64,000 nucleotides of DNA, taken from a virus. Its lineage: Duplodnaviria; Heunggongvirae; Uroviricota; Caudoviricetes. The stretch lies in the IMG/VR virus record IMGVR_UViG_3300034157_000063. One strand, given 5' to 3'. A program made the position numbers and the translations under genes. The number at the start of each line of letters is the position of its first letter. Positions within the stretch are counted from its first letter, which is position 1. The notes beneath the pieces are model-generated. The model saw nothing but the letters and a program-made list of their open reading frames with translations, was not told where the DNA came from and made no database searches. This document shows positions 1 to 64,000 of the stretch, in pieces.

Positions 1-2
1 CA

Positions 3-410
3 AGAAATATTAAAATCCGTCACACCTCGGCGGGGCAACGTGATTCTCGCATGGTGTTGAAACATAGGCTTTCAATTGCTAAAATTAAATTTTCTAATTG
101 CACTTATGAATATGTGCCAGTCATAAAATTTACGTTACCTATGTCCAGCATCACGAATAGAACAGTGATTGTATCAGCCAGTAAAAAACATGATTTTATG
201 TTTTATCAACATAGTGGTAAAATGATTTACCTTGACCGCTCAGAACATGATGTGTTTTTTGAAAAGCACAATAAATCATTGGTCACTCATATTTATAACA
301 GTTTATCAAAATCTATTGGAATGGATGATGTAGCCTTGAAAGACTTTAAACAATTTGATGATGAAGAAAGAGAGCGATTTGTAATGGTTTCAAACATGTT
401 AAAAGTTTAA
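3..410 (+). CDS. hypothetical protein, 5'-partial, M-x-x-hydrophobic tail
   Basis: Frame open to window edge; ends VMVSNMLKV. Confidence 0.7.
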   Translation, partial: RNIKIRHTSAGQRDSRMVLKHRLSIAKIKFSNCTYEYVPVIKFTLPMSSITNRTVIVSASKKHDFMFYQHSGKMIYLDRSEHDVFFEKHNKSLVTHIYNSLSKSIGMDDVALKDFKQFDDEERERFVMVSNMLKV

Positions 411-501
411 ATAATAATTATTTTTATAGTCCATTTATGCTTATCTTTTTGTTGAAAAAACAATGGGTAAATGGTATAATCTTGTAAATTACGAGGATTT
501 G

Positions 502-2637
502 ATGATGCAGACGAATGAAGCACTTATTGTAAACTTTTTCAATGATTATAGAATCAATCGACATTATGCACAGATGCCTAATGTTCCTTTTATTTTTAAT
601 GCACTTGAAAATTTGGCATCTAACAAAGATGTTACAAAATCATTCATGTTTGGTCAAAACAAGCATCGTTCTCAATATCAATCAGACTCATCTTCTTTTT
701 CGCTAAGTAATATAGATGTGAATACTTTGAAGTCTTTGTCTGGTCTTGATTATGCCTTTATTCTTGAAGGTTCTGGTCAACCTTTCAAACAACAATTAGC
801 CCGCATCACAAGAGATGAACGTTTTGATGATGATTTTTTGGATAATGAACCTTGTCATGGTAACAGTTTTTTTCATTCTAATCCAAGAAATAAACAAGAT
901 GCTTCTCAGTATAGCAAAGAAGGTCTGGCGACCATTAAATTTGTGAGCAAATGTCGTAGTTTGTATCAACAAATGCATTCTGTTATTCAGTATATGATTG
1001 GTTATTATAGTTATAGCCTGTCTGTGGATTACTCAACATTGTTGAAAAAATGGGAGCAGGCTGTTCCGTCACTGCATATGAGTTGTGCCAAAGAAGTTAA
1101 AGAATTGAATAAAATTATTGAATCGACTTATGAATCCAATAAATTTTTTAAAGATCGTTATGAAACGTTTGTAGACTTTGTTGTTAAATCTAGTGCTTTT
1201 GTCGATATGTTCATGGACTTTACTGAAAATCGTCATAGCTCTGCCCCACGAGGTTTTGAAAATTCAACAGGACACAGTAACTTTTTTGGTCATCAGGGTA
1301 TGCCAGTTAATCGTCCAGTCGGCCCAGTCTTGAACGAGAAATTCAAAGAACTTTTTGCTCAGCAAGAGCGTAGGTTGACTGATTTTATTGAATCCAATAA
1401 AGACATTCTGGTATCGCGTGAAGCTCATGAATTTTTTAATCAAGACACCTTGATCGCAGACTATAAGAAAGTTTTGAAAATTTGTGAGATTTTGATTGAA
1501 AAAACTGACATTCATCTGAATTGTAAATCGTTGCAGGCGATTAGATTTTTAGACACCTATGCTTCACGTCATGAAGACATTATGAAAGCTACTGACTTTG
1601 ATACTGAATTTAGAGATCTTAATATTGTAGCAGCTATTAATAATATTAAAAATTCTAGTATTACAGCAGCCATCGTATTTGATGACAAATCAGTAGCTGT
1701 TAAGAAAAAAGGCTATGAAGGCTTCCAGTATAGTCCTAGTTCTTTTATGGGCACCGAATTAGTGCTGGATGGTTACATGGATGAAGTCAATCACATGTTG
1801 CGTAAAAATCCATCAATGAATAAATCAGTTAAGGTGTTAATGCGTAACTTGAAAACCAAACATATCAATAACCAGCCGCTTCTATTTAGCTCGCTTAAAG
1901 GTTTAAAAGTTGGTTTGAAAAGCTATTTTGATAATGAAAACATTTTGAAGGCTCATAGTTTTGACATGATTAATGAATTGAAGACTTCTCGCACCTTTGA
2001 AGAATTCGATGACAAAATTCACAAAGTGGTGCGTAAGCATAAAATTGAGCAATATGCCATGAGTATTGTTAGTAACAAGTATAAGAATCTATACAGTGAT
2101 AAAACACTCTCAATCATGGAAGAACTCTATGATATGGGCATTAGCACTCACATTCTTCAAGATATGATTGGTAAAAAGATGGCAAGCATTAAAAACACTC
2201 GCTCTTTGAATGCTGCATTGAAGTCGTTGTTGAACAGTATTAATGGATTTGAAATTTCAAATATTAAGATGAAAGCTGCAGCCAACAATGTGAAAGTGTT
2301 GTTTGAAACAGAAGACTACTTGGTTCTTGAAATTGATACGTTCAAGCAGTCAAAAGCAATGGGTAGTCCTTCTTGGTGTATCAGCCGTGAAGACTATCAC
2401 TTTACCACTTATACTGAGGGTGGTAATATTCAAATCTTTGCTTACGACTTTAGTCTTACTTCAAAAGACAATAAATCTATTGTGGGTATCACATTGACCA
2501 GACACATGAAGGTTCATGCCGCTCACAACAAGAACGATACTGAATTGCGGGATAAGGCAACAAAGGAAAAAGTGATTAAGATTGTAGCAGATGCCAAAGG
2601 TATTGTGCTCAAAGAACATAAGCCAAAATCTGCATAA
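502..2637 (+). CDS. large hypothetical protein, possible C-terminal PcfJ-like domain
   Basis: GAGG RBS before ATG 502; MGSPSWCISR...F..Y motif; Lys-rich tail. Confidence 0.6.
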   Translation: MMQTNEALIVNFFNDYRINRHYAQMPNVPFIFNALENLASNKDVTKSFMFGQNKHRSQYQSDSSSFSLSNIDVNTLKSLSGLDYAFILEGSGQPFKQQLARITRDERFDDDFLDNEPCHGNSFFHSNPRNKQDASQYSKEGLATIKFVSKCRSLYQQMHSVIQYMIGYYSYSLSVDYSTLLKKWEQAVPSLHMSCAKEVKELNKIIESTYESNKFFKDRYETFVDFVVKSSAFVDMFMDFTENRHSSAPRGFENSTGHSNFFGHQGMPVNRPVGPVLNEKFKELFAQQERRLTDFIESNKDILVSREAHEFFNQDTLIADYKKVLKICEILIEKTDIHLNCKSLQAIRFLDTYASRHEDIMKATDFDTEFRDLNIVAAINNIKNSSITAAIVFDDKSVAVKKKGYEGFQYSPSSFMGTELVLDGYMDEVNHMLRKNPSMNKSVKVLMRNLKTKHINNQPLLFSSLKGLKVGLKSYFDNENILKAHSFDMINELKTSRTFEEFDDKIHKVVRKHKIEQYAMSIVSNKYKNLYSDKTLSIMEELYDMGISTHILQDMIGKKMASIKNTRSLNAALKSLLNSINGFEISNIKMKAAANNVKVLFETEDYLVLEIDTFKQSKAMGSPSWCISREDYHFTTYTEGGNIQIFAYDFSLTSKDNKSIVGITLTRHMKVHAAHNKNDTELRDKATKEKVIKIVADAKGIVLKEHKPKSA

Positions 2638-2653
2638 TAACAGGAGTACATAA

Positions 2654-3142
2654 ATGAAATTAACAATAAAACCGATAGAAAAGAAATATAAGAATTGTTT
2701 CGTTATTACGTTTGAATACAAACATGGCACTGGTAATGATGATTTGTATACTTACAGGACGTATACGATTCATAATTCAGATTATGCAATGTTGGAAGCA
2801 TATTTAAAAGAGTTTATCATTGTTTCAGAAGAATTAGACAATGCTATCGTTGAAGAAAAAATGTATAACAGTGGAGCCAATTTTTTTGATGAGCGAATTA
2901 ATCCCAAACGTGAATATCAGGATGGCGTTGTTTATTCTCTCAGTAATATGACATTCATTGATATTAACTATGATATTGTTCAATTCAGTATGCATAGACC
3001 TGTGATTGGCACACCTTATGTCATCTTATACGAACAGGATGTGTTATCAGAAGGTTTTGCAACGATGTCTGTTAAACGTATCGAATACTACGACGACAAC
3101 GGTGATGTTTTTGAAGTGGTTGATGAAGATAATTCTTTTTAA
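2654..3142 (+). CDS. hypothetical protein (paralog of 25265..25711)
   Basis: AGGAG RBS; shared KNxFxI and IxYY/FDxxG motifs. Confidence 0.75.
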   Translation: MKLTIKPIEKKYKNCFVITFEYKHGTGNDDLYTYRTYTIHNSDYAMLEAYLKEFIIVSEELDNAIVEEKMYNSGANFFDERINPKREYQDGVVYSLSNMTFIDINYDIVQFSMHRPVIGTPYVILYEQDVLSEGFATMSVKRIEYYDDNGDVFEVVDEDNSF

Positions 3143-3144
3143 AC

Positions 3145-3176
3145 TTTACAAACTTTTTAATTTACAAACTTTTTAA
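3145..3176. repeat. 16-bp tandem duplication TTTACAAACTTTTTAA x2
   Basis: Exact direct repeat between stop codon and terminator. Confidence 0.85.
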
Positions 3177-3200
3177 AAGGCCACTTATGTGGTCTTTTTT
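3176..3200 (+). terminator. intrinsic terminator (GCCAC/GTGGY family)
   Basis: GGCCAC-TTAT-GTGGTC + T-tract. Confidence 0.8.
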
Positions 3201-3256
3201 ATTGATAAAATATTATTATAATGCTATAATAGTGAAAATCCAAAAGGTAGACTACC

Positions 3257-3922
3257 ATGAAGAAAAACAATTTTGATTTCCTTAAAAAGATAGTGGTTAA
3301 CTTTCTTAATCAATTGTCTTTTCAAAATGTGAAGTCTATGGACATTAAAATTAAAATCAACGCCACCTCACCAAAAGCAGATTCGTTGCATGTTTTTATT
3401 GATGGTGTTCATGCTGTTGATCTTGAAGTTGCCCTTGAAAAACATGATAAAGAAACAAACTACAAGATAGTCAAAAAAATTAGCCGTTTCAACATGCGAA
3501 TTAAACATGAATTTATTCAGAGCCATTCTTTTATTCATGATGGCATTACAAAAGAATACATATCCAGTATTTTTATTGAAGACATGAATTGGATCAATAT
3601 TGGTTTGCGGCTTGATTATAAAATTGTTTATTGCCTTCTCGCTAAACACAAGCATTGGCGTGATGATATTAAGCATGTTATCTATTGCTTTATGAATAAA
3701 GATAATAAACCATTAGGTGTCTATGGCGTTAATGGCAAAGAACAAGAACTATTAAAATTTTGCATGAATAAAGTCGATAAGATGGCAATTATGTATTTGT
3801 TTCATAAAAATTATGAAGATTACTATAATGATACGTTTCCACCTTTTACTGAGACGCTGGATATCAATGCTATTGATGATTTAGATAATAAATTGACGCT
3901 TGTTTCTATGATGCAGTTTTAA
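3257..3922 (+). CDS. hypothetical protein, tail family
   Basis: TGCTATAAT promoter at 3222; ends LTLVSMMQF. Confidence 0.75.
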   Translation: MKKNNFDFLKKIVVNFLNQLSFQNVKSMDIKIKINATSPKADSLHVFIDGVHAVDLEVALEKHDKETNYKIVKKISRFNMRIKHEFIQSHSFIHDGITKEYISSIFIEDMNWINIGLRLDYKIVYCLLAKHKHWRDDIKHVIYCFMNKDNKPLGVYGVNGKEQELLKFCMNKVDKMAIMYLFHKNYEDYYNDTFPPFTETLDINAIDDLDNKLTLVSMMQF

Positions 3923-4005
3923 AAGAACCAGATTAACGGCCTTTGACAAAAAACTGGCATTGTGTTATAAGTTCACTGAATGTTTATTACATTGAGGTGA
4001 TAAAA

Positions 4006-4605
4006 ATGACGCAAGTGACTAACACAAATAAGCCCAGTTTAATTTTTTCCAAGTTTAAAAAGATAAATTCTCATAACTTGATACTTTTCATCTTGTTACC
4101 CTTCATTCCATCCGTCTCCATGTTTCTAGGCTCTTACTTTGTAGGGTGGCACAACTTTCAACGTAGTCGAGAATTTCTATCTTATGAAGCTTCACTGACA
4201 TTATCTGTCATTATTTATTGTTCATTACTATCATTTGTGGTGATAGTGGCCTTGTTTATGGCCTACATAACCGATAAGCTCAATAAAGAGAATGGTTTTC
4301 TTTATTGCCTTAACTATTGTATTTATTTATCCATTCCCTTTTCATTGCTGGGTGCATCAGCCATAACTCCTAATATTTTTATTTTAGGGCTGGCTTTCGT
4401 TGCATCAGTTGGATTATCTTTTTATCAATTAGATTCAACAGTCGATGGTTTTTTAGGGGTGGACTCCGATAAGCGGGCTTACTTTATAACGCTTGTTACA
4501 TTATTTTTCTTTTTACTGGTTGGCGTATTTTTAACTTTTTTCTTGACTTTTTGGCCTGAATACTTTGATTTCTTGACTTCTTTTTTCAACAAAGCGACCA
4601 AATAA
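4006..4605 (+). CDS. Yip1/YohC-like multi-pass membrane protein
   Basis: GAGGTG RBS; about five hydrophobic segments with Yip1-like spacing. Confidence 0.55.
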   Translation: MTQVTNTNKPSLIFSKFKKINSHNLILFILLPFIPSVSMFLGSYFVGWHNFQRSREFLSYEASLTLSVIIYCSLLSFVVIVALFMAYITDKLNKENGFLYCLNYCIYLSIPFSLLGASAITPNIFILGLAFVASVGLSFYQLDSTVDGFLGVDSDKRAYFITLVTLFFFLLVGVFLTFFLTFWPEYFDFLTSFFNKATK

Positions 4606-4675
4606 GCATTCGACTCCTTGAAAATCTTTTTTTTGTAGATAAAATGAAAATGGCATTATTTAATAGGAGTTTTAT

Positions 4676-5035
4676 ATGTTTTCAAAATTAATAGTAGGCG
4701 TTTTACTTTCAGGTCTAGCTTCAATGTCTTTCGCTGAGGAACTTATAGATCCTGTTAAGATAGATGAAAAGTCACCTGATAGATGTTTTTACAGTAGTGA
4801 TAAATATCAATTCAATGGTGTTCATATCATGCCAAATGGTGCTACAAGTTATGTTCTTAATAGTTTTGTAGAGTTTTATAGCCCTGATGGTAAAGAATTT
4901 CCACCTGATCTTTATCGTGGCCGTTTAGCCCTATCTGATGAGGAAGGTGATGTGTATGAAATTTGTGTTCGTGGTGGTGAAGAAGCCTTAATTTACAAGC
5001 TTGAAAAAATAGATTCGCAACGACCAGAAGAATAA
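4676..5035 (+). CDS. exported hypothetical protein
   Basis: Signal peptide ending SFA; AGGAG RBS. Confidence 0.75.
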   Translation: MFSKLIVGVLLSGLASMSFAEELIDPVKIDEKSPDRCFYSSDKYQFNGVHIMPNGATSYVLNSFVEFYSPDGKEFPPDLYRGRLALSDEEGDVYEICVRGGEEALIYKLEKIDSQRPEE

Positions 5036-5067
5036 AATAAAAAACCATCATGAGATGGTTTTTATTT
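5036..5067. terminator. bidirectional terminator, copy 1 of argS-flanking repeat
   Basis: A-tract-ACCATC-ATGA-GATGGT-T-tract. Confidence 0.85.
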
Positions 5068-5086
5068 GTCCACAATTTCTTATTTC

Positions 5087-6763
5087 TTATTTATTTTCAA
5101 CCGTCATCTTTGATAAACATGGATAGGTTTCAATACCTAAGATATTACAGCCTTTCTCAATGACATCCTTCACTGCCGCGATCAAACATAATTTCTTATA
5201 CTCTTCTTCATGTCCCAATATTTTTTCACTTTCGTAATATTTGTGGAATAAAGTACATAAGCTGACTAGTTGAGTGGTTAAATAATGACTTTGATACTCA
5301 GTACTCATTTCATTGATAATCTCTTGAGTTTTCAAAATATTAAAGAATAAAGCATTTTCCTGATTATTTAAAATCAGATCATCAGTGATGGTCAATTTAG
5401 GTTCATTCATATTGTATTTCTTAAACAAAATTGAATCAATCCGCACATAAGCATTTTGAAGATAAGGAGCTGAACCACCAGAAAAGTTTAAGACATGTTT
5501 CCAGTCAAACACATAATCTTGATGCTTGCTTAATTTTAAATCATGAAATTTAAGACCACCTACAATCGTTTTATTCAACAACTCAGTTTGTGTCTCACCT
5601 GAAAGCTTTGTAAAGTGTGGAGACTTTAATAATTCATTTTTACCTTCCATTAACAAATCATCCAAATACAATGATTTTCCTGTTTTTGTTTTGATAGGTT
5701 TGTTATCTTCACCTAAGATGGTACCGAAACCCAAATGGATAAGCTTATTTTTATCGGTTGCATAACCTACTTTTTTAGCAATCATGAAGATTGTTTCAAA
5801 ATGCAGTGACTGCCGTTTATCAACCACATACACTATTTTATCTGGGTTATGTTGTTCTACCCGCCATTTGATAGCCGCTAAATCATAGAGAGCATACAAA
5901 AAGGTGCCATTCGTTTTTTTGATGACCAGCTTGTTATTTTCAAGTTGAACATACACCGAACCATTCTCATCAACACTGGCAATTTGTTTATTGATTAAGT
6001 CCACAACGATTTCATGACAGAACTGAGCAAAGAAGCTTTCACCTTTGGTATCCGCAATGGTCAATTTGAGCTTAAATTCTTTAATTGTAGATTCTAGGTC
6101 AATCAAACTAATATCGACACATTTTTGCCATAATGCTAGCAATTCATCATCAAGTTTATTTTGAAGCTTGTACGCAACATTATCAGATTCAAGTGCAAAT
6201 GAATTATCATCACTTTCTTTGGATAGGTTATAGGCAGTATAGGCGAGCTTATAATACTCAGTGAGCTTTTGATTGTCCAAGTTGTTTGCTAAATCATTCT
6301 TCATAATGTAATTGAGTAGGAAACCAAACTGATTGCCCCAATCACCAACATGATTATATGAAATAACTTCATCACCCATGTTCTGATGGCTCCGAACAAC
6401 AAAGTCGCCAATAAACATAGACCGTATATGACCGATGTGCATTTTTTTTGCAACGTTAACACCACAGTAATCGACCACCACTGTTTCTTTTGGTTTTGTT
6501 TGCACTGTTTGTGCATTCATTAAATTCATTTTGAAAGACAAAAAAGCCTTACCCGTAATTTCAATGTTTTCGTAATGAGTTGTTTTCAATAAATAAGCAA
6601 TCAAGCTGGCTGTGTCAAAGTCGCCTTTTTTATTTAATTGAAAAAGAATAGATGTTTGATAATGAAAATTTTCAAAACTTGAATACGATACATCAACCGT
6701 TAACGTGATGTTTTTTGATGTCAGATAATTTTGGATATCCGATTTAATAATGGACTTGTACAT
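5087..6763 (-). CDS. argS: arginine--tRNA ligase
   Basis: DYCGVNVAKKMHIGHIRS (HIGH), NHVGDWGNQFG, GESF, YVVDKRQxLHF, PYLQNAYVRI. Confidence 0.95.
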   Translation of the reverse strand: MYKSIIKSDIQNYLTSKNITLTVDVSYSSFENFHYQTSILFQLNKKGDFDTASLIAYLLKTTHYENIEITGKAFLSFKMNLMNAQTVQTKPKETVVVDYCGVNVAKKMHIGHIRSMFIGDFVVRSHQNMGDEVISYNHVGDWGNQFGFLLNYIMKNDLANNLDNQKLTEYYKLAYTAYNLSKESDDNSFALESDNVAYKLQNKLDDELLALWQKCVDISLIDLESTIKEFKLKLTIADTKGESFFAQFCHEIVVDLINKQIASVDENGSVYVQLENNKLVIKKTNGTFLYALYDLAAIKWRVEQHNPDKIVYVVDKRQSLHFETIFMIAKKVGYATDKNKLIHLGFGTILGEDNKPIKTKTGKSLYLDDLLMEGKNELLKSPHFTKLSGETQTELLNKTIVGGLKFHDLKLSKHQDYVFDWKHVLNFSGGSAPYLQNAYVRIDSILFKKYNMNEPKLTITDDLILNNQENALFFNILKTQEIINEMSTEYQSHYLTTQLVSLCTLFHKYYESEKILGHEEEYKKLCLIAAVKDVIEKGCNILGIETYPCLSKMTVENK

Positions 6764-6834
6764 ATTGAAGCTCCTTTTAATTATATAAAAAATAGTAATG
6801 GTTAATTTTTGATTTAATTAAAGTCGTCTCAATA
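6763..6834 (-). promoter_or_regulatory. SD-sequestering stem of argS leader (translational attenuator)
   Basis: mRNA UAUUGAG..CUUUAAUUA (6834-6815) complementary to UAAUUAAAAG..UUCAAUA (6783-6763) spanning the argS SD. Confidence 0.65.
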
Positions 6835-6847
6835 GTTTAGTGTTCAT
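6818..6847 (-). CDS. argS leader peptide MNTKLLRRL
   Basis: GGAG RBS 8 nt upstream; tandem AGA-CGA codons; lies between promoter and argS. Confidence 0.8.
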   Translation of the reverse strand: MNTKLLRRL

Positions 6848-6871
6848 TATTTTTTCTCCGATTAGTGGTCT

Positions 6872-6902
6872 ATATTAACATAAATAACCCAATGATGTCA
6901 AT
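6872..6902 (-). promoter_or_regulatory. sigma70 promoter of argS leader
   Basis: TTGACA-N18-TAATAT with extended TG. Confidence 0.65.
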
Positions 6903-6932
6903 AAAAAAACCATCATGAGATGGTCTTTATTT
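6900..6932. terminator. terminator, copy 2 of argS-flanking repeat
   Basis: Same ACCATCATGAGATGGT hairpin as 5036..5067. Confidence 0.85.
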
Positions 6933-6933
6933 T

Positions 6934-7998
6934 TTAACTAACTTTCTGTTTTATGCGAGAGGTTGTTTCATTGATAAATTTCTCTTTCATCTCAGCAATA
7001 TTAGAAGGCTTCTTTTCCATCATCGTTTGTATTGATTTTAAGTCTTTCACATCAATATTCAAATCTTGTGCAACTTTGTTCATGTGACGTTCCGCATCAA
7101 GCTCTAAGGCTCTTTCATTTCTTCCAGTTTGAGCAAAGCCTGCTTTTTTAATAGCTTGAATACCAATGTAACCCATTGCTGCTACACTTATTGCAATTCC
7201 GCCTGTTGCAATAACAGCAGAACTTGCAGCAACCAAACCAGCCGCTGCACCAAATGAACCAAGAGCTGCAACTAATCCGCCATATCCCATTTTATTTTCT
7301 GCTTTGATTTGATTGCTTTGATTTTCAAGACCATATAATTTTCTTTTGTACGTGTCAAAGAAGTTTCCAAGGTTTTGACTCAACTCATCAGCCACTGGTG
7401 CTTTAAATAGTTGATTTTTATTTTTACCTTCTGGAAGTTCAGCTCTTTCTACAATGGATTTTACTATTTCGTGAGCTTTCGTCATGTCTCCTTTTTTTAC
7501 AGCATTTGTGAGACTATGCAAATTCATGTGTTCTGAATATGTTTTGTAATCTGTTTGTTTATGAAATTTATCGCTAAATTGTCTTTCGAATTTACTATCT
7601 TCAATTTTCATTCTGTGTTCTTCAAATATCTTACTGGTAATGTCACCTAATTTACTTTCTTGATATTTTGTATACAACTTGCCTATACCTGCATAAGAAA
7701 GTCCAGCCATCATACCAGCTCCACCACCTAACATAGCGACACCTGCAACAGTAAAACCACCAATTGCAGCCGTTGTAGCGATTGCTGGTATTAATGCGAT
7801 ACTGGCTATACCGCCTACAACACCTAATAAACCTATACCCAAACCACCCATTGTACCTAATTTTATGTGGCCTTCTGCATTTTTTACCTTAGTCGTAACT
7901 TCATCTTTTAATCCGACTGTGTGTGAGAAACCATTAACGATATTCATTAATTTTTCTTCTAATTGATCGGCGGTCTTTGCTTTAAATAAGTTCATCAT
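6934..7998 (-). CDS. Gly/Ala-rich hydrophobic-hairpin protein with internal duplication
   Basis: Two related GGL..G..GA hydrophobic blocks; no signal peptide; basic tail. Confidence 0.7.
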   Translation of the reverse strand: MMNLFKAKTADQLEEKLMNIVNGFSHTVGLKDEVTTKVKNAEGHIKLGTMGGLGIGLLGVVGGIASIALIPAIATTAAIGGFTVAGVAMLGGGAGMMAGLSYAGIGKLYTKYQESKLGDITSKIFEEHRMKIEDSKFERQFSDKFHKQTDYKTYSEHMNLHSLTNAVKKGDMTKAHEIVKSIVERAELPEGKNKNQLFKAPVADELSQNLGNFFDTYKRKLYGLENQSNQIKAENKMGYGGLVAALGSFGAAAGLVAASSAVIATGGIAISVAAMGYIGIQAIKKAGFAQTGRNERALELDAERHMNKVAQDLNIDVKDLKSIQTMMEKKPSNIAEMKEKFINETTSRIKQKVS

Positions 7999-8133
7999 AC
8001 ACCTAATTTATTATATTCTTTTTTCAATTATAGCATAGTATTAAAATATACATAGTGTATTGTTCTATATTTATATAATAATGGTTGAACATAAAGATGA
8101 AATTATGCTATAATTTAGCATTCAGGAGGGCTT

Positions 8134-8895
8134 ATGGATTACGAGACTATTGGCGAAATAAAATACTTTTTATCTGATAAGGAAACTCTTATTCGGGATG
8201 GTTTTGATCAAAAAAATGAACTTAAACGTCTTGAAAAATATATCATGAGAAGCAAAAATAGTTTTATGATTGCGGATAGTCAATTAGACTTGTTAATTGC
8301 ATTAGGATTCGTTCGTGTAGATGGATATCAGCCTTCTGAAACATTAACGTCATTCATGGAAAACTTTCAATTGTTATCAAATGCTGATTTTAGTTATGTG
8401 AGAACTCGAAAGAATAAAACAGTTGAATTATTTTTTAAAAATTTTGAAATGCCATCTGATGGGCATGATTTCTATTATGTAAGCATGAAATCTTTTCAAG
8501 ATAATCCTTTAACATTAGGCAACGGAAAACAAAACTTTTTTTATTCCTATGATGAAATTTATAATGCCGAACCTAATTATCTATTCAAATATGTTGATGA
8601 TTTTATAGAAAAGACAAATATGTTACCTTATTATAATTCTTATGCTCGAATTACAAAAACGTATTACCCTAACAATCCAGATAAAGAATTTGAATTCTAC
8701 TTGTCTATGGTCGCTTTTAACAGTCAAAAAACCGCTACTATATTGGATTACACGTTATATGGGAAAACAATTTCATTCTATAATATTAAAAAATTACTTC
8801 CCGATTTAGAATACACTATGGATTCATTAAGTAAACGCAAAACAGTTATTGATGAAGGACATATTGAATTACTTAAAATTATTCGTTATTCATAG
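8134..8895 (+). CDS. hypothetical protein, variant tail
   Basis: AGGAGG RBS, TGCTATAAT; ends IELLKIIRYS. Confidence 0.75.
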   Translation: MDYETIGEIKYFLSDKETLIRDGFDQKNELKRLEKYIMRSKNSFMIADSQLDLLIALGFVRVDGYQPSETLTSFMENFQLLSNADFSYVRTRKNKTVELFFKNFEMPSDGHDFYYVSMKSFQDNPLTLGNGKQNFFYSYDEIYNAEPNYLFKYVDDFIEKTNMLPYYNSYARITKTYYPNNPDKEFEFYLSMVAFNSQKTATILDYTLYGKTISFYNIKKLLPDLEYTMDSLSKRKTVIDEGHIELLKIIRYS

Positions 8896-9776
8896 AGTTT
8901 TTTAATCTCTGCTAACTTGGTAATTTTATTATCTTCTCTGATTATATAACTATCGTTGGTGTTAAGTGGTTCCTTGTAGTTTCTATTCCATTTGTTTGTT
9001 GATTTAAAATGTTCTTTTAGTTTATCTACATAGGGATCAAATTTATTAACTTGTCGCAATTGAAACATATTGAGAGTTTCTTTGTAACCAGCGTTGTGTT
9101 TATCTTCCAATAACACTGACACTCTTGAATTCGCTAATTTACTATGATCTAACTCGTTATTTGAAAAGAAATTATAAATACCAAGCCCACGTCCCATTGA
9201 AATATAATTAGGATTATGAATAATGTTGTCTTCTAGAAAGGCCATTATCATAAGAGTGTACGGGACTCTTAATCTATAGTTATTGTCTTGTTTTCCATTA
9301 AAATGATTCAATAATGACCTATCGAATGTATTACTGAGTAAAGTCTTCTCGTGTTGCGAACTGTCATGGAAATGTACTATCATTGAGGCTTCTCTGGTTA
9401 AAATAGATAGCTTGTCATTTTCCAGATCTTCTTTCTCTATATTGTAAACAGGGTATTTATAAGAAGTCTTAGATAATTTATATTTTATTTTATCTTCGAG
9501 TTCTTCAGGTTGGAATATTGTATTAACGATAGAAAAGGGCACATCCGTTTCAATGGCTTGCATGATTATATTCAGATAGATTATTTTTATTTTTTCTATA
9601 CAGCCATAAAACGCAGTAGCCGAACGACATTCTTCCCAGTTGAGTATAAGGGGTTGTTTAGTGTCACTGTTTCCAATATAAATATCAGTTGATGAATAGG
9701 ATAACTTTTTGTTTTTACTAAAATAGCCAATACTGTTGTTGTATTGATTGATTTCCCTTAATAACATTTGGCTCAT
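8886..9776 (-). CDS. hypothetical protein, possibly degenerate type IV coupling-protein (DotL/TraD-like) derivative
   Basis: GGAG RBS; YIGNSDTKQPLIL..EECR and SMGRGLGI resemble T4CP segments; no Walker A. Confidence 0.4.
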   Translation of the reverse strand: MSQMLLREINQYNNSIGYFSKNKKLSYSSTDIYIGNSDTKQPLILNWEECRSATAFYGCIEKIKIIYLNIIMQAIETDVPFSIVNTIFQPEELEDKIKYKLSKTSYKYPVYNIEKEDLENDKLSILTREASMIVHFHDSSQHEKTLLSNTFDRSLLNHFNGKQDNNYRLRVPYTLMIMAFLEDNIIHNPNYISMGRGLGIYNFFSNNELDHSKLANSRVSVLLEDKHNAGYKETLNMFQLRQVNKFDPYVDKLKEHFKSTNKWNRNYKEPLNTNDSYIIREDNKITKLAEIKKLYE

Positions 9777-9895
9777 GATAAACTCCTTTTTAAATATCAC
9801 TATTTTTACATTGATTTTTAATTAGTCAATTAAAACGATTGTCATTTTGGCGGAAATTTGATATAATTAGGCATATTTAATTATGAGGACATTTT

Positions 9896-10672
9896 ATGTC
9901 GATGACAGAAGCTGAACGTAAAGACTATATCCAACAAGAAATTTGCTCAGTAGCCACTGCTGGTATTGATATTGAACCCGAAGATAACTATACGCAACAC
10001 AACATTGTCTATTGCTTGAAACATAAATATTTAACATCGAAAGAATACTGGCTCAGTCATACTGATGATATGGCTCATCGTGGTATTCGTATTCATAAAT
10101 CTAAAACCCAACCATGCCCACGTCGAAATTTCGATGATCTTTTTACTTCTGTGAATAAGTTTAATGACTCACAAGCTCGCTATATTGCAAAGACAGTGGC
10201 TTACTTGATTGAATGTATTACACCATCAGAACAAGACATTGCTGATACTATTCTGGCTCATTATGCAGGGCAGCATAAACAATATTGTTTTAATTATTAT
10301 ACATCAGTCTCGCATCTAGAATCTTTTTATGTCATTGACGACTATGTTAAGTTTCCAGATGAGGGCTTGTGTGAGCATATGAAAATTCACTTCAACTCTT
10401 ATCGTGATGACTTTCACATTCATCGAAACATTCATTTCTATGTGATTGGGACAGACTTAATTTGCTCAGCCAGTATGAAAGGCACTAATTATGTGGTGGT
10501 TGATCGTAATCAAGACCATAGGGTGTTGGCCTGTAAGATTCTTGAATCCATACTTGAACCTTTGCTTAAAGGATTGGATTATAATCATGAAGATATTACG
10601 CCAGCTAATGTTAAAGAGTTCTTCAGTAAAATTGTTGAATTTAAACAATTGACTGAAATGGTTGATATTTGA
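9896..10672 (+). CDS. hypothetical protein, tail family
   Basis: GAGG RBS; ends FKQLTEMVDI. Confidence 0.8.
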   Translation: MSMTEAERKDYIQQEICSVATAGIDIEPEDNYTQHNIVYCLKHKYLTSKEYWLSHTDDMAHRGIRIHKSKTQPCPRRNFDDLFTSVNKFNDSQARYIAKTVAYLIECITPSEQDIADTILAHYAGQHKQYCFNYYTSVSHLESFYVIDDYVKFPDEGLCEHMKIHFNSYRDDFHIHRNIHFYVIGTDLICSASMKGTNYVVVDRNQDHRVLACKILESILEPLLKGLDYNHEDITPANVKEFFSKIVEFKQLTEMVDI

Positions 10673-10716
10673 TCATGAATATCAAGCCATTCAGTAAAAA
10701 GAATAGGATGTTTTAA

Positions 10717-11562
10717 ATGCATTTAAATGAAAAATCAAAATTAGATGATGTTTTAAAGGTTCTCAAAAATGACCTCGGCGGGGATGATGTCGATGATGGT
10801 TATATCTATTCACAAGCTTTATTAAAAAAGCTAACTTACGCTAATGAGCCATTAGAAATCAGATTTATTGATATTACAGGACTTGGGTTTTATTCACTGA
10901 CAATGGCTGGTGCAAGTGTTGAGAATATGTTTAGTGGTTTGATGGCATTACATTGTAATTATAGTATTAATTTTGACTACTTTAATAAGGTAATGCGGGC
11001 TATCTCTGATGTGGCTTCTAAGGCTTACGTTATCAAGAAACCTTTTAAAGAAATCAATTTAACGGGATTGAATTGGCAAGACGCTTACATTCGTTATACC
11101 CGAACTGACAATCAATCTCATCGTCACTCTTTTAATATTAATGGTGCTCATACCATTTTTAACAATAATAAAGTTTCTTATGACGTTGAACCTAGCTTGA
11201 TGTACGAATCCAGTACGTTCAATGGTTGTATCGGTTATTTTGATGCTGGTAATCGAGACAATTCGTGCTCTGGTTTTGTTATGAGAATGCAGTGTTCTTG
11301 TCGATCTCTTACTGACCACTCTTTTGCCAACTATTCATTTTTTGTTTCATTAGATGAAAATAATCCATTTATTTTAATGGAAGATGGAAAGATTGTAACA
11401 GAAGAACGTTTTAAATTTTACGTTGAACAACACTTATATAAGTTTCTTTATAGAACTTTTATTTCGACGGGTGTTGGGACAGATACTATCAATGAATTGA
11501 AAGCATTCACCAAAACTGAAATGCAAGACATTGTTAAAATACATGAGATGGTAAAAATGTAG
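10717..11562 (+). CDS. hypothetical protein, tail family
   Basis: Ends IVKIHEMVKM (TAG). Confidence 0.8.
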   Translation: MHLNEKSKLDDVLKVLKNDLGGDDVDDGYIYSQALLKKLTYANEPLEIRFIDITGLGFYSLTMAGASVENMFSGLMALHCNYSINFDYFNKVMRAISDVASKAYVIKKPFKEINLTGLNWQDAYIRYTRTDNQSHRHSFNINGAHTIFNNNKVSYDVEPSLMYESSTFNGCIGYFDAGNRDNSCSGFVMRMQCSCRSLTDHSFANYSFFVSLDENNPFILMEDGKIVTEERFKFYVEQHLYKFLYRTFISTGVGTDTINELKAFTKTEMQDIVKIHEMVKM

Positions 11563-11570
11563 CAGGCACA

Positions 11571-11600
11571 AAAAAAGGACTCGAAAGTCCTTTTTTTTTT
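11571..11600. terminator. bidirectional terminator
   Basis: A-tract GGACT-CGAA-AGTCC T-tract between convergent genes. Confidence 0.85.
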
Positions 11601-11605
11601 CTTTG

Positions 11606-11947
11606 TTATTGGTTGATTTCATTTCGTTCCAAGAGTGTCCAAAAAGTTGTCTCACCGACTTTAACTTCACGGACAAGCCAATCTTCAGAACCAATAGCAT
11701 TCTTTGTCCAATATTCTTTAACATTGACTTTATCAGTCAGTGATAGACGCAGTGTAGTATAAGGTTCTTTCATGATGCTATTGGTATACCAAGGCGTTTT
11801 GTATTGAGCCGAAGTGATCTCTTGAAACGATATAAAGTCCTTAATGGCTATAATAGACGTAAAGATCAATAGGGCTACACCGATAAGAGTAAGTGTATTT
11901 TTAAATTCAGTTTTAAAACTCATAGCAACACTTTCATTCGCAGTCAT
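11606..11947 (-). CDS. small membrane-anchored protein
   Basis: GGAG RBS; one TM segment. Confidence 0.7.
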   Translation of the reverse strand: MTANESVAMSFKTEFKNTLTLIGVALLIFTSIIAIKDFISFQEITSAQYKTPWYTNSIMKEPYTTLRLSLTDKVNVKEYWTKNAIGSEDWLVREVKVGETTFWTLLERNEINQ

Positions 11948-12105
11948 AAAAAAATCTCCATGTCATTTAATTAACATTATTATATCAAAAAATCAGTCTA
12001 TAATCAATCATTACATGGCTTTAAATGGTCTTTTTTATTTCTATTTTTCATTGACTAAATGTTGAAAATTTGCTATCATTTATTAATATTTATAGGAGTT
12101 ATACA

Positions 12106-13683
12106 ATGTCCAATATTTCAACCGAAGAGTGTAAAGATTTCCTTATCTCAAAATTTCCACACAGTAAACGTGCTCTTTGGAAACGTGAACGAAAATATAA
12201 AAATGACGCGGGTGATTGGTGTCGTGATTTTAGCAACCCCGATGTCGGTAATGTTTCACTGGTTGAAGTTAATGGCGTATTAGGCTTCTTTAAAAAGGCG
12301 GCAGCAACTACGTCCACCAGCACAACACAAACACAACAGTCAGCACCTGCACCTAAAATTGAATTAGGCACCCATGATATCTTTGTCAAAACATTTAGTA
12401 AAGATGACGTTGAACTGGCTAGTGATCTGGTTGATCATTTTGTCAGCACTTATAATGAACCTCGTTCGACGGCGAAAGGTTTCTTTGCAATACCTTCACA
12501 ATTTACTTATTCCTTCACTGATATGGAGAATGATGAATCAGGCCGTATGTCCAGAGCTAATCGTAATTTGGATATCAATGCGAAGTTTGAAACATTTAGT
12601 CTCTATTTAACGCCAATTGAGCATGATGATTACGATCAACATTTGCAACCACTATTGCAACAATTTTTCCCACGTAACTCTGGTGAAGAAATGGAATGTG
12701 TGTTTGGTTTTTATTATGACAACCCTATATCCATTAAAGATTTCGTGATCATGATGGCGAAACAAGGGTTTAAATATGAATTTGACCGTGATGATCGTTA
12801 TGATGACCGTTGCTTGTTTAAAGACGTAATGAGAACTTTTAATTTTGTTGAAGGTCAGACGATTGAAGAAGCTTTCAAACCAGTTGTCTCATCGACATCA
12901 ACTCAGTCAACAAAGGAGCAAGATAGTGTTTCGGTAGCCAAACCGAAGTTGGTAACGACAATTGATTTGTTCTGTAACATTGTTAAAGATGACAATGCGG
13001 TTGCTCTGGAAGAAGCTATTGCTGATGGGCTTGATTTGTGTTTTATGATTAACCGTATTTCAATGCACTCTTATTGCTTGAATAATGATTTACATGAATG
13101 CTTTAAAGTGTTGGTTCAACATACTCCTAATTTGGCTGTTGGTCACAATGGAGAGGCGAATACTGTATGGCGTGATGCTATTTTGTTTAATGATGAGAGT
13201 TCATTCAATTACATTCAATACCTTCTTGAACATGCAAACTATGACTTCACAAAAGAAAGTTACCTTGCAAACGCAGCATGTGTCTATTTCCTTCATTCAG
13301 TTGATAAGCTTGAAGAGAAATTTGATAAACTTAATGAAATGTATGCAGCCTGTATTTGTTATGCTAACGCTATTTCAAATGAAGATTTCTATAACAGTGA
13401 TTTTGTCAAAACACAAGTGAGAAAAGCGTTATTTGATTATGCTGACTTCTCTAATGCTGATATGAACGTTGCGATTGCACTGACGAATGATGTTATTATT
13501 TCAGAAGTCTTAGATGTCATGATTGAGAAAGGTGATGTCTGTATTGCTGGTAAGACGCTTCGTGTCTACTTGACAATGGTTGTTGACCGCTTCAAACATG
13601 GTTTCTGGGGTTATGATGAAATCGAACGTAAAGACAATATTGTTTATTATGAAAATGCATTGAAAAAAATTGCGGGACTTTAA
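12106..13683 (+). CDS. multidomain hypothetical protein, possible ankyrin-like C-terminal half
   Basis: AGGAG RBS; S/T-rich linkers; helical repeat-like segment. Confidence 0.65.
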   Translation: MSNISTEECKDFLISKFPHSKRALWKRERKYKNDAGDWCRDFSNPDVGNVSLVEVNGVLGFFKKAAATTSTSTTQTQQSAPAPKIELGTHDIFVKTFSKDDVELASDLVDHFVSTYNEPRSTAKGFFAIPSQFTYSFTDMENDESGRMSRANRNLDINAKFETFSLYLTPIEHDDYDQHLQPLLQQFFPRNSGEEMECVFGFYYDNPISIKDFVIMMAKQGFKYEFDRDDRYDDRCLFKDVMRTFNFVEGQTIEEAFKPVVSSTSTQSTKEQDSVSVAKPKLVTTIDLFCNIVKDDNAVALEEAIADGLDLCFMINRISMHSYCLNNDLHECFKVLVQHTPNLAVGHNGEANTVWRDAILFNDESSFNYIQYLLEHANYDFTKESYLANAACVYFLHSVDKLEEKFDKLNEMYAACICYANAISNEDFYNSDFVKTQVRKALFDYADFSNADMNVAIALTNDVIISEVLDVMIEKGDVCIAGKTLRVYLTMVVDRFKHGFWGYDEIERKDNIVYYENALKKIAGL

Positions 13684-13693
13684 CTATTACATT

Positions 13694-13713
13694 AACCCAC
13701 TTCGGTGGGTTTT
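13694..13713 (+). terminator. intrinsic terminator
   Basis: ACCCAC-TTCG-GTGGGT + T. Confidence 0.85.
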
Positions 13714-13842
13714 ATATTAAAAAAATGGAGTATAGAAATGACTGTCATTTGAAAATGCAGTTATTTCATAAACAACTTATCGTTGATTGTGGTATTAAAA
13801 TATGCTATAATTAACCAAATTTTAACCCTTTAAGGTAAATAA

Positions 13843-14745
13843 ATGACTCATTTAAAAGAATTGTACCCAACCATTGACCCCAAGTATCAGATTGTTTATA
13901 AAAATGAACGTTCATTATTGGGTAAATCAGAAGATCTGCACTATTTGATTAATAAAGCTGATAATGCCGTTGTTGTGATGGACAGCAATAAACATCCTAA
14001 CCATATGGGGATTTTTGTTTTCAGAGATAATCTCTTGGTTAACAGTTTTAATGTGAAGCACCTTTTTATTAGTCAGCATACTAGCTATACCCCAGAAGGC
14101 ATTGAACAAGAGCGTTGGAAAATGTATGTTGAATTTCTCGAACCTTATTATTCAAATGATTGTGCTATCCAGTTAGGCACTGTTATTAATGATCAAGTGA
14201 ATCATTTTATGAAAAGCGTAGCATATTATAAAGTGCATATTAATTTTGTCCAAGAACATGGTCAACAAGTTTTAAATAATATTGAAATTGAAGATAAAGT
14301 CTATAATTTTAAGTATAAAGCCATTGTTCGTGATGGACTTGTTTACTTTACAATGATGTTTAACGACGACCCAGACCAAGAAGAATTTGTTAAAGGTAAG
14401 TTTAATCTGCAGGACTATACGCATTATGAGTCAGCCGGTGGTTATGTGATTGATTCTTTTGCAGGTGACTGGTTTATTGCTGAGACACACTATGATCCTT
14501 ATTTGAAGCTTTATCAATACAAAACTGTTCGTTATGAGGATTCAAAAGTACTAAAAGACAGCGACCTACTGAAAGACTATCAGGAGTATGATGTTAACTT
14601 TATTTTCAATTTTATCTATGATAGTGTGATTATTCATCATCCAAAACACAGTTTTATTGAAAAGCTAGTTGAATTGTCTATTTTGAGTGATGGTGAAAAA
14701 TTGACCCATGAACACATGAATATTTATGCTATGGCAACCATTTAG
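13843..14745 (+). CDS. hypothetical protein, tail family
   Basis: TGCTATAAT at 13803; ends MNIYAMATI. Confidence 0.8.
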   Translation: MTHLKELYPTIDPKYQIVYKNERSLLGKSEDLHYLINKADNAVVVMDSNKHPNHMGIFVFRDNLLVNSFNVKHLFISQHTSYTPEGIEQERWKMYVEFLEPYYSNDCAIQLGTVINDQVNHFMKSVAYYKVHINFVQEHGQQVLNNIEIEDKVYNFKYKAIVRDGLVYFTMMFNDDPDQEEFVKGKFNLQDYTHYESAGGYVIDSFAGDWFIAETHYDPYLKLYQYKTVRYEDSKVLKDSDLLKDYQEYDVNFIFNFIYDSVIIHHPKHSFIEKLVELSILSDGEKLTHEHMNIYAMATI

Positions 14746-14796
14746 GTTGCTTTTTTACACAAATTTTAGGTATAAAAAAAGCCACATCTCTGTGGC

Positions 14797-15408
14797 TTAT
14801 TTGTATTGTGTGTTACGGTGTCTTTTCCAATTTCTGATACGCCAGTCGCTTCTTCCTTCGTCATCCCATGCAGTAGTGATAACACCTTTTGGTCTGCGAT
14901 TTTTGACGTTGAATTCAATTTCATCTTCATCAACTTCGCTGGTAGCATCTTTAAGCAAGGAAAGCGTTTGTGGTTTTCTGCGATAGCGGTAACGTCCGCG
15001 TTTCCCAGTATGAGGCACAGCACCTTCACCATTCCAAAACTGTTTACCGTAACCGATGTAAGTTTTTTCTTTCTTTTCTTTGAAAACAAACTCAGCAAAG
15101 TCAAGCACAGAAAGCTGTTCGTTGTATTCATTTTTGAGGATGAAATCACCGTATACTTTCATTTCGCCATAACGGTTAAGCTTTTTGTAAAGCTCACCGT
15201 AAGTTTGTCCCAATCCTTCGTGTTTCTTTTTGGCAAAGCGACGGTTGGCATAACCATCCCAAATTTTGTCACGATCAGGGGACGCAAGTTCCACTGCTAA
15301 CGAGTAGACAATGAAGTTGTATCCCAACTTGTTAAATGCTTCTGCCTTATTTTGGTAGGTATTAACGATACCTTCCTTGTTGATAAGGTAAATAACTTCT
15401 GTTTTCAT
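14797..15408 (-). CDS. basic protein with WDD..RNWK..R..QY C-terminus (related to 30886..31470)
   Basis: AGGAG RBS; Arg/Lys-rich C-terminal half. Confidence 0.8.
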   Translation of the reverse strand: MKTEVIYLINKEGIVNTYQNKAEAFNKLGYNFIVYSLAVELASPDRDKIWDGYANRRFAKKKHEGLGQTYGELYKKLNRYGEMKVYGDFILKNEYNEQLSVLDFAEFVFKEKKEKTYIGYGKQFWNGEGAVPHTGKRGRYRYRRKPQTLSLLKDATSEVDEDEIEFNVKNRRPKGVITTAWDDEGRSDWRIRNWKRHRNTQYK

Positions 15409-15429
15409 AAAGACTCCTATTAAGTTTCC

Positions 15430-15474
15430 TTAATATTTGTCTACGATCACCTTTAATTCGTATTTGAAAAACAT
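15430..15474 (-). CDS. uORF/leader peptide MFFKYELKVIVDKY
   Basis: GAGG RBS; 3' end overlaps the hairpin masking the downstream SD. Confidence 0.7.
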   Translation of the reverse strand: MFFKYELKVIVDKY

Positions 15475-15595
15475 AATGTGCTTCCTCTTTAATATGTTGC
15501 CATTATAACTGTTTTGATGATAACAATCAAGCGTTTTCTTTACATAATATTTTTTTTTGGTATGATGTAAAAATTATATAAATTGGAGCCTTTAC

Positions 15596-16177
15596 ATGCA
15601 CGCTACATCTTTAATTCGTCAAAGTATATTGTTATGCTTTGCAGCCGGACTGTCATTCACTGCTATGGCAGATACCCCATCTGATAATTTTAAGCCTGCT
15701 TACAATGTCCAAGGACTTGATACACAATTCATTGATATTCCCCCAGAGAAAAAAGTTACATCCATTGATATGAACCTTCTGGGTCTAAAGGATACTGTTG
15801 TTTCTTTTAGAGAACGTCATCAAGAAGATTTGTTTGAGGTTTTGTGTATCACTAAAAAGCCATTTTTCGGCAAGGCTCATCATAGTCTGGTGTGTGTTAA
15901 CGAATTGAAAGAACTGGGTGAAAAACACACCTTTGATGGTCAAAATTTTGGTAATTTCATGGATGAGCCGACTGTCATTAACGTTGAGCCGGGATTTAAA
16001 GTGACTAAAATTAACTTTGATGTGGATATTGGCAGTGAACCTACGTTTGAAGTCGATAGAATGTTAGACAGTGATTTCCCAGAAGTTTACACGTTGGTCA
16101 GAATTGACCCACAAACTAATGCATGGAATGGCAGTCGTCAATTCGTTGTTAAAGAAGGTGCTAATCCAAAAGAGTAA
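15596..16177 (+). CDS. exported hypothetical protein
   Basis: Signal peptide ending AMA; GGAG RBS. Confidence 0.75.
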   Translation: MHATSLIRQSILLCFAAGLSFTAMADTPSDNFKPAYNVQGLDTQFIDIPPEKKVTSIDMNLLGLKDTVVSFRERHQEDLFEVLCITKKPFFGKAHHSLVCVNELKELGEKHTFDGQNFGNFMDEPTVINVEPGFKVTKINFDVDIGSEPTFEVDRMLDSDFPEVYTLVRIDPQTNAWNGSRQFVVKEGANPKE

Positions 16178-16232
16178 TGTTGATAATTAAGTAGTTGTAT
16201 GCTATAATCTTTCAACTTTTGCGAGGTTAACT

Positions 16233-17105
16233 ATGCAACTACACGATTACTACAAAAAATATGGACAATCTTTCCTGACTGCGGATGAATTCCTTACGCA
16301 CTGGGGCGAATCTGTTCAATTTAAATTAATGGACAATCGTGTCTGTGCCAGTCCACTTTACATTCGCAAGCTTGTCACTGACAAATTAAACTCTTTGTTT
16401 AAAATTGATTCAGTATCTGATGAAATTCATCACAAGATGATGACTGCTTATTTCGAAGCTTTGATTGAATTCAATATTATTCCTTTGGAGACTGAGTTTA
16501 AAGATAACTTACACTTTGATTCAGATAAAGTTCGTATTTTCCAGAAAGGATTCCTTAATTTCCGTAGACCAAAAACTTTAGCCTTTCCACATGAGTTTGA
16601 GACTCAACACTTGGTTGATCGGGTTATTTTTAATAATGCCATTTTCATTGATGATAAAAGTCAATACAACTTTTACACCATTATGTCTAATTACGGTAAT
16701 GGTAATGTTGATAATGAGTTCATGAAATTCTCTTATTACATTATTGATGGTGTTTTTCATTTTCAAGCCCCTAAATCAGCAGATAAAATGCAAGTGATTG
16801 TTTCTATGCCTGTTGATGAAATAAATGACCATTATGACCACTTCAAGCAGTTAATAAAGAAAAAATTGTTTACCACCTTTTATGAAAACATCAGTAAAAT
16901 TGTTTTCAGACGAGTGTTAGACTTTGACACCTTTAATTCGAAACATTTAGCGGTTTTAATTATGTTGGGTGGTCAACCTATTCGAGAGTTGATGTCGTTT
17001 ATGGAAGAAAATGAGTACTTGAATGATATATTCTCGTTAAACGATGATGAGATCTATGAACTTTACAAAGTTTCTTTAACCACTTTTGAGATGATAAAAA
17101 TATGA
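16233..17105 (+). CDS. hypothetical protein, tail family
   Basis: TGCTATAAT at 16200; ends LTTFEMIKI. Confidence 0.8.
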   Translation: MQLHDYYKKYGQSFLTADEFLTHWGESVQFKLMDNRVCASPLYIRKLVTDKLNSLFKIDSVSDEIHHKMMTAYFEALIEFNIIPLETEFKDNLHFDSDKVRIFQKGFLNFRRPKTLAFPHEFETQHLVDRVIFNNAIFIDDKSQYNFYTIMSNYGNGNVDNEFMKFSYYIIDGVFHFQAPKSADKMQVIVSMPVDEINDHYDHFKQLIKKKLFTTFYENISKIVFRRVLDFDTFNSKHLAVLIMLGGQPIRELMSFMEENEYLNDIFSLNDDEIYELYKVSLTTFEMIKI

Positions 17106-17848
17106 CTACAATCACGTCGAGTGCCAAACATAAACTTGAACATGATATTTTGGCGGAATTTCCTGAATTTGCTAAGAAGATTGGCTTGAATGGTTATTCT
17201 TATATGAAGTTGAATGAAGATAAGGATATGTTTCATATGAATGACAAAGATAAAACTTATTTGTTCACACCTTCGTATAAACTTGATGAAGGCTTTGGTG
17301 ATTTTGATGCCGGTCATCCTGTTGAATTTAAAATGGTAGCCACTCTGTTTAAAGACGACACATTGAAAATTAATAATATAGATTTCGAATTCCATGATAA
17401 TGATGACCATCTATTAAAACAATTAGTTCATTTGCATGACCTCACCAATTATTTAGCTAATTTTAAAGAATTGTCATCTTTTATTTTGGCTCGTTCTGAT
17501 ATTGTTGAGCACTTGGCACCCACATTGAAATTTAATTTTGAGGGTGTCTTGATTGAGCTTGGGGGCGTTTTTAAATATTCTGAAAGTTATCTGCATGGAC
17601 CTTCATCCGCAAGAAGCAGTAATCGTTATTATACCAATTCATTAAGTCTTTATAATGAGGATTATAATAGATTCTATAAGATTACGAACCCACAAGAAGC
17701 CCTGATATTTGCTAAAATGTCTTTTTTAAGTATTCATGATGAAAATATTCAAGAGTTATTTGACACAGAAGACTGGGAAGATTTGTATAATAAATTTAAA
17801 GACAATCCAGAAGCATTTTTAAGTTTATATGACATGACAAAAATTTAA
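17102..17848 (+). CDS. hypothetical protein, tail family
   Basis: ATGA overlap with upstream gene; ends LSLYDMTKI. Confidence 0.8.
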   Translation: MTTITSSAKHKLEHDILAEFPEFAKKIGLNGYSYMKLNEDKDMFHMNDKDKTYLFTPSYKLDEGFGDFDAGHPVEFKMVATLFKDDTLKINNIDFEFHDNDDHLLKQLVHLHDLTNYLANFKELSSFILARSDIVEHLAPTLKFNFEGVLIELGGVFKYSESYLHGPSSARSSNRYYTNSLSLYNEDYNRFYKITNPQEALIFAKMSFLSIHDENIQELFDTEDWEDLYNKFKDNPEAFLSLYDMTKI

Positions 17849-17899
17849 CAATTCTTAATTTTATGCTATAATAAAGCAACTATTTAATGGAGTTTTAAC

Positions 17900-19015
17900 A
17901 TGAAAGATCTTGATTATTCAATTATATTCAAAGCTGCCCATACATTGATGTTTGATGTTGATCCTGTAAAAGCTGAATCTGACGTTCATTATTTGGAAAA
18001 AGAAGAAGTGGCCTTTTTTGATACTTATTTCAAAGCAACTGTCATGACGAAGAAAGTTAATCTTCAAGGTCATCACAGAGGTGTATATGATGGGCTTACT
18101 TTGCAAGAAATTAAAGACACAATGGAATATGATTACCTTGTACAACGTTATTGTGACCAAATCAAATTTTTGATTTCTTATCAACTTTTTGGAGAGATCT
18201 TAAAACATAAAGAAGAACTTAAAAATGATACAGATAACGTTATCCAAGATAAAATCATAACAGCATTCATCAGAACATTTGATGCCTCTTTTTTGAAGGT
18301 TGATCATTATTGTTTTGTTTGTGGTGTTACCACTAAGTCATCATTCAAAAATGGGCTGTTTACTAGCGTTGTTTCAGAAGATAGCCGAATGGGTAAGTTT
18401 GAAGGACATCAGCCTTGTAAACTAACAAAAGGTATTGATGAATACACTTACAAACTCAATATCCCATCAGGAAAAATGTTGTTTGCTAATGACCTTCGTG
18501 AATTATTCCCAGAATTTTCTCGTTTTGAAGCTGATAAGTATATTACTGAAAAATCAGGTTACACCAATAGTATCAATAGTGAGCTAGGTGTAATGTATAC
18601 ACAAGAGTTTTGGAACAATCATGGTATGATTTATGTCCAAGTTGGGAATACTTCTCCACATGTATTTCAAGATTCCATTACAAAAAATATTGAAGTAAAA
18701 TTTGAATCCATTTATACACCACGAGAAGTTGAAGAGGATCTTGATAGTGACGATGATGAAGATCCTGATTATGTAAAAAACTATACAGATACTGAAAAAG
18801 ATTTGGGTTATGTTTGCACCGATCTTTGGGCTGTGTGTGCAATTGATCATGATTTGATGAAAGATCTTTGTAAGAAACATAAGATTGATTTTAAAGAATT
18901 GTCAGGTAGTTGCATTACCGTGAATGTTGAGCCGGGTGAATACAATGTACGTTCATTTAATGCGTCTCATGATTCCAGTAAGAATACATTCTTTTCTGTA
19001 TCAAAGGCCGAATGA
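17900..19015 (+). CDS. hypothetical protein with CxxC and acidic loop
   Basis: GGAG RBS, TGCTATAAT; long ORF. Confidence 0.8.
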   Translation: MKDLDYSIIFKAAHTLMFDVDPVKAESDVHYLEKEEVAFFDTYFKATVMTKKVNLQGHHRGVYDGLTLQEIKDTMEYDYLVQRYCDQIKFLISYQLFGEILKHKEELKNDTDNVIQDKIITAFIRTFDASFLKVDHYCFVCGVTTKSSFKNGLFTSVVSEDSRMGKFEGHQPCKLTKGIDEYTYKLNIPSGKMLFANDLRELFPEFSRFEADKYITEKSGYTNSINSELGVMYTQEFWNNHGMIYVQVGNTSPHVFQDSITKNIEVKFESIYTPREVEEDLDSDDDEDPDYVKNYTDTEKDLGYVCTDLWAVCAIDHDLMKDLCKKHKIDFKELSGSCITVNVEPGEYNVRSFNASHDSSKNTFFSVSKAE

Positions 19016-19767
19016 TGATAAATAAAGTTAAAGACATTGATAAATCAAAGTTAGACCGTATGATTGCTATTGGACTTGAATCCATCAATCATAAAGGTCT
19101 ACTAAAAAGATTGTTTACATTAGATGACGTTACAGTAATGACATCTTATGATGGGGTCAATGTTACTATTGAATTTAAAGACACCAAAACTAATGTGTCT
19201 ATTATAGATTCCGTATATCAAAAAACAGTGGAAACAAAAACTGATCAATTTATTAAGATTGTTGATAGTCCGCTTGCGGCTCAATTTAAATATCATGTTC
19301 TTTTAAATATTGATTTAACTTTATTTATTCATTGTGGAGATGAAAAGTCATTCAAAGATGCGATTGAAAATAAAATTATGTTTTATAATGACGACTTTGA
19401 ACTTTGTTATATTCATGAAGCCTTTCATCTTCATAATTATTTTAAAATTAAATATATGATGTCAGAATTCTATATTGGCTATGATTTTGATAAGGATTAC
19501 AACCCTGTTGGAAAACTGTTTGTAGGCAATCAGCGGGGGCTTTTTAATGGTATTGTTGATAAATACAATTCTAAGTTTAGGACTTATCAACAGGGCTTTA
19601 ATGTTGAAGACGAAAACTTACTCTTAAAACATTATGTGTTAATGGATTCATTAGAAACTTTTGATGAGATATTTACACAGTTTTATGGACCATTACCGAA
19701 ACCATTAGACATAGATTTAGTTCACGATCAACTTAAGTTAGCCAATATGGTTTTATTTAATCAATAG
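19012..19767 (+). CDS. hypothetical protein, variant tail
   Basis: ATGA overlap; ends LKLANMVLFNQ. Confidence 0.75.
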   Translation: MMINKVKDIDKSKLDRMIAIGLESINHKGLLKRLFTLDDVTVMTSYDGVNVTIEFKDTKTNVSIIDSVYQKTVETKTDQFIKIVDSPLAAQFKYHVLLNIDLTLFIHCGDEKSFKDAIENKIMFYNDDFELCYIHEAFHLHNYFKIKYMMSEFYIGYDFDKDYNPVGKLFVGNQRGLFNGIVDKYNSKFRTYQQGFNVEDENLLLKHYVLMDSLETFDEIFTQFYGPLPKPLDIDLVHDQLKLANMVLFNQ

Positions 19768-19801
19768 GTGTGTTATTGTAGTTATCAATAGGAGAATAGC
19801 G

Positions 19802-20164
19802 ATGGAACATAAACAAATATTACAAGAATTTGAAGGTTGTATTGATTCTGTGGATCTTGAAAACAAAACGTTTTGGGCTAAATTATTTGATATCACACAG
19901 CCAAGATACGATATTGAAGAAATGGCTGAATTTGATTTCTCTGTTTTTGACGTGACTGATTATCCTAATATCAAAGAAGGTTATCTTTTTGACTGGGTAA
20001 TTGGTGAGATCGTAGATGAGCATAATATTCCTATTCGTAGCTTTTCAGAATTATCCTTTCAAAAAAGAACTCGAAAAGAACAAGCAGCTTGGCGAAAAAA
20101 CTTTGTTAAATGCAAGAAAGAAGCGAAGAAAATGAGCTTGCGTATACAAAAATTGTTTGATTAA
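19802..20164 (+). CDS. hypothetical protein
   Basis: AGGAG RBS. Confidence 0.75.
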   Translation: MEHKQILQEFEGCIDSVDLENKTFWAKLFDITQPRYDIEEMAEFDFSVFDVTDYPNIKEGYLFDWVIGEIVDEHNIPIRSFSELSFQKRTRKEQAAWRKNFVKCKKEAKKMSLRIQKLFD

Positions 20165-20221
20165 TGTTTTTTGAATAAGTATACCACTTATGCTATAATG
20201 TAAAAAACAGTAGGCAAAAAC

Positions 20222-21289
20222 ATGAAGTCTTTAAAGGATCTTCCATCCATACGTCAAGTTAGACTTGATCACATGTTAGAGATAACACCACAACCAGACA
20301 ATACATGCCCTTTGATAGATCCTTTAATCTATTTGGGGCAACGCCGAAGTCCTATCTACGACCTTGACATTGAATACGATCCAAAGCATTTGTTGCTGGA
20401 TGAGAAAAGTCTTGCTGAACGTATTGAAACGCTTGAAAAATGGGCCAGTGAAGTGGTTGATGTTTATTCAATATTAGATAAATCCATTATTGATAATGAT
20501 GATATCGTTAATATGGACGACTATATAAAAGATATTACAGACAGAATATCATGGAATAAAATGTATGAAGTGGGTTGCAGTGTCAAAAGCATTAATGACC
20601 TTATTTATGATTGGCAAGATAAGCATAATTATTACTTACGTGTTGAACGAGAACTCGATAATGCTCAAAAAGAACATGACCAGTTAGAAAGTAATTTTGA
20701 CTGTGAACCAGAAGATGACGGTTATGAAGATGCTGTTGCTGCGATAGCAGCAGCGAAGGCTGCAGTTGAAGACATTAATGAAAAACTTGAAGAGTTAAAA
20801 GATGACTTTAATTCTGATGTTTCTAAACCTTTTGAGAAAGAACTTAATGCCTTCACTGAATTAATGGAATCTATTCGATCAAATAATGATGAATTACGAC
20901 ATGCTGTTGTTTATTTAAGAGACATGGTTATTGAATATGCCCACAATGATTTTAATGTTACCCAACCAATGGACTATCTAAAAAAACTCGAAACAGGCAA
21001 ACCAGATGAAATATCATTAGGGCTTGTTGATAAGGCTTATTACTCCCATACATTTGAAAAATTAACTGAATACCTCAATAAGCATGATGTCATAAATAAT
21101 ATAGCAAAGATATTATTAAAAAGATGTGATGACGTTGAACCTTTGTTAGACTTTTTGAAGAAGGCTGGTTATACCACAATACGATATTATGATGATCCGA
21201 TTACTAGTATAAAACACCCAGAACTCTACAAAGAAGTAAATTTTAGTCAAGAGTTAATAAATGAAAGTAAACTTAAACCGAGAATTTAA
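20222..21289 (+). CDS. acidic coiled-coil protein, paralog A
   Basis: QPxNTCPLI and QPMxYLKKLETG shared with next gene. Confidence 0.8.
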   Translation: MKSLKDLPSIRQVRLDHMLEITPQPDNTCPLIDPLIYLGQRRSPIYDLDIEYDPKHLLLDEKSLAERIETLEKWASEVVDVYSILDKSIIDNDDIVNMDDYIKDITDRISWNKMYEVGCSVKSINDLIYDWQDKHNYYLRVERELDNAQKEHDQLESNFDCEPEDDGYEDAVAAIAAAKAAVEDINEKLEELKDDFNSDVSKPFEKELNAFTELMESIRSNNDELRHAVVYLRDMVIEYAHNDFNVTQPMDYLKKLETGKPDEISLGLVDKAYYSHTFEKLTEYLNKHDVINNIAKILLKRCDDVEPLLDFLKKAGYTTIRYYDDPITSIKHPELYKEVNFSQELINESKLKPRI

Positions 21290-21290
21290 T

Positions 21291-22373
21291 ATGAAATCAT
21301 TAAAAGAGTTATCATCCATTAGTCAAATTAAAGAAGATACGTTATTAGGGATTACTAATCAACCACCGAATACATGTCCTTTGATTAATACCCTTATCTT
21401 TAATAGCGAACGTTCATCTGTTGTTTATGAAATAGACATCTTATTTAATCCAGAAGATATGTATTTAACATTGCATGAATTACAAGACCGTGTGGCCCAA
21501 TTACAGCAGTGGGCGGTTGATGTTAGTAACTTATTTGATGATGCGGATAAAGACTTAATTCCAGAAGCTCACAGAGAAGATATGCTTGAATATTATACAG
21601 ACGTTGAAGAACGATTGAATCATGACTACCTTGATGAAGTAGAAAGACAAGCCACCAACATTAATAAAGTGATTAAAGAGTGGGAAACACTACATGAATC
21701 TTATGTTGAGGAAGAGAAAGAGCTTAATGAAGAAAATGATCAACTGGCTCGTTTTGAGTCAGATTTCGAAGATCTCGACGTGGATGATGATGACTATATT
21801 GATAATAAATATGATTTGCAAGAAAAAATAGAAAGAAGTAAAAATGATATTTATCAAATAGAAAAATCGTTAAGCAAGACTAAAACAAAGTTTGAAAACA
21901 ATGTTGAACGTGGGTTTGCTGATGATGCAGCAGAGTTTTCGGAGTTACTTGAAAAATTAAGAAGTAATAACGATAACATGAGAACAAGTACACATAATTT
22001 AAAGAAAGAACTGGTTCAGTTTATGGATAAAACCGTTAACTTATTGCAGCCAATGGCCTATCTTAAAAAACTTGAAACAGGTCGTGACAATGAAATCTCA
22101 CTCGGACTTATTGATAAAAGCAATGTGTTTGTAAATTACAGTAGAATTGGTCAATATCTTCTCGATAAAGGCGTTATTACACAAATTCAACGTGACGTAA
22201 TAGGTAAAACAAGAGATATTGATTCATTAGTCGATATGATGCACAGTTTAGGTTATAAAACGGTAAGATATTACACATCAGAAGATAAATATGTCAGTAA
22301 TCCAGAAATCTATTTTGAAAAGAATATCAAAAACAAACAAGGAAATAATTATAATATTATTCCTAAAATATAA
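21291..22373 (+). CDS. acidic coiled-coil protein, paralog B
   Basis: Start MKSLKEL aligns with paralog A. Confidence 0.8.
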   Translation: MKSLKELSSISQIKEDTLLGITNQPPNTCPLINTLIFNSERSSVVYEIDILFNPEDMYLTLHELQDRVAQLQQWAVDVSNLFDDADKDLIPEAHREDMLEYYTDVEERLNHDYLDEVERQATNINKVIKEWETLHESYVEEEKELNEENDQLARFESDFEDLDVDDDDYIDNKYDLQEKIERSKNDIYQIEKSLSKTKTKFENNVERGFADDAAEFSELLEKLRSNNDNMRTSTHNLKKELVQFMDKTVNLLQPMAYLKKLETGRDNEISLGLIDKSNVFVNYSRIGQYLLDKGVITQIQRDVIGKTRDIDSLVDMMHSLGYKTVRYYTSEDKYVSNPEIYFEKNIKNKQGNNYNIIPKI

Positions 22374-22393
22374 TAATAAAAAACAGGCATTTA

Positions 22394-23017
22394 ATGAGTA
22401 ATAATAAAACAGCAATTAGAGAATATGTACGAGTCGTTTACAAATTGCACAAAATGACAATGGAAAAACTTGATTATTTTATTAATCTACCCTCTACAAA
22501 ATGTGAATCTCTTAAAAGTATTGGAAACAGTGACAATATTATTATCGACATTTATAAATTGAATGGTTATATGAAATACAATATTTTAACATTCTATCAC
22601 GAGTATGTTAAAGACCTTTATTCTTTTATCAATGACTACTGCGAGAAATATAACATTGATAAACCACCGCTTGATACTGATATGTGGATATTTAATTATG
22701 AAATTAAATCTACGATTCAATTGGTAGAAAGTAAAATTGAAACCAACCCAGTCGTGAACGGGCTTACTAATCAAGAAATTATTGATAACATTAACACACT
22801 GTTTGAAAGTATAGCTTTATTGATTACCCTAGAAGAGAGGATACGTTTATTTACAAATTATGAAAGATTGAATTTATTAGAAGGTCGTAGTTTTAAGTTT
22901 TTAAGAAGTAACCAATTATTTGATAGAATTCAAAACCTTTTTAATAGTTATCCGCAATCAGGTCATTACAATACTTTAAAAACATCGTTTCTAACTGCAC
23001 GGGATAAGTTAATTTGA
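22394..23017 (+). CDS. hypothetical protein
   Basis: 207-aa ORF downstream of the paralog pair. Confidence 0.65.
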   Translation: MSNNKTAIREYVRVVYKLHKMTMEKLDYFINLPSTKCESLKSIGNSDNIIIDIYKLNGYMKYNILTFYHEYVKDLYSFINDYCEKYNIDKPPLDTDMWIFNYEIKSTIQLVESKIETNPVVNGLTNQEIIDNINTLFESIALLITLEERIRLFTNYERLNLLEGRSFKFLRSNQLFDRIQNLFNSYPQSGHYNTLKTSFLTARDKLI

Positions 23018-23082
23018 TGACAATATAGATATTAAAAAATAATCATAAAAAAAGCAACCATGAAGGCTGCTTTTTCTTTTTC

Positions 23083-23505
23083 TTAATCTCTATCTCCACG
23101 CGGTCTATCAGGACGACCACCATGATCGTTTCCATTTCCCGGTCTAGGACCGTTACCATTTGGTCTACCATGATTATCAGGTCTGCCATGACCATTGTTA
23201 TAGTCAGGTCTATGTGGACGGTTAGGTCTGTAATCATGTCCCGGTCTATTATAATGAGGTCTATAATCTGGCCTTCTATCATTGTAGTAAGGTCTATATA
23301 CAGGTCTTGGATACACATACACTGGTGCTGGTTGATAATAAATCTGTGGACGAACAACGGTTTCTGTATAAATCATAGAACTTCCAGATGGAACATACTG
23401 CGATCTTGTTGTTGTTTCTGTATAGCTGTATGAATCATCATAATAAGGATCAGCAATACATCCACTTAGTGTGAACAATAATGGGATGCCGAATAGGAAT
23501 TTCAT
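23083..23505 (-). CDS. lipoprotein with Arg-Pro low-complexity repeats
   Basis: Lipobox LSGC; RPxY/RPxx repeats; GAGG RBS. Confidence 0.75.
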   Translation of the reverse strand: MKFLFGIPLLFTLSGCIADPYYDDSYSYTETTTRSQYVPSGSSMIYTETVVRPQIYYQPAPVYVYPRPVYRPYYNDRRPDYRPHYNRPGHDYRPNRPHRPDYNNGHGRPDNHGRPNGNGPRPGNGNDHGGRPDRPRGDRD

Positions 23506-23682
23506 AAGTGCCTCAGAGATGTTTGTTTAATACTTACATCTTATTCCTATTTTATAGAAAGTAAATCAATATTGTTCTTATTTACAATCAATTTACTCTT
23601 TTTTTACTTATGATTTAAGAAAAATGTTGACTTAATCTCTTTGTTTTGTTAGAGTGAAAGTAATTTCAAAAAGGACAAACAC

Positions 23683-23733
23683 ATGAAACATATTAATTTT
23701 TCAAACATTGTTGGTGGTGCCCGTCAAACTTAA
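23683..23733 (+). CDS. GlyRS leader peptide MKHINFSNIVGGARQT
   Basis: AAGGA RBS; tandem GGT-GGT; followed by terminator then GlyRS. Confidence 0.8.
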   Translation: MKHINFSNIVGGARQT

Positions 23734-23774
23734 ATGTTTTGGCGTATACCTGTTTGTCCTTTGACAATGACACG

Positions 23775-23797
23775 AACCGCCTAACGGCGGTTTTTTT
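23775..23797 (+). terminator. attenuator terminator upstream of GlyRS
   Basis: AACCGCC-TAAC-GGCGGTT + T-tract in the 5' leader. Confidence 0.85.
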
Positions 23798-23834
23798 ATG
23801 CTTGAAATTTAACAAACTAACTAGGAGAACTATC

Positions 23835-24590
23835 ATGGAATTTATTTACAACTTTAATGCTTTACCTTTTTTAAACAAACGAGACTTGATGTTGAAAGAC
23901 TATCTGATTAAACGGATGGAATTTGAAATTCAAGAGTTACTTTTTGCTCAAAATAAATCATGGCGATTTGTACAAATAGAAGCACCTTGCTTAATTCCGA
24001 GAGAATTAGTCAATGCCAATTATACAGATGAAGATATCTGGGTGCAGGAACAACATAATCATGACGCTATTGTGCTTAAACCTGAAACCACAGCAAGTTC
24101 CTATTTGTATATGGAACATCTTTTAAAATCTCAGGAATACATGCCACCATTGTGTGTATGGCAGACATCAAAGAGTTTTAGAAGAGAGCAAGATCAAGTA
24201 ACCAAACACTGTAGATACAAAGAATTCTATCAACAAGAATTTCAATGCTTATATACAAAAGACACAAAGAATAATTACCAAGAAAGTATTATAGAACCAT
24301 TGGCCCAAATATTCTTAGATGTTGTTGCTCTACCTGTCAGAATTGTGCTTTCAGATAGATTGCCTGATTATTCTTTGAAAACGATTGATATAGAAGTATT
24401 CAATAATGATAAATGGATGGAAGTGTGTTCAGTGTCATTAAGAAAAGATTTTACTTATCAGCCTATAGTTAAGAACCAACCAAGAGACTGTTTTGTTCTG
24501 GAAATCGCTTTTGGTCTTGAACGTTTAATCTATAATATTAATCAAAGACAAACAGTGTTTAAAGAATTAGTTGTCACAAATGAACTATAA
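23835..24590 (+). CDS. glycine--tRNA ligase (alpha2/GlyRS-1 type), catalytic core only
   Basis: LKPETT, KSFRRE (motif 2), KEFYQQEFQ, YSxKTIDIE, WMEVCS..RKDF, LEIAFGLERL (motif 3); no anticodon-binding domain; AGGAG RBS. Confidence 0.8.
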   Translation: MEFIYNFNALPFLNKRDLMLKDYLIKRMEFEIQELLFAQNKSWRFVQIEAPCLIPRELVNANYTDEDIWVQEQHNHDAIVLKPETTASSYLYMEHLLKSQEYMPPLCVWQTSKSFRREQDQVTKHCRYKEFYQQEFQCLYTKDTKNNYQESIIEPLAQIFLDVVALPVRIVLSDRLPDYSLKTIDIEVFNNDKWMEVCSVSLRKDFTYQPIVKNQPRDCFVLEIAFGLERLIYNINQRQTVFKELVVTNEL

Positions 24591-24591
24591 T

Positions 24592-24622
24592 CATATAGAT
24601 GCTTCGGCATCTATATGTTTTA
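24592..24622 (+). terminator. intrinsic terminator
   Basis: CATATAGATGC-TTCG-GCATCTATATG + T. Confidence 0.85.
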
Positions 24623-24725
24623 TTATGTTTATTTCGTTATTATATTGACTTTTTTGTGTGTATTGTTAACTTATATTAAGTCGTATCACTAAATATAACA
24701 ATGAATTTCAAATAAAGGCTAAATT

Positions 24726-25214
24726 ATGAATGAAAATGAAAATAATGAATTATTAAAAACAATGTTTAAATGCGGTTTGCAATTATTAATGATTGCAGGT
24801 GTTCTTGCTATCATTGTTGGAATAGCCAAAGTGACTAACTACTATTCAGCTAATATATGGAGTGCTGTATTATTCGTTAATAATTTATTTTTACCAAGTA
24901 AGCATTTTATTCAAGATAATATCTGGTATTTTGTGGCTACATTAGGTGTTTTTGTGCTATGGCTAATTTGCGTCTTTGCAAAAACGCCAAAAGAACATGT
25001 TAAAAGTTTAATGACATTAACGAAAATATTGGCAGGAGTTTTGGTGTGTTGTGAAATCCTTCTTCTTTGTGTTGCGGATATGAATGAAGGCGGTTTATCT
25101 GGGGTATTGTTTCTTGTTTCATTTATTTTTCTTGTTGCTATTTGTGCGTTTATGCATGATTTGATTACTGAGATTTCAAATACTAAATTGAAGTTAATTA
25201 AAAAAAATCAATAA
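24726..25214 (+). CDS. membrane protein (family with 36261 and 36822)
   Basis: About four TM segments; KC..QL and LWxxCVFxK motifs shared. Confidence 0.7.
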   Translation: MNENENNELLKTMFKCGLQLLMIAGVLAIIVGIAKVTNYYSANIWSAVLFVNNLFLPSKHFIQDNIWYFVATLGVFVLWLICVFAKTPKEHVKSLMTLTKILAGVLVCCEILLLCVADMNEGGLSGVLFLVSFIFLVAICAFMHDLITEISNTKLKLIKKNQ

Positions 25215-25264
25215 TATAACAATTATAAAAAAAGAGGCAGGAGCCTCTTTTTCTACATCTGCGA

Positions 25265-25711
25265 TTAGTTTTCTTCTACAATGTACTCAATACCATCGTT
25301 ATCGAAATACGTGATCAATTCAATATCAATACCACACATGAAACGACCATCTTCTGTTGGCATTCCCAAATCGGTGCCTACATCAATAAAGAACTCTTTG
25401 CCATCTTTAATAACCATGACACCATCATCTTGGTACCATTCCATTTTCTCACAACCCGCATTCTCAGCCAGTGTTTCAAAATCAATATCATTACCGGGAT
25501 AACCGTAGCCAGTTCTTGATTTGGTGATTTCATCTTTGACCGCCTTGAAACATTCAAGGAAGCTACTAAGATCATCCAGACTTTCAACACCACTTAGAAC
25601 ATAAGGTGGCAAGGAATTCCAAATATCACGCTCATTCACATCGGTGTGGCAGGTCTTATATTGAATGCAAAATTGATTTTTTGGATGTTCAACTTTCTTT
25701 AATGTGAGCAT
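25265..25711 (-). CDS. hypothetical protein (paralog of 2654..3142)
   Basis: GAGG RBS; shared termini. Confidence 0.75.
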   Translation of the reverse strand: MLTLKKVEHPKNQFCIQYKTCHTDVNERDIWNSLPPYVLSGVESLDDLSSFLECFKAVKDEITKSRTGYGYPGNDIDFETLAENAGCEKMEWYQDDGVMVIKDGKEFFIDVGTDLGMPTEDGRFMCGIDIELITYFDNDGIEYIVEEN

Positions 25712-25887
25712 AAGTAGACCTCTTGATTGAGTGATGATTATACCATAAATCCATATTTATTTCAAATTTTTCTTTATCTTAACGACTTTTCATGTTACTT
25801 TTTGAAACATTATTTTCGTTTAATCTTGTTATTATGACTTATTGTCGTATAGTTATAATAGTTAGCTTAAATTAAATGGGAGTCTAC

Positions 25888-26241
25888 ATGAAAAGTTTCA
25901 AATCAATTGCTATAATATCTTCATATCTTATAGTCATTGTTGCTATGCTAGTTCTTTTACTGGGTTACAATAAAACAATTACTTCTATCGAGAAAGATGG
26001 AAAGCTTACAGGTTTTAGCACTATGAAAGTTAAAGGTGTTAAAGTGGATGTTGCTAATGTTCTCACCAATGATGGTCAAAAAATTAAAGTGAGTTATTCC
26101 TGTTTGACAGGCACAAGAGAGATTGGAACCAATTTATCCATTGTGATTACTGAACGTGTAACGACTATTGCCTTTATAGAATTTAAGAAAGACACTGCAA
26201 CGACATTATCATCCAACATCTGTATCAAATATAAAGTTTAA
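25888..26241 (+). CDS. membrane-anchored hypothetical protein
   Basis: GGAG RBS; N-terminal TM. Confidence 0.7.
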   Translation: MKSFKSIAIISSYLIVIVAMLVLLLGYNKTITSIEKDGKLTGFSTMKVKGVKVDVANVLTNDGQKIKVSYSCLTGTREIGTNLSIVITERVTTIAFIEFKKDTATTLSSNICIKYKV

Positions 26242-26307
26242 TTCAGTGTTATTTGTTGAAAATCTTTATAAATAATGATATATTATTGCGACTATGAGGA
26301 TTATACC

Positions 26308-26805
26308 ATGAATACAACCGTTATTTCAGTCGCTGGTGATGTTGCTCTTAAAAGTGGTCCTGTTCAATTTGGTGAAAATGATTGGCCGGGAACCTTCTTA
26401 ACCATCAGTTATATTAAGAAAAATATCAAACCTGCAGAAGAAATTAAACCAGAGAATGTATTGGATGCCGATGGCTTTTCAAAGATGTATATCAATTCTT
26501 TCTATAATAATCTAGTCTCCCAGATCAATGAACCACTGTATGATAACGTCATTACAGTTGATGAAATCACGCATGATGTTCAAGAATTAAATGACATCGA
26601 CATTCAATTTGAAAACAAATCACTGAACCGTGTTGAAACTGGGTTTGTGACTGTCAACGGACAGCATGGTTACTTTATTCGTGGTGACGCTTCAGCTTAT
26701 ATTGTTTATACACTATCACTACGTTCTTCTTTGTCGGATGAAGAATCTGCTTTTTCTGAGCTTATGTCAAAATCTATTGTCGGTGGATTTCAATTTAAAT
26801 CTTGA
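26308..26805 (+). CDS. hypothetical protein
   Basis: GAGG RBS; two related segments (SGPVQFGENDWPGTF / ETGFVTVNGQHGYF). Confidence 0.7.
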   Translation: MNTTVISVAGDVALKSGPVQFGENDWPGTFLTISYIKKNIKPAEEIKPENVLDADGFSKMYINSFYNNLVSQINEPLYDNVITVDEITHDVQELNDIDIQFENKSLNRVETGFVTVNGQHGYFIRGDASAYIVYTLSLRSSLSDEESAFSELMSKSIVGGFQFKS

Positions 26806-26864
26806 TAACACGTTGTGATTGTGGTATCATTCTCGCCTATTATATTTTATGAGGCTTTACAAAA

Positions 26865-27353
26865 ATGAAAATTAAAAGCGGTTTTGCATTCTTCTGGACG
26901 ACTAAAGACTACATGTCAAATTGGCATCTATCTCCCTTTACTATTGATGGTGTTCAATTCAATTGTGCTGAACAATGGATGATGTATGCAAAGGCCATGC
27001 TCTTTGGTGATACAGACATTGCAAAAGAGGTGTTGGCCGAACCTATTCCACGTAATCAAAAAGCGTTAGGTCGTAAAGTCAAAGGTTTTGTATCCGAGGT
27101 TTGGGAAAATGAATGTTTTGCAATCATGGTGAAAGGTTGCCTTCAAAAGTTTCTTCAAAATCCACACCTGAAAGAACAGTTACTGGCTACTGATGACTTG
27201 GTGCTGGTTGAAGCTTCACCCCATGATACTATTTGGGGTATCGGTATGGATGAGAACCATCCTGACGCTACCAATCCAGAAAAATGGCTTGGGCTGAATT
27301 TGCTAGGTCTTGTTCTAATCGAAGTTCGTCGTCTTTTGCGAGAACAACCTTAA
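26865..27353 (+). CDS. NADAR (YbiA-family) N-glycosidase
   Basis: SNW, AEQWMMYAKAMLFGD, KALGRKVKGF, KFLQN, LVEASPHDTIWGIG, GLNLLG. Confidence 0.92.
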   Translation: MKIKSGFAFFWTTKDYMSNWHLSPFTIDGVQFNCAEQWMMYAKAMLFGDTDIAKEVLAEPIPRNQKALGRKVKGFVSEVWENECFAIMVKGCLQKFLQNPHLKEQLLATDDLVLVEASPHDTIWGIGMDENHPDATNPEKWLGLNLLGLVLIEVRRLLREQP

Positions 27354-27451
27354 ATAATTAAAGAAGTGGCTTAGGCCACTTTTTTTTTTATTCTTTATTG
27401 ATAATGTCTCGTTGAAATGATATACTCTTCGAATTACTTTATGGAGCTAAA

Positions 27452-28996
27452 ATGAGCAAATTTAAAAATTGGGCAATTGATGCCACAATCAACAACGGTT
27501 GGACGATGCACCGTTATCATACTTTCATTGAAGAATCTACCCAAGTTGAATACTTACGCTCTCAGATTCCTTTCTTCTTTGCTGTCCAAGCATTCCCACG
27601 TTTCCTTGCTAAATTAGTTAGCCAGATTGAAACCAGTGAAGACCGCTTGCTTGTGGTCGAAAATCTATGGGAAGAACATGGAAATGGTAATAAGACCCAC
27701 TTTCATACCTCTACTTTTAAAGAATTTCTAACAGCTCTTGGTTGGGATGGTCAATTTCACCAAAATCCTTGGATTCAAGAGTGGATCTTAAAAGTCTTGA
27801 GCAAAGATATGTCTGCTGGTGCTTATGCGGCTTATTTGGCTGGTATTGAGTATGCTTATGCTCCTATCAGTAAAACCATTGCTGATCATGTAAAGACGCT
27901 TGATTTGGTCACTGCACAATCCCATTATGCGGTTCACTCAGAACTGGATTGGATTCATGGTGATGAGTTGTTGAGTGTGGCTGTTAACTTGGAACAAGAT
28001 GAAGATGTTGTAAAAGCAGCTTTCAATGCCGGTCAGGATGAATTCTTGGAGCTTTACAATCATATGGTGATTGTGACGGCACATGAAATGAAAAAAGTTA
28101 ATGAAGAAGGTATTTCATTTTACTATACCCGAGAAGACAGCTCACCTGAAATTAAAGCTATCAATGACACCTGCAAGAAAAATGGTGAAAACAATATCCT
28201 TATGATTGCATCAGGTGGTGAAACCATCATTGATATGTTGGGCCTTCCATGCCATTTGCAAATTGATGCGGTGGACATGAACATCAATCAGATTAATCTT
28301 TGTAAATATAAAATCCTTGAATTGTTGGCGGATTCCCGTTATTACAACAAGGAAGAAAATTTCAGTGGTAAATTCGAACAAGTATTCCTAAAAATTAGAA
28401 CATCGTTTAATTATCATGGGAATGGTTTGTTGAGTGATTACATCAAAGAATCACCAGTAGCCCGTCAAAAACTAAAATATATTGTGAATGAATTGTTTTC
28501 AAATGAGAACTTATCTCATGTATTCAGTGACAGAGCGACTAAATATTCATCAGAAAGTTTTGCTGATCACTTTTATAATGTTTTTATTAAAGCGTGTGAA
28601 AGTAAAATTGAAAGTTCGATTACTCGTAGAAACATTGAGAACATTATTGATGGTATTGATATTCACCCTACTCATAACTCTCAATCTGCGTTGAAAGCAA
28701 ACCACTTTAAACATACGATTCAGTATATTCATGGTGATTTTGAGTCGTTGGATGTTAACAAGAAATATAAAGTCGTGTCCATTTCCAACATTGGTGACTG
28801 GATGAGTTTGGAAGACTACAAGAAAGTCATTCTGGATGTTAAGAGCCGTTTGTCTGATGATGGTGTGATTATTTGTCGTAAATTGTTAGGTGATTATAAT
28901 TTGAACAGGTTATTGGTAGATTGTGGATTTAAAGTGAAATCAGATTATGATGTCACATGGTTTTATTCAGAAGTGGCTGTTGGTGTAAATGGTTAA
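27452..28996 (+). CDS. heme-oxygenase-like diiron oxidase (CADD/PqqC-like) fused to SAM-dependent DUF3419/BtaA-like domain
   Basis: ENLWEEHG..H, AGIEY, HYAVHSELDWIH ligands; IASGGE, DAVDMNINQ, SNIGDW. Confidence 0.7.
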   Translation: MSKFKNWAIDATINNGWTMHRYHTFIEESTQVEYLRSQIPFFFAVQAFPRFLAKLVSQIETSEDRLLVVENLWEEHGNGNKTHFHTSTFKEFLTALGWDGQFHQNPWIQEWILKVLSKDMSAGAYAAYLAGIEYAYAPISKTIADHVKTLDLVTAQSHYAVHSELDWIHGDELLSVAVNLEQDEDVVKAAFNAGQDEFLELYNHMVIVTAHEMKKVNEEGISFYYTREDSSPEIKAINDTCKKNGENNILMIASGGETIIDMLGLPCHLQIDAVDMNINQINLCKYKILELLADSRYYNKEENFSGKFEQVFLKIRTSFNYHGNGLLSDYIKESPVARQKLKYIVNELFSNENLSHVFSDRATKYSSESFADHFYNVFIKACESKIESSITRRNIENIIDGIDIHPTHNSQSALKANHFKHTIQYIHGDFESLDVNKKYKVVSISNIGDWMSLEDYKKVILDVKSRLSDDGVIICRKLLGDYNLNRLLVDCGFKVKSDYDVTWFYSEVAVGVNG

Positions 28997-29008
28997 TCGG
29001 AGTGAATA

Positions 29009-29800
29009 ATGAAAATTAAAACCTTAGATCTAGAAGATTGGAAAGTAAGATGTTCATACAGTGAACAATTAAAGAACTTTGAGAATGAATTCACTTATCC
29101 ATTAGGTGATAAATCCTTTTATATTCGACATGGGTATCAAGGTGCCTATGATTACTTTTCATTCTTTGAACAACTAGGTGAAGTTCATTATATGGTTGTT
29201 GAAGATGATGATAACAAGGTTATTGGTGCGGGCTGTGCCGTTCTCCGGCATTTGAATGGTGAAAATATTTGGTATTTGTGTGACTTTAAAATTATGAAAA
29301 GTTTTAGAGGTAAACACATCTTGGAAAAAATGTTGCTAAAATATTTTTTCAGATTCTACAAAAAGTCTCAAAAGATGTATTTTGTCAACATGAGTCATCA
29401 GAAAGATAACCGCTTAATTAAGCGTGTAACTGGATTGTTTCATTTGTTTCCTATCAAAGCTGTTGATCTTTACTTCTTTGAATGGACAATGAAAGAATTT
29501 ACTGCAGATAATCTTAATTTCGATGATTACATAATTTTAACGAATAAAAACAAGAAAGATATTGTGGTTGATGATGAAATTTTTGATATTTATCATGTGA
29601 TTGATAAAAACTCATACATTGATGTTGATAAATTTCATATAGCTGACTTATCTAAAATCAAGAGCACTGATACTCTAATGTATAGCAGTCCGATGAATGA
29701 AAGCGTAGAAAAAATACTACAATTCAGAAAACCATCTACTATTGGTAGCTTTGTTAGCCATCGTTTTAAAATTGAAAATTATTACAGTGTTGAAATTTAA
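29009..29800 (+). CDS. GNAT-family acyltransferase
   Basis: WYLCDFKIMKSFRGKHI acyl-CoA motif; 12 nt after upstream gene. Confidence 0.7.
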   Translation: MKIKTLDLEDWKVRCSYSEQLKNFENEFTYPLGDKSFYIRHGYQGAYDYFSFFEQLGEVHYMVVEDDDNKVIGAGCAVLRHLNGENIWYLCDFKIMKSFRGKHILEKMLLKYFFRFYKKSQKMYFVNMSHQKDNRLIKRVTGLFHLFPIKAVDLYFFEWTMKEFTADNLNFDDYIILTNKNKKDIVVDDEIFDIYHVIDKNSYIDVDKFHIADLSKIKSTDTLMYSSPMNESVEKILQFRKPSTIGSFVSHRFKIENYYSVEI

Positions 29801-29922
29801 TTTTTTTGAGGTGCTTATTATAATTGAACAATAATTATGACATTTTTAAAAATTTAATGATATGTTATAATTAATAAAAAAATAACGTTTTATTTTTTCT
29901 AGTTTAATAAATAATATTAAAA

Positions 29923-30756
29923 GTGACCTTTCATATGATAAATAGTGATAATATAAAAAATGAGTTAACAAAAATATTTGAAGATCTTAAATCTTTAAAT
30001 GATATAGATAATGAAATACAGTTAGATTTCGTAGAACCTAAAAGTATTGACATACCAGATATTACTAATCTTTTTAGAGAAGTAGATATATTTCATAGTG
30101 ATTTGTTGTATGAAATTGAATTTAATAAAAATAAAACTTATAATCAAAAAACAATTAATGAAAATTTTGAAAAAATTGAAAAAAGTTTTTTAAATTATCA
30201 ATTGTTAAGAAAAGATATTTCTAATTATGAAGTTCAACTATTAGATAAAAAAACAGATTATCAAGGTTTTTCATCCCATATTGAAAATTTAAACAATGAA
30301 ATAACGAATATTAGACAACAATTAATTGACCATGAAAACGAATGCAATCAAGCACTCTTGGAATTACGTCAGCGTGAAAAAGACTTTCATAGTGATTCTT
30401 TAAATTCTATTGAAGATCTTGAAGAGTTAGATTCAAATAATAGTTCAAATTTAAGTGCAACGGATTTTGATAACCATCCATTACATAAAGTTTACAATGA
30501 CTATTCAAATTTTTCTGACCTGATGGATATAGAAAAAAATAATTTAAAAAACAGTTTAAATTTAAGTGTTAAGGATTTGGAACAAACGAATGATAAATTA
30601 TCAAATTTTTCTAATTCTTTTGTTGAATATAAAAAAGAATTTATTTCAAAAATAAATAGTGTCAAACCAATTTTAACAATAATCGAAAAAGATATTAACG
30701 TTTTTTTGAATTCTTATATTGTTAAAAATAAACCAACAAATAAAAAAACTATTTAA
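29923..30756 (+). CDS. coiled-coil hypothetical protein (very low GC)
   Basis: Long ORF; possible distant relative of 20222/21291; Lys-rich tail. Confidence 0.6.
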   Translation: MTFHMINSDNIKNELTKIFEDLKSLNDIDNEIQLDFVEPKSIDIPDITNLFREVDIFHSDLLYEIEFNKNKTYNQKTINENFEKIEKSFLNYQLLRKDISNYEVQLLDKKTDYQGFSSHIENLNNEITNIRQQLIDHENECNQALLELRQREKDFHSDSLNSIEDLEELDSNNSSNLSATDFDNHPLHKVYNDYSNFSDLMDIEKNNLKNSLNLSVKDLEQTNDKLSNFSNSFVEYKKEFISKINSVKPILTIIEKDINVFLNSYIVKNKPTNKKTI

Positions 30757-30817
30757 TTCATTGACAATTTTTTAATATTGTTTTAAAATCTAAAAATCAA
30801 AATAAATGAGAGGTCAC

Positions 30818-30871
30818 ATGTTATTTTTATTCGCTAAGTTTTATGGAGGTAATTTTCGATGTTTTAACTAA
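30818..30871 (+). CDS. uORF/leader peptide MLFLFAKFYGGNFRCFN
   Basis: GAGG RBS; overlaps 16-bp hairpin masking downstream SD. Confidence 0.7.
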   Translation: MLFLFAKFYGGNFRCFN

Positions 30872-30885
30872 TATCGGAGGTTACT
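30848..30885 (+). promoter_or_regulatory. SD-sequestering hairpin
   Basis: GGUAAUUUUCGAUGUU pairs fully (with GU) to AAUAUCGGAGGUUACU. Confidence 0.75.
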
Positions 30886-31470
30886 ATGTTTTACACTTAC
30901 AAGATTTATGGTTTCGATGGTAAAATTTACTATGAAGAATCAAAGAAAAGTTTGTTCGAAGTCATTGATGACTTTGGTTTAAGACGATTTTTACATCGTT
31001 TTTGCAATACGTTTGAAATTGGCGAAGGCACTACTCTTCATTCTGAGAAAAGGGTTCAGGTTGGTGGTTGGTTCGATGAGAATGATGGTCATAAGTTTTA
31101 CCCACTCACTCAAAGCGAAACAGTTTGCCGCACAGGTGATTTCAGAATAGAAACGTTTGCAGGTGCAACTGTTGATATTTATGAGTTGTCTTATGAGTAT
31201 CGCCAGTCAAGAGATTTGTTGAAAGCTGCAAAGCCCGAACGTGTTCGCAATTCTTGGGCAAAACAAAAAGATAGACCCCTAGTTGTTAAGTATCCTGCTG
31301 GTGTCCGTCAGGAGCATGTTCAAAACGTTTTTGATAAAATGGATGGTTATGTAAAACTTAGACAAAGTAGAGTGAATGCTGTTAAACATGAATACTATTT
31401 CGAAAGTTATAGCATAAAAGGCAAGCCGAACTCTTGGAAAAACAGCAAAAAATCAAAGCAGTGGATGTGA
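30886..31470 (+). CDS. basic protein with SWK..KK..QW C-terminus (related to 14797..15408)
   Basis: GGAGG RBS; GDFxI and C-terminal motif shared. Confidence 0.8.
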   Translation: MFYTYKIYGFDGKIYYEESKKSLFEVIDDFGLRRFLHRFCNTFEIGEGTTLHSEKRVQVGGWFDENDGHKFYPLTQSETVCRTGDFRIETFAGATVDIYELSYEYRQSRDLLKAAKPERVRNSWAKQKDRPLVVKYPAGVRQEHVQNVFDKMDGYVKLRQSRVNAVKHEYYFESYSIKGKPNSWKNSKKSKQWM

Positions 31471-31538
31471 ATCCATTGCTTTTTTGTTGTTATAATTATC
31501 AAAATAATGTATAATGGTTCATCTTTAATGGAGCCTTT

Positions 31539-32405
31539 ATGATGTTAACTTTCGCAAACAATCTTTATTATAAATTTATTTCTTGTTTTTCTATATTTCT
31601 CAATAATAAACATTGGTTAAGGAAACATATTGCTCAAATTTTACCACCATTGTCAAGAATAAAAAAAATAAAATCAGACATATCAAATCTCTATTATGAT
31701 GGAGGCTATATTGGTAAAGTAAGTTTTGATAATAAAACGGTGATTATCAAAGATCCAAAAATGCTGACCTTTCTTAACAAAGACAATGCTGACTGCTTTC
31801 ATGATGATTTTTTAGAATTATCACAAATGGTCTATTTTGTTTTTTGTTACCTTTTTATGCCATCAAATTCAGAAGATAATTACAAAGATCGATGGTCAGT
31901 TTTTTTTAAAGCTTTGAAACATGATAAAATAACATCATTTGGTAAAACAATAAAAGCAACTGTTGATTTATTAATAAATTTAAACAACAATAAAACACCA
32001 CCTGACTTTGCAAATACTTTGAAAAATTGTAACAGGACACCTCCTATTTTAACTGAATTTGGAGTTGTTTTGAATTCTGATGGCTTAGAGTGTAAGCTAT
32101 TGCATTATACGGTAAAAATACCTAATTCAATGGACCATATTTCAGTTGTTTTACTAGACAGAGACGGCCAAAAATATTATAAATTAAGTAATATTTATGG
32201 ATTAACTAGATCTGAACTTATAGATAGCGGAATGGGTTTTGAGTGTTTTAAATTCAATATTAACGAATTTTTGAAATATTCAACAGTGTCTGAATTCATT
32301 GGTGATTTTTCAATGATGATGGTCAAAGGGATTTATCCAGATTACAAAGAAGACAAACATCCTACCATTCGAGATAAAATTATTTTTGACATGGCGGGCT
32401 ATTAA
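31539..32405 (+). CDS. hypothetical protein, tail family, paralog pair 1A
   Basis: Ends IIFDMAGY. Confidence 0.8.
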   Translation: MMLTFANNLYYKFISCFSIFLNNKHWLRKHIAQILPPLSRIKKIKSDISNLYYDGGYIGKVSFDNKTVIIKDPKMLTFLNKDNADCFHDDFLELSQMVYFVFCYLFMPSNSEDNYKDRWSVFFKALKHDKITSFGKTIKATVDLLINLNNNKTPPDFANTLKNCNRTPPILTEFGVVLNSDGLECKLLHYTVKIPNSMDHISVVLLDRDGQKYYKLSNIYGLTRSELIDSGMGFECFKFNINEFLKYSTVSEFIGDFSMMMVKGIYPDYKEDKHPTIRDKIIFDMAGY

Positions 32406-32465
32406 AAATAAATTGTAAATGCTATTAAATTATTGTATAATTGGCTATATTTTGTGGAGATTCAT

Positions 32466-33338
32466 ATGAGCAGCAATCCTTTTAAAAAGCTTTATTCTAA
32501 TATTGTATTTGGCATGACAATGCTGGATAAGGATAAACATTGGTTGCTAAAACGTATCGTCCATGAACTACCAGCATTTTCAAGTGTTAAAACGATGTCA
32601 TTTGATAAAGGTGTTTTGTTGTATGGGGATAATGACATAGGTAACCATTCAGAAGATCATACATGTGCCATTGTCAATAGTGAAAGGATGTTACATCTAC
32701 TGCATAAAAATGATTATGATAGCTTTCATGCTGATTTTATTGATCTGTCACAAATGACTTATTTCATTTTCTGTTATGTCTTTAATCCTTTTGAACCTGA
32801 GAAAACGTTTACGGAATGTTGGAAAGACTTTATGGGCAAGTCCCATTCTCAGCAGGTTCTTGCTTCTTTTAACAATAATAAGAAAGCATTGCTTACTTTG
32901 CCCTTCTCACTGCACAATAATCAGCCTATTGCTGGTTTAGAGAACACTTTAGTTAATGCTCGCAAGTCACCGCCTATTTTTTCTAATTGTGGTGTTGTCT
33001 TTGATAAAGCAGGAGATGAATTTAAGCTATTGCATTATACGGTTACAAAACCATTTGTTGAAGGACATGTGTCGGTTGTATTAATTGAAAAAAATGGTCA
33101 AAAATATTACAAAGTCAGTGTGACCGCAGGTAAAGATAATGCCGAATTGTTTAAAACCAATGAAGCGGGTGACGAATACTTCACATTTGATTTTAGTGAA
33201 TTTACAACTTATAACAAAGTTTCTGAATTTGTAGCTCAATTTTCAATGGCATTAGTCCGAGGTATTAATCCAGAGTATAAAGACGATGAGTTACCTAATA
33301 GACGATATAAAGATATTTTTGATATGATGGGTTATTAA
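32466..33338 (+). CDS. hypothetical protein, tail family, paralog pair 1B
   Basis: GGAG RBS; shares FHxDFxxLSQM and KLLHYTV; ends DIFDMMGY. Confidence 0.8.
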   Translation: MSSNPFKKLYSNIVFGMTMLDKDKHWLLKRIVHELPAFSSVKTMSFDKGVLLYGDNDIGNHSEDHTCAIVNSERMLHLLHKNDYDSFHADFIDLSQMTYFIFCYVFNPFEPEKTFTECWKDFMGKSHSQQVLASFNNNKKALLTLPFSLHNNQPIAGLENTLVNARKSPPIFSNCGVVFDKAGDEFKLLHYTVTKPFVEGHVSVVLIEKNGQKYYKVSVTAGKDNAELFKTNEAGDEYFTFDFSEFTTYNKVSEFVAQFSMALVRGINPEYKDDELPNRRYKDIFDMMGY

Positions 33339-33339
33339 T

Positions 33340-34005
33340 ATGAGCCGATTAGACGATTTATTAAATAGAGTTAGACTGGTGATGGATCATTATAGTATTG
33401 CTTATACTAATGACATCAAAAAGTTTGTCAAGCGGAAAGCAATTGAAACCTACTACCTTCATGCGAGCTTTGGTGTTGTTTTCATTGAAGTGAACCTTAA
33501 TACCTTTGAAGGAACTATTCAGTTTAATAAGATGTTTCAATCTATTAGACCTAAGTCAGAAGTTTTTGATTTTACAACAGGAAGTCCATTACTGCATAAG
33601 TATCAAGAAGCCTTCTTAACCGATAAAGAAATTTTTAATGCATTTGTCACTCAACATGATGATGATTACACCTTTAAAAGAACGTATGGTTACTTATTAG
33701 ATTTGTTAGATGTCTCACTTGTCTTTAAGGTCACTGCAGATGATACTGCGATTAATGAAAATGATTTTATTATTCGTTATAATACACTTCAATCGTGTAG
33801 TAAAATGTTAATGATGGACAAAGTTTCTTATTTGCAGTTTGAAAACAATTACGACTTTAACTATAAAGATGGCAAGCTGAGTTATGATGGCGACTATAAG
33901 CAGATTCATCAAGAAGTAAGTAATGCTTATAACTTAAATGACCCTGAGTTGACGTTTAAAGACTTTAAAGACTTGGCTCAATTAACTTTAATGAAGATCT
34001 ATTAG
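33340..34005 (+). CDS. hypothetical protein, tail family, paralog pair 2A
   Basis: Ends FKDLAQLTLMKIY. Confidence 0.8.
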   Translation: MSRLDDLLNRVRLVMDHYSIAYTNDIKKFVKRKAIETYYLHASFGVVFIEVNLNTFEGTIQFNKMFQSIRPKSEVFDFTTGSPLLHKYQEAFLTDKEIFNAFVTQHDDDYTFKRTYGYLLDLLDVSLVFKVTADDTAINENDFIIRYNTLQSCSKMLMMDKVSYLQFENNYDFNYKDGKLSYDGDYKQIHQEVSNAYNLNDPELTFKDFKDLAQLTLMKIY

Positions 34006-34023
34006 TTATGAAAGGTTATTTCT

Positions 34024-34698
34024 ATGGGCTATCCTAGTTATTTAAATAAGTTCTTTAATCAAGTAAAATTAGTGATTGCACATTATGGTATCGTTCACAA
34101 TAATGATATCACTTATTTTAGTCGTGAAGGTTACATGTGGACTTATTACATAACGGCCAGTTTTGGTAAAATTTACATTCATGTAGATACACAGATGATG
34201 AATGGTACAATTGAGTTCGATAGACTTTTTAAATCAGTTGAACATTGCATAGAATATGAATATTTTGTAATAAACCATCCACCTTTTAAAAAACAATTTG
34301 AAGCATTTTTAAAAGATAAAGAGATCTTTAATGCAATGGTCACTGATCATTTTGTTGATGACCCACTTATACGAACTTACGGTTCTTTATTAGAGATGTT
34401 GGATGTTTCATTAGTTTTAACGGTGTCGGCAGATAATGAGGTTGTTGATGAGGATAGTTTTATTATTCGCTATAATAAATCTATGTCATGGACTAAAATA
34501 CGAATTTTTGATAGAACTTATCATATAGTTTTTGAAAAAACTTATGATTTTAACTATGAGAATAGTAATCTTGTTTATGATGGTGACTATAAGGAACTTC
34601 ATCAAGCTATTACAGAAGCCTACCATTTAAATGAATTAGATTTTCCATTTACAGGATTTAAAGATTTAGCTCAATTGACATTGATGAAGATATATTAA
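34024..34698 (+). CDS. hypothetical protein, tail family, paralog pair 2B
   Basis: Identical last 13 aa to 2A. Confidence 0.8.
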   Translation: MGYPSYLNKFFNQVKLVIAHYGIVHNNDITYFSREGYMWTYYITASFGKIYIHVDTQMMNGTIEFDRLFKSVEHCIEYEYFVINHPPFKKQFEAFLKDKEIFNAMVTDHFVDDPLIRTYGSLLEMLDVSLVLTVSADNEVVDEDSFIIRYNKSMSWTKIRIFDRTYHIVFEKTYDFNYENSNLVYDGDYKELHQAITEAYHLNELDFPFTGFKDLAQLTLMKIY

Positions 34699-34729
34699 AA
34701 GGCCACGAGAGTGGCCTATTTATTTAAAG

Positions 34730-35677
34730 TTACCCTTTTAGTTTTTCAATATCTGCTTTTTCTACAATAATATCAATATTAGAAAGACTTTTTAAGTAAT
34801 GAAAGTGTTCGGAACCATGACTCCATGAGTTTAAAAGATACCAGTTTGTTATGTAAAAATATTTGTTATCTTCATGATCTGCTATTAGATTTGATATCTC
34901 ATTTTGTTCAGGTTTTTTTATATATTTAGTTTCTTTTTTATACAATAGATCATGTTTGTATACATAACTTTTATTAACAGTATCTTGTTCATTAAACTTT
35001 AATACATATAAATTTTTAACACCTCTTAATTCTTTTAAATAATTGTAAAGATCGTTTGCAAAATCTATTGCTTCAAATCTATTTTCAAGATTTATATTTG
35101 TGACTAATTCATTATTCGAAAATGCAATCTTTAATAAATCAGCATCTAATGGAGAGAAACCATTAATTTTTGCTAAGTGATGAGTCGTATTTTTTTCGTT
35201 TATGGGGTGATCTCCAAATTTATATGAAAATACATCATCATAACAACTTTTGAATTCAAAACTATAATTAAATTCATCTTTTTTAAATATACAAGATGAT
35301 ATTTTACTTTTAGGATGATTTATTAATGTTAAAAGTTGATTATAAAATAATTCAGCCTGACTCATTGTGTCAGTTTTTGTTTTTAATATATTTCTTAATG
35401 TTATAATAAACTCATGAGTTAATAAATTATCAATATTATCTATAACAATACCTTTGTATAAATCAATTTGATTACACATGGTTGATTTTATAACTGTGGG
35501 TGACATTTCTTTTTCTAATGCTTTTTTCAATTCATTATAGTTGTTACATCCTAATGATTGAGCAAATATTTCTTGACTTTCTGATAGTTTTTTACTACTG
35601 TCTTTTGATTCTCTGATTTTATGAAATCTTTTAACGAATTTATCTATATTACTTGATGTAATTTCTATCTTTGACAT
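34730..35677 (-). CDS. hypothetical protein with N-terminal glyoxalase-superfamily-like (Glyoxalase_8-type) helical domain
   Basis: KLSESQEIFAQSLGCNNYNEL; AGGAG RBS. Confidence 0.55.
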   Translation of the reverse strand: MSKIEITSSNIDKFVKRFHKIRESKDSSKKLSESQEIFAQSLGCNNYNELKKALEKEMSPTVIKSTMCNQIDLYKGIVIDNIDNLLTHEFIITLRNILKTKTDTMSQAELFYNQLLTLINHPKSKISSCIFKKDEFNYSFEFKSCYDDVFSYKFGDHPINEKNTTHHLAKINGFSPLDADLLKIAFSNNELVTNINLENRFEAIDFANDLYNYLKELRGVKNLYVLKFNEQDTVNKSYVYKHDLLYKKETKYIKKPEQNEISNLIADHEDNKYFYITNWYLLNSWSHGSEHFHYLKSLSNIDIIVEKADIEKLKG

Positions 35678-35894
35678 AATTTAAGCTCCTTTAAATATTA
35701 TTTTTAAATTTGACAAATAGAAGTCAACTTATTTAAAGTTATTAAATTAAATTAGTTGTTTTGTTTTTTTATCTTCATGATAATTGTTGCTTGATATAAG
35801 CTTCGCCGTCTAGTCTATTTAGCACGCCCACAACTGGACGATAATTTTATGATAAATTATTAAAAATAAATGTCAATATATGAATACACAGATT

Positions 35895-36134
35895 TTAATA
35901 TGTGATGGTGACAACATAATTATCGGATAATTTTTCAGTGGATGATTGTTTCTCAATGGTCGTTTTGACAAGCTGTTTGATATTGCCACAATCAACTGTC
36001 ACCAATTTTTCAGATGATGTTGCAGTGCATGGCGATGGCAAGATTGTTAAGCTAACTTCTATAGTTCCAGTCATAGAACCAGCTTGAACGCTTAATGGAG
36101 ATAGCAATAATAGGATTATCAATATTTTCAACAT
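35895..36134 (-). CDS. small exported protein
   Basis: Signal peptide ending VQA; GTIEVSLTI..PC; terminal VVTITY. Confidence 0.65.
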   Translation of the reverse strand: MLKILIILLLLSPLSVQAGSMTGTIEVSLTILPSPCTATSSEKLVTVDCGNIKQLVKTTIEKQSSTEKLSDNYVVTITY

Positions 36135-36260
36135 ATTTATTACCTTTTTTGGCATTTAAATTATATCATTTTATCAATGAAATATCTACATTTTAAACAA
36201 ATAAATATTGTTTTATCTGCTTGCTTGAGTTATAATCCGGTCAAATTAATCGGAGATTAT

Positions 36261-36782
36261 ATGATCAATTACATAAAAAACATCAAAAACCCAGCTTTGA
36301 AATGTTTCTTTCAGCTTTTTCCGCTGTTTGTTATCTTTTTTATCTGGAAAGATTTTGGGGCCGAGATAGGTCAGTTTGTTGGGGATTCTTTGGTTAAAAC
36401 TTCTGCCTTTATCTCACCAGTGTTTAGGTTTGCAGGTGAATATGTGATGGCACTGTTTGTATTTCTAACTATGTGGAGTGCTTGTGTTTTCTCCAAAGTT
36501 ATTAAATCTGAAAAAGATATAAACATTGTTAAATTTTGGAAAAATGTTGCTCATGCGGCATCTATTACTTTGTTTTTTTATTGTGTTTTGTATATTCTTG
36601 ATACAGTAAAATTTATTAATGATACGACAACAAGTACAGAAAAAGAATTGACTGATTTAAATGGGCTTATTATGATTACGGGCACTATTGCTCTTGTGAC
36701 AGTATTTGTAAATATTTATCTTTTCGGAAAAATGAGTGACTTGAAAAAAGAACAACTAAACCGTTCAGAGATTTATTCTTGA
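36261..36782 (+). CDS. membrane protein
   Basis: GGAG RBS; several TM segments. Confidence 0.7.
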   Translation: MINYIKNIKNPALKCFFQLFPLFVIFFIWKDFGAEIGQFVGDSLVKTSAFISPVFRFAGEYVMALFVFLTMWSACVFSKVIKSEKDINIVKFWKNVAHAASITLFFYCVLYILDTVKFINDTTTSTEKELTDLNGLIMITGTIALVTVFVNIYLFGKMSDLKKEQLNRSEIYS

Positions 36783-36821
36783 TAAAATTCGATTTACATT
36801 TTAAATTTAATAGGAGATTTT

Positions 36822-37334
36822 ATGCTTAATTATTCAAACACTCATAGACGAGATCCGCATGTTAAAAAGTATGCTTTGAAATGTGCATTGACACTGGCCG
36901 CTATTATTGCTGTAGGATTTATCTTGTTTAATTATGGTGAATCGATCTGGTATGGCATCTGCATTGTTTTCAATGGTTTCTGCTCTGGTGTGGCAACAGG
37001 ATTTGTGGCAACGGCTCAATTTTTGAAACCTGTCTTCGCTTCCGTAGGTCAATACATGCTGTGGGGTGGTTTATTGGTTTGTCTATGGTCTTTTTGTGTT
37101 TACTGTAAGATTGATGCCAATTGTGAAGAATCAAAAATGCAGTGGAGAATTATTGGTTTAAGTGCTAATTCGTTTTTATTTTTGTATACAATTTTGTATA
37201 TGATTTATCTTAATCAGAATGAAGATCCTTTCAGTAAATATTCCTCAATTTATAGCTTCTTATATTTTTACTGGATGATTTCCGGTGTGGCTTTTGTGTT
37301 TCCATATCGAGACGAAGATAACTCAAAGCAATAA
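36822..37334 (+). CDS. membrane protein
   Basis: AGGAG RBS; paralog of the previous gene. Confidence 0.7.
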   Translation: MLNYSNTHRRDPHVKKYALKCALTLAAIIAVGFILFNYGESIWYGICIVFNGFCSGVATGFVATAQFLKPVFASVGQYMLWGGLLVCLWSFCVYCKIDANCEESKMQWRIIGLSANSFLFLYTILYMIYLNQNEDPFSKYSSIYSFLYFYWMISGVAFVFPYRDEDNSKQ

Positions 37335-37462
37335 TATTATGAACATATACAAATAAACAACCAGCCAGAGTGCTGGTTTTTATTTAATTGAAATTTAATT
37401 TTTAAGCATTGCCTAATTTTATTTTTTTTGTTATAGTTTCAAAATATTAAAGGAGAATAATC

Positions 37463-38836
37463 GTGAATTTAAAAATGCTCAACACCTTAAGTGGACAAAA
37501 AGAAACCTTCAGACCCATTAAATCTGGTGAAGTGAGTATTTATGTCTGTGGTGTTACTTTGTATGATGATATTCATATCGGGCATCTTAAAAGTATTATT
37601 TCATTTGAAGTGATGAGAAATTACTTCTTGGCAAAAGGCCAGCAAGTTACGCTTGTGCGTAATATCACGGATGTTGATGATAAGATTATTATGAAGGCTG
37701 AACAATTAGGCGTTGACCCACTGGATTTGGTGAATAGCTATATTGATAAGTTCCATGCCGTTTTAGAACAAATGCAAATTCCTATGCCGGATGTTGAACC
37801 GCGTGTGACTCAATACCTACCAGAAATTTCAGATTACATCGAAGATCTCATTGAAAATGGTACCGCTTATGTGACTGATGATGGTGTTTACTTCGACACT
37901 CAACAAAATAAACAAGAACGTTATCCGCTCTCGAAAAAGATTGTGCAGGATTTGGATGACAATTCCAGACTGGATGATAAAGCATATAACAAGAAACATA
38001 AGGCAGACTTTGCCTTATGGAAGCTTGATGACAAGTATGGATATCACAGCAATGTGTTTAGTAAGCAGGGCCGTCCCGGTTGGCATATTGAATGTTCTGT
38101 TATGCATCATCATACATTAGGTCAACATTTTGATATTCATGGGGGTGGTCGTGATCTTATTTTCCCACATCATGAAAATGAAATTTTGCAGAGTGTGGCT
38201 CACAATGGTGTCAATCCTGCGAATTACTGGCTGCATAATGGAATGATGACCAGTGATGGTAAAAAGCTCTCAAAATCGCTAGGAAACTCTATCTATGTAA
38301 AAGACATGTTAGACAGCTACTCAGGTGAAGCGTTGAAACTGTTCTTGAACAAAGGGCAATACAACCAATCACAAGAATTTAAAGAAGATGAATTACAAGA
38401 CGCACAAAACCACTGGGATAACTTTGTTCGTGATGTTCCAGAGTATCTGTTTGATAATTTAGATGATAATGTTTATTTTGAACAAGCACTCAATGCTTTG
38501 GATGATGATTTTAATACACCACAAGTCATTATTGTGCTTCATGAAGGCTTGAAGAACTTGCGTAGGTCTAAATCCTTGAATGTAGCCGAAGATGTCTTGA
38601 AAGTATTCAAATTGTTAGCGGTTGTCCCATCGGATGCTACATTAGAAACGGTTTATGAGAAATGGATGACGGAAGCAGCAAAGCCATCTGCAGAGATAGT
38701 AGAGCTTGTTCATAAACGTCAACAGGCTAAATTAGATAAAAACTATACGTTAGCTGATCAGTATCGCCAACAGGTTCAATCACAAGGTTGGCAAATACTT
38801 GATAAAGGTGATACCTTTGAGTTGCGAAAGATTTAA
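37463..38836 (+). CDS. cysS: cysteine--tRNA ligase
   Basis: YVCGVTLYD..HIGH, NITDVDDKII, GRPGWHIECS, DIHGGGxDLIFPHHENE, KLSKS, DDFNT. Confidence 0.97.
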   Translation: MNLKMLNTLSGQKETFRPIKSGEVSIYVCGVTLYDDIHIGHLKSIISFEVMRNYFLAKGQQVTLVRNITDVDDKIIMKAEQLGVDPLDLVNSYIDKFHAVLEQMQIPMPDVEPRVTQYLPEISDYIEDLIENGTAYVTDDGVYFDTQQNKQERYPLSKKIVQDLDDNSRLDDKAYNKKHKADFALWKLDDKYGYHSNVFSKQGRPGWHIECSVMHHHTLGQHFDIHGGGRDLIFPHHENEILQSVAHNGVNPANYWLHNGMMTSDGKKLSKSLGNSIYVKDMLDSYSGEALKLFLNKGQYNQSQEFKEDELQDAQNHWDNFVRDVPEYLFDNLDDNVYFEQALNALDDDFNTPQVIIVLHEGLKNLRRSKSLNVAEDVLKVFKLLAVVPSDATLETVYEKWMTEAAKPSAEIVELVHKRQQAKLDKNYTLADQYRQQVQSQGWQILDKGDTFELRKI

Positions 38837-38875
38837 GTAGAAAAAAGAAAACCTCAGAGATGAGGTTTTTTATTG

Positions 38876-39649
38876 TTAAATGTCTATCATTTTCTTTAAT
38901 GTCAGTAAATCATTTAAATGTACTTTATCTTTTATTAAGTTAGGGTCTAAAATATTGCAACTATCACTTTCAGTTAAATTTAGATAAGATTGTATTGCAG
39001 TAAATAATTCATGCTCTTTATATAAGCCATTCACAACAGTAAATATATTATTTAATTCAACACCATTACTTGAATAGATAAGATTGTAATTATTGGGTAT
39101 GATACGGACATTTTTGTAATTATATGTATTAGTGTGAACCAGCAGTGTTGATGACAAACGCATTTCACCCACCATAATAACATCAGGATCTGACCGAATA
39201 AGTGAACGCATTATTTTTGCAAACATATTGTTAGGTTCTATGCTGTTTTTATAGGTATAAAATATGTTCTTGTAAAAGGTTGTTGATAGAGTATAACTTT
39301 TAGATTTTATATCATAGGTTATTTTTACGAAGATGGTTGGATCTTTTACTTTTTCATATGATTGAATTTGATTGTAGATATTAAGGTAACAATTAAACGA
39401 GTTTTCAAATTCTTTTATTATGTTTGAGCAATGATCATTTAAATAGGTATATGATTGATTTAAATCCATTATGAAGTTAATCGTTTCATTATTAGCTGAA
39501 ATGGTTGGTTGAGAATCTTCTGTAATCCATAGACCATCTTTAATATTTAGTATTTCTTCGTCTTTATTACTATAAATTGAATGAATTAATTCTATATTAA
39601 AATTTTCATGTGTAACAAGTTTTATAAATTCTTTGATATTATTTATCAT
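38876..39649 (-). CDS. hypothetical protein with secretion-ATPase Walker-B-like insert, tail family
   Basis: RSLIRSDPDVIMVGEMR; ends LTLKKMIDI. Confidence 0.75.
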   Translation of the reverse strand: MINNIKEFIKLVTHENFNIELIHSIYSNKDEEILNIKDGLWITEDSQPTISANNETINFIMDLNQSYTYLNDHCSNIIKEFENSFNCYLNIYNQIQSYEKVKDPTIFVKITYDIKSKSYTLSTTFYKNIFYTYKNSIEPNNMFAKIMRSLIRSDPDVIMVGEMRLSSTLLVHTNTYNYKNVRIIPNNYNLIYSSNGVELNNIFTVVNGLYKEHELFTAIQSYLNLTESDSCNILDPNLIKDKVHLNDLLTLKKMIDI

Positions 39650-39663
39650 GTATGTTCCTATTT

Positions 39664-40428
39664 TTAAAATTTGATAATTTTGTGTAGTGTCATTAAGTTG
39701 TCAAAATGCGTTTTGTTCTTGATAAGGTTCGGGTCCAAAATATTGCAGTTATCACTTTCTGTTAAATCTAAATAGGATTGAATAGCATTAAATAATTCAT
39801 TTTCTTTGTAATATCCATCTTCAGCCATAAAACAATGATTGAGTTCTTTTCCTGTGCTTGAATAGATTAAATTGTTATTTGTCATTGGAAATAAGATCAT
39901 ATTTTTTGTATTCATTAATACTAAACCTTCGTCTGTATCACTTAACTCACCAAAGAAAATAATGTTAGGTGCTCGCCTCATTGCTGCCCGTATTGAAGCC
40001 GACCAGACATTCTTCTTCATAATGTCATCGTGTTTCATGAAAAGTGAATTGTGATAGGCAAACCATATATCATAACTTTGAGTGTGGATATCATACGTTA
40101 CTTTAATGTATTTATCCATTGTTGAAATATCTGTTTCTGGTTGGAGTTTGTTGTAAATGTCAATGTAGACCATTAATAGTTCATTAAACTCGTTGACGGC
40201 TGTTTGAGAGACAGTATTTAAATAGAAGAAAGATTGTTCAAATGTCATTATAAAATTAACAATTTGATCATTGACAGTAATCGTTGGTCGATGGTAGTGA
40301 TCATTACAGAGGTTATCATCAATAATAAAGACATTATTATTTTTAATCGTTTTATTGACGGTTATTAAAGCTTTATCTATTTGACCTGATGTAATCCTTT
40401 TCATGCACTCTGTAATAGCTTCAATCAT
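39664..40428 (-). CDS. paralog with secretion-ATPase Walker-B-like insert, variant tail
   Basis: IRAAMRRAPNIIFFGELSD; shared ELFxAIQSYLxLTESDxCNILDPNLIK. Confidence 0.75.
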   Translation of the reverse strand: MIEAITECMKRITSGQIDKALITVNKTIKNNNVFIIDDNLCNDHYHRPTITVNDQIVNFIMTFEQSFFYLNTVSQTAVNEFNELLMVYIDIYNKLQPETDISTMDKYIKVTYDIHTQSYDIWFAYHNSLFMKHDDIMKKNVWSASIRAAMRRAPNIIFFGELSDTDEGLVLMNTKNMILFPMTNNNLIYSSTGKELNHCFMAEDGYYKENELFNAIQSYLDLTESDNCNILDPNLIKNKTHFDNLMTLHKIIKF

Positions 40429-40449
40429 TGCTGACTCTCCTATTTAAAA

Positions 40450-40833
40450 CTACGCTTTTTCAGTCACAACACGCTTACAATAATAAGTCTTCTCATTTCC
40501 AGCAGTTTTCTTAAAACTTATTTTATTTTTATTGAGTTCTTTAACCTTGGCAAACTTTATATTTCCATTGTAAAGATTGTAGGTATTTTCTTTTACCTTA
40601 CTGGCTTCTGGATAGTAGTCTGGGAGTTTTTTACCATTTTCGAAGATGGTTGAGTCTGTTATCTTTAAATTCATGATCACTACTGATTCTTTTTGATGGC
40701 AGTTCCAATCACCTATGAATGGGTATTCTTCGACCTTGTTTTCTATTAATGCAACGTATAAAACAATTGCAACTATAGAAATACCAATTCCAAGTAATGT
40801 AAAAATTCTTTTATAATTTATTTTATGATGCAT
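40450..40833 (-). CDS. membrane-anchored protein
   Basis: N-terminal TM; FIGDWNC. Confidence 0.7.
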   Translation of the reverse strand: MHHKINYKRIFTLLGIGISIVAIVLYVALIENKVEEYPFIGDWNCHQKESVVIMNLKITDSTIFENGKKLPDYYPEASKVKENTYNLYNGNIKFAKVKELNKNKISFKKTAGNEKTYYCKRVVTEKA

Positions 40834-40941
40834 TTTAAAAATTCTCCTATTCCAACATTATACTTATTAACAAGAAAACTCAAGCGAAATTAAATAAAAA
40901 AACCCTTCGAAAAGGGCTTTTTTTAATAAATCAACACACCA

Positions 40942-41550
40942 TTAGAAATGGTAGTTCAAACCAAGATACATTGTTTTGTTATTCTTCAATGTGGCTGTTC
41001 CTACTTTATCACCATCTTCACGGAAATCGACGTTGTTGTTGTTCAGCATGTATTTTAAACCGCCTTCAACTTCGAAGTTCTCAGCAACAGTTTGTAGAAC
41101 ACCTACTTGACCACCGTATGTGAGTCCATATGAACGGTTACTGGTGTAACCTGCTGTTGTGTTATTCAAGCTGTTGACACCTGCAGAAAGACCTGCGAAT
41201 ACTCGTGTACCCATGTCGTTGACTGGATAGATGTAATCGGCTGAACCGATTAAGTTCTCTTGAGTGAGTTTATTGTGATGAGCTGCACCGGATGTGTAGT
41301 CGTAAGTGGCGTAAAATCTTTTGTCGCCTAAATCTTTACCAGCTCTAATTCCCCAAGTTGTGTCTTGGTTGAACACGTTATTGAAATCAGCATAATCAAG
41401 GTTATCTTTTGCGGCTTGACTACTTGTTACTCTGGACCAAGTTTGACCGACTGTGCCACCAACAAATGTTGATTCGGTTGCACTAGCAACGCCGATTGAA
41501 CCCATTGAACTGATTGCCATAATTGTTGCTGCAAGCACTAATTTCTTCAT
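40942..41550 (-). CDS. oprH: OprH-like 8-stranded outer-membrane beta-barrel
   Basis: Signal peptide; TWGIRAG, RFYATY, KLTQENLIGSAD, GVLQ, VEGGLKY, YLGLNYHF match recalled Pseudomonas OprH blocks. Confidence 0.8.
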   Translation of the reverse strand: MKKLVLAATIMAISSMGSIGVASATESTFVGGTVGQTWSRVTSSQAAKDNLDYADFNNVFNQDTTWGIRAGKDLGDKRFYATYDYTSGAAHHNKLTQENLIGSADYIYPVNDMGTRVFAGLSAGVNSLNNTTAGYTSNRSYGLTYGGQVGVLQTVAENFEVEGGLKYMLNNNNVDFREDGDKVGTATLKNNKTMYLGLNYHF

Positions 41551-41854
41551 AATCATTTTCCTCTTAGGTTGATTTCCTACCAGCCTAACACATAAAATAT
41601 TGAAATCAACACGTTACAGCTTGCAAGCTTAGATAGTGAGTGAATATTGACGCTTGCATTTACTTTTAAATAATGAAAAATATATAACCAAAAAGAACTT
41701 GAAAATATTTTTTATGTCTTTTTTATTTACATAACGGCATAAAATTATGTTATTATTGCCTTATTCGGCCTTTTATTTTTTCTAATAATTATCAAACCGT
41801 TTGACCTTTTATTGATTTTTTAGTATAATCATCTCAATTCTAATGGAGAACATC

Positions 41855-42298
41855 ATGACTGAGACAACTGAATTCTATAGCACTACTCTTCTTAATAGTA
41901 CAGGTGACATTACCTTGACGTGGGAAGACGGTGAAGATGCTGAAATCAAGAAAATGATTCAAGATAAAATTGATGCTGGTTATTGCTTTTTTATCCTTGA
42001 ACCGCGTGTTGCGTTTCTTAAAGCTCTAGGTTCTAAAAAGAAGACTATTCGTAATATCTCTGAAATCAAAGGCCGTGAAGTTGTCATGGAAACTGATGCC
42101 ATTAAAGGTGGTGCAAAAGCTATTCTGGGTGAAACGTTGAAACTGGGTGACGAAGCGTCTGAAAACCTTTTCAAAGCCGGTCGTATTGGTATTGCTAACG
42201 TTCCAGAATCAAGCTATAATACAGTCGGTAAAGCGAAGACTGCTACCGAAGTTATGAAAAACCACACGATTGCTACTCCACGTATTGTAGCCGGTTAA
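41855..42298 (+). CDS. hypothetical protein ending PRIVAG
   Basis: GGAG RBS; LNSTGDITLTW motif; C-terminal Gly. Confidence 0.8.
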   Translation: MTETTEFYSTTLLNSTGDITLTWEDGEDAEIKKMIQDKIDAGYCFFILEPRVAFLKALGSKKKTIRNISEIKGREVVMETDAIKGGAKAILGETLKLGDEASENLFKAGRIGIANVPESSYNTVGKAKTATEVMKNHTIATPRIVAG

Positions 42299-42309
42299 GA
42301 GGAAGTTTT

Positions 42310-43641
42310 ATGCCCACTATTGCAAGCCCCGACATTCATTATGTTATGGATTCAGCTTTTGAACTCTTGGAGATGACTCCAGATGTTCATAATGCTTCAT
42401 TTTTTGCTAACTTGAATCTTAATAACTACTTCGACATGTATGACGTTGGATATTCAACAGAAGGGGCTTGTTCATCTATGATAAACCTTTCAACCATGAT
42501 GTATGAATGGATGGCTGATCAAGATCAATTAACTCAGGGAGTATTGCTTTCAACGAATGTGTATGCCTCGAATATGCAATTCAATGAGTTTGTAGGCAGT
42601 GTGACCAATATTCTTGTTCGTAACTATTTAAACAATAATGGTATCGAAGAAAAAACAAATTCTTTCTATACTATGATGGGTCGTGAGCGTAATGTGGTCA
42701 ATATTTTGAATGAATCCGATATTTTGTTCCCAGCCAATATTGCAACGGTGATTATGCAAGAAAATCGCTTGTATGAATATATGGTTAATATCAAAGACCG
42801 ATTGAAGCTTTCAATGAATGTCACTGCGACTGCTGATGAGCTTAGAAAACATCATGTGGCTATGCTTACCAAGTCGATTGAAGGCACTAATATGGTTCTC
42901 ACTGATGGCAACCGTATTGTTGATCGTGATGATATTGTAACCAGAGCAGTTGAAAATGAGCGTGTTTCATCGGCAAGAAAAGCAATTAAAAAAGGGGTTA
43001 AAAAGTTTGTTAACCTTTTTGGTAAGAAAAATATCACTAGTTTTGTGAACGGTGATGGCTTTACAGTGCAAGGTGAAAAATACAACTGGCATTTTCGTCA
43101 GAAACGTAGTGTGTCTTTAATTAATATGACCCACAGTCCATTGAAAGGACATATCCCTTATGAATTATCATTGATGAATAAAGATAATGTCGTGATGGCT
43201 GATTGCTGTGTATTTGTGGCTGAGAATACACCTATTATTGACCAAATTATTACCATTGTTCTTCATATTCAAAACGATGAAGATCAGTTGTTGGCTCATT
43301 GTAATTTGTTTAATGTTCGACCTACAATGGATAATGGTATTCTTTATCATAACAGACCCAAAGAAAGCAGTAGCACGTCTGCACAATCGACAGCTCTTGC
43401 GATTTCTGAATATACCACTGAATTTAACCGTTTGAATGCATTTTACAAACAACATGTTAAGGATTGTGTGGCTGATGTGATTGGCATTGATCGTAAGTTC
43501 TTTAATTATCTGCTTGCTAACAAACGTAGTCCAATAATGGAATCCAACTCATGTCCAACCTATATCAATGCTCAGTCACCTAATCAGATCTCACAATTTT
43601 ACATTGATGAATTTAAAAACACTCAAAATCTTTTGACATAA
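42310..43641 (+). CDS. hypothetical protein, operon partner of the previous gene
   Basis: GAGG RBS; DCCVF..NTPIIDQ..EDQLLAHCN. Confidence 0.8.
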   Translation: MPTIASPDIHYVMDSAFELLEMTPDVHNASFFANLNLNNYFDMYDVGYSTEGACSSMINLSTMMYEWMADQDQLTQGVLLSTNVYASNMQFNEFVGSVTNILVRNYLNNNGIEEKTNSFYTMMGRERNVVNILNESDILFPANIATVIMQENRLYEYMVNIKDRLKLSMNVTATADELRKHHVAMLTKSIEGTNMVLTDGNRIVDRDDIVTRAVENERVSSARKAIKKGVKKFVNLFGKKNITSFVNGDGFTVQGEKYNWHFRQKRSVSLINMTHSPLKGHIPYELSLMNKDNVVMADCCVFVAENTPIIDQIITIVLHIQNDEDQLLAHCNLFNVRPTMDNGILYHNRPKESSSTSAQSTALAISEYTTEFNRLNAFYKQHVKDCVADVIGIDRKFFNYLLANKRSPIMESNSCPTYINAQSPNQISQFYIDEFKNTQNLLT

Positions 43642-43708
43642 TTGATTGCACATAGATCCTCTTTTTGCTATAATACTCGCATATTATAAATGAATGAGGA
43701 TTTTCACA

Positions 43709-44338
43709 ATGGTATCAAAGACTAATCAAGTTTTGAAAAATGAAGAAGTTCTTACTTTCTTGACTGCCTTATTCCCTAACATCGTTAATCTGAAAGATTT
43801 GGGTGATGGCAGCATTGAAATTGAAACTGATAAATTCTTTACCACCGCTAGCGTTATGTTTATTGATAATAAGTTTATCGTTCAAACCAACCTTCCAGAA
43901 AGTTATCGCATTGACCAAGACAGTAGTATCATTGATTATATTGATGGTTTTGGTTATTTTTATCAATTGTTCAACGTGAACCCATTTCTCTTCAAATTTG
44001 ATAAAATTCGTAAAGTCATCTATGAAGAACATAGTAATATGGCAATTGTTAAATTTATGTTTGACACCTCCTTCGGTGTTTCAGCATTCCTTTCATTCTC
44101 ACCTAAGAAATCTTACTTGAGTTTGAATGGTGTTGTTATCAACTTGAAGAAACAAGAAGCGATTGATGTTCATTATAACGACATCTTCTCTCGTTTTCTG
44201 GCTGAAAAGTCTGTTTCCGAACTAAAAGTGTCAGGTGTTGAAGCTCATCGTATCAATCAATTTCTTATCGAAGAAGACATTGAACCTTGTAATTTCATTG
44301 ATGAACACCTTGAAATTATTAAAATGGTTGACTTTTAA
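43709..44338 (+). CDS. hypothetical protein, tail family
   Basis: TGCTATAAT at 43666; ends LEIIKMVDF. Confidence 0.8.
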   Translation: MVSKTNQVLKNEEVLTFLTALFPNIVNLKDLGDGSIEIETDKFFTTASVMFIDNKFIVQTNLPESYRIDQDSSIIDYIDGFGYFYQLFNVNPFLFKFDKIRKVIYEEHSNMAIVKFMFDTSFGVSAFLSFSPKKSYLSLNGVVINLKKQEAIDVHYNDIFSRFLAEKSVSELKVSGVEAHRINQFLIEEDIEPCNFIDEHLEIIKMVDF

Positions 44339-44384
44339 CTTTGTAAAAATATGGTAAAATATACCTAACAATATAAAGAAAAAC

Positions 44385-45878
44385 ATGTCTAAAATAATCA
44401 TAGTTCATTCATTATCCGAATCAAAACTCAGAAAAGCCGTTGAACTTGGTGGAATGCCTCTACCCAGCATCGCGGCTATGAAACCTGATAATGAGTTTAC
44501 CCGTTTTGGTAACATCACCTTCATTCTAAAACCAGAATCTGTTAATCCAAAAGATAAGAAAAATCTATTTTTTGATCGTGATATATTTTCTCAGAGAATT
44601 CCAGAACTCTATTACGATATAGACAAGAAAGCTCTTAGCAGTCTTCATAAACAATTAGACACTATGGTCGATAACAATAAAAGTCTTGAACCTTTATTTA
44701 ATTTGTATGATTTGGATTCATTAAAAAGAAAATCATCTGATTATATTGAAGACCGTTTGAAATCAAGTCCTCTTGTTCGTTTGATGTTTATACAAAAAAT
44801 GAATCCTTCTTATGAACTTCCTACTAAGGTTGATAAATTGCAATCTGATCTTTCATCTGATCTTATTTTTCAAGACTATATGAAAAAAAGAATACACACA
44901 CTTCAACATGATGATGACTTCAAGTCAGCCCTACATGCTGTCTTAGAAAGAAGACATGCTTACTACAAAGACACTATTGGTTTGACAATTGCTGATGATA
45001 TTATGGCTGATTATAAGAAAGCTATCTTTAATCAACATGGCGATATTAATAGTTATTCAAGTGATCTTGAAAAAATTGTGAATGATGTTAAGCGTTATTC
45101 TGGTGTCTCTAAAATATTAGATATTGAGAAGGCTAGGGATGAATTAAGCAAGTTTGCTGATAGTCATACTGCTGATTACAGTGAATTCTTTTCTGACCTT
45201 ACGCAAGATATCTTTGTTAAGCCGCATTTGAGAAATGGCACCCGAAAAGTTGAATATAACTTAGATACGATTTCTAAGTATATGTTAAGACAGCAAGTAA
45301 CCGGAGCAGAAGATGTTAATGATACCAGTATTGGTAAAATATCTTCCAGTTACTCCACACAATTTACTTCTTATGATGACATGATTAGCTATGTTGATAA
45401 ATTAGACACAATGGAAGACCGTCACAATCAAACAGATGCTCTTAATAAGAGAATTTTCGATTTGGCTGAAAAAATACAGCCACACTCCCCTTATTCAAGA
45501 TTTTTTGATGTTCAAGAATATTTATCTTTGGCATTAACACGAGTCTCAACTTTAGAACAGTTTTCTACAAAATTATCTAAACAAGGTTTTGATGTTACTG
45601 CTATACCACAAGATGTCATTAATGAAGGTTTTGACATCTGTCATGGGATTAAAAATCTAAGCAGTCATTATTTTGAAGGAAAGCCACAAAAAGTTATCTA
45701 TTTTGATGACTTCCAAGCGGTAGCACTACCAAAGAATACTGCACCAGACATTATCAAAGCTCTTGATGGTAAAGTGAATATCCACTTCTATGAAACACAA
45801 GAAGAAAAGAAAGCAATATTCTCAAAATACTCATTTGATTCAGCACCTAAAAAACTCAATAAGTTAAAAAACTTTTGA
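44385..45878 (+). CDS. polyvalent-protein-type domain protein, possible ADP-ribosyltransferase fold
   Basis: VHSL..LGGMPLPSIA..FGNIT and YFEGKP motifs; Lys-rich tail. Confidence 0.45.
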   Translation: MSKIIIVHSLSESKLRKAVELGGMPLPSIAAMKPDNEFTRFGNITFILKPESVNPKDKKNLFFDRDIFSQRIPELYYDIDKKALSSLHKQLDTMVDNNKSLEPLFNLYDLDSLKRKSSDYIEDRLKSSPLVRLMFIQKMNPSYELPTKVDKLQSDLSSDLIFQDYMKKRIHTLQHDDDFKSALHAVLERRHAYYKDTIGLTIADDIMADYKKAIFNQHGDINSYSSDLEKIVNDVKRYSGVSKILDIEKARDELSKFADSHTADYSEFFSDLTQDIFVKPHLRNGTRKVEYNLDTISKYMLRQQVTGAEDVNDTSIGKISSSYSTQFTSYDDMISYVDKLDTMEDRHNQTDALNKRIFDLAEKIQPHSPYSRFFDVQEYLSLALTRVSTLEQFSTKLSKQGFDVTAIPQDVINEGFDICHGIKNLSSHYFEGKPQKVIYFDDFQAVALPKNTAPDIIKALDGKVNIHFYETQEEKKAIFSKYSFDSAPKKLNKLKNF

Positions 45879-45984
45879 TATAGGTGTTGACATCCATCCA
45901 TTCCTATAATAAAATAGCGTCATATTCAAAAAGACGCAACACTTTGAATACAAAGCTTAAAACCAAATAAAAATAAAAAACTTG

Positions 45985-46013
45985 TTGACACCGAAAGGTT
46001 TTTTAGGTAAGAT
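45985..46013 (+). promoter_or_regulatory. sigma70 promoter of tRNA region
   Basis: TTGACA-N17-TAAGAT with upstream A-tracts. Confidence 0.75.
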
Positions 46014-46044
46014 AAGCGAATGAAAACAACGAAGTAAAAAATAT

Positions 46045-46121
46045 GTCTGCGTAGCTCAGTTGGATAGAGCATCCGCCTTCTAAGCGGATGGTCGTTGGTT
46101 CGAATCCAACCGTAGACACCA
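46045..46121 (+). tRNA. tRNA-Arg(UCU)
   Basis: Cloverleaf GTCTGCG/CGTAGAC, loop CTTCTAA, TTCGAAT, CCA. Confidence 0.95.
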
Positions 46122-46140
46122 AATTTAGGAGTAACCTTTA

Positions 46141-46542
46141 ATGCTATATGAAGAACACATTGTTCTAATTAACAAAGGTAAATCATTGTCAGTTGGTGAT
46201 GATGTGAAAGTTTTGATTGATTATTCGTTATGTTCTGGTAAAGTTTCTAAGGTGAATCCGAAAGGTGTTAAAGTTTTTATCATGGATGCTTTGGGTTGTA
46301 TTGTTTATGAATCTAATTTTAAATACGAGAAAGTTATTAAATTAGGTACAAAGGGTGTTCTTGTTTGGGAAGCATGGAAAGGTAGAAATGGTCGTGGTGG
46401 CTATCGGTTTGATACTGTCATGTATCCAGAGTTGGCAGGAAATGTTGAAGATATTCGTGGTAATACTTATTTGTATGAAACTTCGTTTGGGTTTGTTGGT
46501 CAGCGTGAGCAACAAATGTATGCTGATAAATTTGTAAAATAG
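46141..46542 (+). CDS. hypothetical protein in tRNA cluster
   Basis: AGGAG RBS. Confidence 0.75.
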   Translation: MLYEEHIVLINKGKSLSVGDDVKVLIDYSLCSGKVSKVNPKGVKVFIMDALGCIVYESNFKYEKVIKLGTKGVLVWEAWKGRNGRGGYRFDTVMYPELAGNVEDIRGNTYLYETSFGFVGQREQQMYADKFVK

Positions 46543-46553
46543 TGGTTATTTAA

Positions 46554-46630
46554 GGGACTTTAGCTCAGTTGGTTAGAGCGTCCGACTCATAATCGGCAGG
46601 TCGTAGGTTCAAGTCCTACAAGTCCCACCA
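46554..46630 (+). tRNA. tRNA-CAU (Ile2-like; Met not excluded), copy 1
   Basis: GGGACTT/AAGTCCC, loop CTCATAA, CCA. Confidence 0.9.
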
Positions 46631-46656
46631 AATTTAGAAATAAATTAAATAAAAGC

Positions 46657-46685
46657 TTGATTAGTGTCAGATGTTAATGTATAAT
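46657..46685 (+). promoter_or_regulatory. sigma70 promoter preceding CUA tRNA
   Basis: TTGATT-N17-TATAAT. Confidence 0.7.
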
Positions 46686-46717
46686 TACTCAACACAAACA
46701 AGCAGTAAAGATTAAAT

Positions 46718-46793
46718 GCTTTGGTAGCTCAGCGGTAAGAGCAGCGGTCCCTAAAACCGATGGTCACGGGTTCGAATCCCGTCCTTAGCACCA
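46718..46793 (+). tRNA. atypical tRNA with CUA (amber) anticodon
   Basis: D and T arms intact, loop CCCTAAA, CCA end; two U-U mismatches in acceptor stem; C33. Confidence 0.7.
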
Positions 46794-46797
46794 GTTT

Positions 46798-46934
46798 TTC
46801 TACGCCGTTCGATTTGCTGAATCCGATTAAGTTTGGACACCGAATTGACTAGTGTGTTGCAAGTTACTAGGAAAATCGCCAGAAACACTTGTGTTTTAGT
46901 GCGAGGATGCTGTTAGCTTACGCAGCGGGTAGAA
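46798..46934 (+). ncRNA. candidate structured ncRNA between tRNAs
   Basis: Closing stem TTCTAC/GTAGAA plus several internal hairpins; GC above background. Confidence 0.45.
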
Positions 46935-46940
46935 TTTTAC

Positions 46941-47024
46941 GCCCGAGTGGTGGAATGGTAGACGCGGGGGACTTAAAATCCCCTTCCTTACGGAGTGCCG
47001 GTTCGAGTCCGGCCTCGGGCACCA
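46941..47024 (+). tRNA. tRNA-Leu(UAA)
   Basis: GCCCGAG/CTCGGGC, loop CTTAAAA, long variable arm, CCA. Confidence 0.95.
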
Positions 47025-47098
47025 GTTTTGATGGATTAAAACAATTCTTAATGTTAAAAGAACTTAATTGTTCAAAGAACTTAACTAGAGGATTTTTT

Positions 47099-47302
47099 AT
47101 GGATACTATTTTGAAAGTGTATACTTGTGATTTTGGATGGATGGGAAGCATTGTTGTATTAGCTACATCAAAGGAAGACGCTCGCAAGTTGATGGAAAAG
47201 TATGATAACTATCGCTGTAATGTTTGTAATGGTGAAGAACCTGAAATTGAAGAGTTCGCTCTTGAAGCTGGGTTCGTTCATTGTGATTATGGTGATACGT
47301 GA
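47099..47302 (+). CDS. small hypothetical protein
   Basis: GAGG RBS; true start lies after tRNA-Leu. Confidence 0.7.
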   Translation: MDTILKVYTCDFGWMGSIVVLATSKEDARKLMEKYDNYRCNVCNGEEPEIEEFALEAGFVHCDYGDT

Positions 47303-47326
47303 TTTAAAAGAGCTTCGGCTCTCTAC

Positions 47327-47403
47327 GGGATTTTAGCTCAGTTGGTTAGAGCATCCGACTCATAATCGGCAGGTCGTAAGTTCAAGTCTTACAAGTCCCA
47401 CCA
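47327..47403 (+). tRNA. tRNA-CAU (Ile2-like), copy 2
   Basis: Four differences from copy 1; CCA. Confidence 0.9.
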
Positions 47404-47425
47404 AATTAAGATAATAGGATTACTT

Positions 47426-47677
47426 ATGAACAGTAATGATTTAATAAAATGGCAAGATAAAAACGAACGTCTTAATAAAGATGTCGAATTAACACTTGGT
47501 GTTCAATTAAAGGATTCTGCTGGTCATTGTGGGGTTGTTGTTAGGTTAGAACCGCCGACTGAATCATTTCAAGGCTGTATTTACGTTTGGCAGTCAGATA
47601 GAATTGGTTATGGTGACGATAATTGTGAGCATTATACCTACCATTACTGGAAACGTAATTTGCGTGTTGTTGAATAG
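47426..47677 (+). CDS. small hypothetical protein
   Basis: AGGA RBS. Confidence 0.7.
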   Translation: MNSNDLIKWQDKNERLNKDVELTLGVQLKDSAGHCGVVVRLEPPTESFQGCIYVWQSDRIGYGDDNCEHYTYHYWKRNLRVVE

Positions 47678-47694
47678 TAAAATATAGATTATAT

Positions 47695-47770
47695 TGGCGA
47701 ATAGCTCAGTTGGTAGAGCAGGTGACTGTTAATCACCGGGTCACAGGTTCGAGTCCTGTTTCGCCAGCCA
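47695..47770 (+). tRNA. tRNA-Asn(GUU)
   Basis: TGGCGAA/TTCGCCA, loop CTGTTAA, G73, CCA. Confidence 0.95.
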
Positions 47771-47788
47771 TATTAAGAGGTGCATGTT

Positions 47789-48112
47789 ATGGGATTAGGT
47801 CTAATACCAAAGTATGGTTTCTCATACAAAAAAGCATTTGATGAACGAGACTCTTCATTTTTTGAAAATCTCGAAAATTTTAACATCAGTCATGAAAGTG
47901 CTGACTTAACCTACACTTTTGATTTTTCATCAATGATGTGGGTTTATGAAGGTGAGACATTTTTTATTGGTAATGACCTAGTTCCAAGTAACGTGTTAAA
48001 ATTAGCAGTCCGTGAAGCCTTTATTAAAATTCTGGCGTCTGGCACTATTCCAGCCGATTACTGCAACGTTGCAGATTGGGAAGAAGGTTTAATTTTCCAA
48101 GTAATAAGTTAA
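47789..48112 (+). CDS. hypothetical protein
   Basis: GAGGTG RBS. Confidence 0.65.
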   Translation: MGLGLIPKYGFSYKKAFDERDSSFFENLENFNISHESADLTYTFDFSSMMWVYEGETFFIGNDLVPSNVLKLAVREAFIKILASGTIPADYCNVADWEEGLIFQVIS

Positions 48113-48124
48113 CAAGTTTTATAT

Positions 48125-48200
<76 letters not shown>

Positions 48201-48221
48201 ATTTCCAACGAGGTGATAACA

Positions 48222-48449
48222 ATGAAAACTATTCCAGAAAAAGATGTTTTAATTTGTATTTATTGCCTCGAAATGCAAGAACATCCTGCTATTGACTACA
48301 TTCCTTTCAATCCTAATCTCCAAGGTAGTGCAAAGCCCACACACAGCCCATCCGTTCAAGAAGAAAAATGCATTGAATGCGATTCTACGCTGTATCTTAA
48401 ATTGAATGACAACCATACAATATCAATCGCTAATACGCCATACATGTAA
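48222..48449 (+). CDS. small zinc-ribbon protein
   Basis: CIYC...CIEC; GAGGTG RBS. Confidence 0.7.
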   Translation: MKTIPEKDVLICIYCLEMQEHPAIDYIPFNPNLQGSAKPTHSPSVQEEKCIECDSTLYLKLNDNHTISIANTPYM

Positions 48450-48512
48450 CAATGTTCAGTTGCTTTTTTTTCATGTTGACACATAATGACTGTATAACAG
48501 TGGTGTATAGTC

Positions 48513-49304
48513 ATGGCAACAGCAGAAATCGACATAGATTCAGAGATTAAGAATTACTTTCTCGATTATTTAGTGAGCGAACTGAATATAGACGAAATCC
48601 ATTATGAACTTATTAAACCAAAACGACGTTGTGTTTTTAGAATACGAATCAAGGGTGCTATTGAAAATTTAGTGGTTGAATATCAAGAAGACTTTATTGG
48701 TGAATATTCTGTTTACTTTAAAACAACCGCCAGCAGTGAATTTTTTGAAAGCTTTCTTAATCCTATTTTGAAAACCAAAACTATAGATTATGCCGAACGC
48801 TTTAATTTAATGTTTAATAAACTCGAACAGACTGGCACAAAATTTAAAGTCTTTAAAAAGATAACAATGGTCAGCAATTCAATTCTTTCCACTAGGATTC
48901 AATTGGATAGACTTTCTGGTGTTGAATATAATGTCGTGAGTTCTCATCGTAATATCTCAATGGCTGTTAATGAAAACCTCTATACTCATCAAAAAAAGAT
49001 TCATAATTTTAAGACAATGATATATTTCACATTCAAAAAAGGTATTTTGTCAGCGGATTGTTTAGTGTTCAACCAGTCTATGAGTAATGATAAGGTTGAC
49101 GCTGTTGAATTATGGATATCGAATAATGAAGCTGTATTTACAAAAAATTTAAGATATTTTCAAAAGCAACTTGAAGATTTTGCACTTCATGAATTATTTT
49201 ATCCAATCCATATACATTATGGCATTCCATTTAATCAAATTATTGCAATGACAGAAGAAGAATTAAAACCTTATGTTGATGTTGTTAGTATGCTAAGAAT
49301 ATGA
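48513..49304 (+). CDS. hypothetical protein, tail family
   Basis: Ends VDVVSMLRI. Confidence 0.8.
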   Translation: MATAEIDIDSEIKNYFLDYLVSELNIDEIHYELIKPKRRCVFRIRIKGAIENLVVEYQEDFIGEYSVYFKTTASSEFFESFLNPILKTKTIDYAERFNLMFNKLEQTGTKFKVFKKITMVSNSILSTRIQLDRLSGVEYNVVSSHRNISMAVNENLYTHQKKIHNFKTMIYFTFKKGILSADCLVFNQSMSNDKVDAVELWISNNEAVFTKNLRYFQKQLEDFALHELFYPIHIHYGIPFNQIIAMTEEELKPYVDVVSMLRI

Positions 49305-49311
49305 GTGTTCT

Positions 49312-50319
49312 ATGATTAATGTATTGAAGAACCTGTTTGGCAGAAACACTTTGTCAGTCAATAACCTTATTAAAGTCAAAAAGGTTAATGATGTTCAGTT
49401 TACTGCAGAAGCTAAAAATGGACTGTTTGCTGAAATAGATATTAAAGATGGTTATATGTTTGTGACCATTAAAGATAGAGGTAGCAGTAGCACCATGAAT
49501 TACTGCACGCAAAAAATAGATGAGACTGTTGATAATCATCATTATGTCCTCAATCAGTTAGCTGATAATATCTTTTTTCAATTTGATAGAAAAACATTTC
49601 CCTATCTCAGAAATAGATATGCCGCTATTTTTACAAACCATCCAAACGTATTGAATATGTTCTTAGGTGGTGTTGAAGAAGATACAGATAAATCACCATC
49701 CATTCAGTATTTTAATGACATCTACTATCCAGAAGTGGCTATTGTAAAAAAATCAGTCATCAAGAATATCAACAAAGTCACCTTTTGTTTATTGTCATCT
49801 ACTAAAAAAGCTGTAAATAGAGCACATTTCTATATCGTTAATGATCAGCTATTTGAAGTGGGGAGATTTAGTGACTTTAGTTCCATACCCTGTTTAAAAG
49901 ATAAAATGAATGAATATGGCAACATGATTGACACTCGAAAGGTTCGTATTCTAAAACACAACTATAATGCCTGCCTACTGATTAAAGACGGTTTGAAGTA
50001 TCGACTGGTTGTAGAAGATTTTAATGAACTTGATAATGATAATTTGAAAGACAGAAAAATGACCGATGATACCACCATTAAATTTTTTGAATTCACTTAT
50101 GAGAAAGGTGTCATTCTACAGAAATCAGTGGTGTTTAATGATGAAGCCCTTCAAAAATATCAGCAAGAGTTTTTGAGTGTGTATAGTAAACGTATAAATT
50201 ATTGTCGATCTTATTATCCATCGCTGCAGACTTATGCAACACTTGAAAAAATGGGGATGGATGACACACTTCCACTGGATGAGAATACTCTTCTTCTTCT
50301 TTCTATGTATGAAATATAA
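49312..50319 (+). CDS. hypothetical protein, tail family
   Basis: Ends LLLLSMYEI. Confidence 0.8.
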   Translation: MINVLKNLFGRNTLSVNNLIKVKKVNDVQFTAEAKNGLFAEIDIKDGYMFVTIKDRGSSSTMNYCTQKIDETVDNHHYVLNQLADNIFFQFDRKTFPYLRNRYAAIFTNHPNVLNMFLGGVEEDTDKSPSIQYFNDIYYPEVAIVKKSVIKNINKVTFCLLSSTKKAVNRAHFYIVNDQLFEVGRFSDFSSIPCLKDKMNEYGNMIDTRKVRILKHNYNACLLIKDGLKYRLVVEDFNELDNDNLKDRKMTDDTTIKFFEFTYEKGVILQKSVVFNDEALQKYQQEFLSVYSKRINYCRSYYPSLQTYATLEKMGMDDTLPLDENTLLLLSMYEI

Positions 50320-50376
50320 TAACACTTTATTTTTGAAATTTACGTGTTAAACTTGATCATTCATTAGGTAATCATT

Positions 50377-50622
50377 ATGATAATATATGATAAATTAGAC
50401 ATTCTTCATTGTCCGCATTGTAAGCGTTCACAAGATAATTGTGTGATTGATTTTGTTCAAACAGTCTATGACCCATCAGGTATTCATCGTTTTCCAGCCA
50501 AAACACATTATACACGACAATGTATGTTTTGTTTGAAAGTGTATTATATTAAGGCACTGCGAAATGGACAAGTAGCCATAGATATTAATGACTACGTTAT
50601 TAAAGATTTTAATTTGTATTAG
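50377..50622 (+). CDS. small zinc-ribbon protein (related to 48222..48449)
   Basis: CPHC...CMFC. Confidence 0.65.
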   Translation: MIIYDKLDILHCPHCKRSQDNCVIDFVQTVYDPSGIHRFPAKTHYTRQCMFCLKVYYIKALRNGQVAIDINDYVIKDFNLY

Positions 50623-51052
50623 TGTTCTTTCTTTCTAAGTAGAAATCCAAATATTTCTTTGGTCTTTCTTTAAAGGCTCGTTTGTTACCAATTTTAAATG
50701 AGCTATCAAATGCTGAATAGGCTTCATCATATTGTTTTAATTCATAACACACCATTCCCAGATCCATAAAGCCACCTGTATCTATTTTAGATGTTTGACC
50801 CGCCATTGATATTTTTATCCATTCTTTTGCTTTGTTATATTCCTGAGTATCAAAATACACCTGATATAAGCAGCCTGCTATCCAATAAGTCAGGAATGAC
50901 CATTGTTTATCATCTGGCAACTTTTCCCATCCTTCTTGATAATGATCGAGAGCAACGGTGTAAAGGTTTGATTCATGAAATACATTACCTTCTTCAACTA
51001 TTTCTATAATCTCTTTTTCTAACTCTGTATTGATTTCACTCAGTTCTTTCAT
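50609..51052 (-). CDS. TPR-repeat protein
   Basis: TPR-like helices (LGMVCYELKQYDEAYSAF). Confidence 0.7.
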   Translation of the reverse strand: MKELSEINTELEKEIIEIVEEGNVFHESNLYTVALDHYQEGWEKLPDDKQWSFLTYWIAGCLYQVYFDTQEYNKAKEWIKISMAGQTSKIDTGGFMDLGMVCYELKQYDEAYSAFDSSFKIGNKRAFKERPKKYLDFYLERKNTNTN

Positions 51053-51840
51053 ATTTTTACCATCCTCAATAGTGTTATGTCATCTTGGTTAAATGCTGTT
51101 CTGTCATTACCAAGATGTTTTTTTATCATCGGTAAATAAATAGCTAAGAACTTATCATCCACTATTTTTTGAAACTCTTCAATATCTTTCATCATAATTA
51201 ATTCGTCAGATTCTTTAAATTTGACCGCAATCATTAATTTATCATCTAGTTTCACAACGTTAACAATTACTTTTAGATTGCTGGTCATTGGATAGTTTAT
51301 GATATACCACTCTAATAAACTACAGTCATCTAATATAAAATACTGTCTTTTTATATAGGTTGGTCCATGTTTACTCCATGCACCTTTACCACAGATACCT
51401 ACAATGTCATACACCGTTTTAAAAAAAACTTCCGGTGTCACTTCGTTTCTGTTTTTTAATAGTTTCTTTATTTTCTTTTCATGAACTTTATTTTTATCTT
51501 TATTATAAATCCCATACTTCTCACCTGTTTTATTAATGATACTAATGATAGAAAACAAATCAGATTCTTTCATTTCATGAGATTTAAAATGATTGAATGT
51601 TTTAAGAAGTTCGGTTTGATCCCGACCTAAAAAATATATTTGTCTATTATTGTTGTATACTCTTAAATGCATGAAAGGATGAGCTAGACTGGCCGGAGAT
51701 TTTATGTCATAAAATTCGTATTCAACAATCCCCTCACTGCCTTTTTCGACAATAGGTTCATTTGAGAAATTAGGCACATTCTTATCAAGGAACTGTAATA
51801 AGTTCTCTATATTGAAATCTGTTTCAAAAATATTGTCCAT
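51049..51840 (-). CDS. hypothetical protein, tail family
   Basis: AGGTG RBS; ends ITLLRMVKI. Confidence 0.8.
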   Translation of the reverse strand: MDNIFETDFNIENLLQFLDKNVPNFSNEPIVEKGSEGIVEYEFYDIKSPASLAHPFMHLRVYNNNRQIYFLGRDQTELLKTFNHFKSHEMKESDLFSIISIINKTGEKYGIYNKDKNKVHEKKIKKLLKNRNEVTPEVFFKTVYDIVGICGKGAWSKHGPTYIKRQYFILDDCSLLEWYIINYPMTSNLKVIVNVVKLDDKLMIAVKFKESDELIMMKDIEEFQKIVDDKFLAIYLPMIKKHLGNDRTAFNQDDITLLRMVKI

Positions 51841-51974
51841 TGTTTATCACCTTGTTATCATCCTACATGTTACCATAGGTCTTGAAATAAATCCATTTAT
51901 CTCTTAAAAAATCATCAATTCTTGTATTTTTACTATTATATGGTAGACTTCGATAAAATATACTAGGAGTGCAT

Positions 51975-52541
51975 ATGATTAAATTATCTTTAATGACGGC
52001 CTTTTTATTATTACCTTTTCAAATGGCTAACGCAGATCCATTAGAAACAACCGACGCCTTTTATTCAGAAAAGCCGATGGTCTATGTGTCGCCATCAGAA
52101 CGAGTGAAGACTTTAGTTTTTACCGTTAATTCAAGTCCTATCTCTGATAATGTCTCTATTAAAACTGTAAAACGTGATAAAGACAATGATTCAGCTTATG
52201 TGTATGAATCAAAGTTTGTTTATTGTCTCGTTGAAAAAGACATCAATTCTATTCATGCAGAAAGCAGTATAAAAAAAACCTGTATCAATGAGTATGGAGA
52301 AGGTTCCGAAAGTTTAGTGAATGATACTAAATTAGATTTAACCAAAGTGAGATATTTAGAGTATTCTATTCCAGCCGGTAAAAGACTTGATTACTTTTTA
52401 TTAGATCCAGTTGAAATGGGGAAACCTAGCCTTGACTATATTGATTTACTTCCAGATGAAAAACGTAGAGCTTACCTTATTTATGGGTTCACACCAGTTA
52501 GTGGTGAAGTTAAACAAAACATAATCTATATTTTAAAATAA
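51975..52541 (+). CDS. exported hypothetical protein
   Basis: Signal peptide ending ANA; AGGAG RBS. Confidence 0.75.
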   Translation: MIKLSLMTAFLLLPFQMANADPLETTDAFYSEKPMVYVSPSERVKTLVFTVNSSPISDNVSIKTVKRDKDNDSAYVYESKFVYCLVEKDINSIHAESSIKKTCINEYGEGSESLVNDTKLDLTKVRYLEYSIPAGKRLDYFLLDPVEMGKPSLDYIDLLPDEKRRAYLIYGFTPVSGEVKQNIIYILK

Positions 52542-52689
52542 TAAGCAAATTCAAAAAGAAAGCCACTCTATGTGGTTTTTCTTATCTAGAAATTCATTAA
52601 ATTATGATCATAATATTATATATTGAAATGATATTTTTAATTCATAATTTTTATGCTAAATTGTATCATAATAAAAAGGAGAACGATTT

Positions 52690-53202
52690 ATGTTGAAAAA
52701 AATTTTATTATTATCCTGTGTTTTGACAGGGACTTCTTATGCTTACGCAAATACAGAAACTGTCACTGATCCTGTTGTTGTTACGAACAGTCCATATTTT
52801 GAAATATCGGTGAAAGTCGATAAAAAAGATACTGAATCGAAAGGTATCAGTAATTTTCAAAATCCACTTCTTTTAGGATTATTCAAACCATCAAAGTCTG
52901 AAACATGTAATTTAGATGCACTTCCAGAATATCTGATGGTATCTGTTATGCCAATAGATATTAAAGAAGATAAATCAAAAAACACTTTGTTAAATACAAT
53001 TCTTATATTTAATCCAGTAAATTATGATCAAGAAAAACCTTTTGCTTATCGGACTTATCAAGAAAGAGACTTATGCCAACTATTTCAGAAAAATGAAGAA
53101 AATGCAATTCATATGTCATACTCGTTATACTTAGATAAACCTACTACACTTGAATTACCAACAGGTGACAAACTTATTTTTGAAGCGAAGGAAATAAAAT
53201 AA
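52690..53202 (+). CDS. exported hypothetical protein
   Basis: Signal peptide ending AYA; AGGAG RBS. Confidence 0.75.
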   Translation: MLKKILLLSCVLTGTSYAYANTETVTDPVVVTNSPYFEISVKVDKKDTESKGISNFQNPLLLGLFKPSKSETCNLDALPEYLMVSVMPIDIKEDKSKNTLLNTILIFNPVNYDQEKPFAYRTYQERDLCQLFQKNEENAIHMSYSLYLDKPTTLELPTGDKLIFEAKEIK

Positions 53203-53245
53203 AACATAAAAAAAGCCACATCGAGTGGCTTTTATTTTTCCCTGC

Positions 53246-54694
53246 TTATTTATATTTATTAATTAATTCATCTAATTCTTGTTCAGTAAAACTACCTAAC
53301 TTATTTATAACCGATCTGAAACGATAACGTGTCATGTCTGGCCCCAGTAAGCTCATTGCATCAATTACTGAAATAGAATTTAGTGACCCAGTAATAATCA
53401 CAAACACCAATGGCATAATATCTTTCAATTTTAGATTCATTTTAGCGGCTGACGCTTTTAATGTATCCAGTATTTGAACTTCATTCCATTTCTTCAATGC
53501 TTCAATATCCCATAACATGACTTGAATGGCTTCTTTCACTTCTGCCTCTGTTAATTTCTTGTGCGTTAGTAATGAAGTATCATATTTCAAATCACCACTA
53601 TACATGAAGGCCACCAGATCATTAACCTGACTGAAGTTTTCTACACGACTTTGTATCATCGGTATCAATTTATCAAACTTATCTGTGCTGAATGCCCACT
53701 GTGATAGCTTATCTTTAAAGGTGTCTGGCGTGAGTTCTCTTAACCATAGACCATTGAGCCAAGAAAGCTTATTAACGTCGAAAACAGGGCCACCCAGTGA
53801 TACACGCTGTATATCAAAGTTATCTACCATGTCTTGCAAGGTAAACTTTTCTCTTTCATCCGGCATCGACCACCCCATACGACCCAAATAGTTCAATAAA
53901 GCTTCTGGTAGGTAACCCATGTCCTTATAGAATGTAATAGATGTAGGATTTTTACGTTTTGACAATTTACTTCTGTCCATATTACGCAACAGAGGCATAT
54001 GACAATGCTCAGGCATTTCCCAGCCAAAGTACTGATACAGTAAAACAATCTTAGGTGCAGACGGCAACCACTCTTCACCTTTCAGAACATGAGTAATGTC
54101 CATCAAGTGGTCATCCACAACGTTAGCTAAGAAATAAGTTGGTAAACCATCTTGTTTCATGAGCACTTGCATATCGACTTGCTTCCAATCATAGGTGACA
54201 GCACCACGCAACATATCATTTACAGTGCAGATACCTTCTGTTGGAACTTTCATACGGATAACATGAGAAACACCCGCATTTAGCTTACTAGCTACATCTT
54301 CTGAGGTTAATGTAAGGCAATGACCATCATACTTAGGCGATAGTCCAGCCGCTATTTGGTCTTCACGCATTTTATCAAGGCGATGGCTATCACAGAAGCA
54401 TGGGAAGGCATGTCCTTTGTCTACAAGGATTTGAGCATGTTCTTGATAAATGGCTTTACGGTCACTTTGGCGGCAAGGTTCTTCATCCCACGACAGTCCC
54501 AACCATTTCAGTGAATTTAAAATAGACTCTTCGGATTCTTTGGTAGAACGCACTTGATCAGTGTCTTCAATACGAAGAATGAACTCACCACCATGCTTCT
54601 TAGCAAAGCAATAGTTAAACAAGGCAATATAGGCGGTACCCACATGTGGATCGCCCGTGGGGGATGGTGCTACGCGAGTTCTTACTTTTTTCAT
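53246..54694 (-). CDS. gltX: glutamate--tRNA ligase (Pseudomonas-like)
   Basis: [47 protein letters not shown]. Confidence 0.96.
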
Positions 54695-54899
54695 TATCGT
54701 TCTCCAAATGTATCGAATATAATAGCAAAAATAAAATTTAACTTCAACTCTTTTTTGCTTTAAAGGTAGACTTTTTATTTTCTCTCTGTTATTGTATGCT
54801 CATAGATATATATATTTTTTTTGCTAAAAATATCCTCTATTATTTTTGACATATATAACTAACATGCTATTATTTTAATAAATTTATTGGAGCTTAAAA

Positions 54900-55481
54900 A
54901 TGAACGAAGAACAAAAGAAAAAGTGTCATTATATTATTCATTCACATGCGATAGCAGCAGGAGCAGGAAATGCTGTTCCAGTACCGGGTTTGGGAGTAGC
55001 GACTGATCTTGTTACTATTACTGCTATGACGATGAGTCTTGTGGCTGTGTTCGGTGGCAACATGACAGAAGAAGCTGCCAAGGCAGTGGCTATTGCATCC
55101 TTTAAAAATGCCATGTTGAAACAGCCGATCAAAGTTATCACAAAAGAAGTTTCCAAATTTATTCCACTCTTAGGTCAAGCTGTTGCACCTACTATCTCTA
55201 TTGTGATTATTGAAGCTGTTGGTTGGAGCATTGCTGATGAACTTTATTCAAAGTGTACCAAGACATATCCCATAGAAAAGAAAGTAGAAGTTACTGAACA
55301 AAAAGCTATTGCAAAAGAACCGGGTCGATTTTCAATTGCTAACATGACAAATTTGATTAATGCGGCCACCGACTTTAGAAAAGCTGGCACGAATGAAACG
55401 GTTTCAAAGAAAGAACCAAAAGTAAAAGCTGAAAAAGTTGTTAAAGCAGAAACAGTGAAAACTTCTGGTAAAACCGCTTAA
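54900..55481 (+). CDS. DUF697/YcjF-like protein
   Basis: IIHS..AAGAGNAVPVPG..D pattern. Confidence 0.65.
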   Translation: MNEEQKKKCHYIIHSHAIAAGAGNAVPVPGLGVATDLVTITAMTMSLVAVFGGNMTEEAAKAVAIASFKNAMLKQPIKVITKEVSKFIPLLGQAVAPTISIVIIEAVGWSIADELYSKCTKTYPIEKKVEVTEQKAIAKEPGRFSIANMTNLINAATDFRKAGTNETVSKKEPKVKAEKVVKAETVKTSGKTA

Positions 55482-55582
55482 TTATCACAATACCTGTATA
55501 GAAAAAGAGCAATTTTTGCTCTTTTTTTTATTTTTTTTAAGTTATGTTATAATATTAAAATATAACAACGAACAGTAATGCC

Positions 55583-56338
55583 ATGACACGTAATGAATTC
55601 GTACAACACTTTAAAGATAATAATCCAGATGAATCTGTGAATGAATGGCCTTTTCTTCAGTTTAAAATTCTGTTAACTTCAACTAAGAATAGCGAATCAC
55701 TGGGATTGATGTATGTTAACTCTAAGTTAGAAACCATGTATGAATCTTTAAATATTTCTAATGGCATTTTCCTTTCAAAAGGTGATATAGATATTGAATT
55801 TGACCATTACTATGAAGATGACAATCCTGACAGTGACTATTGTCAGTATCTTTCAAATCTCAACTTAAACATTCTTTATGATAAACTTATTGATCAGAAG
55901 ATCATTAGCAATGATGAGTTAATCTCTTTATATCGTATTGAGACATCTAATCATAAAGGTCTTTATGATGGAATAGGTTACAATATTCTTTTAAATGCGG
56001 AAGACTACAATCACCCCGGCCCCGAGAAAGACCCTAAATTTATGGAAATTTTTGCTCACAGAGGGCCATTTTTAGATAATGAATACAAAAGAAAATGGAT
56101 GTTCGCTTTTTCGGATGAGAAACAAATAAAAGAGTGGCTTTCTAACAAGGTGGTTTTTGACCTCTTGGTTGAACATGATTTTAAGCTTAATAAAATTACT
56201 ATTAAAGCTGATAACGCCATACTGGGCGATTACCAAGCTATATATCTCGGCCAAAAAATTGAAAAATCAGAAATAGTTCCGTTAACAGCGATTGAACATC
56301 TGTTTGTTGAAAAGCGAAAGTCTAAGTTGACGGTTTGA
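55583..56338 (+). CDS. hypothetical protein
   Basis: YRIE..GLY..HPGP..D..FAFS..Q..W; Lys-rich tail. Confidence 0.7.
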   Translation: MTRNEFVQHFKDNNPDESVNEWPFLQFKILLTSTKNSESLGLMYVNSKLETMYESLNISNGIFLSKGDIDIEFDHYYEDDNPDSDYCQYLSNLNLNILYDKLIDQKIISNDELISLYRIETSNHKGLYDGIGYNILLNAEDYNHPGPEKDPKFMEIFAHRGPFLDNEYKRKWMFAFSDEKQIKEWLSNKVVFDLLVEHDFKLNKITIKADNAILGDYQAIYLGQKIEKSEIVPLTAIEHLFVEKRKSKLTV

Positions 56339-56626
56339 TTGTTTTTTTTAATTTTATCAAGAAGTACGTAAAAGACCATCTTTCGATGGTCTTTTTAGAG
56401 GTTTAAGGATACAAAAATATGTTAATTTAAAGACTAACTTAACACAATCAAATCATACCGTTCATCTAATCTTAAGTAAACTTCATAAAATCCTATTCTT
56501 TTGTAGGAGATTCGCTATAGTTTTTAAAAATCGCACAAAAATCCGTGTTAGGATAAGTTTACATTATTTTTGCTTTTATTTTTAAATTATGTTATTATTA
56601 ACGATAATTTAATGGGAGCAGTGTTT

Positions 56627-57214
56627 ATGATTGAAATTGAAGGCTATAAAGAAACCCCAATGTATACGATTGAACAGGTGCGTAACGTTATTGAAAACGT
56701 TAATCGAACGCTAAAACTTGAAGCGGTTAAAGTATTGTTTAATGAAAACACAAACACTTTGAATTTCGTTGTCAATACTAAAGAGGGTTCAAAAAACTTT
56801 ATTGAAGCTAGATTCTCGTTTGATCTTACTACTAAACAACCTAAGATTATTATCAATTATAAAGACTTGGAAAAAACTTGGTTTCATTCTATTTTTGATG
56901 AAAAATTTAATACCGCCCAAGAACGTTCTGCCGTCTTTTATCTCAGAAAAAGACTTGCTTTCGTGACTCGTGTCAGCACCCTTTTAGAATTTATTGAAAA
57001 TGACCATTGTGTCATCAGCTTTTTGATGACTTACAAGGAAATGACAAAGAAAGTGTACAAAGTTAGTGACCTAATTGACAGTAATCAAGTGTTGTTTGAA
57101 CTCTTCTGTTTTAAAGTCTTTGCTGATGAAGTGATCAGCACGGCTGAAAGCGTTCAAGATTTGATTGAAAATTTTGATAAACACGTTGCTTTAAATGAGA
57201 TGAAAACTATTTAA
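56627..57214 (+). CDS. hypothetical protein, tail family
   Basis: GGAG RBS; ends VALNEMKTI. Confidence 0.75.
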   Translation: MIEIEGYKETPMYTIEQVRNVIENVNRTLKLEAVKVLFNENTNTLNFVVNTKEGSKNFIEARFSFDLTTKQPKIIINYKDLEKTWFHSIFDEKFNTAQERSAVFYLRKRLAFVTRVSTLLEFIENDHCVISFLMTYKEMTKKVYKVSDLIDSNQVLFELFCFKVFADEVISTAESVQDLIENFDKHVALNEMKTI

Positions 57215-57231
57215 TTAAGGATTATACATAC

Positions 57232-58128
57232 ATGGAAATTTTTACCCATCATTTATTTTGGGCTGTATTCTTTTTGGTATTTTCTGGACTTATGTTCTTA
57301 GTCCTTAAAGACCGATTATTCAACAAAAAAAAGAAACTTATTAAAGTTCATAAGAAAAAGTATCACAATAACCATGTGACTGCAGGTTCCAATGATAGTG
57401 GAGTTATCTTTATTTCAAAGATGGTAAAAGCTTCTGGGGTTAATATCACTAAGCATTTTGAATATCCTCGTTATGCTAATAAGAAACCTTTGGAGTCGAT
57501 TCGTTATAATGGTATTTTTGATATTAAAGTGATTATTGATAATTTTACTAAGGTTCCATCTATTGAAGTGAAAGGTGACGAATCTTTTGTGGAGCTTATT
57601 CAGTTAAGTAAGGTTAATGACGTATTGACGATTACACACCCACAAATCAGCAGTAACTCAGAGTATGATTGTGAAATCACTATTAGAACTAATAAAGTAG
57701 TTTCATTTCACAATAAAGGTCGAGGTCAGGTGGATATTGAAGGTATCAACTCAGAGACATTCTCTATGATTAGTACAAGCATTGAAAATGTTTATTTGGC
57801 AGGTAAATCTGAAAATTTCAGTATTAACTCAAAATCGAATGGGGATGTTTATGCCCAACAGTTAAAAGCAAAAGTTATTCATGTTGAACAAAATGGCACA
57901 GGTGATATTTATTGTAATCCAATAGAAGCATTGACTGTTCGTGTTAATGATTCTGGTAATGTTTATGTTCGGGACATGGCTGTAAAAATAGATCACAAGA
58001 CGACTGATAAAGGTCGTGTAATCTATCGACCATTTGAGGATACTATTCTTAACTTTATTGTTATAATGTTTCAAAAAATAGTTAACTTCATTATACTAAT
58101 TGTAAAAAAAATGTTGCGAATAAAATAG
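57232..58128 (+). CDS. membrane-anchored GIN-domain (DUF2807) beta-helix protein
   Basis: N-terminal TM; repeated GxGxV/I turns; GDVYAQQL. Confidence 0.7.
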   Translation: MEIFTHHLFWAVFFLVFSGLMFLVLKDRLFNKKKKLIKVHKKKYHNNHVTAGSNDSGVIFISKMVKASGVNITKHFEYPRYANKKPLESIRYNGIFDIKVIIDNFTKVPSIEVKGDESFVELIQLSKVNDVLTITHPQISSNSEYDCEITIRTNKVVSFHNKGRGQVDIEGINSETFSMISTSIENVYLAGKSENFSINSKSNGDVYAQQLKAKVIHVEQNGTGDIYCNPIEALTVRVNDSGNVYVRDMAVKIDHKTTDKGRVIYRPFEDTILNFIVIMFQKIVNFIILIVKKMLRIK

Positions 58129-58141
58129 GAGTTCTATACAA

Positions 58142-58969
58142 ATGAATAAGACTGTTATGAGATTTCATGATGATATACTTGGCGTTATTAATTATAGCAC
58201 ATCCACTACTTTATTTAACCTTGATGGTGACTGTTTTAAAAAATTGCTCACTGAATTCCGCAAAGTAGATCAAATTACAGCGTTTACAGAACAAACTATT
58301 TTTGTTTTGTCGGAAGTGTTGATGATCGTTAAATCAGATATGATGATTTTACACAAAAAAGATTTTGATATTATTCTGTCAGTCACGCTTGGGGATAGCA
58401 ATTCGCTTGCCTTGCAACTTCGGTATGTTGATAACCTTTTACCTTTTAGAAATAAAAATAAATCTTTTTTGTGGAAAAATGAACTCAGTGTCATTAATCA
58501 GATGACTAAATATGTTGCAGATACAGTTGTAGCGGATGACTGTTTTTGCAAAACAAAGACTGGTTTTTTAACTGTTCTTAAAAAAATTGATTCATTTTTA
58601 GAACTTGATAATACTTTGTATGACGACATTGTACGAACAGGTATTTATCCACAGTTAGCTTATATTCCAAATCATACCTTTAAAATTGAGTTTGCGGAAG
58701 ATTTATTAACTTTCGAAAGTTTCTTTAAAGGAGATTCTTATGATTTTTTCAATTTGCCATTTTTTAAAATACATTTTGATAAGGGTAAAATTAGCATTAG
58801 AATAGCGGGTCAAGAAATTGTTTTAACAGAACATGAATTCTTACACACTCCTAATCACGAAATTATAAATATCATTATAGAGTTATTGAAAATAAAAAAC
58901 TTACCTATTCAATCTATTTCAAACTTGAAAGACTATCTTTTAATTCAAGACATGAGTAAAATAAAATAA
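58142..58969 (+). CDS. hypothetical protein, variant tail
   Basis: AGGAG RBS; ends LLIQDMSKIK. Confidence 0.75.
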   Translation: MNKTVMRFHDDILGVINYSTSTTLFNLDGDCFKKLLTEFRKVDQITAFTEQTIFVLSEVLMIVKSDMMILHKKDFDIILSVTLGDSNSLALQLRYVDNLLPFRNKNKSFLWKNELSVINQMTKYVADTVVADDCFCKTKTGFLTVLKKIDSFLELDNTLYDDIVRTGIYPQLAYIPNHTFKIEFAEDLLTFESFFKGDSYDFFNLPFFKIHFDKGKISIRIAGQEIVLTEHEFLHTPNHEIINIIIELLKIKNLPIQSISNLKDYLLIQDMSKIK

Positions 58970-59113
58970 AATGAGTATAAATTATTATTTTTGACTTATT
59001 TTACCTTAATATGTCAGTATTTTGACTTTATTATGATTGCAGTCTTGCTTTATTCAGTTTAGCCTCTATCATAAGTCCTTCTAATGCATACATTACTTTA
59101 TGAGGCCAAATTT

Positions 59114-59593
59114 ATGAAGAGTCAATTTCAGTCACACACAGAACATAGTAGAATACACGATAAGAGAGAAGAATCTATGAACCGATTAGATCCTTCTGAC
59201 ATTCGTAATAATAGGTTATTTACTGTAACAGTTACAGCAGTCATCGCTATTGCATTTTGGTTTGTTCTGGTGAACCCATTCAGCTTCTACATACCAGAAG
59301 CTTTTTTAGCCATTTCTTGTATAGCCTTGATGGTCATTAGTTATTTGAACAAGAGAGAACTTGGATTAAGCTCCTTCGGTTGTGTAGCCTATGTTGTGGG
59401 CTGTCTTGTTGTAGGACTCAGTTTGACATTTGGATTTTACCACAGCTCTGCTGGTGAAGCTGTTGAGAGAGCTATGTTAGTAGGAGTTTTTGATAAACAT
59501 CAAGAATCATTGTTACCAGCACAAGTTGACATGCTAAAAACGAATACCAATAACTTATCTATATTGAGAACGATTACTATTAAGGTTGGCTAA
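59114..59593 (+). CDS. membrane protein
   Basis: About three TM segments; GAGG RBS. Confidence 0.7.
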   Translation: MKSQFQSHTEHSRIHDKREESMNRLDPSDIRNNRLFTVTVTAVIAIAFWFVLVNPFSFYIPEAFLAISCIALMVISYLNKRELGLSSFGCVAYVVGCLVVGLSLTFGFYHSSAGEAVERAMLVGVFDKHQESLLPAQVDMLKTNTNNLSILRTITIKVG

Positions 59594-59703
59594 TATCTGT
59601 TACAGAAACGAAACACCTCCTATCTTATTTTCATTGTGTTTAATTGCTTATTATTTTTTTTTCTGCTATACTTGAAGCCTATATTTCATAAAAGGTTTTC
59701 AAT

Positions 59704-59856
59704 GTGAGCAATAACAATAAAGATGGCAAAATCAAAATGATTAAATGTATTCTTATTTTTTCGATTTTCTATATGATTGTTGGGCATACAAACTACATGA
59801 GCAAGGTATTCAATACTAAGGCGTCTAGTGATATTGAAACCTATCAAGCATTTTAA
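59704..59856 (+). CDS. possible 50-aa membrane peptide
   Basis: AAGG RBS, GTG start, one hydrophobic stretch; below ORF-track cutoff. Confidence 0.45.
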   Translation: MSNNNKDGKIKMIKCILIFSIFYMIVGHTNYMSKVFNTKASSDIETYQAF

Positions 59857-59874
59857 ATACTAAGGGGAACAGAA

Positions 59875-60867
59875 ATGAAAAGTAAATGGTTACTCGATGA
59901 CTATATGATTAAGACATCCTATCATGGCGATATTCGTCTTTTTTTAGCTAAAATGGGCTTTGAGTATCATGTTGAGAAATATGTTCCGTTCTCTGACGCA
60001 TCTCCCACTGTCCCCTATGCAACGGCTGATAGTGTTTTTATTCATGGTAAGAAATACGTTCCTTTTTCTGGTGACGTTGTGGTTCCTTATGTTGAAAATG
60101 AGAGTGTGATTATCTATGGGAAACAGTATGTTCCTGTTCCTGAACCTGTCTCTACGATTCCTTATGCGAATGGTGATTGTGTTGTTATTTATGGCAGCAT
60201 TAGTTTTGTTCGACAACAAATGAACCATCATCAGTTCACACCGGGTGGATATCTTCCAGAAAAATCTATGGAATCGCTTGGTTACATGCCATTCATGGAT
60301 AAACCTGAATTGATGGCGAACTACAACCATGTTTTTACCACCTTTAAAGATCTGGTAGATCGGAAAGAATTTTTTTATGATACATTTAACACCAATAAAA
60401 TTTTCGTTCGTCCAAATAGTGGATTGAAAACCTTTACTGGGTTGCCTATTCACAGTGATGAATTTGCAAGTGAAGTCAATAGTCTTCGTCAACTTAAACA
60501 AGTCGGTGATGACGTGTTGGTGCTTGTTTCCAATTGTAAAAAAATTGCCGAAGAATATCGTTTCTTTATTGTTAACCGAGAAGTCATTACAGGTTCACAA
60601 TATAAATTGAATGATGAACTGAATGTGAAGGAAGGTTATTCACAGGCAGCTTATGATGTGGCTGTTGAAATGGCTAAGAATGTCTGGCAACCAGATATTG
60701 CTTATGCTTGTGATGTTGGTATTGTAAATGGAGAGCCGAAAATCATTGAACTAAACTCTTTTTCTAGTTCAGGTTTTTATGCGTGTGACATCCCGACTAT
60801 CATTTCTGCTATTGATAACGTTGCAGTTATGGAATATAATGGAGATATATCTATCGGGGGTTTCTAA
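59875..60867 (+). CDS. ATP-grasp domain protein (DUF4343/R2K-like)
   Basis: IFVRPNSGLKTFTG, EYRFFIV, ACDVG, IIELNSFSSSGFY. Confidence 0.8.
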   Translation: MKSKWLLDDYMIKTSYHGDIRLFLAKMGFEYHVEKYVPFSDASPTVPYATADSVFIHGKKYVPFSGDVVVPYVENESVIIYGKQYVPVPEPVSTIPYANGDCVVIYGSISFVRQQMNHHQFTPGGYLPEKSMESLGYMPFMDKPELMANYNHVFTTFKDLVDRKEFFYDTFNTNKIFVRPNSGLKTFTGLPIHSDEFASEVNSLRQLKQVGDDVLVLVSNCKKIAEEYRFFIVNREVITGSQYKLNDELNVKEGYSQAAYDVAVEMAKNVWQPDIAYACDVGIVNGEPKIIELNSFSSSGFYACDIPTIISAIDNVAVMEYNGDISIGGF

Positions 60868-61055
60868 TGAATAGATACAAATTGAAGCTTATAGGGGTGA
60901 GTTTATTATTTACGTTTATATTCTTCTTGTCACTTGTTTTAATGTTGACAGTTAAAGTTACAATCTTTATCGCAAACTTAATTTGTAATGTTTTCAAACG
61001 TGTGTTACTTGCTTTACGAAAAGAGACAAACGCTATACAAAACAACGAAATATGA
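60867..61055 (+). CDS. small membrane protein
   Basis: TAATG coupling to upstream stop; hydrophobic. Confidence 0.5.
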   Translation: MNRYKLKLIGVSLLFTFIFFLSLVLMLTVKVTIFIANLICNVFKRVLLALRKETNAIQNNEI

Positions 61056-61163
61056 AAATGCTATATTTTACAACCAAGACTAATTAAATGGATTAATTAA
61101 CTTTTGGAAACTAATGTAACTTAAATGGGCGTAAAAACCTCATTTTTATTTAAGGAGTTTAAA

Positions 61164-61532
61164 ATGAAAAATAAAACATACTACCTTGGAAAGATGACAT
61201 ATCACAAACGAAACACAAGCTACGAAATGCCTTACGTTATGGAAAAAGATTTACATGAGTTCTCATTTTTAAAAACATACAAAGCTTTTGAAGAAAAGAT
61301 ACCACATTTAACATCGCTGGACGCTTATCTTGTTCGACAGGATGAACTTTCAACAGGTGGTTACATCATTTTGTTCAAAACACCCACAGAAAAACTGTTC
61401 TTTATGCCTGTTAATAGCAAATTTGCAGAAGCTATTTTTCATGGTGATATTGAAAGTCAATATGTAGGTGATGGAGAAGAGTTCTTATTTGAATTTAGAA
61501 ATATTTCAATTTTGAAAGAAATTACGAGTTAA
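61164..61532 (+). CDS. hypothetical protein
   Basis: AAGGAG RBS. Confidence 0.7.
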   Translation: MKNKTYYLGKMTYHKRNTSYEMPYVMEKDLHEFSFLKTYKAFEEKIPHLTSLDAYLVRQDELSTGGYIILFKTPTEKLFFMPVNSKFAEAIFHGDIESQYVGDGEEFLFEFRNISILKEITS

Positions 61533-61660
61533 AAAAAACAAGTGAAGCAACAGTAAAAATAGTTAAAAAATCAAGCAAACTTTTACCAAAAAGCTTGCTT
61601 TTTTTTTGCTTTTTTGGTATAATATTCTTACTAAATTGACGGAAGGGTGAGGACTATTAT

Positions 61661-62929
61661 ATGATTTTAGACACAGGTTTATTGAAGCTGTATGCATCAA
61701 ATGGGTTCAACGTTTTGCTCACTGGCCGTCATGGTGTTGGTAAAACTGCCATTATTAAAGAAGTCTTTTCTGATACCTTCGGTGAAGATAACTGGGCCTA
61801 CTTTTCTGCGGCTACAATGGACGCATGGGTTGACTTCGTAGGCGTTCCAAAAGCTGTTAAACGTGAAAAGGATGGTATGGAAGTAATTGAGCTTATCCGT
61901 CCAGCTCGCTTTGCTGATGATGATGTTCAGGCTATCTTCTTCGATGAATTTAACCGAGCACCCGCAAAAGTTCGAAATGCCGTAATGGAACTTATTCAGT
62001 TCAAATCTATTAACGGACGTAAGTTCAATAACCTCAAAGTTATTTGGGCCGCTATTAACCCCTTCTCAGAAGATGCTGGTGGTTATGATGTTGAACAGAT
62101 TGACCCAGCACAGCTTGACCGTTTTCAAGTTCAAATTGAAGTGCCTTACAAAGTTGACCGCCCTTACATGAAAGCTAAGCATGGTGCCATCGCTACGCCT
62201 TTCGTTGAGTGGTGGAATGCACTTGATAAGGAAATGCAATACAAGGTGTCACCGCGTCGTTTGGAAGATGCTTTGTGTGTTTACAACGTTAAGGGTAACC
62301 TTGAGCATGTGCTTCCAAAAGAAAGTAACTTGGCATCATTGCGTGATCGCATTATGAAAGTCTCGTTGGATGATGAATGGAAAGATGTTGTGACCATGAC
62401 CAACAATGAAAAACTTAACTTTTTGCAAAACGTTAGCAATGTGGTGAAATTCAAAGATTTCATTATTAAGGATTTTGCAAACTACGCTAAATTTGTTCCC
62501 GAAGACTTTTTGATTTCTAAACTTGAAATTAAAGATTTGGAATGGCTTGATGCTGCAGTTGCTAATCCATCAAAAATTCCAGATTCAATTGTGTCAACAA
62601 TGGAAGCAACTCACAAAAAAGACTTTTCTGATATTTTGAAAGCTTTGAAGAATATTCTTCCATCTAACATTTCAATGAATTTGAATGGTAAAAACGTAGT
62701 GATTACTGGTAAATTTGTTAGAAATTATAAAAATGGCAATACTAGATCTGATATTGAAAGCTTGTTACAGCGTATTGGTGCAAAAGTTCAGAAAACAGTC
62801 ACTGGAACCACTAATTATCTGATTGTAGAGGATAAGAATACATCTACTACTAAAATGCAAGATGCACAAAAACAAGGTGTCACTATTCTTTCAGAAGATG
62901 AATTCCATGCTGTTTATGGTAACTTCTAA
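61661..62929 (+). CDS. MoxR/dynein-related AAA+ ATPase with C-terminal BRCT domain
   Basis: GRHGVGKT Walker A, IFFDEFNRA Walker B, AAINP, LDRF; GKNVVITG..R..GAKVQKTVTGTTNYLI..K..A..GVTILSEDEF. Confidence 0.85.
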   Translation: MILDTGLLKLYASNGFNVLLTGRHGVGKTAIIKEVFSDTFGEDNWAYFSAATMDAWVDFVGVPKAVKREKDGMEVIELIRPARFADDDVQAIFFDEFNRAPAKVRNAVMELIQFKSINGRKFNNLKVIWAAINPFSEDAGGYDVEQIDPAQLDRFQVQIEVPYKVDRPYMKAKHGAIATPFVEWWNALDKEMQYKVSPRRLEDALCVYNVKGNLEHVLPKESNLASLRDRIMKVSLDDEWKDVVTMTNNEKLNFLQNVSNVVKFKDFIIKDFANYAKFVPEDFLISKLEIKDLEWLDAAVANPSKIPDSIVSTMEATHKKDFSDILKALKNILPSNISMNLNGKNVVITGKFVRNYKNGNTRSDIESLLQRIGAKVQKTVTGTTNYLIVEDKNTSTTKMQDAQKQGVTILSEDEFHAVYGNF

Positions 62930-63001
62930 TTAGTATGTAGTCATTAAAAGGGGCTTCGGCCTCTTTTATTATTTAAATGTTAAAAAGTAGAGAGTAAAAA
63001 T

Positions 63002-63577
63002 ATGATAAATGGACAATACAGTGATGATGTAGGAAATCAGCAAAAAATTATCGAGTATTTTTTTAGTTCACAAAATATTCAGTTAATAGAATCCCATGAA
63101 CAAGAAACTATTGGTGATACTATACTTATTGTCAATCCTAATGAGAAAAAAAATGATGTTTGCAAACATCAAATTATCAAATTTAATTTTTCAAGAAAAA
63201 CAGATGACATTTTATCAGCAACTGCAGTTTATGCTTATGATAATGGCACCAAAGATGGAATGATATTTAATAATGAATTTTTTATTGAGAAAATGAAATT
63301 AGGCCAAAAATGCATTTCTGTACTGGATAAGATTCCGGTCAAACACTATTATCCAGCAATGGGTTTTAATATAGAAATGAATACAGTTGAAAATAAAATC
63401 GTGCTAAAAGAATGTTATCAACGTATTAACATAATTGGAACGCATGGAACAAGTTATCATCTTTTAGAGAAACTTGTTAATGATTTTATCTGTACTAATT
63501 TAAAATCATGGGAAATCAATACTCATGACATTGAACTTACCGATCTGATTGATATGTTTTTGATGGTTGATATATGA
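63002..63577 (+). CDS. hypothetical protein, tail family
   Basis: Ends IDMFLMVDI. Confidence 0.75.
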   Translation: MINGQYSDDVGNQQKIIEYFFSSQNIQLIESHEQETIGDTILIVNPNEKKNDVCKHQIIKFNFSRKTDDILSATAVYAYDNGTKDGMIFNNEFFIEKMKLGQKCISVLDKIPVKHYYPAMGFNIEMNTVENKIVLKECYQRINIIGTHGTSYHLLEKLVNDFICTNLKSWEINTHDIELTDLIDMFLMVDI

Positions 63578-63618
63578 TAAATTTATTCATTTTAGGTCAC
63601 TTCCAATAAGGAGTCTAT

Positions 63619-64000
63619 ATGCAAGATTATGAACGTTTAATCAATCATTTTTTCTATCATTTTAATATTACCATTATTGCTAAACTCAAAGAGCAAAGCC
63701 ATCGACTGTCACCGAATTATTATTCTGTTTCTTATCGAGTAGAAAACACTGCGAATTCTAGTAATAATGGTTTGGTGGTTAGGTTTTCTTTTTATGAAAC
63801 TGATGATCTTTTAACAGCCAACATTAGTTGTAGTTACGAGGATAGCTCTAGAAGTGCCTTACAGTTTGATGGTGCTGTTTTTAAAGATGAGATAGCATTA
63901 GGTTTAAAATGCATGGATTTTCTTGATAGAGAGCAGATTAGACATTATTCGCCACTTTTAGAAACATCTGCTGTCATGGATAAAGTGTCTAGAAAAATTT
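63619..64000 (+). CDS. hypothetical protein, 3'-partial, probable paralog of the previous gene
   Basis: AAGGAG RBS; LINHFF..NI..I resembles IIEYFF..NI..I. Confidence 0.65.
   Translation, partial: MQDYERLINHFFYHFNITIIAKLKEQSHRLSPNYYSVSYRVENTANSSNNGLVVRFSFYETDDLLTANISCSYEDSSRSALQFDGAVFKDEIALGLKCMDFLDREQIRHYSPLLETSAVMDKVSRKI

Follow-up and report, generated by a model that had tools for sequence, protein, structure and literature searches.

F-box and SOCS-box substrate adaptors, among them the poxvirus ankyrin-PRANC proteins with their C-terminal F-box-like domain, form large paralogue libraries in which a variable body is joined to a short constant helical module. Docking motifs of the F-box type are usually not bound to a free C-terminus, while export signals and degrons are. 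Docking by a C-terminal peptide is established for SspB on ClpX and for the HslU tail on HslV. In Legionella, the approximately 300 Dot/Icm substrates bear signals at the C-terminus that are made up of hydrophobic and acidic (E-block) residues, described examples being the C-terminal 20 residues of RalF, the E-block and the LvgA motif FxxxLxxxK (PMC9302130, PMC10025392). Among the pMEGA megaplasmids of Enterobacteriaceae, alpha-solenoids account for about 20% of the pMEGA4 proteome, and the term 'C-terminal' does not occur in the main text of that report (bioRxiv 10.1101/2025.09.30.679422).

The proteins studied here, termed carriers because of their common C-terminal tail, resemble each of these systems in part. 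As in the F-box, SOCS-box and PRANC proteins, there is a large paralogue library whose bodies vary while a short helical module, C-terminal here as well, stays constant; on the other hand, the carriers belong to a bacterial element, have alpha/beta bodies and bear their motif at the free C-terminus, no cullin-like hub was found, and no F-box, SOCS-box, PRANC or ankyrin domain was matched by Pfam in 111 carriers at E<=0.001. With SspB and HslU, whose C-terminal peptides dock on an AAA+ ATPase or protease, they share a short, hydrophobic-ended C-terminal peptide, but those peptides come from one gene each, not from a library of hundreds, and their sequence patterns are others, without Met at position -4. 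Legionella effectors, too, number in the hundreds, are scattered orphan proteins and combine hydrophobic residues with an acidic stretch at their C-terminal end; however, their signals are degenerate, whereas the carriers show a near-invariant Met on a predicted helix, are of one size class and layout, and lack enzymatic or eukaryote-like domains. The likeness to pMEGA is one of description (megabase size, AT-richness, mostly hypothetical genes, many tRNAs and translation genes, efflux and chemotaxis genes), and the expanded protein class there is alpha-solenoid, unlike the carriers.

The stretch of DNA analysed (64,000 nucleotides, hereafter the window) is part of a 1.92-Mb AT-rich element. 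Its 76 non-overlapping complete ORFs of at least 60 aa, a number that the first-pass annotation had put at about 85, include 18 with Met at -4 as opposed to 1.9 expected. Met occurs zero to three times at each of the other positions from -1 to -15. The strict motif, [LIVMF]xxMxx[LIVMFY]-stop, is present in 17 of the 76 ORFs versus 0.22 expected (binomial p ~3e-27), and counting the same pattern inside proteins would give 0.19. All 18 tails listed as strict in the first-pass annotation were located at their positions, those at 38876 and 51049 as well as the variant at 39664 on the minus strand; the strict count is 17 and not 18 because TFEMIKI (17105) has Thr at -7. Carriers and variants are as follows.

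3..410, plus strand: carrier truncated by the window start, tail VMVSNMLKV; orthologue of 267 aa
3257..3922, plus strand: carrier, 221 aa, tail LTLVSMMQF; distant orthologue (33%) with tail LKTLEMASY
8134..8895, plus strand: variant carrier, 253 aa, tail LLKIIRYS; distant orthologue (28%) strict, ITLMRMNQY
9896..10672, plus strand: carrier, 258 aa, tail KQLTEMVDI; Ile replaces Met in the distant orthologue
10717..11562, plus strand: carrier, 281 aa, tail VKIHEMVKM
13843..14745, plus strand: carrier, 300 aa, tail MNIYAMATI
16233..17105, plus strand: carrier, 290 aa, tail LTTFEMIKI
17102..17848, plus strand: carrier, 248 aa, tail LSLYDMTKI
19012..19767, plus strand: possible variant carrier, 251 aa, tail LKLANMVLFNQ, two residues longer; no homologue available
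31539..32405, plus strand: carrier, 288 aa, tail KIIFDMAGY; tandem paralogue of 32466..33338
32466..33338, plus strand: carrier, 290 aa, tail KDIFDMMGY
33340..34005, plus strand: carrier, 221 aa, tail AQLTLMKIY; tandem paralogue of 34024..34698
34024..34698, plus strand: carrier, 224 aa, tail AQLTLMKIY
38876..39649, minus strand: carrier, 257 aa, tail LTLKKMIDI; PilT/PilB Walker-B-like segment of about 30 aa at residues 141-169
39664..40428, minus strand: variant carrier, 254 aa, tail MTLHKIIKF; paralogue of 38876 with the same PilT-like segment
43694..44338, plus strand: carrier, 214 aa, tail LEIIKMVDF
48513..49304, plus strand: carrier, 263 aa, tail VDVVSMLRI
49312..50319, plus strand: carrier, 335 aa, tail LLLLSMYEI
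51049..51840, minus strand: carrier, 263 aa, tail ITLLRMVKI
56612..57214, plus strand: carrier, 200 aa, tail VALNEMKTI
58142..58969, plus strand: variant carrier, 275 aa, tail LLIQDMSKIK, one residue longer; orthologues with IQDMKKI or IKTMESI
63002..63577, plus strand: carrier, 191 aa, tail IDMFLMVDI
63619..64000, plus strand: additional carrier overlooked earlier, cut by the window end; 186 aa with tail LDLLAMVMI in the overlapping contig L001; paralogue of 63002 (25% identity)

The variants at 8895, 39664 and 58969 are real members, as had been proposed, since the strict motif occurs in homologues of each (LMRMNQY, LSQMIDI/LKKMIDI and IQDMKKI, respectively). The consensus tail reads acidic..[DEN]-x-hydrophobic-x-[LVI]-hydrophobic-[EK]-M-hydrophobic-x-[IY]-COOH and is a predicted helix, with D/E enriched at -11 and -15, hydrophobic residues enriched at -7, -4, -3 and -1 and the last seven residues hydrophobic on most helix faces. 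The acidic residues noted earlier ahead of the motif are reflected in a mean net charge of -1.9 for residues -25 to -5 of carriers, as against -0.1 (p=0.004). A compositional artefact was ruled out, other positions and internal matches being at background, and so was start-codon overlap or a DNA repeat, the in-frame Met lying three codons before all three kinds of stop. A shared upstream DNA motif was unconvincing (best k-mer in 12 of 92 genes, p=3e-5 uncorrected).

With regard to specificity, the motif follows the element family. In a distant relative, a 437-kb contig, Met stands at -4 in 102 of 498 ORFs versus 11 expected, and when the window was ranked with a tail profile built from this relative with the Met column omitted, carriers filled all top 15 ranks (p=5e-10). 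The 11 orthologue pairs between window and relative, 20-51% identical, all retain the tail, sometimes one residue off register or with Ile for Met. Carrier orthologues diverge faster than other genes (median identity 29% vs 43%, p=0.003) and are under purifying selection (dN/dS 0.04-0.40). The first-pass idea of a constant, predicted terminal helix on a library of variable modules thus gains from being specific to the element family, kept in orthologues and encoded by genes under purifying selection. A general trait of giant AT-rich replicons was ruled out, since neither the Vibrio megaplasmid NZ_CP062152.1 (motif in 5 of 371 ORFs) nor jumbo phages sharing genes with the element are enriched. 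GTDB scans with two conserved genes found no relative, and neither the motif nor this element, an undescribed kind of bacterial mobile DNA of about 1.9 Mb, is described in the literature searched. Three relatives of the element measure 1.84-1.86 Mb.

Several genes of the element have their best matches in jumbo phages (an AAA ATPase, 42-49%; the 41858 ORF in Atu_ph07) and the 437-kb relative is listed as viral in IMG/VR, as would fit a giant phage in which the tail is a loading signal that packs carriers into the virion for injection with the DNA, similar to encapsulin and microcompartment cargo peptides. We regard this as decidedly unlikely, given that the 437 kb contain no terminase match (Terminase_6N) and no structural family among the large ORFs, that the cargo resembles that of megaplasmids, that the jumbo phages with shared genes lack the motif and that some 400 different proteins would constitute a very large head cargo.

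The bodies of the carriers had been described as mostly unrelated. By sequence this holds, as only three tandem pairs match within the window; yet the bodies appear to share an architecture. They fall into 87 sequence groups, across which identity and position of the Met are fixed, no full-length Pfam or PHROG profile matched them, and pairwise body similarity barely exceeds that in reversed-sequence controls (26 vs 11 matches of at least 8 bits). Pfam analysis of 111 carriers yielded one 30-aa PilT-like segment, one sub-threshold match and nothing else, so that no recognisable enzyme bears the tail; the one strong PHROG match (phrog_7208) concerns a 157-aa ORF whose Met is probably there by chance. 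AlphaFold models of the carriers 48513..49304 and 63002..63577 (pLDDT 88 and 92) display the same element order, namely two helix/beta-meander modules followed by helices at residues 206-236, 240-245 and 248-262 in the former and 155-169 and 179-189 in the latter, while profile comparison of the two families revealed no similarity. Hydrophobic periodicity indicates helix-then-strand N-terminally and strand-then-helix C-terminally in carriers but not in other ORFs, with the window as an independent test (p=0.007 N-terminal, 0.013 C-terminal). Single-module carriers comprise 99 and 116 aa. A shared layout of helix plus beta-meander modules and then terminal helices is therefore supported but not proven by two unsuperposed models and a statistical trend. 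Despite the absence of a full-length family match the bodies are probably not unrelated, and the carriers look like one hyper-diverged superfamily, amounting to about 20% of the proteome, with a constant tail. Such a result approaches the single homologous family that the first-pass annotation had set against its own proposal, but a reader of the tail would still be needed.

Fold searches of both models (PDB, BFVD, Atlas) returned nothing significant, which does not make the folds new. The best matches had Z 6.1 (rmsd 3.4, 95 aligned) and 6.2 (rmsd 4.4, 95 aligned) and barely covered the C-terminal helices; comparison with RWD, KA1, cystatin-like and TriTu immunity folds gave no match at Z>=8, the best TM in the Atlas was 0.41, to TriTu, and no known binding or adaptor domain was matched by the carrier bodies (best Z ~6). 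The tail profile found two matches among 1.84 billion proteins, a search of low power for so short a motif, and nothing among PDB sequences; an ESM Atlas feature search gave no usable match. Neither superfamily nor motif matched a described family, and no literature description of either was found.

An apparently common architecture, a tail hydrophobic on most faces and a tail helix confidently placed in both monomer models (pLDDT 82-87) would also suit a tail without any common partner, i.e., a final structural element that an old superfamily has kept and that closes its own helical C-terminal domain or self-associates. This is unlikely in our view, since it leaves unexplained why Met is conserved, almost never being Leu or Ile, when other positions have no fixed identity, and why the chain ends three residues past Met in about 85% of cases. 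Among 315 ORFs, Met of the [LIV]xxM pattern is at -4 in 81, at -3 in 9 and at -5 in 7, and the same place is taken by Leu or Ile in 9 and 19; a Met-to-Leu exchange should be tolerated if the tail merely packed on a diverged body.

The invariant Met at a fixed C-terminal distance therefore suggests a common partner, and the reading that we favour, tentatively, is that of variable modules which bind targets and dock on a single hub in the manner of F-box adaptors. The carriers would be one superfamily of soluble modular proteins. In each, the variable part would consist of one small helix/beta-meander module or several, and the helical unit at the C-terminus would end in a constant docking helix of about 13 residues. 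A pocket of one partner would receive Met at -4, the aliphatic side chain at -7 and the final Ile or Tyr together with its free carboxylate. This partner, encoded by element or host, would most likely be a machine of the cytoplasm, for instance an AAA+ unfoldase/protease or some other effector, and the members would each recruit to it a client of their own, be it a protein of the host, of a phage or of a rival element, by the logic of F-box/SOCS-box adaptors. No ClpX/ClpA/HslU-type AAA_2 gene that could act as hub is present in the 437 kb examined, a quarter of the element size. In the paralogues 38876/39664, conservation is highest over the last 50 residues, and the PilT/PilB-like segment in their bodies might be a bait or mimic.

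Like known C-degrons, the tail is tied to the free C-terminus and has a hydrophobic end, and it could make the carriers short-lived substrates of FtsH, Lon or Clp. Degrons are, however, largely unstructured and occur on unrelated functional proteins, whereas the tail is predicted to fold as a helix and is restricted to a single structural class; because this helix is confidently predicted and no recognisable enzyme bears it, a degron is very improbable. The enzyme-free carrier set is unlike typical cargo or degron sets.

Doubtful, though with more in its favour, is a translocation signal read via the coupling complex of a type IVB (Dot/Icm-like) conjugation machine of the element, which would deliver hundreds of carriers into a recipient, competitor or predator cell. 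The acidic stretch followed by a hydrophobic end recalls Dot/Icm substrates, AT-rich giant plasmids with similar cargo encode Dot/Icm (pMEGA, bioRxiv 10.1101/2025.09.30.679422; Vibrio plasmid NZ_CP062152.1), and the 437-kb relative encodes a degenerate PilT/DotB-like protein. Against this, the 437 kb read yielded no Dot/Icm gene, element contigs are absent from the best 120 of 704 IcmB homologues, the Vibrio plasmid has Dot/Icm without the motif, and the reviewed type IV signals have no strict consensus (PMC9302130, PMC10025392), unlike the invariant Met. Lys-rich tails, common on motif-less proteins (44 ORFs) and found on none of 95 carriers, fit the classical type IV signal better. Toxin/immunity pairing of carriers with Lys-tail neighbours was rejected (12 adjacencies observed vs 16 expected).

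Returning to docking on one hub, a single reader is to be expected when hundreds of proteins bear the same strict motif. If this reader is a protease or unfoldase, the carriers would be the first bacterial adaptor library on the F-box scale; if it is a coupling protein, their tail would be a type IV export signal of unusual sharpness, with the carriers as its list of substrates, and the motif would then be a variant within a known kind of signal. Possibly, about one fifth of the genes of these 1.9-Mb elements (roughly 400, by extrapolation) encode an adaptor superfamily that docks on a single machine via the Met(-4) helix, a bacterial F-box counterpart that would capture and neutralise host, phage and rival-element proteins. 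The size of the element is partly explained by about one gene in five coming from one class invisible to homology search, which can now be recognised by its 13-residue tail. Other cargo includes efflux pump parts, a chemoreceptor, MscS and many tRNA synthetases and is megaplasmid-like.

The C-terminal signature hydrophobic-x-x-M-x-x-hydrophobic, with Met at -4, is a real, element-specific feature on about a fifth of a giant element's proteome. Of 76 non-overlapping window ORFs, 18 have Met at -4 (1.9 expected, where the first-pass annotation had estimated 2-3 by chance), and every other terminal position has Met in 0-3 ORFs each. The strict pattern ends 17 of the 76 (0.22 expected, p about 3e-27), such that the 18 strict tails among about 85 ORFs claimed earlier hold for Met at -4 and drop by one for the full pattern. 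All tail coordinates listed in that annotation are correct; three of its four variant tails have strict-motif homologues. Two strict carriers, as we term proteins with this end, and one variant of the window lie on the minus strand, and the ORF at 63619, which the window end truncates, adds one more carrier.

The motif is also prominent on G001 (IMGVR_UViG_3300031133_000383), a 437-kb contig of a distant relative with an AAA ATPase 66% identical to that of the window. Here, Met occurs at -4 in 102 of 498 ORFs (11 expected, p=5e-65), and carriers are scattered over the whole contig at 4-15 per 40 kb; provided that this density holds, the whole element would, by extrapolation, encode about 400. 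Met at -4 is not enriched in 400 kb of the Vibrio megaplasmid NZ_CP062152.1 (5/371 ORFs), in two huge phages (1/38 and 0/44) or in other jumbo-phage loci (12/612), and the motif, searched as DNA in a stringent form, has 17 matches in G001 vs. 0-3 in each of four complete control genomes.

The consensus of 85 independent representatives has D/E/N at -11 and hydrophobic residues at -9 (79%), -7 (L/V/I; 88% hydrophobic) and -6, followed by E/K at -5, Met at -4, a hydrophobic residue at -3 and I/Y at -1, while Gly and Pro are nearly missing from the carriers' final 12 residues. The register of [LIV]xxM is sharp: of 315 ORFs, 81 have its Met at -4, nine at -3 and seven at -5. When a tail profile trained on G001 was applied without its Met column, window carriers filled the top 15 ranks (p=5e-10), which argues that both elements have the entire signature in common, beyond Met. 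All members have Met at -4 in 19 of 21 orthologue groups (whole-protein BLAST; five are singletons), and the tail is retained between orthologues at 20-51% identity, with an occasional one-residue register shift or Ile replacing Met. Purifying selection acts on carrier genes (dN/dS 0.04-0.40), which nonetheless evolve faster than neighbouring genes (identity 29% vs. 43%); transmembrane-like stretches occur in 7/95 carriers vs. 33/220 other ORFs. That the tail is a purely structural relic appears improbable, as the Met of a self-packing helix should swap with Leu/Ile while the body drifts, and a stop three residues on would not be required. Since Met and stop distance are fixed across dozens of groups, an invariant reader probably recognises this Met together with the free C-terminus.

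Once their tails are trimmed, 115 carriers sort into 87 sequence groups, direct similarity between bodies barely exceeds reversed controls, a Pfam scan of 111 carriers yielded zero full-length matches, and the sole strong match in a PHROG scan belongs to a probable chance carrier. To this extent the bodies are mostly unrelated, as described earlier; their layout, however, makes a single superfamily probable. Modelled with AlphaFold, carriers 48513 and 63002 (pLDDT 88 and 92), between which profile comparison found no similarity, have the same order of helix, beta-meander, helix, beta-meander, long helix and terminal helix. In carriers, hydrophobic periodicity follows this order, whereas other ORFs give a flat profile (window, ranges chosen on G001: N-terminal pattern p=0.007, C-terminal pattern p=0.013); together with the models, this supports, short of proof, a common origin in one superfamily. 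G001 carriers of 99 and 116 aa resemble a single module plus tail, and the longest forms reach 408 aa. Fold searches of solved and viral structures with both models gave no good match (best Z about 6). In the pair 38876/39664 and its orthologues, a 30-residue segment, possibly a mimic of pilus or secretion ATPases, matches the PilT/PilB Walker-B region (E=5e-6), the rest of the body being unmatched:
Window 38876-40428 (minus), and 974-2530 of L010, a locus with orthologues: PilT/PilB Walker-B-like segment in two carrier paralogues and orthologues

The mechanism we infer for this superfamily, on an undescribed giant element, is that the tail would dock on one cytoplasmic hub for which the body would capture a client. 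We favour it tentatively, at somewhat less than even chances, because a docking end that stays constant while a modular, non-enzymatic body evolves fast is how an adaptor library is built. Such working would be similar to that of F-box/PRANC adaptors and of Dot/Icm substrates, although none of 111 carriers has an F-box, SOCS-box or PRANC match in Pfam (E<=0.001) and, of the traits of Dot/Icm substrates, carriers show the acidic patch and hydrophobic residues near the C-terminus. By neighbourhood only, an ATPase kept at 66-90% in relatives is a hub candidate; it also occurs in jumbo phages without the motif:
Window 61661-62929; 11732-13042 and 18512 onwards on L001, a contig overlapping the window end: AAA ATPase with a fused BRCT domain; nearby are DUF2201 (vWA/metallopeptidase) genes and another ATPase, probably of MoxR type

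That the tail instead loads carriers into virions is very improbable, and a role as degron slightly more so.

A Lys-rich tail class, found on 44 G001 ORFs and on 0/95 carriers, often ends hydrophobic (e.g., KKLKVVI, KKSIKLV, KPKFKLI) and resembles type IV positive tails as well as MuA's ClpX C-motif. Window examples and a PilT/DotB-like G001 gene are:
Window 463-2637, 6934-7998 and 20222-21289: ORFs with Lys-rich tails
G001 135508-136287 (minus): degenerate PilT/DotB-like protein with broken Walker A motif, non-carrier

No intact secretion ATPase and no terminase match were found in the 437 kb of G001. Signalling export by a type IVB machine is a somewhat unlikely role for the carrier tail: carrier numbers and the acidic-then-hydrophobic end are reminiscent of Legionella effectors (PMC9302130, PMC10025392) and Dot/Icm is present in similar giant plasmids, but the Vibrio plasmid is without the motif, no Dot/Icm gene was tied to the element (its contigs are absent from the best 120 of 704 IcmB homologues), and the Lys-rich class, never overlapping the motif, suits a type IV role better. 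Docking on a hub and export are mutually compatible.

The window proteins are recorded on a contig of 1,917,244 bp, and relatives' contigs measure 1,851,360, 1,843,594 and 1,859,102 bp. This AT-rich family of 1.84-1.92 Mb, present in many metagenomes, combines jumbo-phage-like with megaplasmid-like genes and, if phage, would far exceed known phage sizes. GTDB scans with conserved-gene queries returned no relative, and the literature searched mentions neither motif nor element family. The window (32.6% GC) encodes seven tRNAs and its own tRNA synthetases, of which GluRS is 60% identical to the Pseudomonas and 59% to the Acinetobacter enzyme and therefore points to a likely gammaproteobacterial host. 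TAG-terminated carriers have the motif in register; thus, TAG still acts as stop despite an amber suppressor-like tRNA:
Window 46718-46793 (plus), also G001 375947-376020 with different sequence: tRNA with CTA anticodon
Window 23835-24590 (plus): 251-aa minimal class II synthetase core (GlyRS-alpha-like)
Window 5087-6763 (minus): ArgRS
Window 37475-38836 (plus): CysRS
Window 53246-54694 (minus): GluRS

Further synthetases (Tyr-, Ser- and others) are encoded on G001, where inspection by eye also points to GatA/GatB-like and DnaK genes. Its cargo (efflux parts, chemoreceptor, MscS, TilS, NAPRTase, several DEDDh nucleases) is much like the gene content of the pMEGA megaplasmids of Enterobacteriaceae (bioRxiv 10.1101/2025.09.30.679422), and some element genes have best matches in jumbo phages. 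Further features are:
Window 27452-28996 (plus): haem-oxygenase-like/PqqC and DUF3419/methyltransferase domains in one fusion protein, whose G001 counterpart is 57% identical
Window 41843-43641 (plus): conserved gene pair without Pfam match, encoding a 146-151 aa protein, then a 443-aa protein
Window 44385-45878 (plus): PBECR5 nuclease-domain protein
L010 13911-15515: 534-aa protein, not in the window
Window 48222-48449 and 50377-50622: pair of small Cys-rich proteins, zinc-ribbon-like and related to each other, flanking carriers 48513 and 49312
G001 222600-225450: repeat units of about 225 bp and 950 bp in tandem (about 75% identity), within and beyond a 427-aa ORF

The smaller protein of the conserved pair ends in PRI[VA]AG, is 75% identical in G001 and has homologues in the jumbo phages Atu_ph07 and Phosso; its 443-aa partner is 50% identical in G001. 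Comparison with the initial 400 kb of the Vibrio megaplasmid gave little beyond the PBECR5 and 534-aa proteins, which match at about 23% identity. A TnpB-like insertion element is present in three copies elsewhere in G001.

Follow-up and report, generated by a model that had tools for sequence, protein, structure and literature searches.

Ribosome-mediated attenuation by leader peptides is known from trpL, hisL and leuL, and from pheM-pheST, in which a synthetase is controlled. In the translational attenuators of ermC and cat-86, a ribosome stalled on the leader frees a Shine–Dalgarno (SD) sequence buried in a hairpin. Theory of the control codons in ribosome-mediated attenuation holds that, as other isoacceptors empty, one whose codons are little in demand relative to its supply stays charged (Elf, Ehrenberg; PMC1183508). 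Amino-acid biosynthetic enzymes display a cognate bias, a low content of the cognate amino acid averting failure during starvation (PMC4209129).

The arginyl-tRNA synthetase (ArgRS) gene argS described here lies in a stretch of DNA of 64,000 nucleotides, analysed as a whole and referred to as the window. With attenuators of the trpL type it shares a short translated leader carrying tandem cognate codons upstream of the controlled gene. It differs from them in that the window version has no terminator and would act on the SD, in that its target is the synthetase of a giant mobile element, and in that the argS family alternates between two architectures, an SD hairpin and a terminator. The proposed logic is that of ermC and cat-86, a leader-stalled ribosome freeing a buried SD, but the stall signal would be missing charged tRNA-Arg rather than a drug, and the leader stop codon falls within the anti-SD arm. 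As in the biosynthetic enzymes of PMC4209129 the scarce amino acid is spared; by contrast the purge in argS is near-total (5 Arg against 21–59), concerns synthetases, not biosynthetic pathways, and involves the choice of codon as well. Finally, the arrangement of a sensor on heavily used codons and a payload on a reader that is in low demand or high supply is that of selective isoacceptor charging. What is a statistical trend in E. coli becomes, in the argS family, a whole gene resting on one isoacceptor, with CGG and CGT switching by lineage. Within the literature covered, which was incomplete, neither such elements nor synthetases that are cognate-purged and rest on a single isoacceptor were found described. 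As far as sequence comparison can tell, the argS system is real, strongly selected and assembled from known principles.

Arginine content and codon choice

The argS gene (5087..6763, minus strand) encodes a 558-aa ArgRS with five arginines, R114, R124, R301, R317 and R441. As the original prediction had it, all are encoded by CGG (6424-22, 6394-92, 5863-61, 5815-13 and 5443-41, minus strand), and a recount matched its positions exactly. Arginine accounts for 0.9% of the protein, against a background of 3.1% in the window ORFs (P=4e-4), and none is present beyond five conserved columns (P=2e-8). CGG is the rarest sense codon of the window, providing 20 of the 562 Arg codons in the 71 other long ORFs, and with this codon use the chance that all five argS codons are CGG is p ~6e-8. 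The concern that CGG might be common genome-wide was not borne out, the codon being uncommon both across the window and at the related loci. A general G-ending bias of the gene was discarded as the cause, G occupying 16% of third positions at its four-fold sites. Reassignment of CGG was ruled out by the conservation of Arg at all five columns: in four of them 152–153 of 153 cellular homologues and 97–98 of 98 family members have Arg, and in the fifth 153 and 77, respectively. When the five sites were compared, their contexts differed and no common flanking DNA motif was seen.

The purge is a property of the family. Among the top 120 argS homologues (37–97% identity), 91 have six Arg or fewer; the 153 cellular homologues fetched have 21–59. 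The arginines left occupy columns which are invariant, or nearly so, in both the family and the cellular sets. Elsewhere Arg has been exchanged, largely in the manner originally proposed, for Lys: position 360 is Arg in 152 of 153 cellular homologues and Lys in 94 of 98 family members, positions 309, 360 and 524 are Arg in almost every cellular ArgRS and Lys in the family, and position 240 is Arg in 115 of 153 cellular homologues and Gln or Lys in the family. Two relatives are richer in arginine, L172 (25 Arg) and L174 (13 Arg), and the Arg leader is absent from both. The Arg-rich clade of L172, with mixed codons and no leader, nests within the argS family, which is consistent with a release of constraint. 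A GC-richer subclade, comprising L172:6001-7668 and the proteins P0090, P0092 and P0106, has regained 17–25 Arg with mixed codons, and offers a natural control for loss of the constraint.

Codon choice was compared across 16 Arg-poor loci, the window (W) and 15 relatives. The CGG of the window gene recurs as the main codon in half of these: eight loci are of CGG type (W, L001, L005, L166, L169, L170, L171 and L173), seven of CGT type (L003, L006, L007, L165, L167, L168 and L175) and one, L010, of AGA type. With L010 set aside, the 77 Arg codons of the other 15 loci comprise 41 CGG, 32 CGT, 2 CGC, 2 CGA and no AGA or AGG; in the neighbouring genes AGA and AGG make up 30–90% of Arg codons. The conserved rule is thus one isoacceptor per gene and almost never AGA or AGG, with CGG a lineage-specific choice.

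Common ancestry does not account for the shared codon, since synonymous sites are saturated and new arginines follow the same rule. When CGG loci are compared, conserved four-fold codons are identical in only 29–48% of cases; of 26 invariant four-fold columns, not one has G in all eight of these loci, and the arginines that L171 and L173 have acquired at new positions are likewise encoded by CGG. On the argS tree, which was built by a quick method without the L175 protein, genes of the CGG type do not group apart from those of the CGT type but are interleaved with them, and the syntenic L170 and L175 differ in type (CGG and CGT, respectively). Together this implies a minimum of two concerted codon switches, and probably a larger number. 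The choice of Arg codon in argS is therefore under selection. The five codons shift jointly between CGG and CGT while the remainder of the gene drifts, a natural example, unusually clean, in which selection acts on amino-acid content and on the synonymous codon alike, for translation under what would be a single charged-tRNA shortage. None of the 45 Arg codons in the leaders is CGG, which is not significant given the rarity of this codon.

The leader and its conservation

Upstream of argS a sigma-70-like promoter is predicted on the minus strand at 6872..6901 (TTGACA-18-TAATAT with an extended TG). It is the top consensus match in the region, and its position is matched in L005, L166 and L175. 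Behind it follow, on the same strand, an SD motif GGAG (6856..6859) and the nine-codon leader ORF MNTKLLRRL (6818..6847), in which AGA-CGA at 6829-6824 are the putative sensor codons; leader, GGAG and Arg pair had all been correctly recognised beforehand. SD-like motifs also precede the leaders of L005, L166, L169, L170, L171, L173 and L175.

The leader had further been predicted to pair with the SD of argS. The anti-SD 5′ arm (6816..6836, minus) covers the Leu-Arg-Arg-Leu-stop segment, and the 3′ arm (6762..6783, minus) includes the argS SD AGGAG (6775-6771) and its spacer. This pairing is the minimum free energy structure, and the duplex is among the top 2% when set against matched controls, but taken alone it is weak (−11.8 kcal/mol, z=−1.0), being no more stable than shuffled sequences. 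In the model, opening the start region of argS costs 11.2 kcal/mol, and ~3.4 kcal/mol once a ribosome sits on AGA/CGA, in keeping with the proposal that stalling frees the SD. With the ribosome at the stop codon of the leader the cost is just as low (3.3–3.5 kcal/mol at both sites), so that any switch would have to rest on dwell time. The window copy is not a classical transcription attenuator, because no intrinsic terminator or antiterminator lies between leader and argS (6818-6763). Nor did Rfam reveal a T-box or riboswitch upstream of argS, tRNAs being its only matches in the window. Provisionally, the folding models suggest a translational attenuator acting by SD sequestration.

The gene and its leader are bounded by two identical terminator-like palindromes of 16 bp, at 6909..6924 upstream and at 5044..5059 downstream, where it forms the argS terminator. 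These are the only two copies within the window, where 0.04 would be expected, and suggest either cassette insertion or duplication of a terminator.

Far from being confined to the window, Arg-codon leaders precede 13 of the 16 Arg-poor argS genes; none was seen ahead of the purged genes of L001, L167 and L168. A tandem-Arg mini-ORF is found before 12 of the 16 family genes and one of 223 other genes (Fisher p=4e-16), the leader of L173 having four spaced arginines instead. The short leaders are poorly aligned by MAFFT, and pairing was judged locus by locus. Leaders which pair with the SD were found at six loci, with differing sequences and duplexes of −9 to −18 kcal/mol (z down to −5.6); a pairing equivalent to that of the window 5′ arm is achieved through other sequence in L005, L166, L170, L175 and L010. 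When the model places a ribosome over the Arg codons, opening becomes cheaper by 5–15 kcal/mol at SD-hairpin loci, the cost falling for example from 14.9 to 4.0 in L005 and from 17.4 to 1.9 kcal/mol in L170. In L171 and L173 the model gives no Arg-specific release of the SD, and cross-pairing of hairpin arms swapped between loci gave mixed support.

Five further loci (L003, L006, L007, L165 and L169) have terminator/antiterminator leaders, in which upstream RNA captures the 5′ arm of the terminator when the ribosome is on the Arg run. In L165 the modelled terminator probability drops from 1.0 to 0.02–0.29, solely with the ribosome at codons 9–14 around three arginines. It tells against the proposed switch that, in CGT-type loci, the leader often also carries codons read by the tRNA which serves the gene. 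Judged from these comparisons, the leader appears to represent a conserved leader-peptide attenuator design with cognate control codons.

The enzyme, its proposed role and rival explanations

The argS product matches Pfam PF00750 and PF05746 and scores above the TIGR00456 cutoff. Its structure model (pLDDT 90.8; TM 0.83–0.86 to the E. coli and Neisseria enzymes) contains the class I catalytic domain with its HIGH motif, the DALR anticodon domain and the N-terminal domain. In fold, HIGH motif and intact arginine pocket it is thus like other bacterial ArgRS (TIGR00456; PDB 5yym, 6ao8), from which the family differs in its shorter N-terminal domain and in the loss of the C-terminal Met. The HIGH motif is invariant in the family, as are D98, N103, Y290, D294 and R317 in 98 of 98 members. 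These correspond to D118, N123, Y313, D317 and R340 in enterobacterial numbering, which we take to be the arginine-binding residues. The canonical A20-pocket and anticodon-contact residues, by contrast, are not kept: the N84 equivalent is Ser (S76) in 98 of 98 members, A78 has become Thr, N42 Gln and Y462 Asn or His (mostly Asn). Presumably it is with A20 and the anticodon that these four positions make contact. For the E. coli enzyme, A20 is the principal determinant of tRNA-Arg (PMC9976931). The altered residues mark the argS family as a divergent ArgRS subfamily.

We consider it likely that argS is an inducible backup synthetase for a shortage of charged tRNA-Arg, translatable during that very shortage. 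The rescue-type enzyme under leader control which had been envisaged from the window alone gains support from the conservation of purge, codon use and leader across the family. In the unstressed cell a ribosome would clear the nine-codon leader quickly and the hairpin would refold over the argS SD. Were charged tRNA-Arg to drop, chiefly the AGA reader, for which demand from the AT-rich element is heavy, the ribosome would wait at AGA-CGA, occupying the 5′ arm and, according to the model, leaving the SD free. The enzyme could then be completed, as it needs five arginines only, all on the codon in lowest demand, whose tRNA should, if selective-charging theory applies to this host, stay charged longest; in other hosts CGT may be favoured as the codon in highest supply. 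A catch-22, in which charged tRNA-Arg is needed to make its own charging enzyme, would so be avoided. Both selective-charging and cognate-bias theory are directly testable here through recoding of just five codons.

Three triggers can be considered. Failing charging capacity, with host ArgRS inhibited, outpaced or faced with poor tRNA substrates, is quite possibly the one; it is favoured because an extra synthetase cannot make arginine, and because the tRNA-binding surfaces of the family have changed whilst its arginine pocket is kept. A plain arginine famine is a more tentative suggestion, and cleavage of tRNA seems unlikely.

It is rather improbable that the shortage concerns AGA/AGG readers only, through codon mismatch with the host, or through a nuclease or loss of modification striking tRNA-Arg(UCU), the enzyme then serving the copy of this tRNA encoded by the element itself, with which it might form a semi-orthogonal pair. 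AGA or AGG occurs in 13 of 13 leaders and is absent from 15 of 16 genes, the element does encode the predicted tRNA-Arg(UCU) (46045..46121, plus), whose link to argS is conjectural, and the A20-pocket and anticodon-surface residues are unlike those of cellular enzymes. A synonymous swap would however suffice against such a shortage, yet nearly all Arg residues are gone, and CGA, CGC and CGT also appear in leaders. Furthermore this tRNA has the canonical A20, C35, U36 and A73, so that the host enzyme should charge it (identity set of PMC9976931).

A role of the five CGG codons as a second gate, limiting expression for instance to cells with m1G37-modified tRNA-Arg(CCG) rather than conferring robustness, is highly unlikely. 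It would fit the position of CGG as the window's rarest codon and the finding that CGG is the sole Arg codon at which ribosomes stall upon m1G37 loss in E. coli (bioRxiv 10.1101/2021.05.27.446073). Five scattered codons nevertheless make a poor gate, seven relatives use CGT, a major-tRNA codon, and the removal of other arginines together with the Thr and Gly purges described below points to reduced dependence.

Hardly more credit, and if anything a shade less, is due to simple coupling of translation, in which the SD would yield to any ribosome that passes or terminates, without arginine being sensed. The equal opening costs modelled at the Arg and stop codons would allow this, as would the three purged genes that have no leader, but the tandem Arg is the conserved part of otherwise unrelated leaders and the same Arg run sits in the classical terminator attenuators of relatives. 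Lastly, AT mutation bias with shared ancestry, though Arg does give way to Lys in AT-rich proteomes and the element has 33% GC, can be set aside as refuted, as it predicts AGA and not CGG, as the equally AT-rich argS of Arsenophonus (GC 25–29%) still has 21–22 Arg, and as all five codons switch together at saturated synonymous sites.

The carrier element and other purged synthetases

The closest argS homologue is 97% identical, and its 90% cluster has proteins on contigs of 1.92 and 1.85 Mb; other family members are found on contigs of 1.04–2.34 Mb. The neighbourhoods consist mostly of orphan genes. The source contigs of L001, L003, L005, L169, L170 and L174 carry OmpA, ankyrin arrays and translation genes. 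A scan of GTDB genomes by two peptide patterns found no relative above 36% identity, and isolated phages and plasmids held none above 35%; IMG/VR yielded one record, of 181 kb. The carrier would accordingly be a giant element, phage-like or plasmid-like, with a Gram-negative host, and a non-chromosomal bacterial element of ~1.9 Mb is, jointly with the backup-synthetase reading, the likely interpretation. This draws attention to a poorly characterised class of elements of 1–2.3 Mb.

The window also encodes GlyRS-like, CysRS and GluRS proteins and seven tRNAs. The GlyRS-like gene (23610-24590, plus) specifies a catalytic core of 251 aa with one Gly and no anticodon domain, preceded by a 16-codon leader containing GGT-GGT and by a terminator; its homologue in L174 (846-1604, minus) has no Gly at all. 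A shortened ThrRS, lacking the N-terminal part, has one Thr in 379–389 aa at three loci (P=2e-8), L167:441-1580, L168:3431-4585 and L169:3148-4317, in each of which it lies two genes upstream of argS and is preceded by a poly-Thr leader and a terminator. CysRS (window 37463-38836, plus; L174:2195-3742) has two Cys, which is not significant, and no leader was seen upstream of it. GluRS (53246-54694) is not purged, having 28 Glu, and is ~59% identical to the Pseudomonas and Acinetobacter enzymes.

It is attractive, albeit tentative, to consider that megabase elements are equipped with a set of minimal, self-purged synthetases (for Arg, Thr, Gly and probably Cys and Ala), each behind its own charged-tRNA sensor and with altered tRNA-contact surfaces, restoring translation after the host or its defences have disabled particular synthetases or tRNAs. 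The argS codon would then record the surviving host tRNA-Arg. Such a set would provide a possible reason for the presence of synthetases on very large mobile elements and hints at a host pressure on tRNA charging which may be unknown; the purged enzymes may also serve as starvation-tolerant or altered-specificity synthetases.

The seven tRNA genes form a cluster of which tRNA-Arg(UCU) is the first, directly preceded by the gene for a protein with a PBECR5 nuclease domain (Barnase/EndoU/colicin E5-D/RelE-like; 44385-45878, plus). A tRNA with the amber anticodon CUA (46718-46793, plus) has two U-U mismatches in its acceptor stem; despite its presence TAG is the stop codon of 8 of 72 window ORFs. 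Two near-identical tRNAs with the anticodon CAT (46554-46630 and 47327-47403), followed by similar downstream sequence, are possibly lysidine-type Ile tRNAs.

Follow-up and report, generated by a model that had tools for sequence, protein, structure and literature searches.

The window analyzed here, a 64,000-nucleotide stretch of a Caudoviricetes virus record (IMGVR_UViG_3300034157_000063), carries a gene for a minimal glycyl-tRNA synthetase (mini-GlyRS) behind a short leader peptide with two consecutive glycine codons and an intrinsic terminator. It is reasonably probable that this gene supplies a back-up GlyRS that is switched on when Gly-tRNA-Gly runs short and that would itself charge tRNA-Gly.

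All elements of the locus lie on the + strand. A putative sigma70-type promoter with an extended -10 TG (TTGACT-17-TAGAGT, 23627..23655) comes first, and similar -35 and -10 boxes precede the leader in many homologues. The leader has its ribosome-binding region at 23670..23681 (SD at 23670-23675) and consists of 16 codons (23683..23733), of which codons 11-12 are the control codons GGT GGT (23713-23718). Segment 1 (23716-23729) and segment 2 (23736-23750) form a protector hairpin (1:2, 23716..23750, -10.9 kcal/mol). In the antiterminator (2:3, 23741..23781), GGCG at 23741-23744 pairs with CGCC at 23778-23781 around an enclosed helix at 23751-23772. The terminator (3:4, 23774..23797) has an 8-bp stem (5' arm 23774-23781, loop 23782-23785, 3' arm 23786-23793) followed by U7. 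The synthetase gene has its own SD (AGGAG, 23823..23827) and encodes a GlyRS-A-type catalytic core of 251 aa (23835..24590). A hairpin with a U-rich tail (24592..24617) directly follows the stop codon and probably ends a monocistronic transcript.

The earlier note had proposed a Gly-Gly leader before a strong terminator and the gene, a protector stem over the Gly codons, an alternative stem that takes up the terminator 5' arm and a segment near 23751 complementary to the leader ribosome-binding region, and all of these were recovered. When a ribosome stalls at Gly, the alternative stem is the minimum free energy structure (-10.4) of the RNA that it leaves uncovered. The segment at 23751..23762, which could sequester the leader SD, is the exact 12-nt complement of 23670-23681, and 12-mer inverted repeats at this spacing have only two starting positions in the whole window. 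The leader RNA as a whole folds with z = -3.5, with equally good folds in 0 of 200 shuffles. The sole candidate for an internal promoter between terminator and gene (23809-23836) overlaps the ATG and so cannot transcribe the whole gene. An upstream TTG start at 23739, giving 283 aa, was also discarded: it has no SD, its reading frame crosses the terminator, and the homologues begin at the position matching 23835.

Transcription would start near 23662, and a ribosome would begin to translate the leader. With plentiful Gly-tRNA, the ribosome would reach the stop codon and cover segment 2, and the terminator would form, as modelling and covariation suggest. If no ribosome is present, the 1:2 stem and the anti-SD helix would form, and the terminator with them. 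A ribosome stalled at GGT-GGT, presumably for lack of Gly-tRNA, would instead mask segment 1 and leave segment 2 to capture the terminator 5' arm, and the polymerase would read through. In a model in which the stalled ribosome masks ten bases beyond the A site, the probability of terminator-arm capture in the window is 0.8 at the Gly stall, 0.07 at the stop codon and 0.04 without a ribosome. The terminator wins in the equilibrium fold of the full window transcript (-17.1), so the switching must be co-transcriptional.

The window antiterminator, with a core of 4 bp, is the weakest of its family (shuffle p = 0.07 taken alone), and the case for its reality is therefore made by the homologues, whose loci are designated here by L numbers. 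Antiterminator pairing beats shuffles at p < 0.05 in 13 of 15 loci. The terminator sequence differs between clades and segment 2 changes along with it: GGCGG faces CCGCC in L240, L237 and L239, GGTGG faces CCACC in L238, GCAGCC faces GGCTGC in L073, AGTAGCCT faces AGGCTACT in L074, and further pairs are seen in L092, L103, L050 and L242. Duplexes between a terminator and its own segment 2 average -12.3 kcal/mol, versus -6.7 kcal/mol across mismatched types. Modelled switching is clear in 12 of 15 loci, partial in L242 and absent from L232 and L156 at the codon tested. Together, the leaders, the covarying antiterminators and the modelled switching in homologues support the claim of a transcription attenuator governed by Gly codons.

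It is barely credible that the switch in the window has decayed, leaving a terminator that merely sets a low constitutive level. The weakness of its antiterminator and the close relative L236, which has lost its leader, would fit such decay. Against it, the modelled capture shifts from 0.8 to 0.07, and L072, whose protein is 95% identical, keeps all the elements in spite of an altered leader sequence and has added one Gly codon. Sequestration of the leader SD is not a general rule, as the pairing is significant in only 4 of 16 loci: it is strong in the window and L072 and significant in L237 and L074. In trp leaders, too, the leader ribosome-binding site is sequestered by a distal segment.

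That glycine is what the leader senses is suggested by the leaders of other loci. Upstream ORFs were picked by position and SD only, blind to their Gly content, and yet 16 of the 19 leaders with a U-tract terminator contain GG or GxG; the next most frequent residue reaches 6 of 19. When 12 close leaders were aligned, a single dinucleotide of the coding part proved invariant, the GG at codon positions 1-2, with the third base variable. Among the alphaproteobacterial leaders, the fraction with GG or GxG is 78 of 82. These have G-R-G at their end; a long hairpin comes next, and then a C-rich tract that lacks a U run. Their output differs from that of the terminator type and is possibly Rho-dependent. 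We consider it very unlikely that the leader senses stalling or arrest in general, responding to a nascent FGG/GGR motif, a rare CGA codon or antibiotics and not to Gly-tRNA. In the alphaproteobacterial leaders, G-R-G is retained, CGA-GGT is fixed and a U-tract terminator is missing, and two to three control codons are few compared with trp, his and phe leaders, which would all suit such a sensor. In the terminator-type leaders, however, the residues that flank the Gly pair are freely variable and each of the four Gly codons occurs, and the enzyme is depleted of Gly only.

In L157, L164, L154, L224 and about 80 other alphaproteobacterial loci, the stretch 190-40 nt upstream of the gene holds a conserved leader RNA with CGAGGT, a long hairpin, a TAAAG bulge and a C-rich tract. 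It has no Rfam match and no U-tract terminator, and in Rhizobium, Devosia and Caulobacteraceae it is a candidate for a new family of attenuators. A phage copy in a tRNA array (L001:3905-4003) has an 11-codon RGRG leader with a hairpin (z -4.0) that reaches the SD of the gene, possibly a translational attenuation version. Nine homologous loci, including the near-identical L072, gave no match to Rfam regulatory RNAs such as the T-box or the glycine riboswitch.

The 251-aa enzyme contains a single Gly, at position 227 in motif 3, where 10.7 would be expected from the window proteome (4.26% Gly; P = 2e-4), and Gly is its sole depleted residue. This is as first noticed, and the canonical GlyRS-A glycines of PETAQG, QxGKSFR and ELEGIA are substituted. 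An unrelated ORF of 277 aa in the window (29923-30756, +) likewise has only one Gly, so that a single count is not decisive, but the conservation of the depletion is. The purge also holds across homologues: of the 120 closest, 80 carry no more than one Gly, 22 of them none at all, while 23 have five or more. In Gly-free forms even the motif-3 Gly has become Ser, a replacement seen in 27 of 297 sequences.

The comparison of Gly counts with and without a leader, which the earlier note had called for, came out in its favor: 19 of 20 terminator-gated copies have 0-1 Gly, as opposed to 10 of 83 leaderless copies (median 7), although the copies are not phylogenetically independent. Terminator-type leaders occupy at least three separate places in a quick tree with SH-aLRT support only (the window with a Burkholderiales clade, the L092 clade, and L050). 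The leaderless copy of phage XbC2, sister to gated copies, has 5 Gly. Alphaproteobacterial copies have 4-12 Gly, compared with about 23 expected, despite their Gly leader. Purged, leaderless copies occur in several phage tRNA clusters, and purge and sensor are thus correlated but not obligately linked.

The protein is most closely related to the homodimeric GlyRS-A, which ranked first in all sequence, profile and fold searches, and its monomer was predicted with a pLDDT of 92. Alignment and residue spacing place E84, E135 and E223 at the amino-group triad of MtbGlyRS (E165, E216 and E324), and A225 at its side-chain gate A326 (PMC12208437). R116, E118, F131, Q133, E196 and R230 likewise correspond to the adenylate residues R197, E199, F212, Q214, E284 and R331 (PMC12208437). 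Ten pocket and ATP residues are near-invariant across 297 homologues, although this is partly built in, since the homologue search patterns included residues 83-86, 127-133 and 193-196; R116, E118, Y179, E223 and A225 lie outside the patterns. The amino-group pocket is of the three-Glu type and not the Trp/Gln/Thr type of GlyRS-B alpha, and the profile for the latter (PF02091, glyQ) scored 21.8 bits, short of its cut-off of 27. A two-copy model scored 0.67, with 0.29 for the best control. This mark is attained by 20 of the 30 solved homodimers used for comparison, as against 1 of the 23 monomers, though the score could stem from resemblance to class II dimers of solved structure; between runs at least 95% of contacts agreed, with pLDDT of at least 89.

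The chain stops 21 residues past motif 3. It has neither the insertion domain nor the HGPT anticodon-binding domain, with no PF03129 match, and scores 47 on the NCBIfam GlyRS-A equivalog model, for which the cut-off is 312. By architecture, mini-GlyRS thus fails as a GlyRS-A equivalog, yet its residues suggest that it keeps the chemistry. PHROGs contains no family for it. The product would be a homodimeric class IIa core that makes glycyl-adenylate in an intact GlyRS-A glycine pocket, judging from the structure, and then presumably glycylates tRNA-Gly by acceptor-stem identity alone. G1-C72, C2-G71 and U73 are identity elements for GlyRS, but C35 and C36 are identity elements as well for the canonical GlyRSs tested (PMC9976931), and the absence of an anticodon domain consequently counts against a back-up GlyRS.

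This missing domain is one reason to consider that the attenuator senses Gly-tRNA but the protein is a Gly-activating paralogue with a non-tRNA acceptor or product, such as an EpmA-like enzyme or aa:CP ligase, an enzyme that makes Ap4A or a decoy for a toxin aimed at GlyRS, which we think rather unlikely. EpmA and the aa:CP ligases are catalytic-domain-only aaRS paralogues with other jobs. The same is true of HisZ and YadB (PMC7373986). However, solved aa:CP ligases did not come up in PDB searches, mini-GlyRS has beside it no partner or carrier-protein gene that is conserved across clades, tRNA-Gly neighbors are frequent, and both the induction by Gly-tRNA shortage and the Gly purge suit a maker of Gly-tRNA. 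It is improbable, too, that tRNA-Gly is charged only with a partner encoded elsewhere, either a split anticodon-binding subunit or a host factor. The role of the anticodon as a GlyRS identity element speaks for such a partner, and split synthetases exist, the AlaRS of N. equitans being an example (PMC11392972). However, the gene has a monocistronic layout, its neighbors differ between clades, and it moves alone; no conserved neighbor that could supply an anticodon domain was found across clades. Nor did a search turn up a longer fused form, which is weak evidence.

As a back-up GlyRS, the enzyme would supplement the host glyQS when this is limiting or under attack, for example by toxins or defenses that block Gly-tRNA. 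Since its mRNA needs one Gly codon and not about 11, it could be translated during the very shortage that induces it. Toxins specific for Gly-tRNA exist, and the antitoxin AtaR2, which lacks Gly, is still translated when AtaT2 blocks Gly-tRNA (PMC7470980). Against this role, neither a true lack of glycine nor cleavage of the tRNA would be relieved by more of the enzyme.

Relatives of similar length form 709 clusters and are found in jumbo phages, in large elements like that of the window and in bacterial genomes (Rhizobium, Shinella, Labrys, Devosia, Caulobacter, Phenylobacterium and Paraburkholderia). The earlier note had placed the design on a phage or plasmid, but it is wider than that: the gene also occurs, with a Gly leader, in genomes of Rhizobium, Caulobacter, Phenylobacterium, Devosia and Paraburkholderia. 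All five bacterial hosts tested keep glyQ and glyS, making mini-GlyRS an accessory gene, and it travels by itself between phages, large elements and chromosomes. In the 3-4 kb flanks fetched, tRNA-Gly is the most frequent tRNA, found in 20 of 53 tRNA-bearing loci, with 12 for the next. In L244, on a Devosia plasmid, a convergent toxin/antitoxin pair with a HipA domain comes after mini-GlyRS (7061-8724), an arrangement seen at this locus only. In L041, L187, L216, L060 and L069, the gene is interrupted or truncated under table 11 by a frameshift, intron or stop.

The contig on which the window protein is recorded exceeds 1 Mb, and close relatives are found on contigs of 1.86-2.23 Mb. The window is rich in ORFans, with scattered tRNAs and synthetases, and the contigs of L072, L232 and the window (over 1 to 2.2 Mb) mix these with Kup, GGDEF and chemoreceptor genes. 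We know of no described phage of such size, and the source is called here a putative giant phage-like element. Nothing relevant on megabase elements was found in the literature searched, which was mostly that available without subscription.

Other synthetases in the window invite comparison, and the parallel with argS drawn in the earlier note is real. The ArgRS (5087-6763, -) has 5 Arg in 558 aa, all encoded by CGG (depletion P 6e-4), behind an Arg-Arg leader of 9 codons (~6818-6847, -), with a modest leader-to-SD hairpin (z -1.6). The CysRS (37463-38836, +) has only two Cys, 29 and 211, which are probably zinc ligands, and no Cys leader was seen at its gene. The GluRS (53246-54694), which is 59-60% identical to Pseudomonas and Acinetobacter enzymes, shows neither Glu depletion nor a Glu-codon leader. 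A protein with a PBECR5 (RelE/colicin-like nuclease) domain is encoded at 44385-45878 (+), directly upstream of the tRNA cluster. This cluster includes an amber-reading tRNA(CUA) with A73 (46718-46793), and a CUA tRNA of this kind also lies 470 nt upstream of mini-GlyRS in L240 (35-109). The tRNA in the window was rejected as a substrate of the enzyme, as A73 and U3-A70 are not Gly-like.

In a clade of jumbo phages (L023, L024, L026, L027, L029, L030, L032, L033, L111 and L126), mini-GlyRS lies beside a lone CUA tRNA with G73. These enzymes are mostly 262-278 aa long, with 7-13 Gly and an altered motif-2 loop, and might form a dedicated suppressor pair with the tRNA. Recoding of TAG in this clade found no support, since ORFs are intact under table 11, though TAG is rare as a stop.

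A wider reading, to which we would give slightly less than an even chance, is that the family is a widespread natural GlyRS of about 250 aa that charges tRNA-Gly in vivo without anticodon recognition, was selected for few or no Gly and is gated by several designs of Gly-leader attenuator (terminator, alphaproteobacterial without a U tract, and SD-sequestering). It would then be one part of a set of codon-specific emergency functions for translation across the element (for Gly and Arg, and probably for Cys and Ala) that guards against the loss of particular aminoacyl-tRNAs.

If the leader works as proposed, glycine would join the amino acids sensed by leader-peptide attenuation. The enzyme is a clear example from nature of a synthetase depleted of the very amino acid that it handles, and Gly-free members drop even the motif-3 glycine. 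With a core-only synthetase in culturable carriers (R. leguminosarum, R. tropici, Caulobacter, Paraburkholderia and phage XbC2), one can test directly the proposal of urzyme and operational-code models that recognition of the acceptor stem is enough for a class II enzyme to function in a modern cell. Its presence would also point to an unrecognized attack on translation that is specific for glycine, and a GlyRS blind to the anticodon could serve code engineering.

The closest models for the control are the trpL, hisL and pheM attenuators, which have the same architecture as leuL. That of leuL is a ribosome-mediated transcription attenuator (PMC5314783). The mini-GlyRS locus shares with trpL, hisL, leuL and pheM (pheST) the promoter, the leader with tandem cognate codons and the protector, antiterminator and terminator, and differs in sensing glycine, in having only two to three control codons and in serving an accessory mobile gene. 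With each testable defining feature found in sequence or model, its control appears to work like trpL, leuL and pheM attenuation. No leader-peptide attenuator for glycine was found in Rfam or in the literature searched, mostly papers available without subscription, and the same literature held no description of the mini-GlyRS family or of cognate-purged synthetases. Firmicutes glyS is regulated by a T-box (PMC4574755).

With the GlyRS-A enzymes of T. thermophilus (1ATI), Mycobacterium (8U2Q/8SLF) and N. equitans (5Z5E), mini-GlyRS has in common the class IIa fold, motifs 2 and 3, the Glu triad, the Ala gate and the lid Tyr, and possibly the homodimeric state that the model predicts. It differs in size (251 aa compared with ~460-530), in lacking the insertion domain, beta-hairpin linker and HGPT domain, and in having Gln for the buried Glu218. 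The indolmycin-resistant TrpRS of Streptomyces is also a second synthetase, induced through cognate leader codons when the housekeeping enzyme fails. Mini-GlyRS, however, belongs to another class, is truncated and is purged of its cognate residue.

The closest published instance of the purge logic is AtaR2, a Gly-free rescue protein that can be translated when Gly-tRNA is blocked (PMC7470980), but it is an antitoxin under toxin-antitoxin autoregulation and not a synthetase under attenuation. Stand-alone catalytic cores like that of mini-GlyRS are represented by HisZ, GluQ/YadB, EpmA, the aa:CP ligases and the urzymes derived from GlyRS-B (PMC11602164). Mini-GlyRS differs from all of these in that it comes from GlyRS-A and forms a widespread natural family associated with genes for tRNA-Gly and with a sensor of Gly codons.

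What the first reader, a model, noticed from the sequence alone, without database searches (positions are those of the whole stretch)
30808..31470. uORF-gated basic protein, copy 2, with a 16-bp anti-SD stem and nested Met-Phe-stop minigene
Seen: Phe-rich leader MLFLFAKFYGGNFRCFN; 30848-30863 pairs completely (with GU) to 30870-30885, burying GGAGG. An internal GGAGGT (30845) sits 8 nt before ATG-TTT-TAA (30859-30867). The same architecture precedes the diverged relative at 14797..15408 although the nucleotide sequence differs, which argues for selection on the mechanism.
Basis: partly seen in the sequence, partly recalled or inferred. Interest (0 to 1): 0.7.

Follow-up and report, generated by a model that had tools for sequence, protein, structure and literature searches.

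The report
Leader mini-gene gating a phage protein
A giant phage-like genome puts a tiny translated leader gene and an RNA hairpin that hides the ribosome-binding site in front of a basic protein of unknown function. The same leader design travels with this protein family through many large phages, including cultured ones, so it is a conserved translational control device and not a chance fold.

Summary
A near-consensus sigma70-type promoter (30761-30789) is followed by a Shine-Dalgarno (SD)-led 17-codon leader ORF (30818-30871). A 16-bp hairpin (30848-63 with 30870-85) pairs all five bases of the main GGAGG. The 194-aa ORF (30886-31470) ends in its own terminator. The hairpin block is the best-conserved part of the locus: 87% identity to a relative whose protein gene is 59% identical.

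The gene at 14797-15408 is a true remote homologue, but this shows only with broad profiles (hhalign 95%, E 2e-8). It has its own conserved 14-codon leader ORF and hairpin.

Every family member whose upstream DNA I inspected, bar one 59-aa short form, has an SD-led leader ORF of 3-17 codons. This covers about 17 lineages, including cultured phages Phosso, CcrColossus, CcrPW, OLIVR5, IG49, ORM_20 and vB_OspM_OC. In each, the leader's codons or stop codon pair with the main SD or start codon.

Most likely mechanism: translation of the leader melts the hairpin, and main-ORF initiation is coupled to leader termination. This is untested at the bench.

The nested Met-Phe-stop minigene and the "Phe-rich" reading are not supported, because Phe-Arg follows from the anti-SD sequence. 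The protein's function stays unknown. The scan had already noted this unit on other DNA (e1-5694216, e1-5693245).

The parts
30761..30789 (+). sigma70-type promoter, TTGACA-17 nt-TAAAAT (11 of 12 matches)
   Evidence: Similar promoters stand at the same place in L002 and L004.
30808..30813 (+). Shine-Dalgarno of the leader ORF (GAGAGG), 4 nt before its ATG
   Evidence: Every relative has an SD 5-9 nt before the leader ATG.
30818..30871 (+). Leader ORF, 17 codons plus TAA. Its last five residues and its length are invariant in relatives.
30848..30885 (+). 16-bp hairpin with a 6-nt loop. The 5' arm is leader codons 11-16. The 3' arm holds the last two bases of the leader stop codon and the main SD.
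   Evidence: -17 kcal/mol, z -5.2; 96% of cells paired in 4 sequences; 87-92% identity, the best-conserved block.
30859..30867 (+). Nested ATG-TTT-TAA, out of frame inside the 5' arm and loop; judged incidental
30876..30880 (+). Main Shine-Dalgarno GGAGG, 5 of 5 bases paired in the hairpin
30886..31470 (+). Main ORF, 194 aa (P0001): a basic protein with a conserved SWK..KK.KQWM tail, of unknown function
31455..31482 (+). Intrinsic-terminator-like hairpin (12 bp plus a T run) overlapping the main stop codon
15502..15530 (-). Paralogous unit: promoter TTGATT-17 nt-TATAAT
   Evidence: L011 has TTGATA-17-TATAAT.
15430..15474 (-). Paralogous unit: 14-codon leader ORF plus TAA, preceded by the SD AAGAGGAAG
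   Evidence: It has the same length, and 9 of 14 residues are shared with the 437-kb relative.
15412..15441 (-). Paralogous unit: hairpin of GAC/GUC around a 7-bp stem. It contains the leader stop codon, with the main SD AGGAG (15418-15414) on its 3' side.
   Evidence: 10 of 10 pairs kept, 2 with compensatory changes on both sides.
14797..15408 (-). Paralogous main ORF, 203 aa (P0002), with tail WK.HR.TQYK; a remote homologue of P0001

Best explanation
This is a monocistronic early-type transcription unit whose protein output is gated by a translated leader ORF.

1. In the free mRNA, the main SD is locked in a 16-bp hairpin, so new 30S subunits cannot bind (inferred from the fold).
2. Ribosomes load at the accessible SD and AUG of the 17-codon leader.
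3. They unwind the 5' arm while reading codons 11-17.
4. They terminate at a UAA at the junction of the loop and the 3' arm. At that point the ribosome covers the whole 3' arm.
5. After release, either the same ribosome re-initiates at the AUG 14 nt downstream, helped by the now free GGAGG, or a new 30S binds before the stem refolds.

Main-ORF synthesis is therefore tied to leader translation and termination. This is translational coupling by RNA unfolding and/or termination-reinitiation.

The leader-plus-hairpin unit is inherited together with a widespread family of basic phage proteins of unknown function. P0001 and P0002 are two distant paralogues of that family in this genome.

Shown here: anatomy, fold stability, conservation, covariation, and association with the family. 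Inferred: that the leader is translated, that the stem represses, and that coupling activates.
For: 1. Anatomy and stability. Searches show 5 of 5 SD bases paired, -17 kcal/mol and z -5.2. This is the most structured initiation region of 71 genes.

2. Conservation within the clade.
- Leader length, leader SD, the last five leader residues, the stop position and the stem are kept in L002, L003 and L004/L005, although the main proteins are only 73% and 39% identical.
- The hairpin-plus-SD block is 92% and 87% identical, against 80% and 59% for the main ORF and 55-68% for the flanks.
- All stem changes are G-U to G-C switches that keep pairing.

3. The paralogue. Locus 14797-15408 has a 14-codon leader of conserved length (9 of 14 residues, with synonymous changes). 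Its hairpin has 2 compensatory pairs against the 45%-identical relative.

4. Homology of the two proteins. hhalign gives 95.4% probability, E 1.9e-8, over 156 columns.

5. Spread through the family.
- Homologues in cultured phages Phosso, ORM_20, CcrPW, CcrColossus, IG49, OLIVR5 and vB_OspM_OC all carry an SD-led leader ORF of 3-15 codons. So do the uncultured loci L021-L024, L033, L050 and L083.
- In the 13 loci where spacing was measured, the leader ends 14-30 nt before the main AUG. It ends 26-30 nt before it in L021-L024.
- The leader's codons or stop codon pair with the main SD and/or AUG.
- In nine of these loci the stem keeps 100% of 89 pair cells, with 3 pairs changed on both sides.

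6. Leader peptides differ freely in length and sequence across the family. This fits a device that needs the act of translation and not a particular peptide.

7. Reverse test. Of 8 IMG/VR matches to the strict leader motif, 4 are followed by a family member at HMM E <= 2e-14, and a fifth is cut off.

8. The RNA-unfolding and scanning models are established for closely spaced ORFs (PMC12548453).
Against:
- Covariation inside the P0001 clade is one-sided only, from 4 sequences. Both arms are also constrained by coding and by the SD.
- The 5' arm (UUYCGUUAGGU) is nearly invariant in nine distant loci while the 3' arm varies. The loop of the window's clade is invariant too. Pure coupling does not require either, so something else may read the RNA or the peptide end.
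- Constitutive coupling does not by itself explain why the family needs it.
- A 59-aa short form (L025/L026) showed no leader ORF.
Confidence: 0.6

Rival explanations
1. Regulated ribosome-stalling or termination sensor, in the style of ermC/cat/cmlA or of TnaC/SpeFL. The main gene would be switched on only when a ribosome dwells at a particular leader codon, such as the single Arg codon (CGA here, CGU elsewhere), or at the stop codon. This would report the state of Arg-tRNA, release factors or a translation poison.
For: - The last five leader residues and the 6-nt loop are invariant in the window's clade.
- Nine distant loci end the leader in Phe-Arg-stop, with a nearly invariant 5' arm.
- Two unrelated loci share the leader start Met-Ser-Ile-Lys-Asn.
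- A ribosome with leader codons 10-14 in its P site would hold the 5' arm while the SD stays about 20 nt ahead. This geometry resembles the cat and cmlA leaders (my own knowledge).
- Earlier scan notes, which I did not test, report Arg- and Gly-codon leaders before the synthetase genes of the same genome (e1-5683754, e1-5683778).
Against: - Phe-Arg (UUY CGN) is exactly the complement of CGGAG. The peptide end therefore follows from the anti-SD plus a stop codon fixed in the stem.
- Other family members use leaders of 3-8 codons with no common residue. The paralogue in this window has no Arg or Gly in its leader.
- Stop codons vary (UAA, UAG, UGA) among the loci.
- A ribosome held at the stop codon would cover the SD rather than expose it.
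Confidence: 0.2
2. Autogenous translational operator. The basic product, perhaps an RNA binder, binds the conserved hairpin or the leader start and represses its own synthesis, as T4 gp32, RegA and ribosomal proteins do. The leader ORF would be secondary. This is compatible with coupling.
For: - Hairpin sequence is conserved beyond what pairing needs. The 5' arm is nearly invariant in nine loci whose proteins matched the window's P0002 or Phosso's protein at 25-43% identity where compared.
- The hairpin block is the most conserved segment of the locus.
- The product has a strongly basic, Trp-containing tail conserved across the whole family.
Against: - No binding evidence exists.
- Other lineages with the same protein tail have quite different hairpin sequences (IG49, OLIVR5, vB_OspM_OC, L023).
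- The protein matches no known RNA-binding fold.
Confidence: 0.1
3. Transcription attenuator of the pyrBI type. The hairpin followed by AUGUUUUAC would act as a weak intrinsic terminator, and a closely following ribosome on the leader ORF would prevent it.
For: - The terminator scan lists 30848-30885 with 5 T in the next 8 bases.
- The first codons of the main ORF (ATGTTTTACAC) are invariant at the DNA level in the four sequenced loci (window, L002, L003, L004).
Against: - The stem has only 3 G-C pairs and the U tract is interrupted.
- Family members in other phages have no T run after the hairpin (Phosso, CcrColossus and the paralogue). SD or AUG sequestration is the feature they share.
- No alternative antiterminator fold appears.
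Confidence: 0.05
4. Nothing functional: a chance short ORF and a chance stem in AT-rich intergenic DNA, or a free-standing micropeptide gene.
For: Short ORFs and A-U stems are frequent at 27% G+C. The 104-nt leader as a whole folds only modestly better than shuffles (z -1.85).
Against: - The local z is -5.2.
- The architecture is conserved in about 17 lineages.
- Stand-alone SD-led uORFs are rare in this window, 3 of 71 genes.
- Peptide sequence is not conserved across the family, which argues against a trans-acting micropeptide.
Confidence: 0.03

Closest known systems
Leader-peptide-dependent activation of plasmid replication-initiator translation: R1 tap-repA, ColIb-P9 repY-repZ, IncB repB-repA (my own knowledge; the tap/repA/copA gene set is listed in PMC5883639, and a repA leader peptide in an IncI2 plasmid in PMC8053102, abstracts only)
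   Same: A short SD-led leader ORF must be translated to open a structure that hides the RBS of the main gene. The leader stop lies at or near the structure and close to the main start.
   Different: - In the plasmid systems an antisense RNA blocks the leader RBS. No antisense promoter was seen here.
- ColIb-P9 and IncB also need a pseudoknot.
- Here the unit belongs to a phage protein family and is co-inherited with it over very large distances.
Translational coupling by RNA unfolding or ribosome scanning between neighbouring genes: MS2 coat-lysis, f1 genes VII-IX, rpmI-rplT (review PMC12548453)
   Same: The downstream RBS is silenced by secondary structure that the upstream ribosome melts. 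Stop-to-start distance is short (14-30 nt here).
   Different: Here the upstream ORF is not a gene with a product of its own. It is a 3-17-codon leader whose only evident role is to gate.
Ribosome-stalling translation attenuators (ErmCL-ermC, cat-86 and cmlA leaders) and arrest peptides (SecM-secA, MifM-yidC2); my own knowledge
   Same: A single hairpin sequesters the SD, and its 5' arm lies inside a short leader ORF.
   Different: - Those systems need a defined arrest peptide and an inducer, and the leader stop lies away from the main SD.
- Here no arrest motif is shared across the family, and the stop codon sits inside the hairpin next to the SD.
The same unit noted earlier by this scan on other DNA (e1-5694216, e1-5694203, e1-5693245)
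   Same: Small basic proteins with the W-K-x-x-R-K-x-Q-W/Y tail sit behind a tiny leader ORF whose stop lies in a hairpin covering the start. Those notes also read it as termination-reinitiation coupling.
   Different: - Those copies lie in tRNA gene arrays and are shorter.
- This report adds the long 194/203-aa forms, the profile link between the two paralogues, and the cultured-phage members.

Membership tests
Leader-ORF translational coupling (RNA unfolding / termination-reinitiation) | The upstream ORF has its own accessible SD and start codon | tested here: met
   GAGAGG lies 4 nt before ATG 30818 and is unpaired in the fold. An SD is present before the leader ATG in all 13 loci tabulated, and in L021-L024.
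Leader-ORF translational coupling (RNA unfolding / termination-reinitiation) | The downstream RBS is sequestered in a stable secondary structure | tested here: met
   5 of 5 SD bases are paired, at -17 kcal/mol and z -5.2. It ranks first of 71 initiation regions.
Leader-ORF translational coupling (RNA unfolding / termination-reinitiation) | The translated leader or its stop codon overlaps the structure, and the stop-start distance is short | tested here: met
   Leader codons 11-16 form the 5' arm. The stop lies at the junction of the loop and the 3' arm, 14 nt before the main AUG. The distance is 14-30 nt in the 13 loci tabulated and 26-30 nt in L021-L024.
Leader-ORF translational coupling (RNA unfolding / termination-reinitiation) | Main-ORF translation depends on leader translation | not testable with these tools
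   This needs reporter mutagenesis or ribosome profiling.
Ribosome-arrest / stalling attenuators (ErmCL, cat/cmlA leaders, SecM, TnaC) | A conserved arrest peptide motif | tested here: inconclusive
   The last five leader residues are invariant in the clade, and nine loci end in Phe-Arg-stop. These codons are the anti-SD itself. Other members have unrelated leaders of 3-8 codons.
Ribosome-arrest / stalling attenuators (ErmCL, cat/cmlA leaders, SecM, TnaC) | Induction by a ligand, an antibiotic or tRNA shortage | not testable with these tools
   No expression data are available.
Classical transcription attenuators (trpL, pheL, pyrL) | An intrinsic terminator (G+C-rich stem plus U tract) and a competing antiterminator fold | tested here: not met
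   The stem has 3 G-C pairs and is followed by AUGUUUUAC. No alternative fold appears. Relatives lack any U tract.
Classical transcription attenuators (trpL, pheL, pyrL) | A run of regulatory codons for one amino acid | tested here: not met
   The window's leader has 5 Phe in 17 codons, but never in tandem. The 39% relative has 4, and the paralogue's leader has 2.
Phage protein superfamily with the W-K-x-x-R-K-x-Q-W/Y tail (phrog_12793, phrog_13345, phrog_21860; all of unknown function) | Significant profile match over most of the length | tested here: met
   - The P0001-family profile against the P0002 family plus cultured-phage members gives hhalign 95.4%, E 1.9e-8, 156 columns.
- P0038, P0042 and the Phosso, CcrPW and vB_OspM_OC proteins hit phrog_12793. 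P0024 and P0036 hit phrog_21860.
- P0001 and P0002 themselves hit no PHROG or Pfam model.
Rfam cis-regulatory RNA families | A match to any curated covariance model | tested here: not met
   There was no match at E <= 1 over 30600-31000, and only two chance-level matches on the opposite strand over 15300-15650.

The most novel reading that the evidence does not exclude
The leader is not a passive coupler. It would be a conserved sensor of the termination step, or of Arg-codon decoding. On this reading the nearly invariant Phe-Arg-stop 5' arm is read by the ribosome. The sensor would switch on a widespread, uncharacterised basic phage protein that acts on the translation apparatus (tRNA, ribosome or release factors) when host defences or the phage's own takeover disturb translation. 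The family's frequent position beside phage tRNA genes would then point to an undescribed phage translation-surveillance module. So would the codon-sensing leaders reported before the synthetase genes of this same genome.
Probability: 0.15. Interest if true: 0.8.

Novelty: new member of a known kind. Interest (0 to 1): 0.5.

Why it matters
Leader-ORF gating of a hidden ribosome-binding site is textbook for plasmid replication genes and resistance genes. It is hardly documented as a conserved feature of a phage gene family.

Here the leader and the protein family stay together from AT-rich giant phages to cultured phages of Sinorhizobium, Caulobacter, Agrobacterium and Ochrobactrum. This has three consequences:
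- It marks the unknown protein as one whose dose or timing matters.
- It gives annotators a recognisable signature, since the leader ORFs are unannotated in all seven deposited genomes I looked at.
- It offers tractable laboratory systems to test both the switch and the protein's function.

It also shows that the "Phe-Arg" leader ends are a by-product of an anti-SD. That is a caution against reading amino-acid sensing into such leaders.

Tried and rejected
- **DNA and protein searches against phages.** DNA megablast of the locus found nothing. tblastn of P0001 found nothing.
- **Motif scans.** The clade-specific leader motif found only the 437-kb relative plus chance hits inside genes. The loose hairpin pattern gave 65 matches, of which 61 were unrelated. 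Only the strict form was informative.
- **Protein function.** Pfam gave no match. PHROGs returned only families of unknown function. The PDB sequence profiles and the ESM Atlas gave nothing usable.
- **Fold.** The first AlphaFold model, from 8 sequences, was poor (pLDDT 50). The second, from 23 sequences, reached pLDDT 80. It had no convincing PDB neighbour: Foldseek E >= 0.015, and VIA-align best Z 5.8 to ERH-like chains, inside the noise range. BFVD gave only uncharacterised phage proteins.
- **Narrow profile comparisons.** The first comparisons of the two families were negative. This would have wrongly refuted homology.
- **Rejected readings.**
  - The nested minigene as a working part.
  - A Phe-sensing attenuator.
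  - Antisense control: no minus-strand promoter lies over the leader.
  - A link between the window's amber-suppressor-like tRNA and these leaders: both leaders here end in UAA.
- **Literature.** Searches found no description of this leader or family. The library is incomplete, so this is not proof of novelty.

Full report
**1. What is in the sequence**

The window is AT-rich (about 32% G+C). It carries genes typical of giant phages:
- a cluster of seven tRNA genes, including one with anticodon CUA;
- arginyl- and cysteinyl-tRNA synthetase genes;
- a PBECR5 nuclease gene.

A relative on a 437-kb IMG/VR record is rated 98% complete as a virus.

- The promoter TTGACA-17-TAAAAT lies at 30761-30789.
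- GAGAGG lies 4 nt before ATG 30818.
- The leader ORF has 17 codons and ends at TAA 30869-71.
- A stem of 16 consecutive pairs, 5 of them G-U, joins 30848-63 to 30870-85 around a 6-nt loop.
- GGAGG 30876-80 lies inside the 3' arm.
- The main ATG is at 30886, and the 194-aa ORF runs to 31470.
- A terminator-like hairpin at 31455-82 overlaps the main stop codon.

**2. Is it more than chance?**

Folded locally, the stem is the minimum-energy and the centroid structure. It scores -17.0 kcal/mol, z -5.2, and none of 200 shuffles does as well.

I compared all 71 long ORFs of the window. This initiation region (-50..+6) is the most structured (mean -5.66, sd 3.07). The region of the gene at 14797-15408 ranks third.

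Stand-alone SD-led upstream ORFs ending 5-35 nt before a gene occur at only three genes.

**3. Relatives of the gene and of its leader**

P0001 has no Pfam or PHROG match. It has six close metagenomic relatives at 73-89% identity and a 39%-identical one on contigs of 437 and 604 kb.

Four loci with DNA could be read:
- All have a 17-codon leader with its own SD.
- The last five leader residues and the loop are invariant.
- The stem has 11-17 pairs (z -2.9 to -6.0).
- The changes in the stem are G-U to G-C switches that keep pairing. Of the cells, 96% are paired. Four pairs vary on one side and none on both sides.

The hairpin-plus-SD block is 92% and 87% identical to the two relatives. The main ORF is 80% and 59% identical, and the flanks 55-68%. 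Selection is therefore strongest on the RNA element.

**4. The claimed second copy**

On the minus strand the layout is as follows:
- promoter TTGATT-17-TATAAT at 15530-15502;
- a 14-codon leader at 15474-15430;
- a hairpin at 15441-15412 that contains the leader stop codon and abuts the SD AGGAG;
- the 203-aa ORF at 15408-14797.

The 45%-identical relative on the 437-kb record has a leader of the same length, with 9 of 14 residues shared and three synonymous differences. Its hairpin has the same shape and two fully compensatory pair changes.

BLASTP and two narrow profile comparisons found no similarity between P0001 and P0002. The picture changed after I widened both families:
- 21 representative clusters were added for P0001.
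- Further relatives were added for P0002.
- Seven proteins from cultured phages were added.

hhalign then aligned 156 columns, nearly end to end, at 95.4% probability and E 1.9e-8. An intermediate profile set had given 41%.

The two genes are therefore very distant paralogues. Shared motifs include a basic helix (V-K-I-R-x-K-R) and the tail S-W-K-x-x-K/R-K-x-Q-W/Y. Only these two copies are in the window.

**5. The leader follows the family**

tblastn led from P0002 to Sinorhizobium phage Phosso. From there it led to six further phages:
- Ochrobactrum phages ORM_20 and vB_OspM_OC;
- Caulobacter phages CcrPW and CcrColossus;
- Rhizobium phage IG49;
- Agrobacterium phage OLIVR5.

IMG/VR added L021-L024, L033, L050 and L083.

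In every one of these there is an unannotated SD-led leader ORF of 3-15 codons. It ends 14-30 nt before the main AUG in the 13 loci where I measured spacing, and 26-30 nt in L021-L024. The leader codons or the stop codon pair with the main SD and/or the main AUG.

Nine loci share a hairpin whose 5' arm reads UUY-CGU-UAG/UGA-G. This is Phe-Arg-stop, and it pairs with YUAAYGGAG. All 89 pair cells are standard pairs. Three pairs change on both sides, a value that 2 of 500 shuffles reach. Slid controls pair at 26-57%.

The one exception seen is a 59-aa short form (L025/L026), for which no leader ORF was found.

In the reverse direction, 4 of 8 strict motif matches in 2.9 million viral contigs are followed by a family member, and a fifth is truncated.

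**6. Mechanism**

The common denominator is not a peptide, since the leaders differ freely in length and sequence. It is a translated ORF that runs into, and stops inside, a structure that closes the main initiation site.

A ribosome reading leader codons 11-17 must unwind the 5' arm. At the stop codon it covers the 3' arm. After release, the SD and the AUG 14 nt downstream are transiently open to the same ribosome or to a new 30S subunit.

This is the RNA-unfolding and scanning kind of translational coupling reviewed in PMC12548453. From my own knowledge, it also resembles the tap-repA and repY-repZ leader devices of plasmids. I give it 0.6.

Not explained by plain coupling:
- The 5' arm is nearly invariant across nine distant loci while the 3' arm varies.
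- The loop is invariant in the window's clade.
- The leaders of L021 and of the Colossus-type phages start with the same five residues.

These points leave room for a termination- or Arg-codon-sensing switch (0.2), or for an operator bound by the basic product (0.1). A pyrBI-like transcription attenuator is unlikely (0.05), because relatives have no U tract after the hairpin.

**7.

The nested ATG-TTT-TAA is the out-of-frame reading of the conserved Arg-Cys-Phe-Asn codons. Its GGAGGT is a Gly-Gly codon pair that also forms the base of the stem, and it is replaced by TCTGGT in the 39% relative. ATG-NNN-stop occurs 178 times in the window, although this is the only one behind a full GGAGG.

Phe-richness follows from two things. 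U-rich anti-SD codons (UUU/UUC before CGN) pair with CGGAG, and the local G+C content is 27%.

**8. The protein**

With 23 sequences AlphaFold gives pLDDT 80. The model has an N-terminal alpha/beta domain (residues 1-113), two helices (138-171) and a disordered basic tail. No solved structure matches convincingly.

The nearest predicted viral structures are uncharacterised proteins of Aeromonas phage Ah1 and Serratia phage BF.

The conserved C-terminal module of about 60 residues also exists alone, at 59-75 aa (L025, L050). It is also fused to another domain in L023. The function is unknown.

**9. Relation to earlier notes of this scan**

Notes e1-5694216, e1-5694203 and e1-5693245 describe the same tail motif behind leader-plus-hairpin units on other DNA, and they reach the same mechanistic reading. 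I reached the architecture independently before reading them.

This report adds:
- the profile proof that the two window genes are homologous;
- the cultured-phage members;
- the explanation of Phe-Arg-stop as an anti-SD by-product.

**10. Verdict**

This is a real and conserved leader-ORF gate. It is a new member of a known kind of control, attached to a widespread phage protein family of unknown function. Interest is moderate (0.5).

Noticed in passing
window 46045-48200: Seven tRNA genes separated by small ORFs. One of them (46718-46793) has anticodon CUA, so it would read the amber stop codon. Both leaders studied here end in UAA, so I saw no link.
   Followed up: no
L002 (contig Ga0308158_10000001): A 73%-identical homologue with the same leader lies on a metagenome contig of 1,859,102 bases. 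That is far larger than any described phage genome. It could be a host chromosome with an integrated element, a concatenated assembly, or something new.
   Followed up: no
L019 901-1065 (Brevundimonas phage vB_BpoS-Kikimora, ON529857.1): The family's tail module matches the plus strand here, where the record annotates only a minus-strand CDS. Three tRNA-Ser genes lie just upstream. The gene is probably missed or called on the wrong strand.
   Followed up: no
L025/L026 641-820; L050; L023 638-1108: The C-terminal basic module of the family (R-x-P-x-T ... W-D-D ... W-K-x-x-R-K-T-Q/K-W/Y-K) also occurs as a stand-alone protein of 59-75 aa. It also occurs as the N-terminal part of a 156-aa protein with an unrelated C-terminal half.
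   Followed up: partly
L021 leader and L014/L018 leaders: The leader ORFs of an uncultured 359-kb phage and of Caulobacter phages CcrPW and CcrColossus begin with the same five residues (Met-Ser-Ile-Lys-Asn) and end in Phe-Arg-stop. The leaders differ in length.
   Followed up: no
L042, L047, L049, L057, L059, L061, L066, L068, L069, L074-L076, L082, L086: Fourteen IMG/VR contigs share an identical 27-nt hairpin-like stretch (TATTTG CGTTAGG AGAT CTTAATGGAG) behind an 8-codon ORF. I found no start codon after it. It is a different, unexplained recurrent element.
   Followed up: no
window 31539-32405 and 32433-33338; L004 3616-4524: Two tandem paralogous genes of about 290-300 aa follow the main ORF, and a homologue follows it in the 437-kb relative. 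The GNAT-like gene upstream (29009-29800) is also syntenic. The window has an extra coiled-coil ORF (29923-30756) inserted between them.
   Followed up: no
L013, L015, L016, L017 leaders: In ORM_20, IG49, vB_OspM_OC and OLIVR5 the leader's own start region (..CAUG..) also pairs with the main start region. The two AUGs then close one stem, which would partly mask the leader start as well.
   Followed up: no
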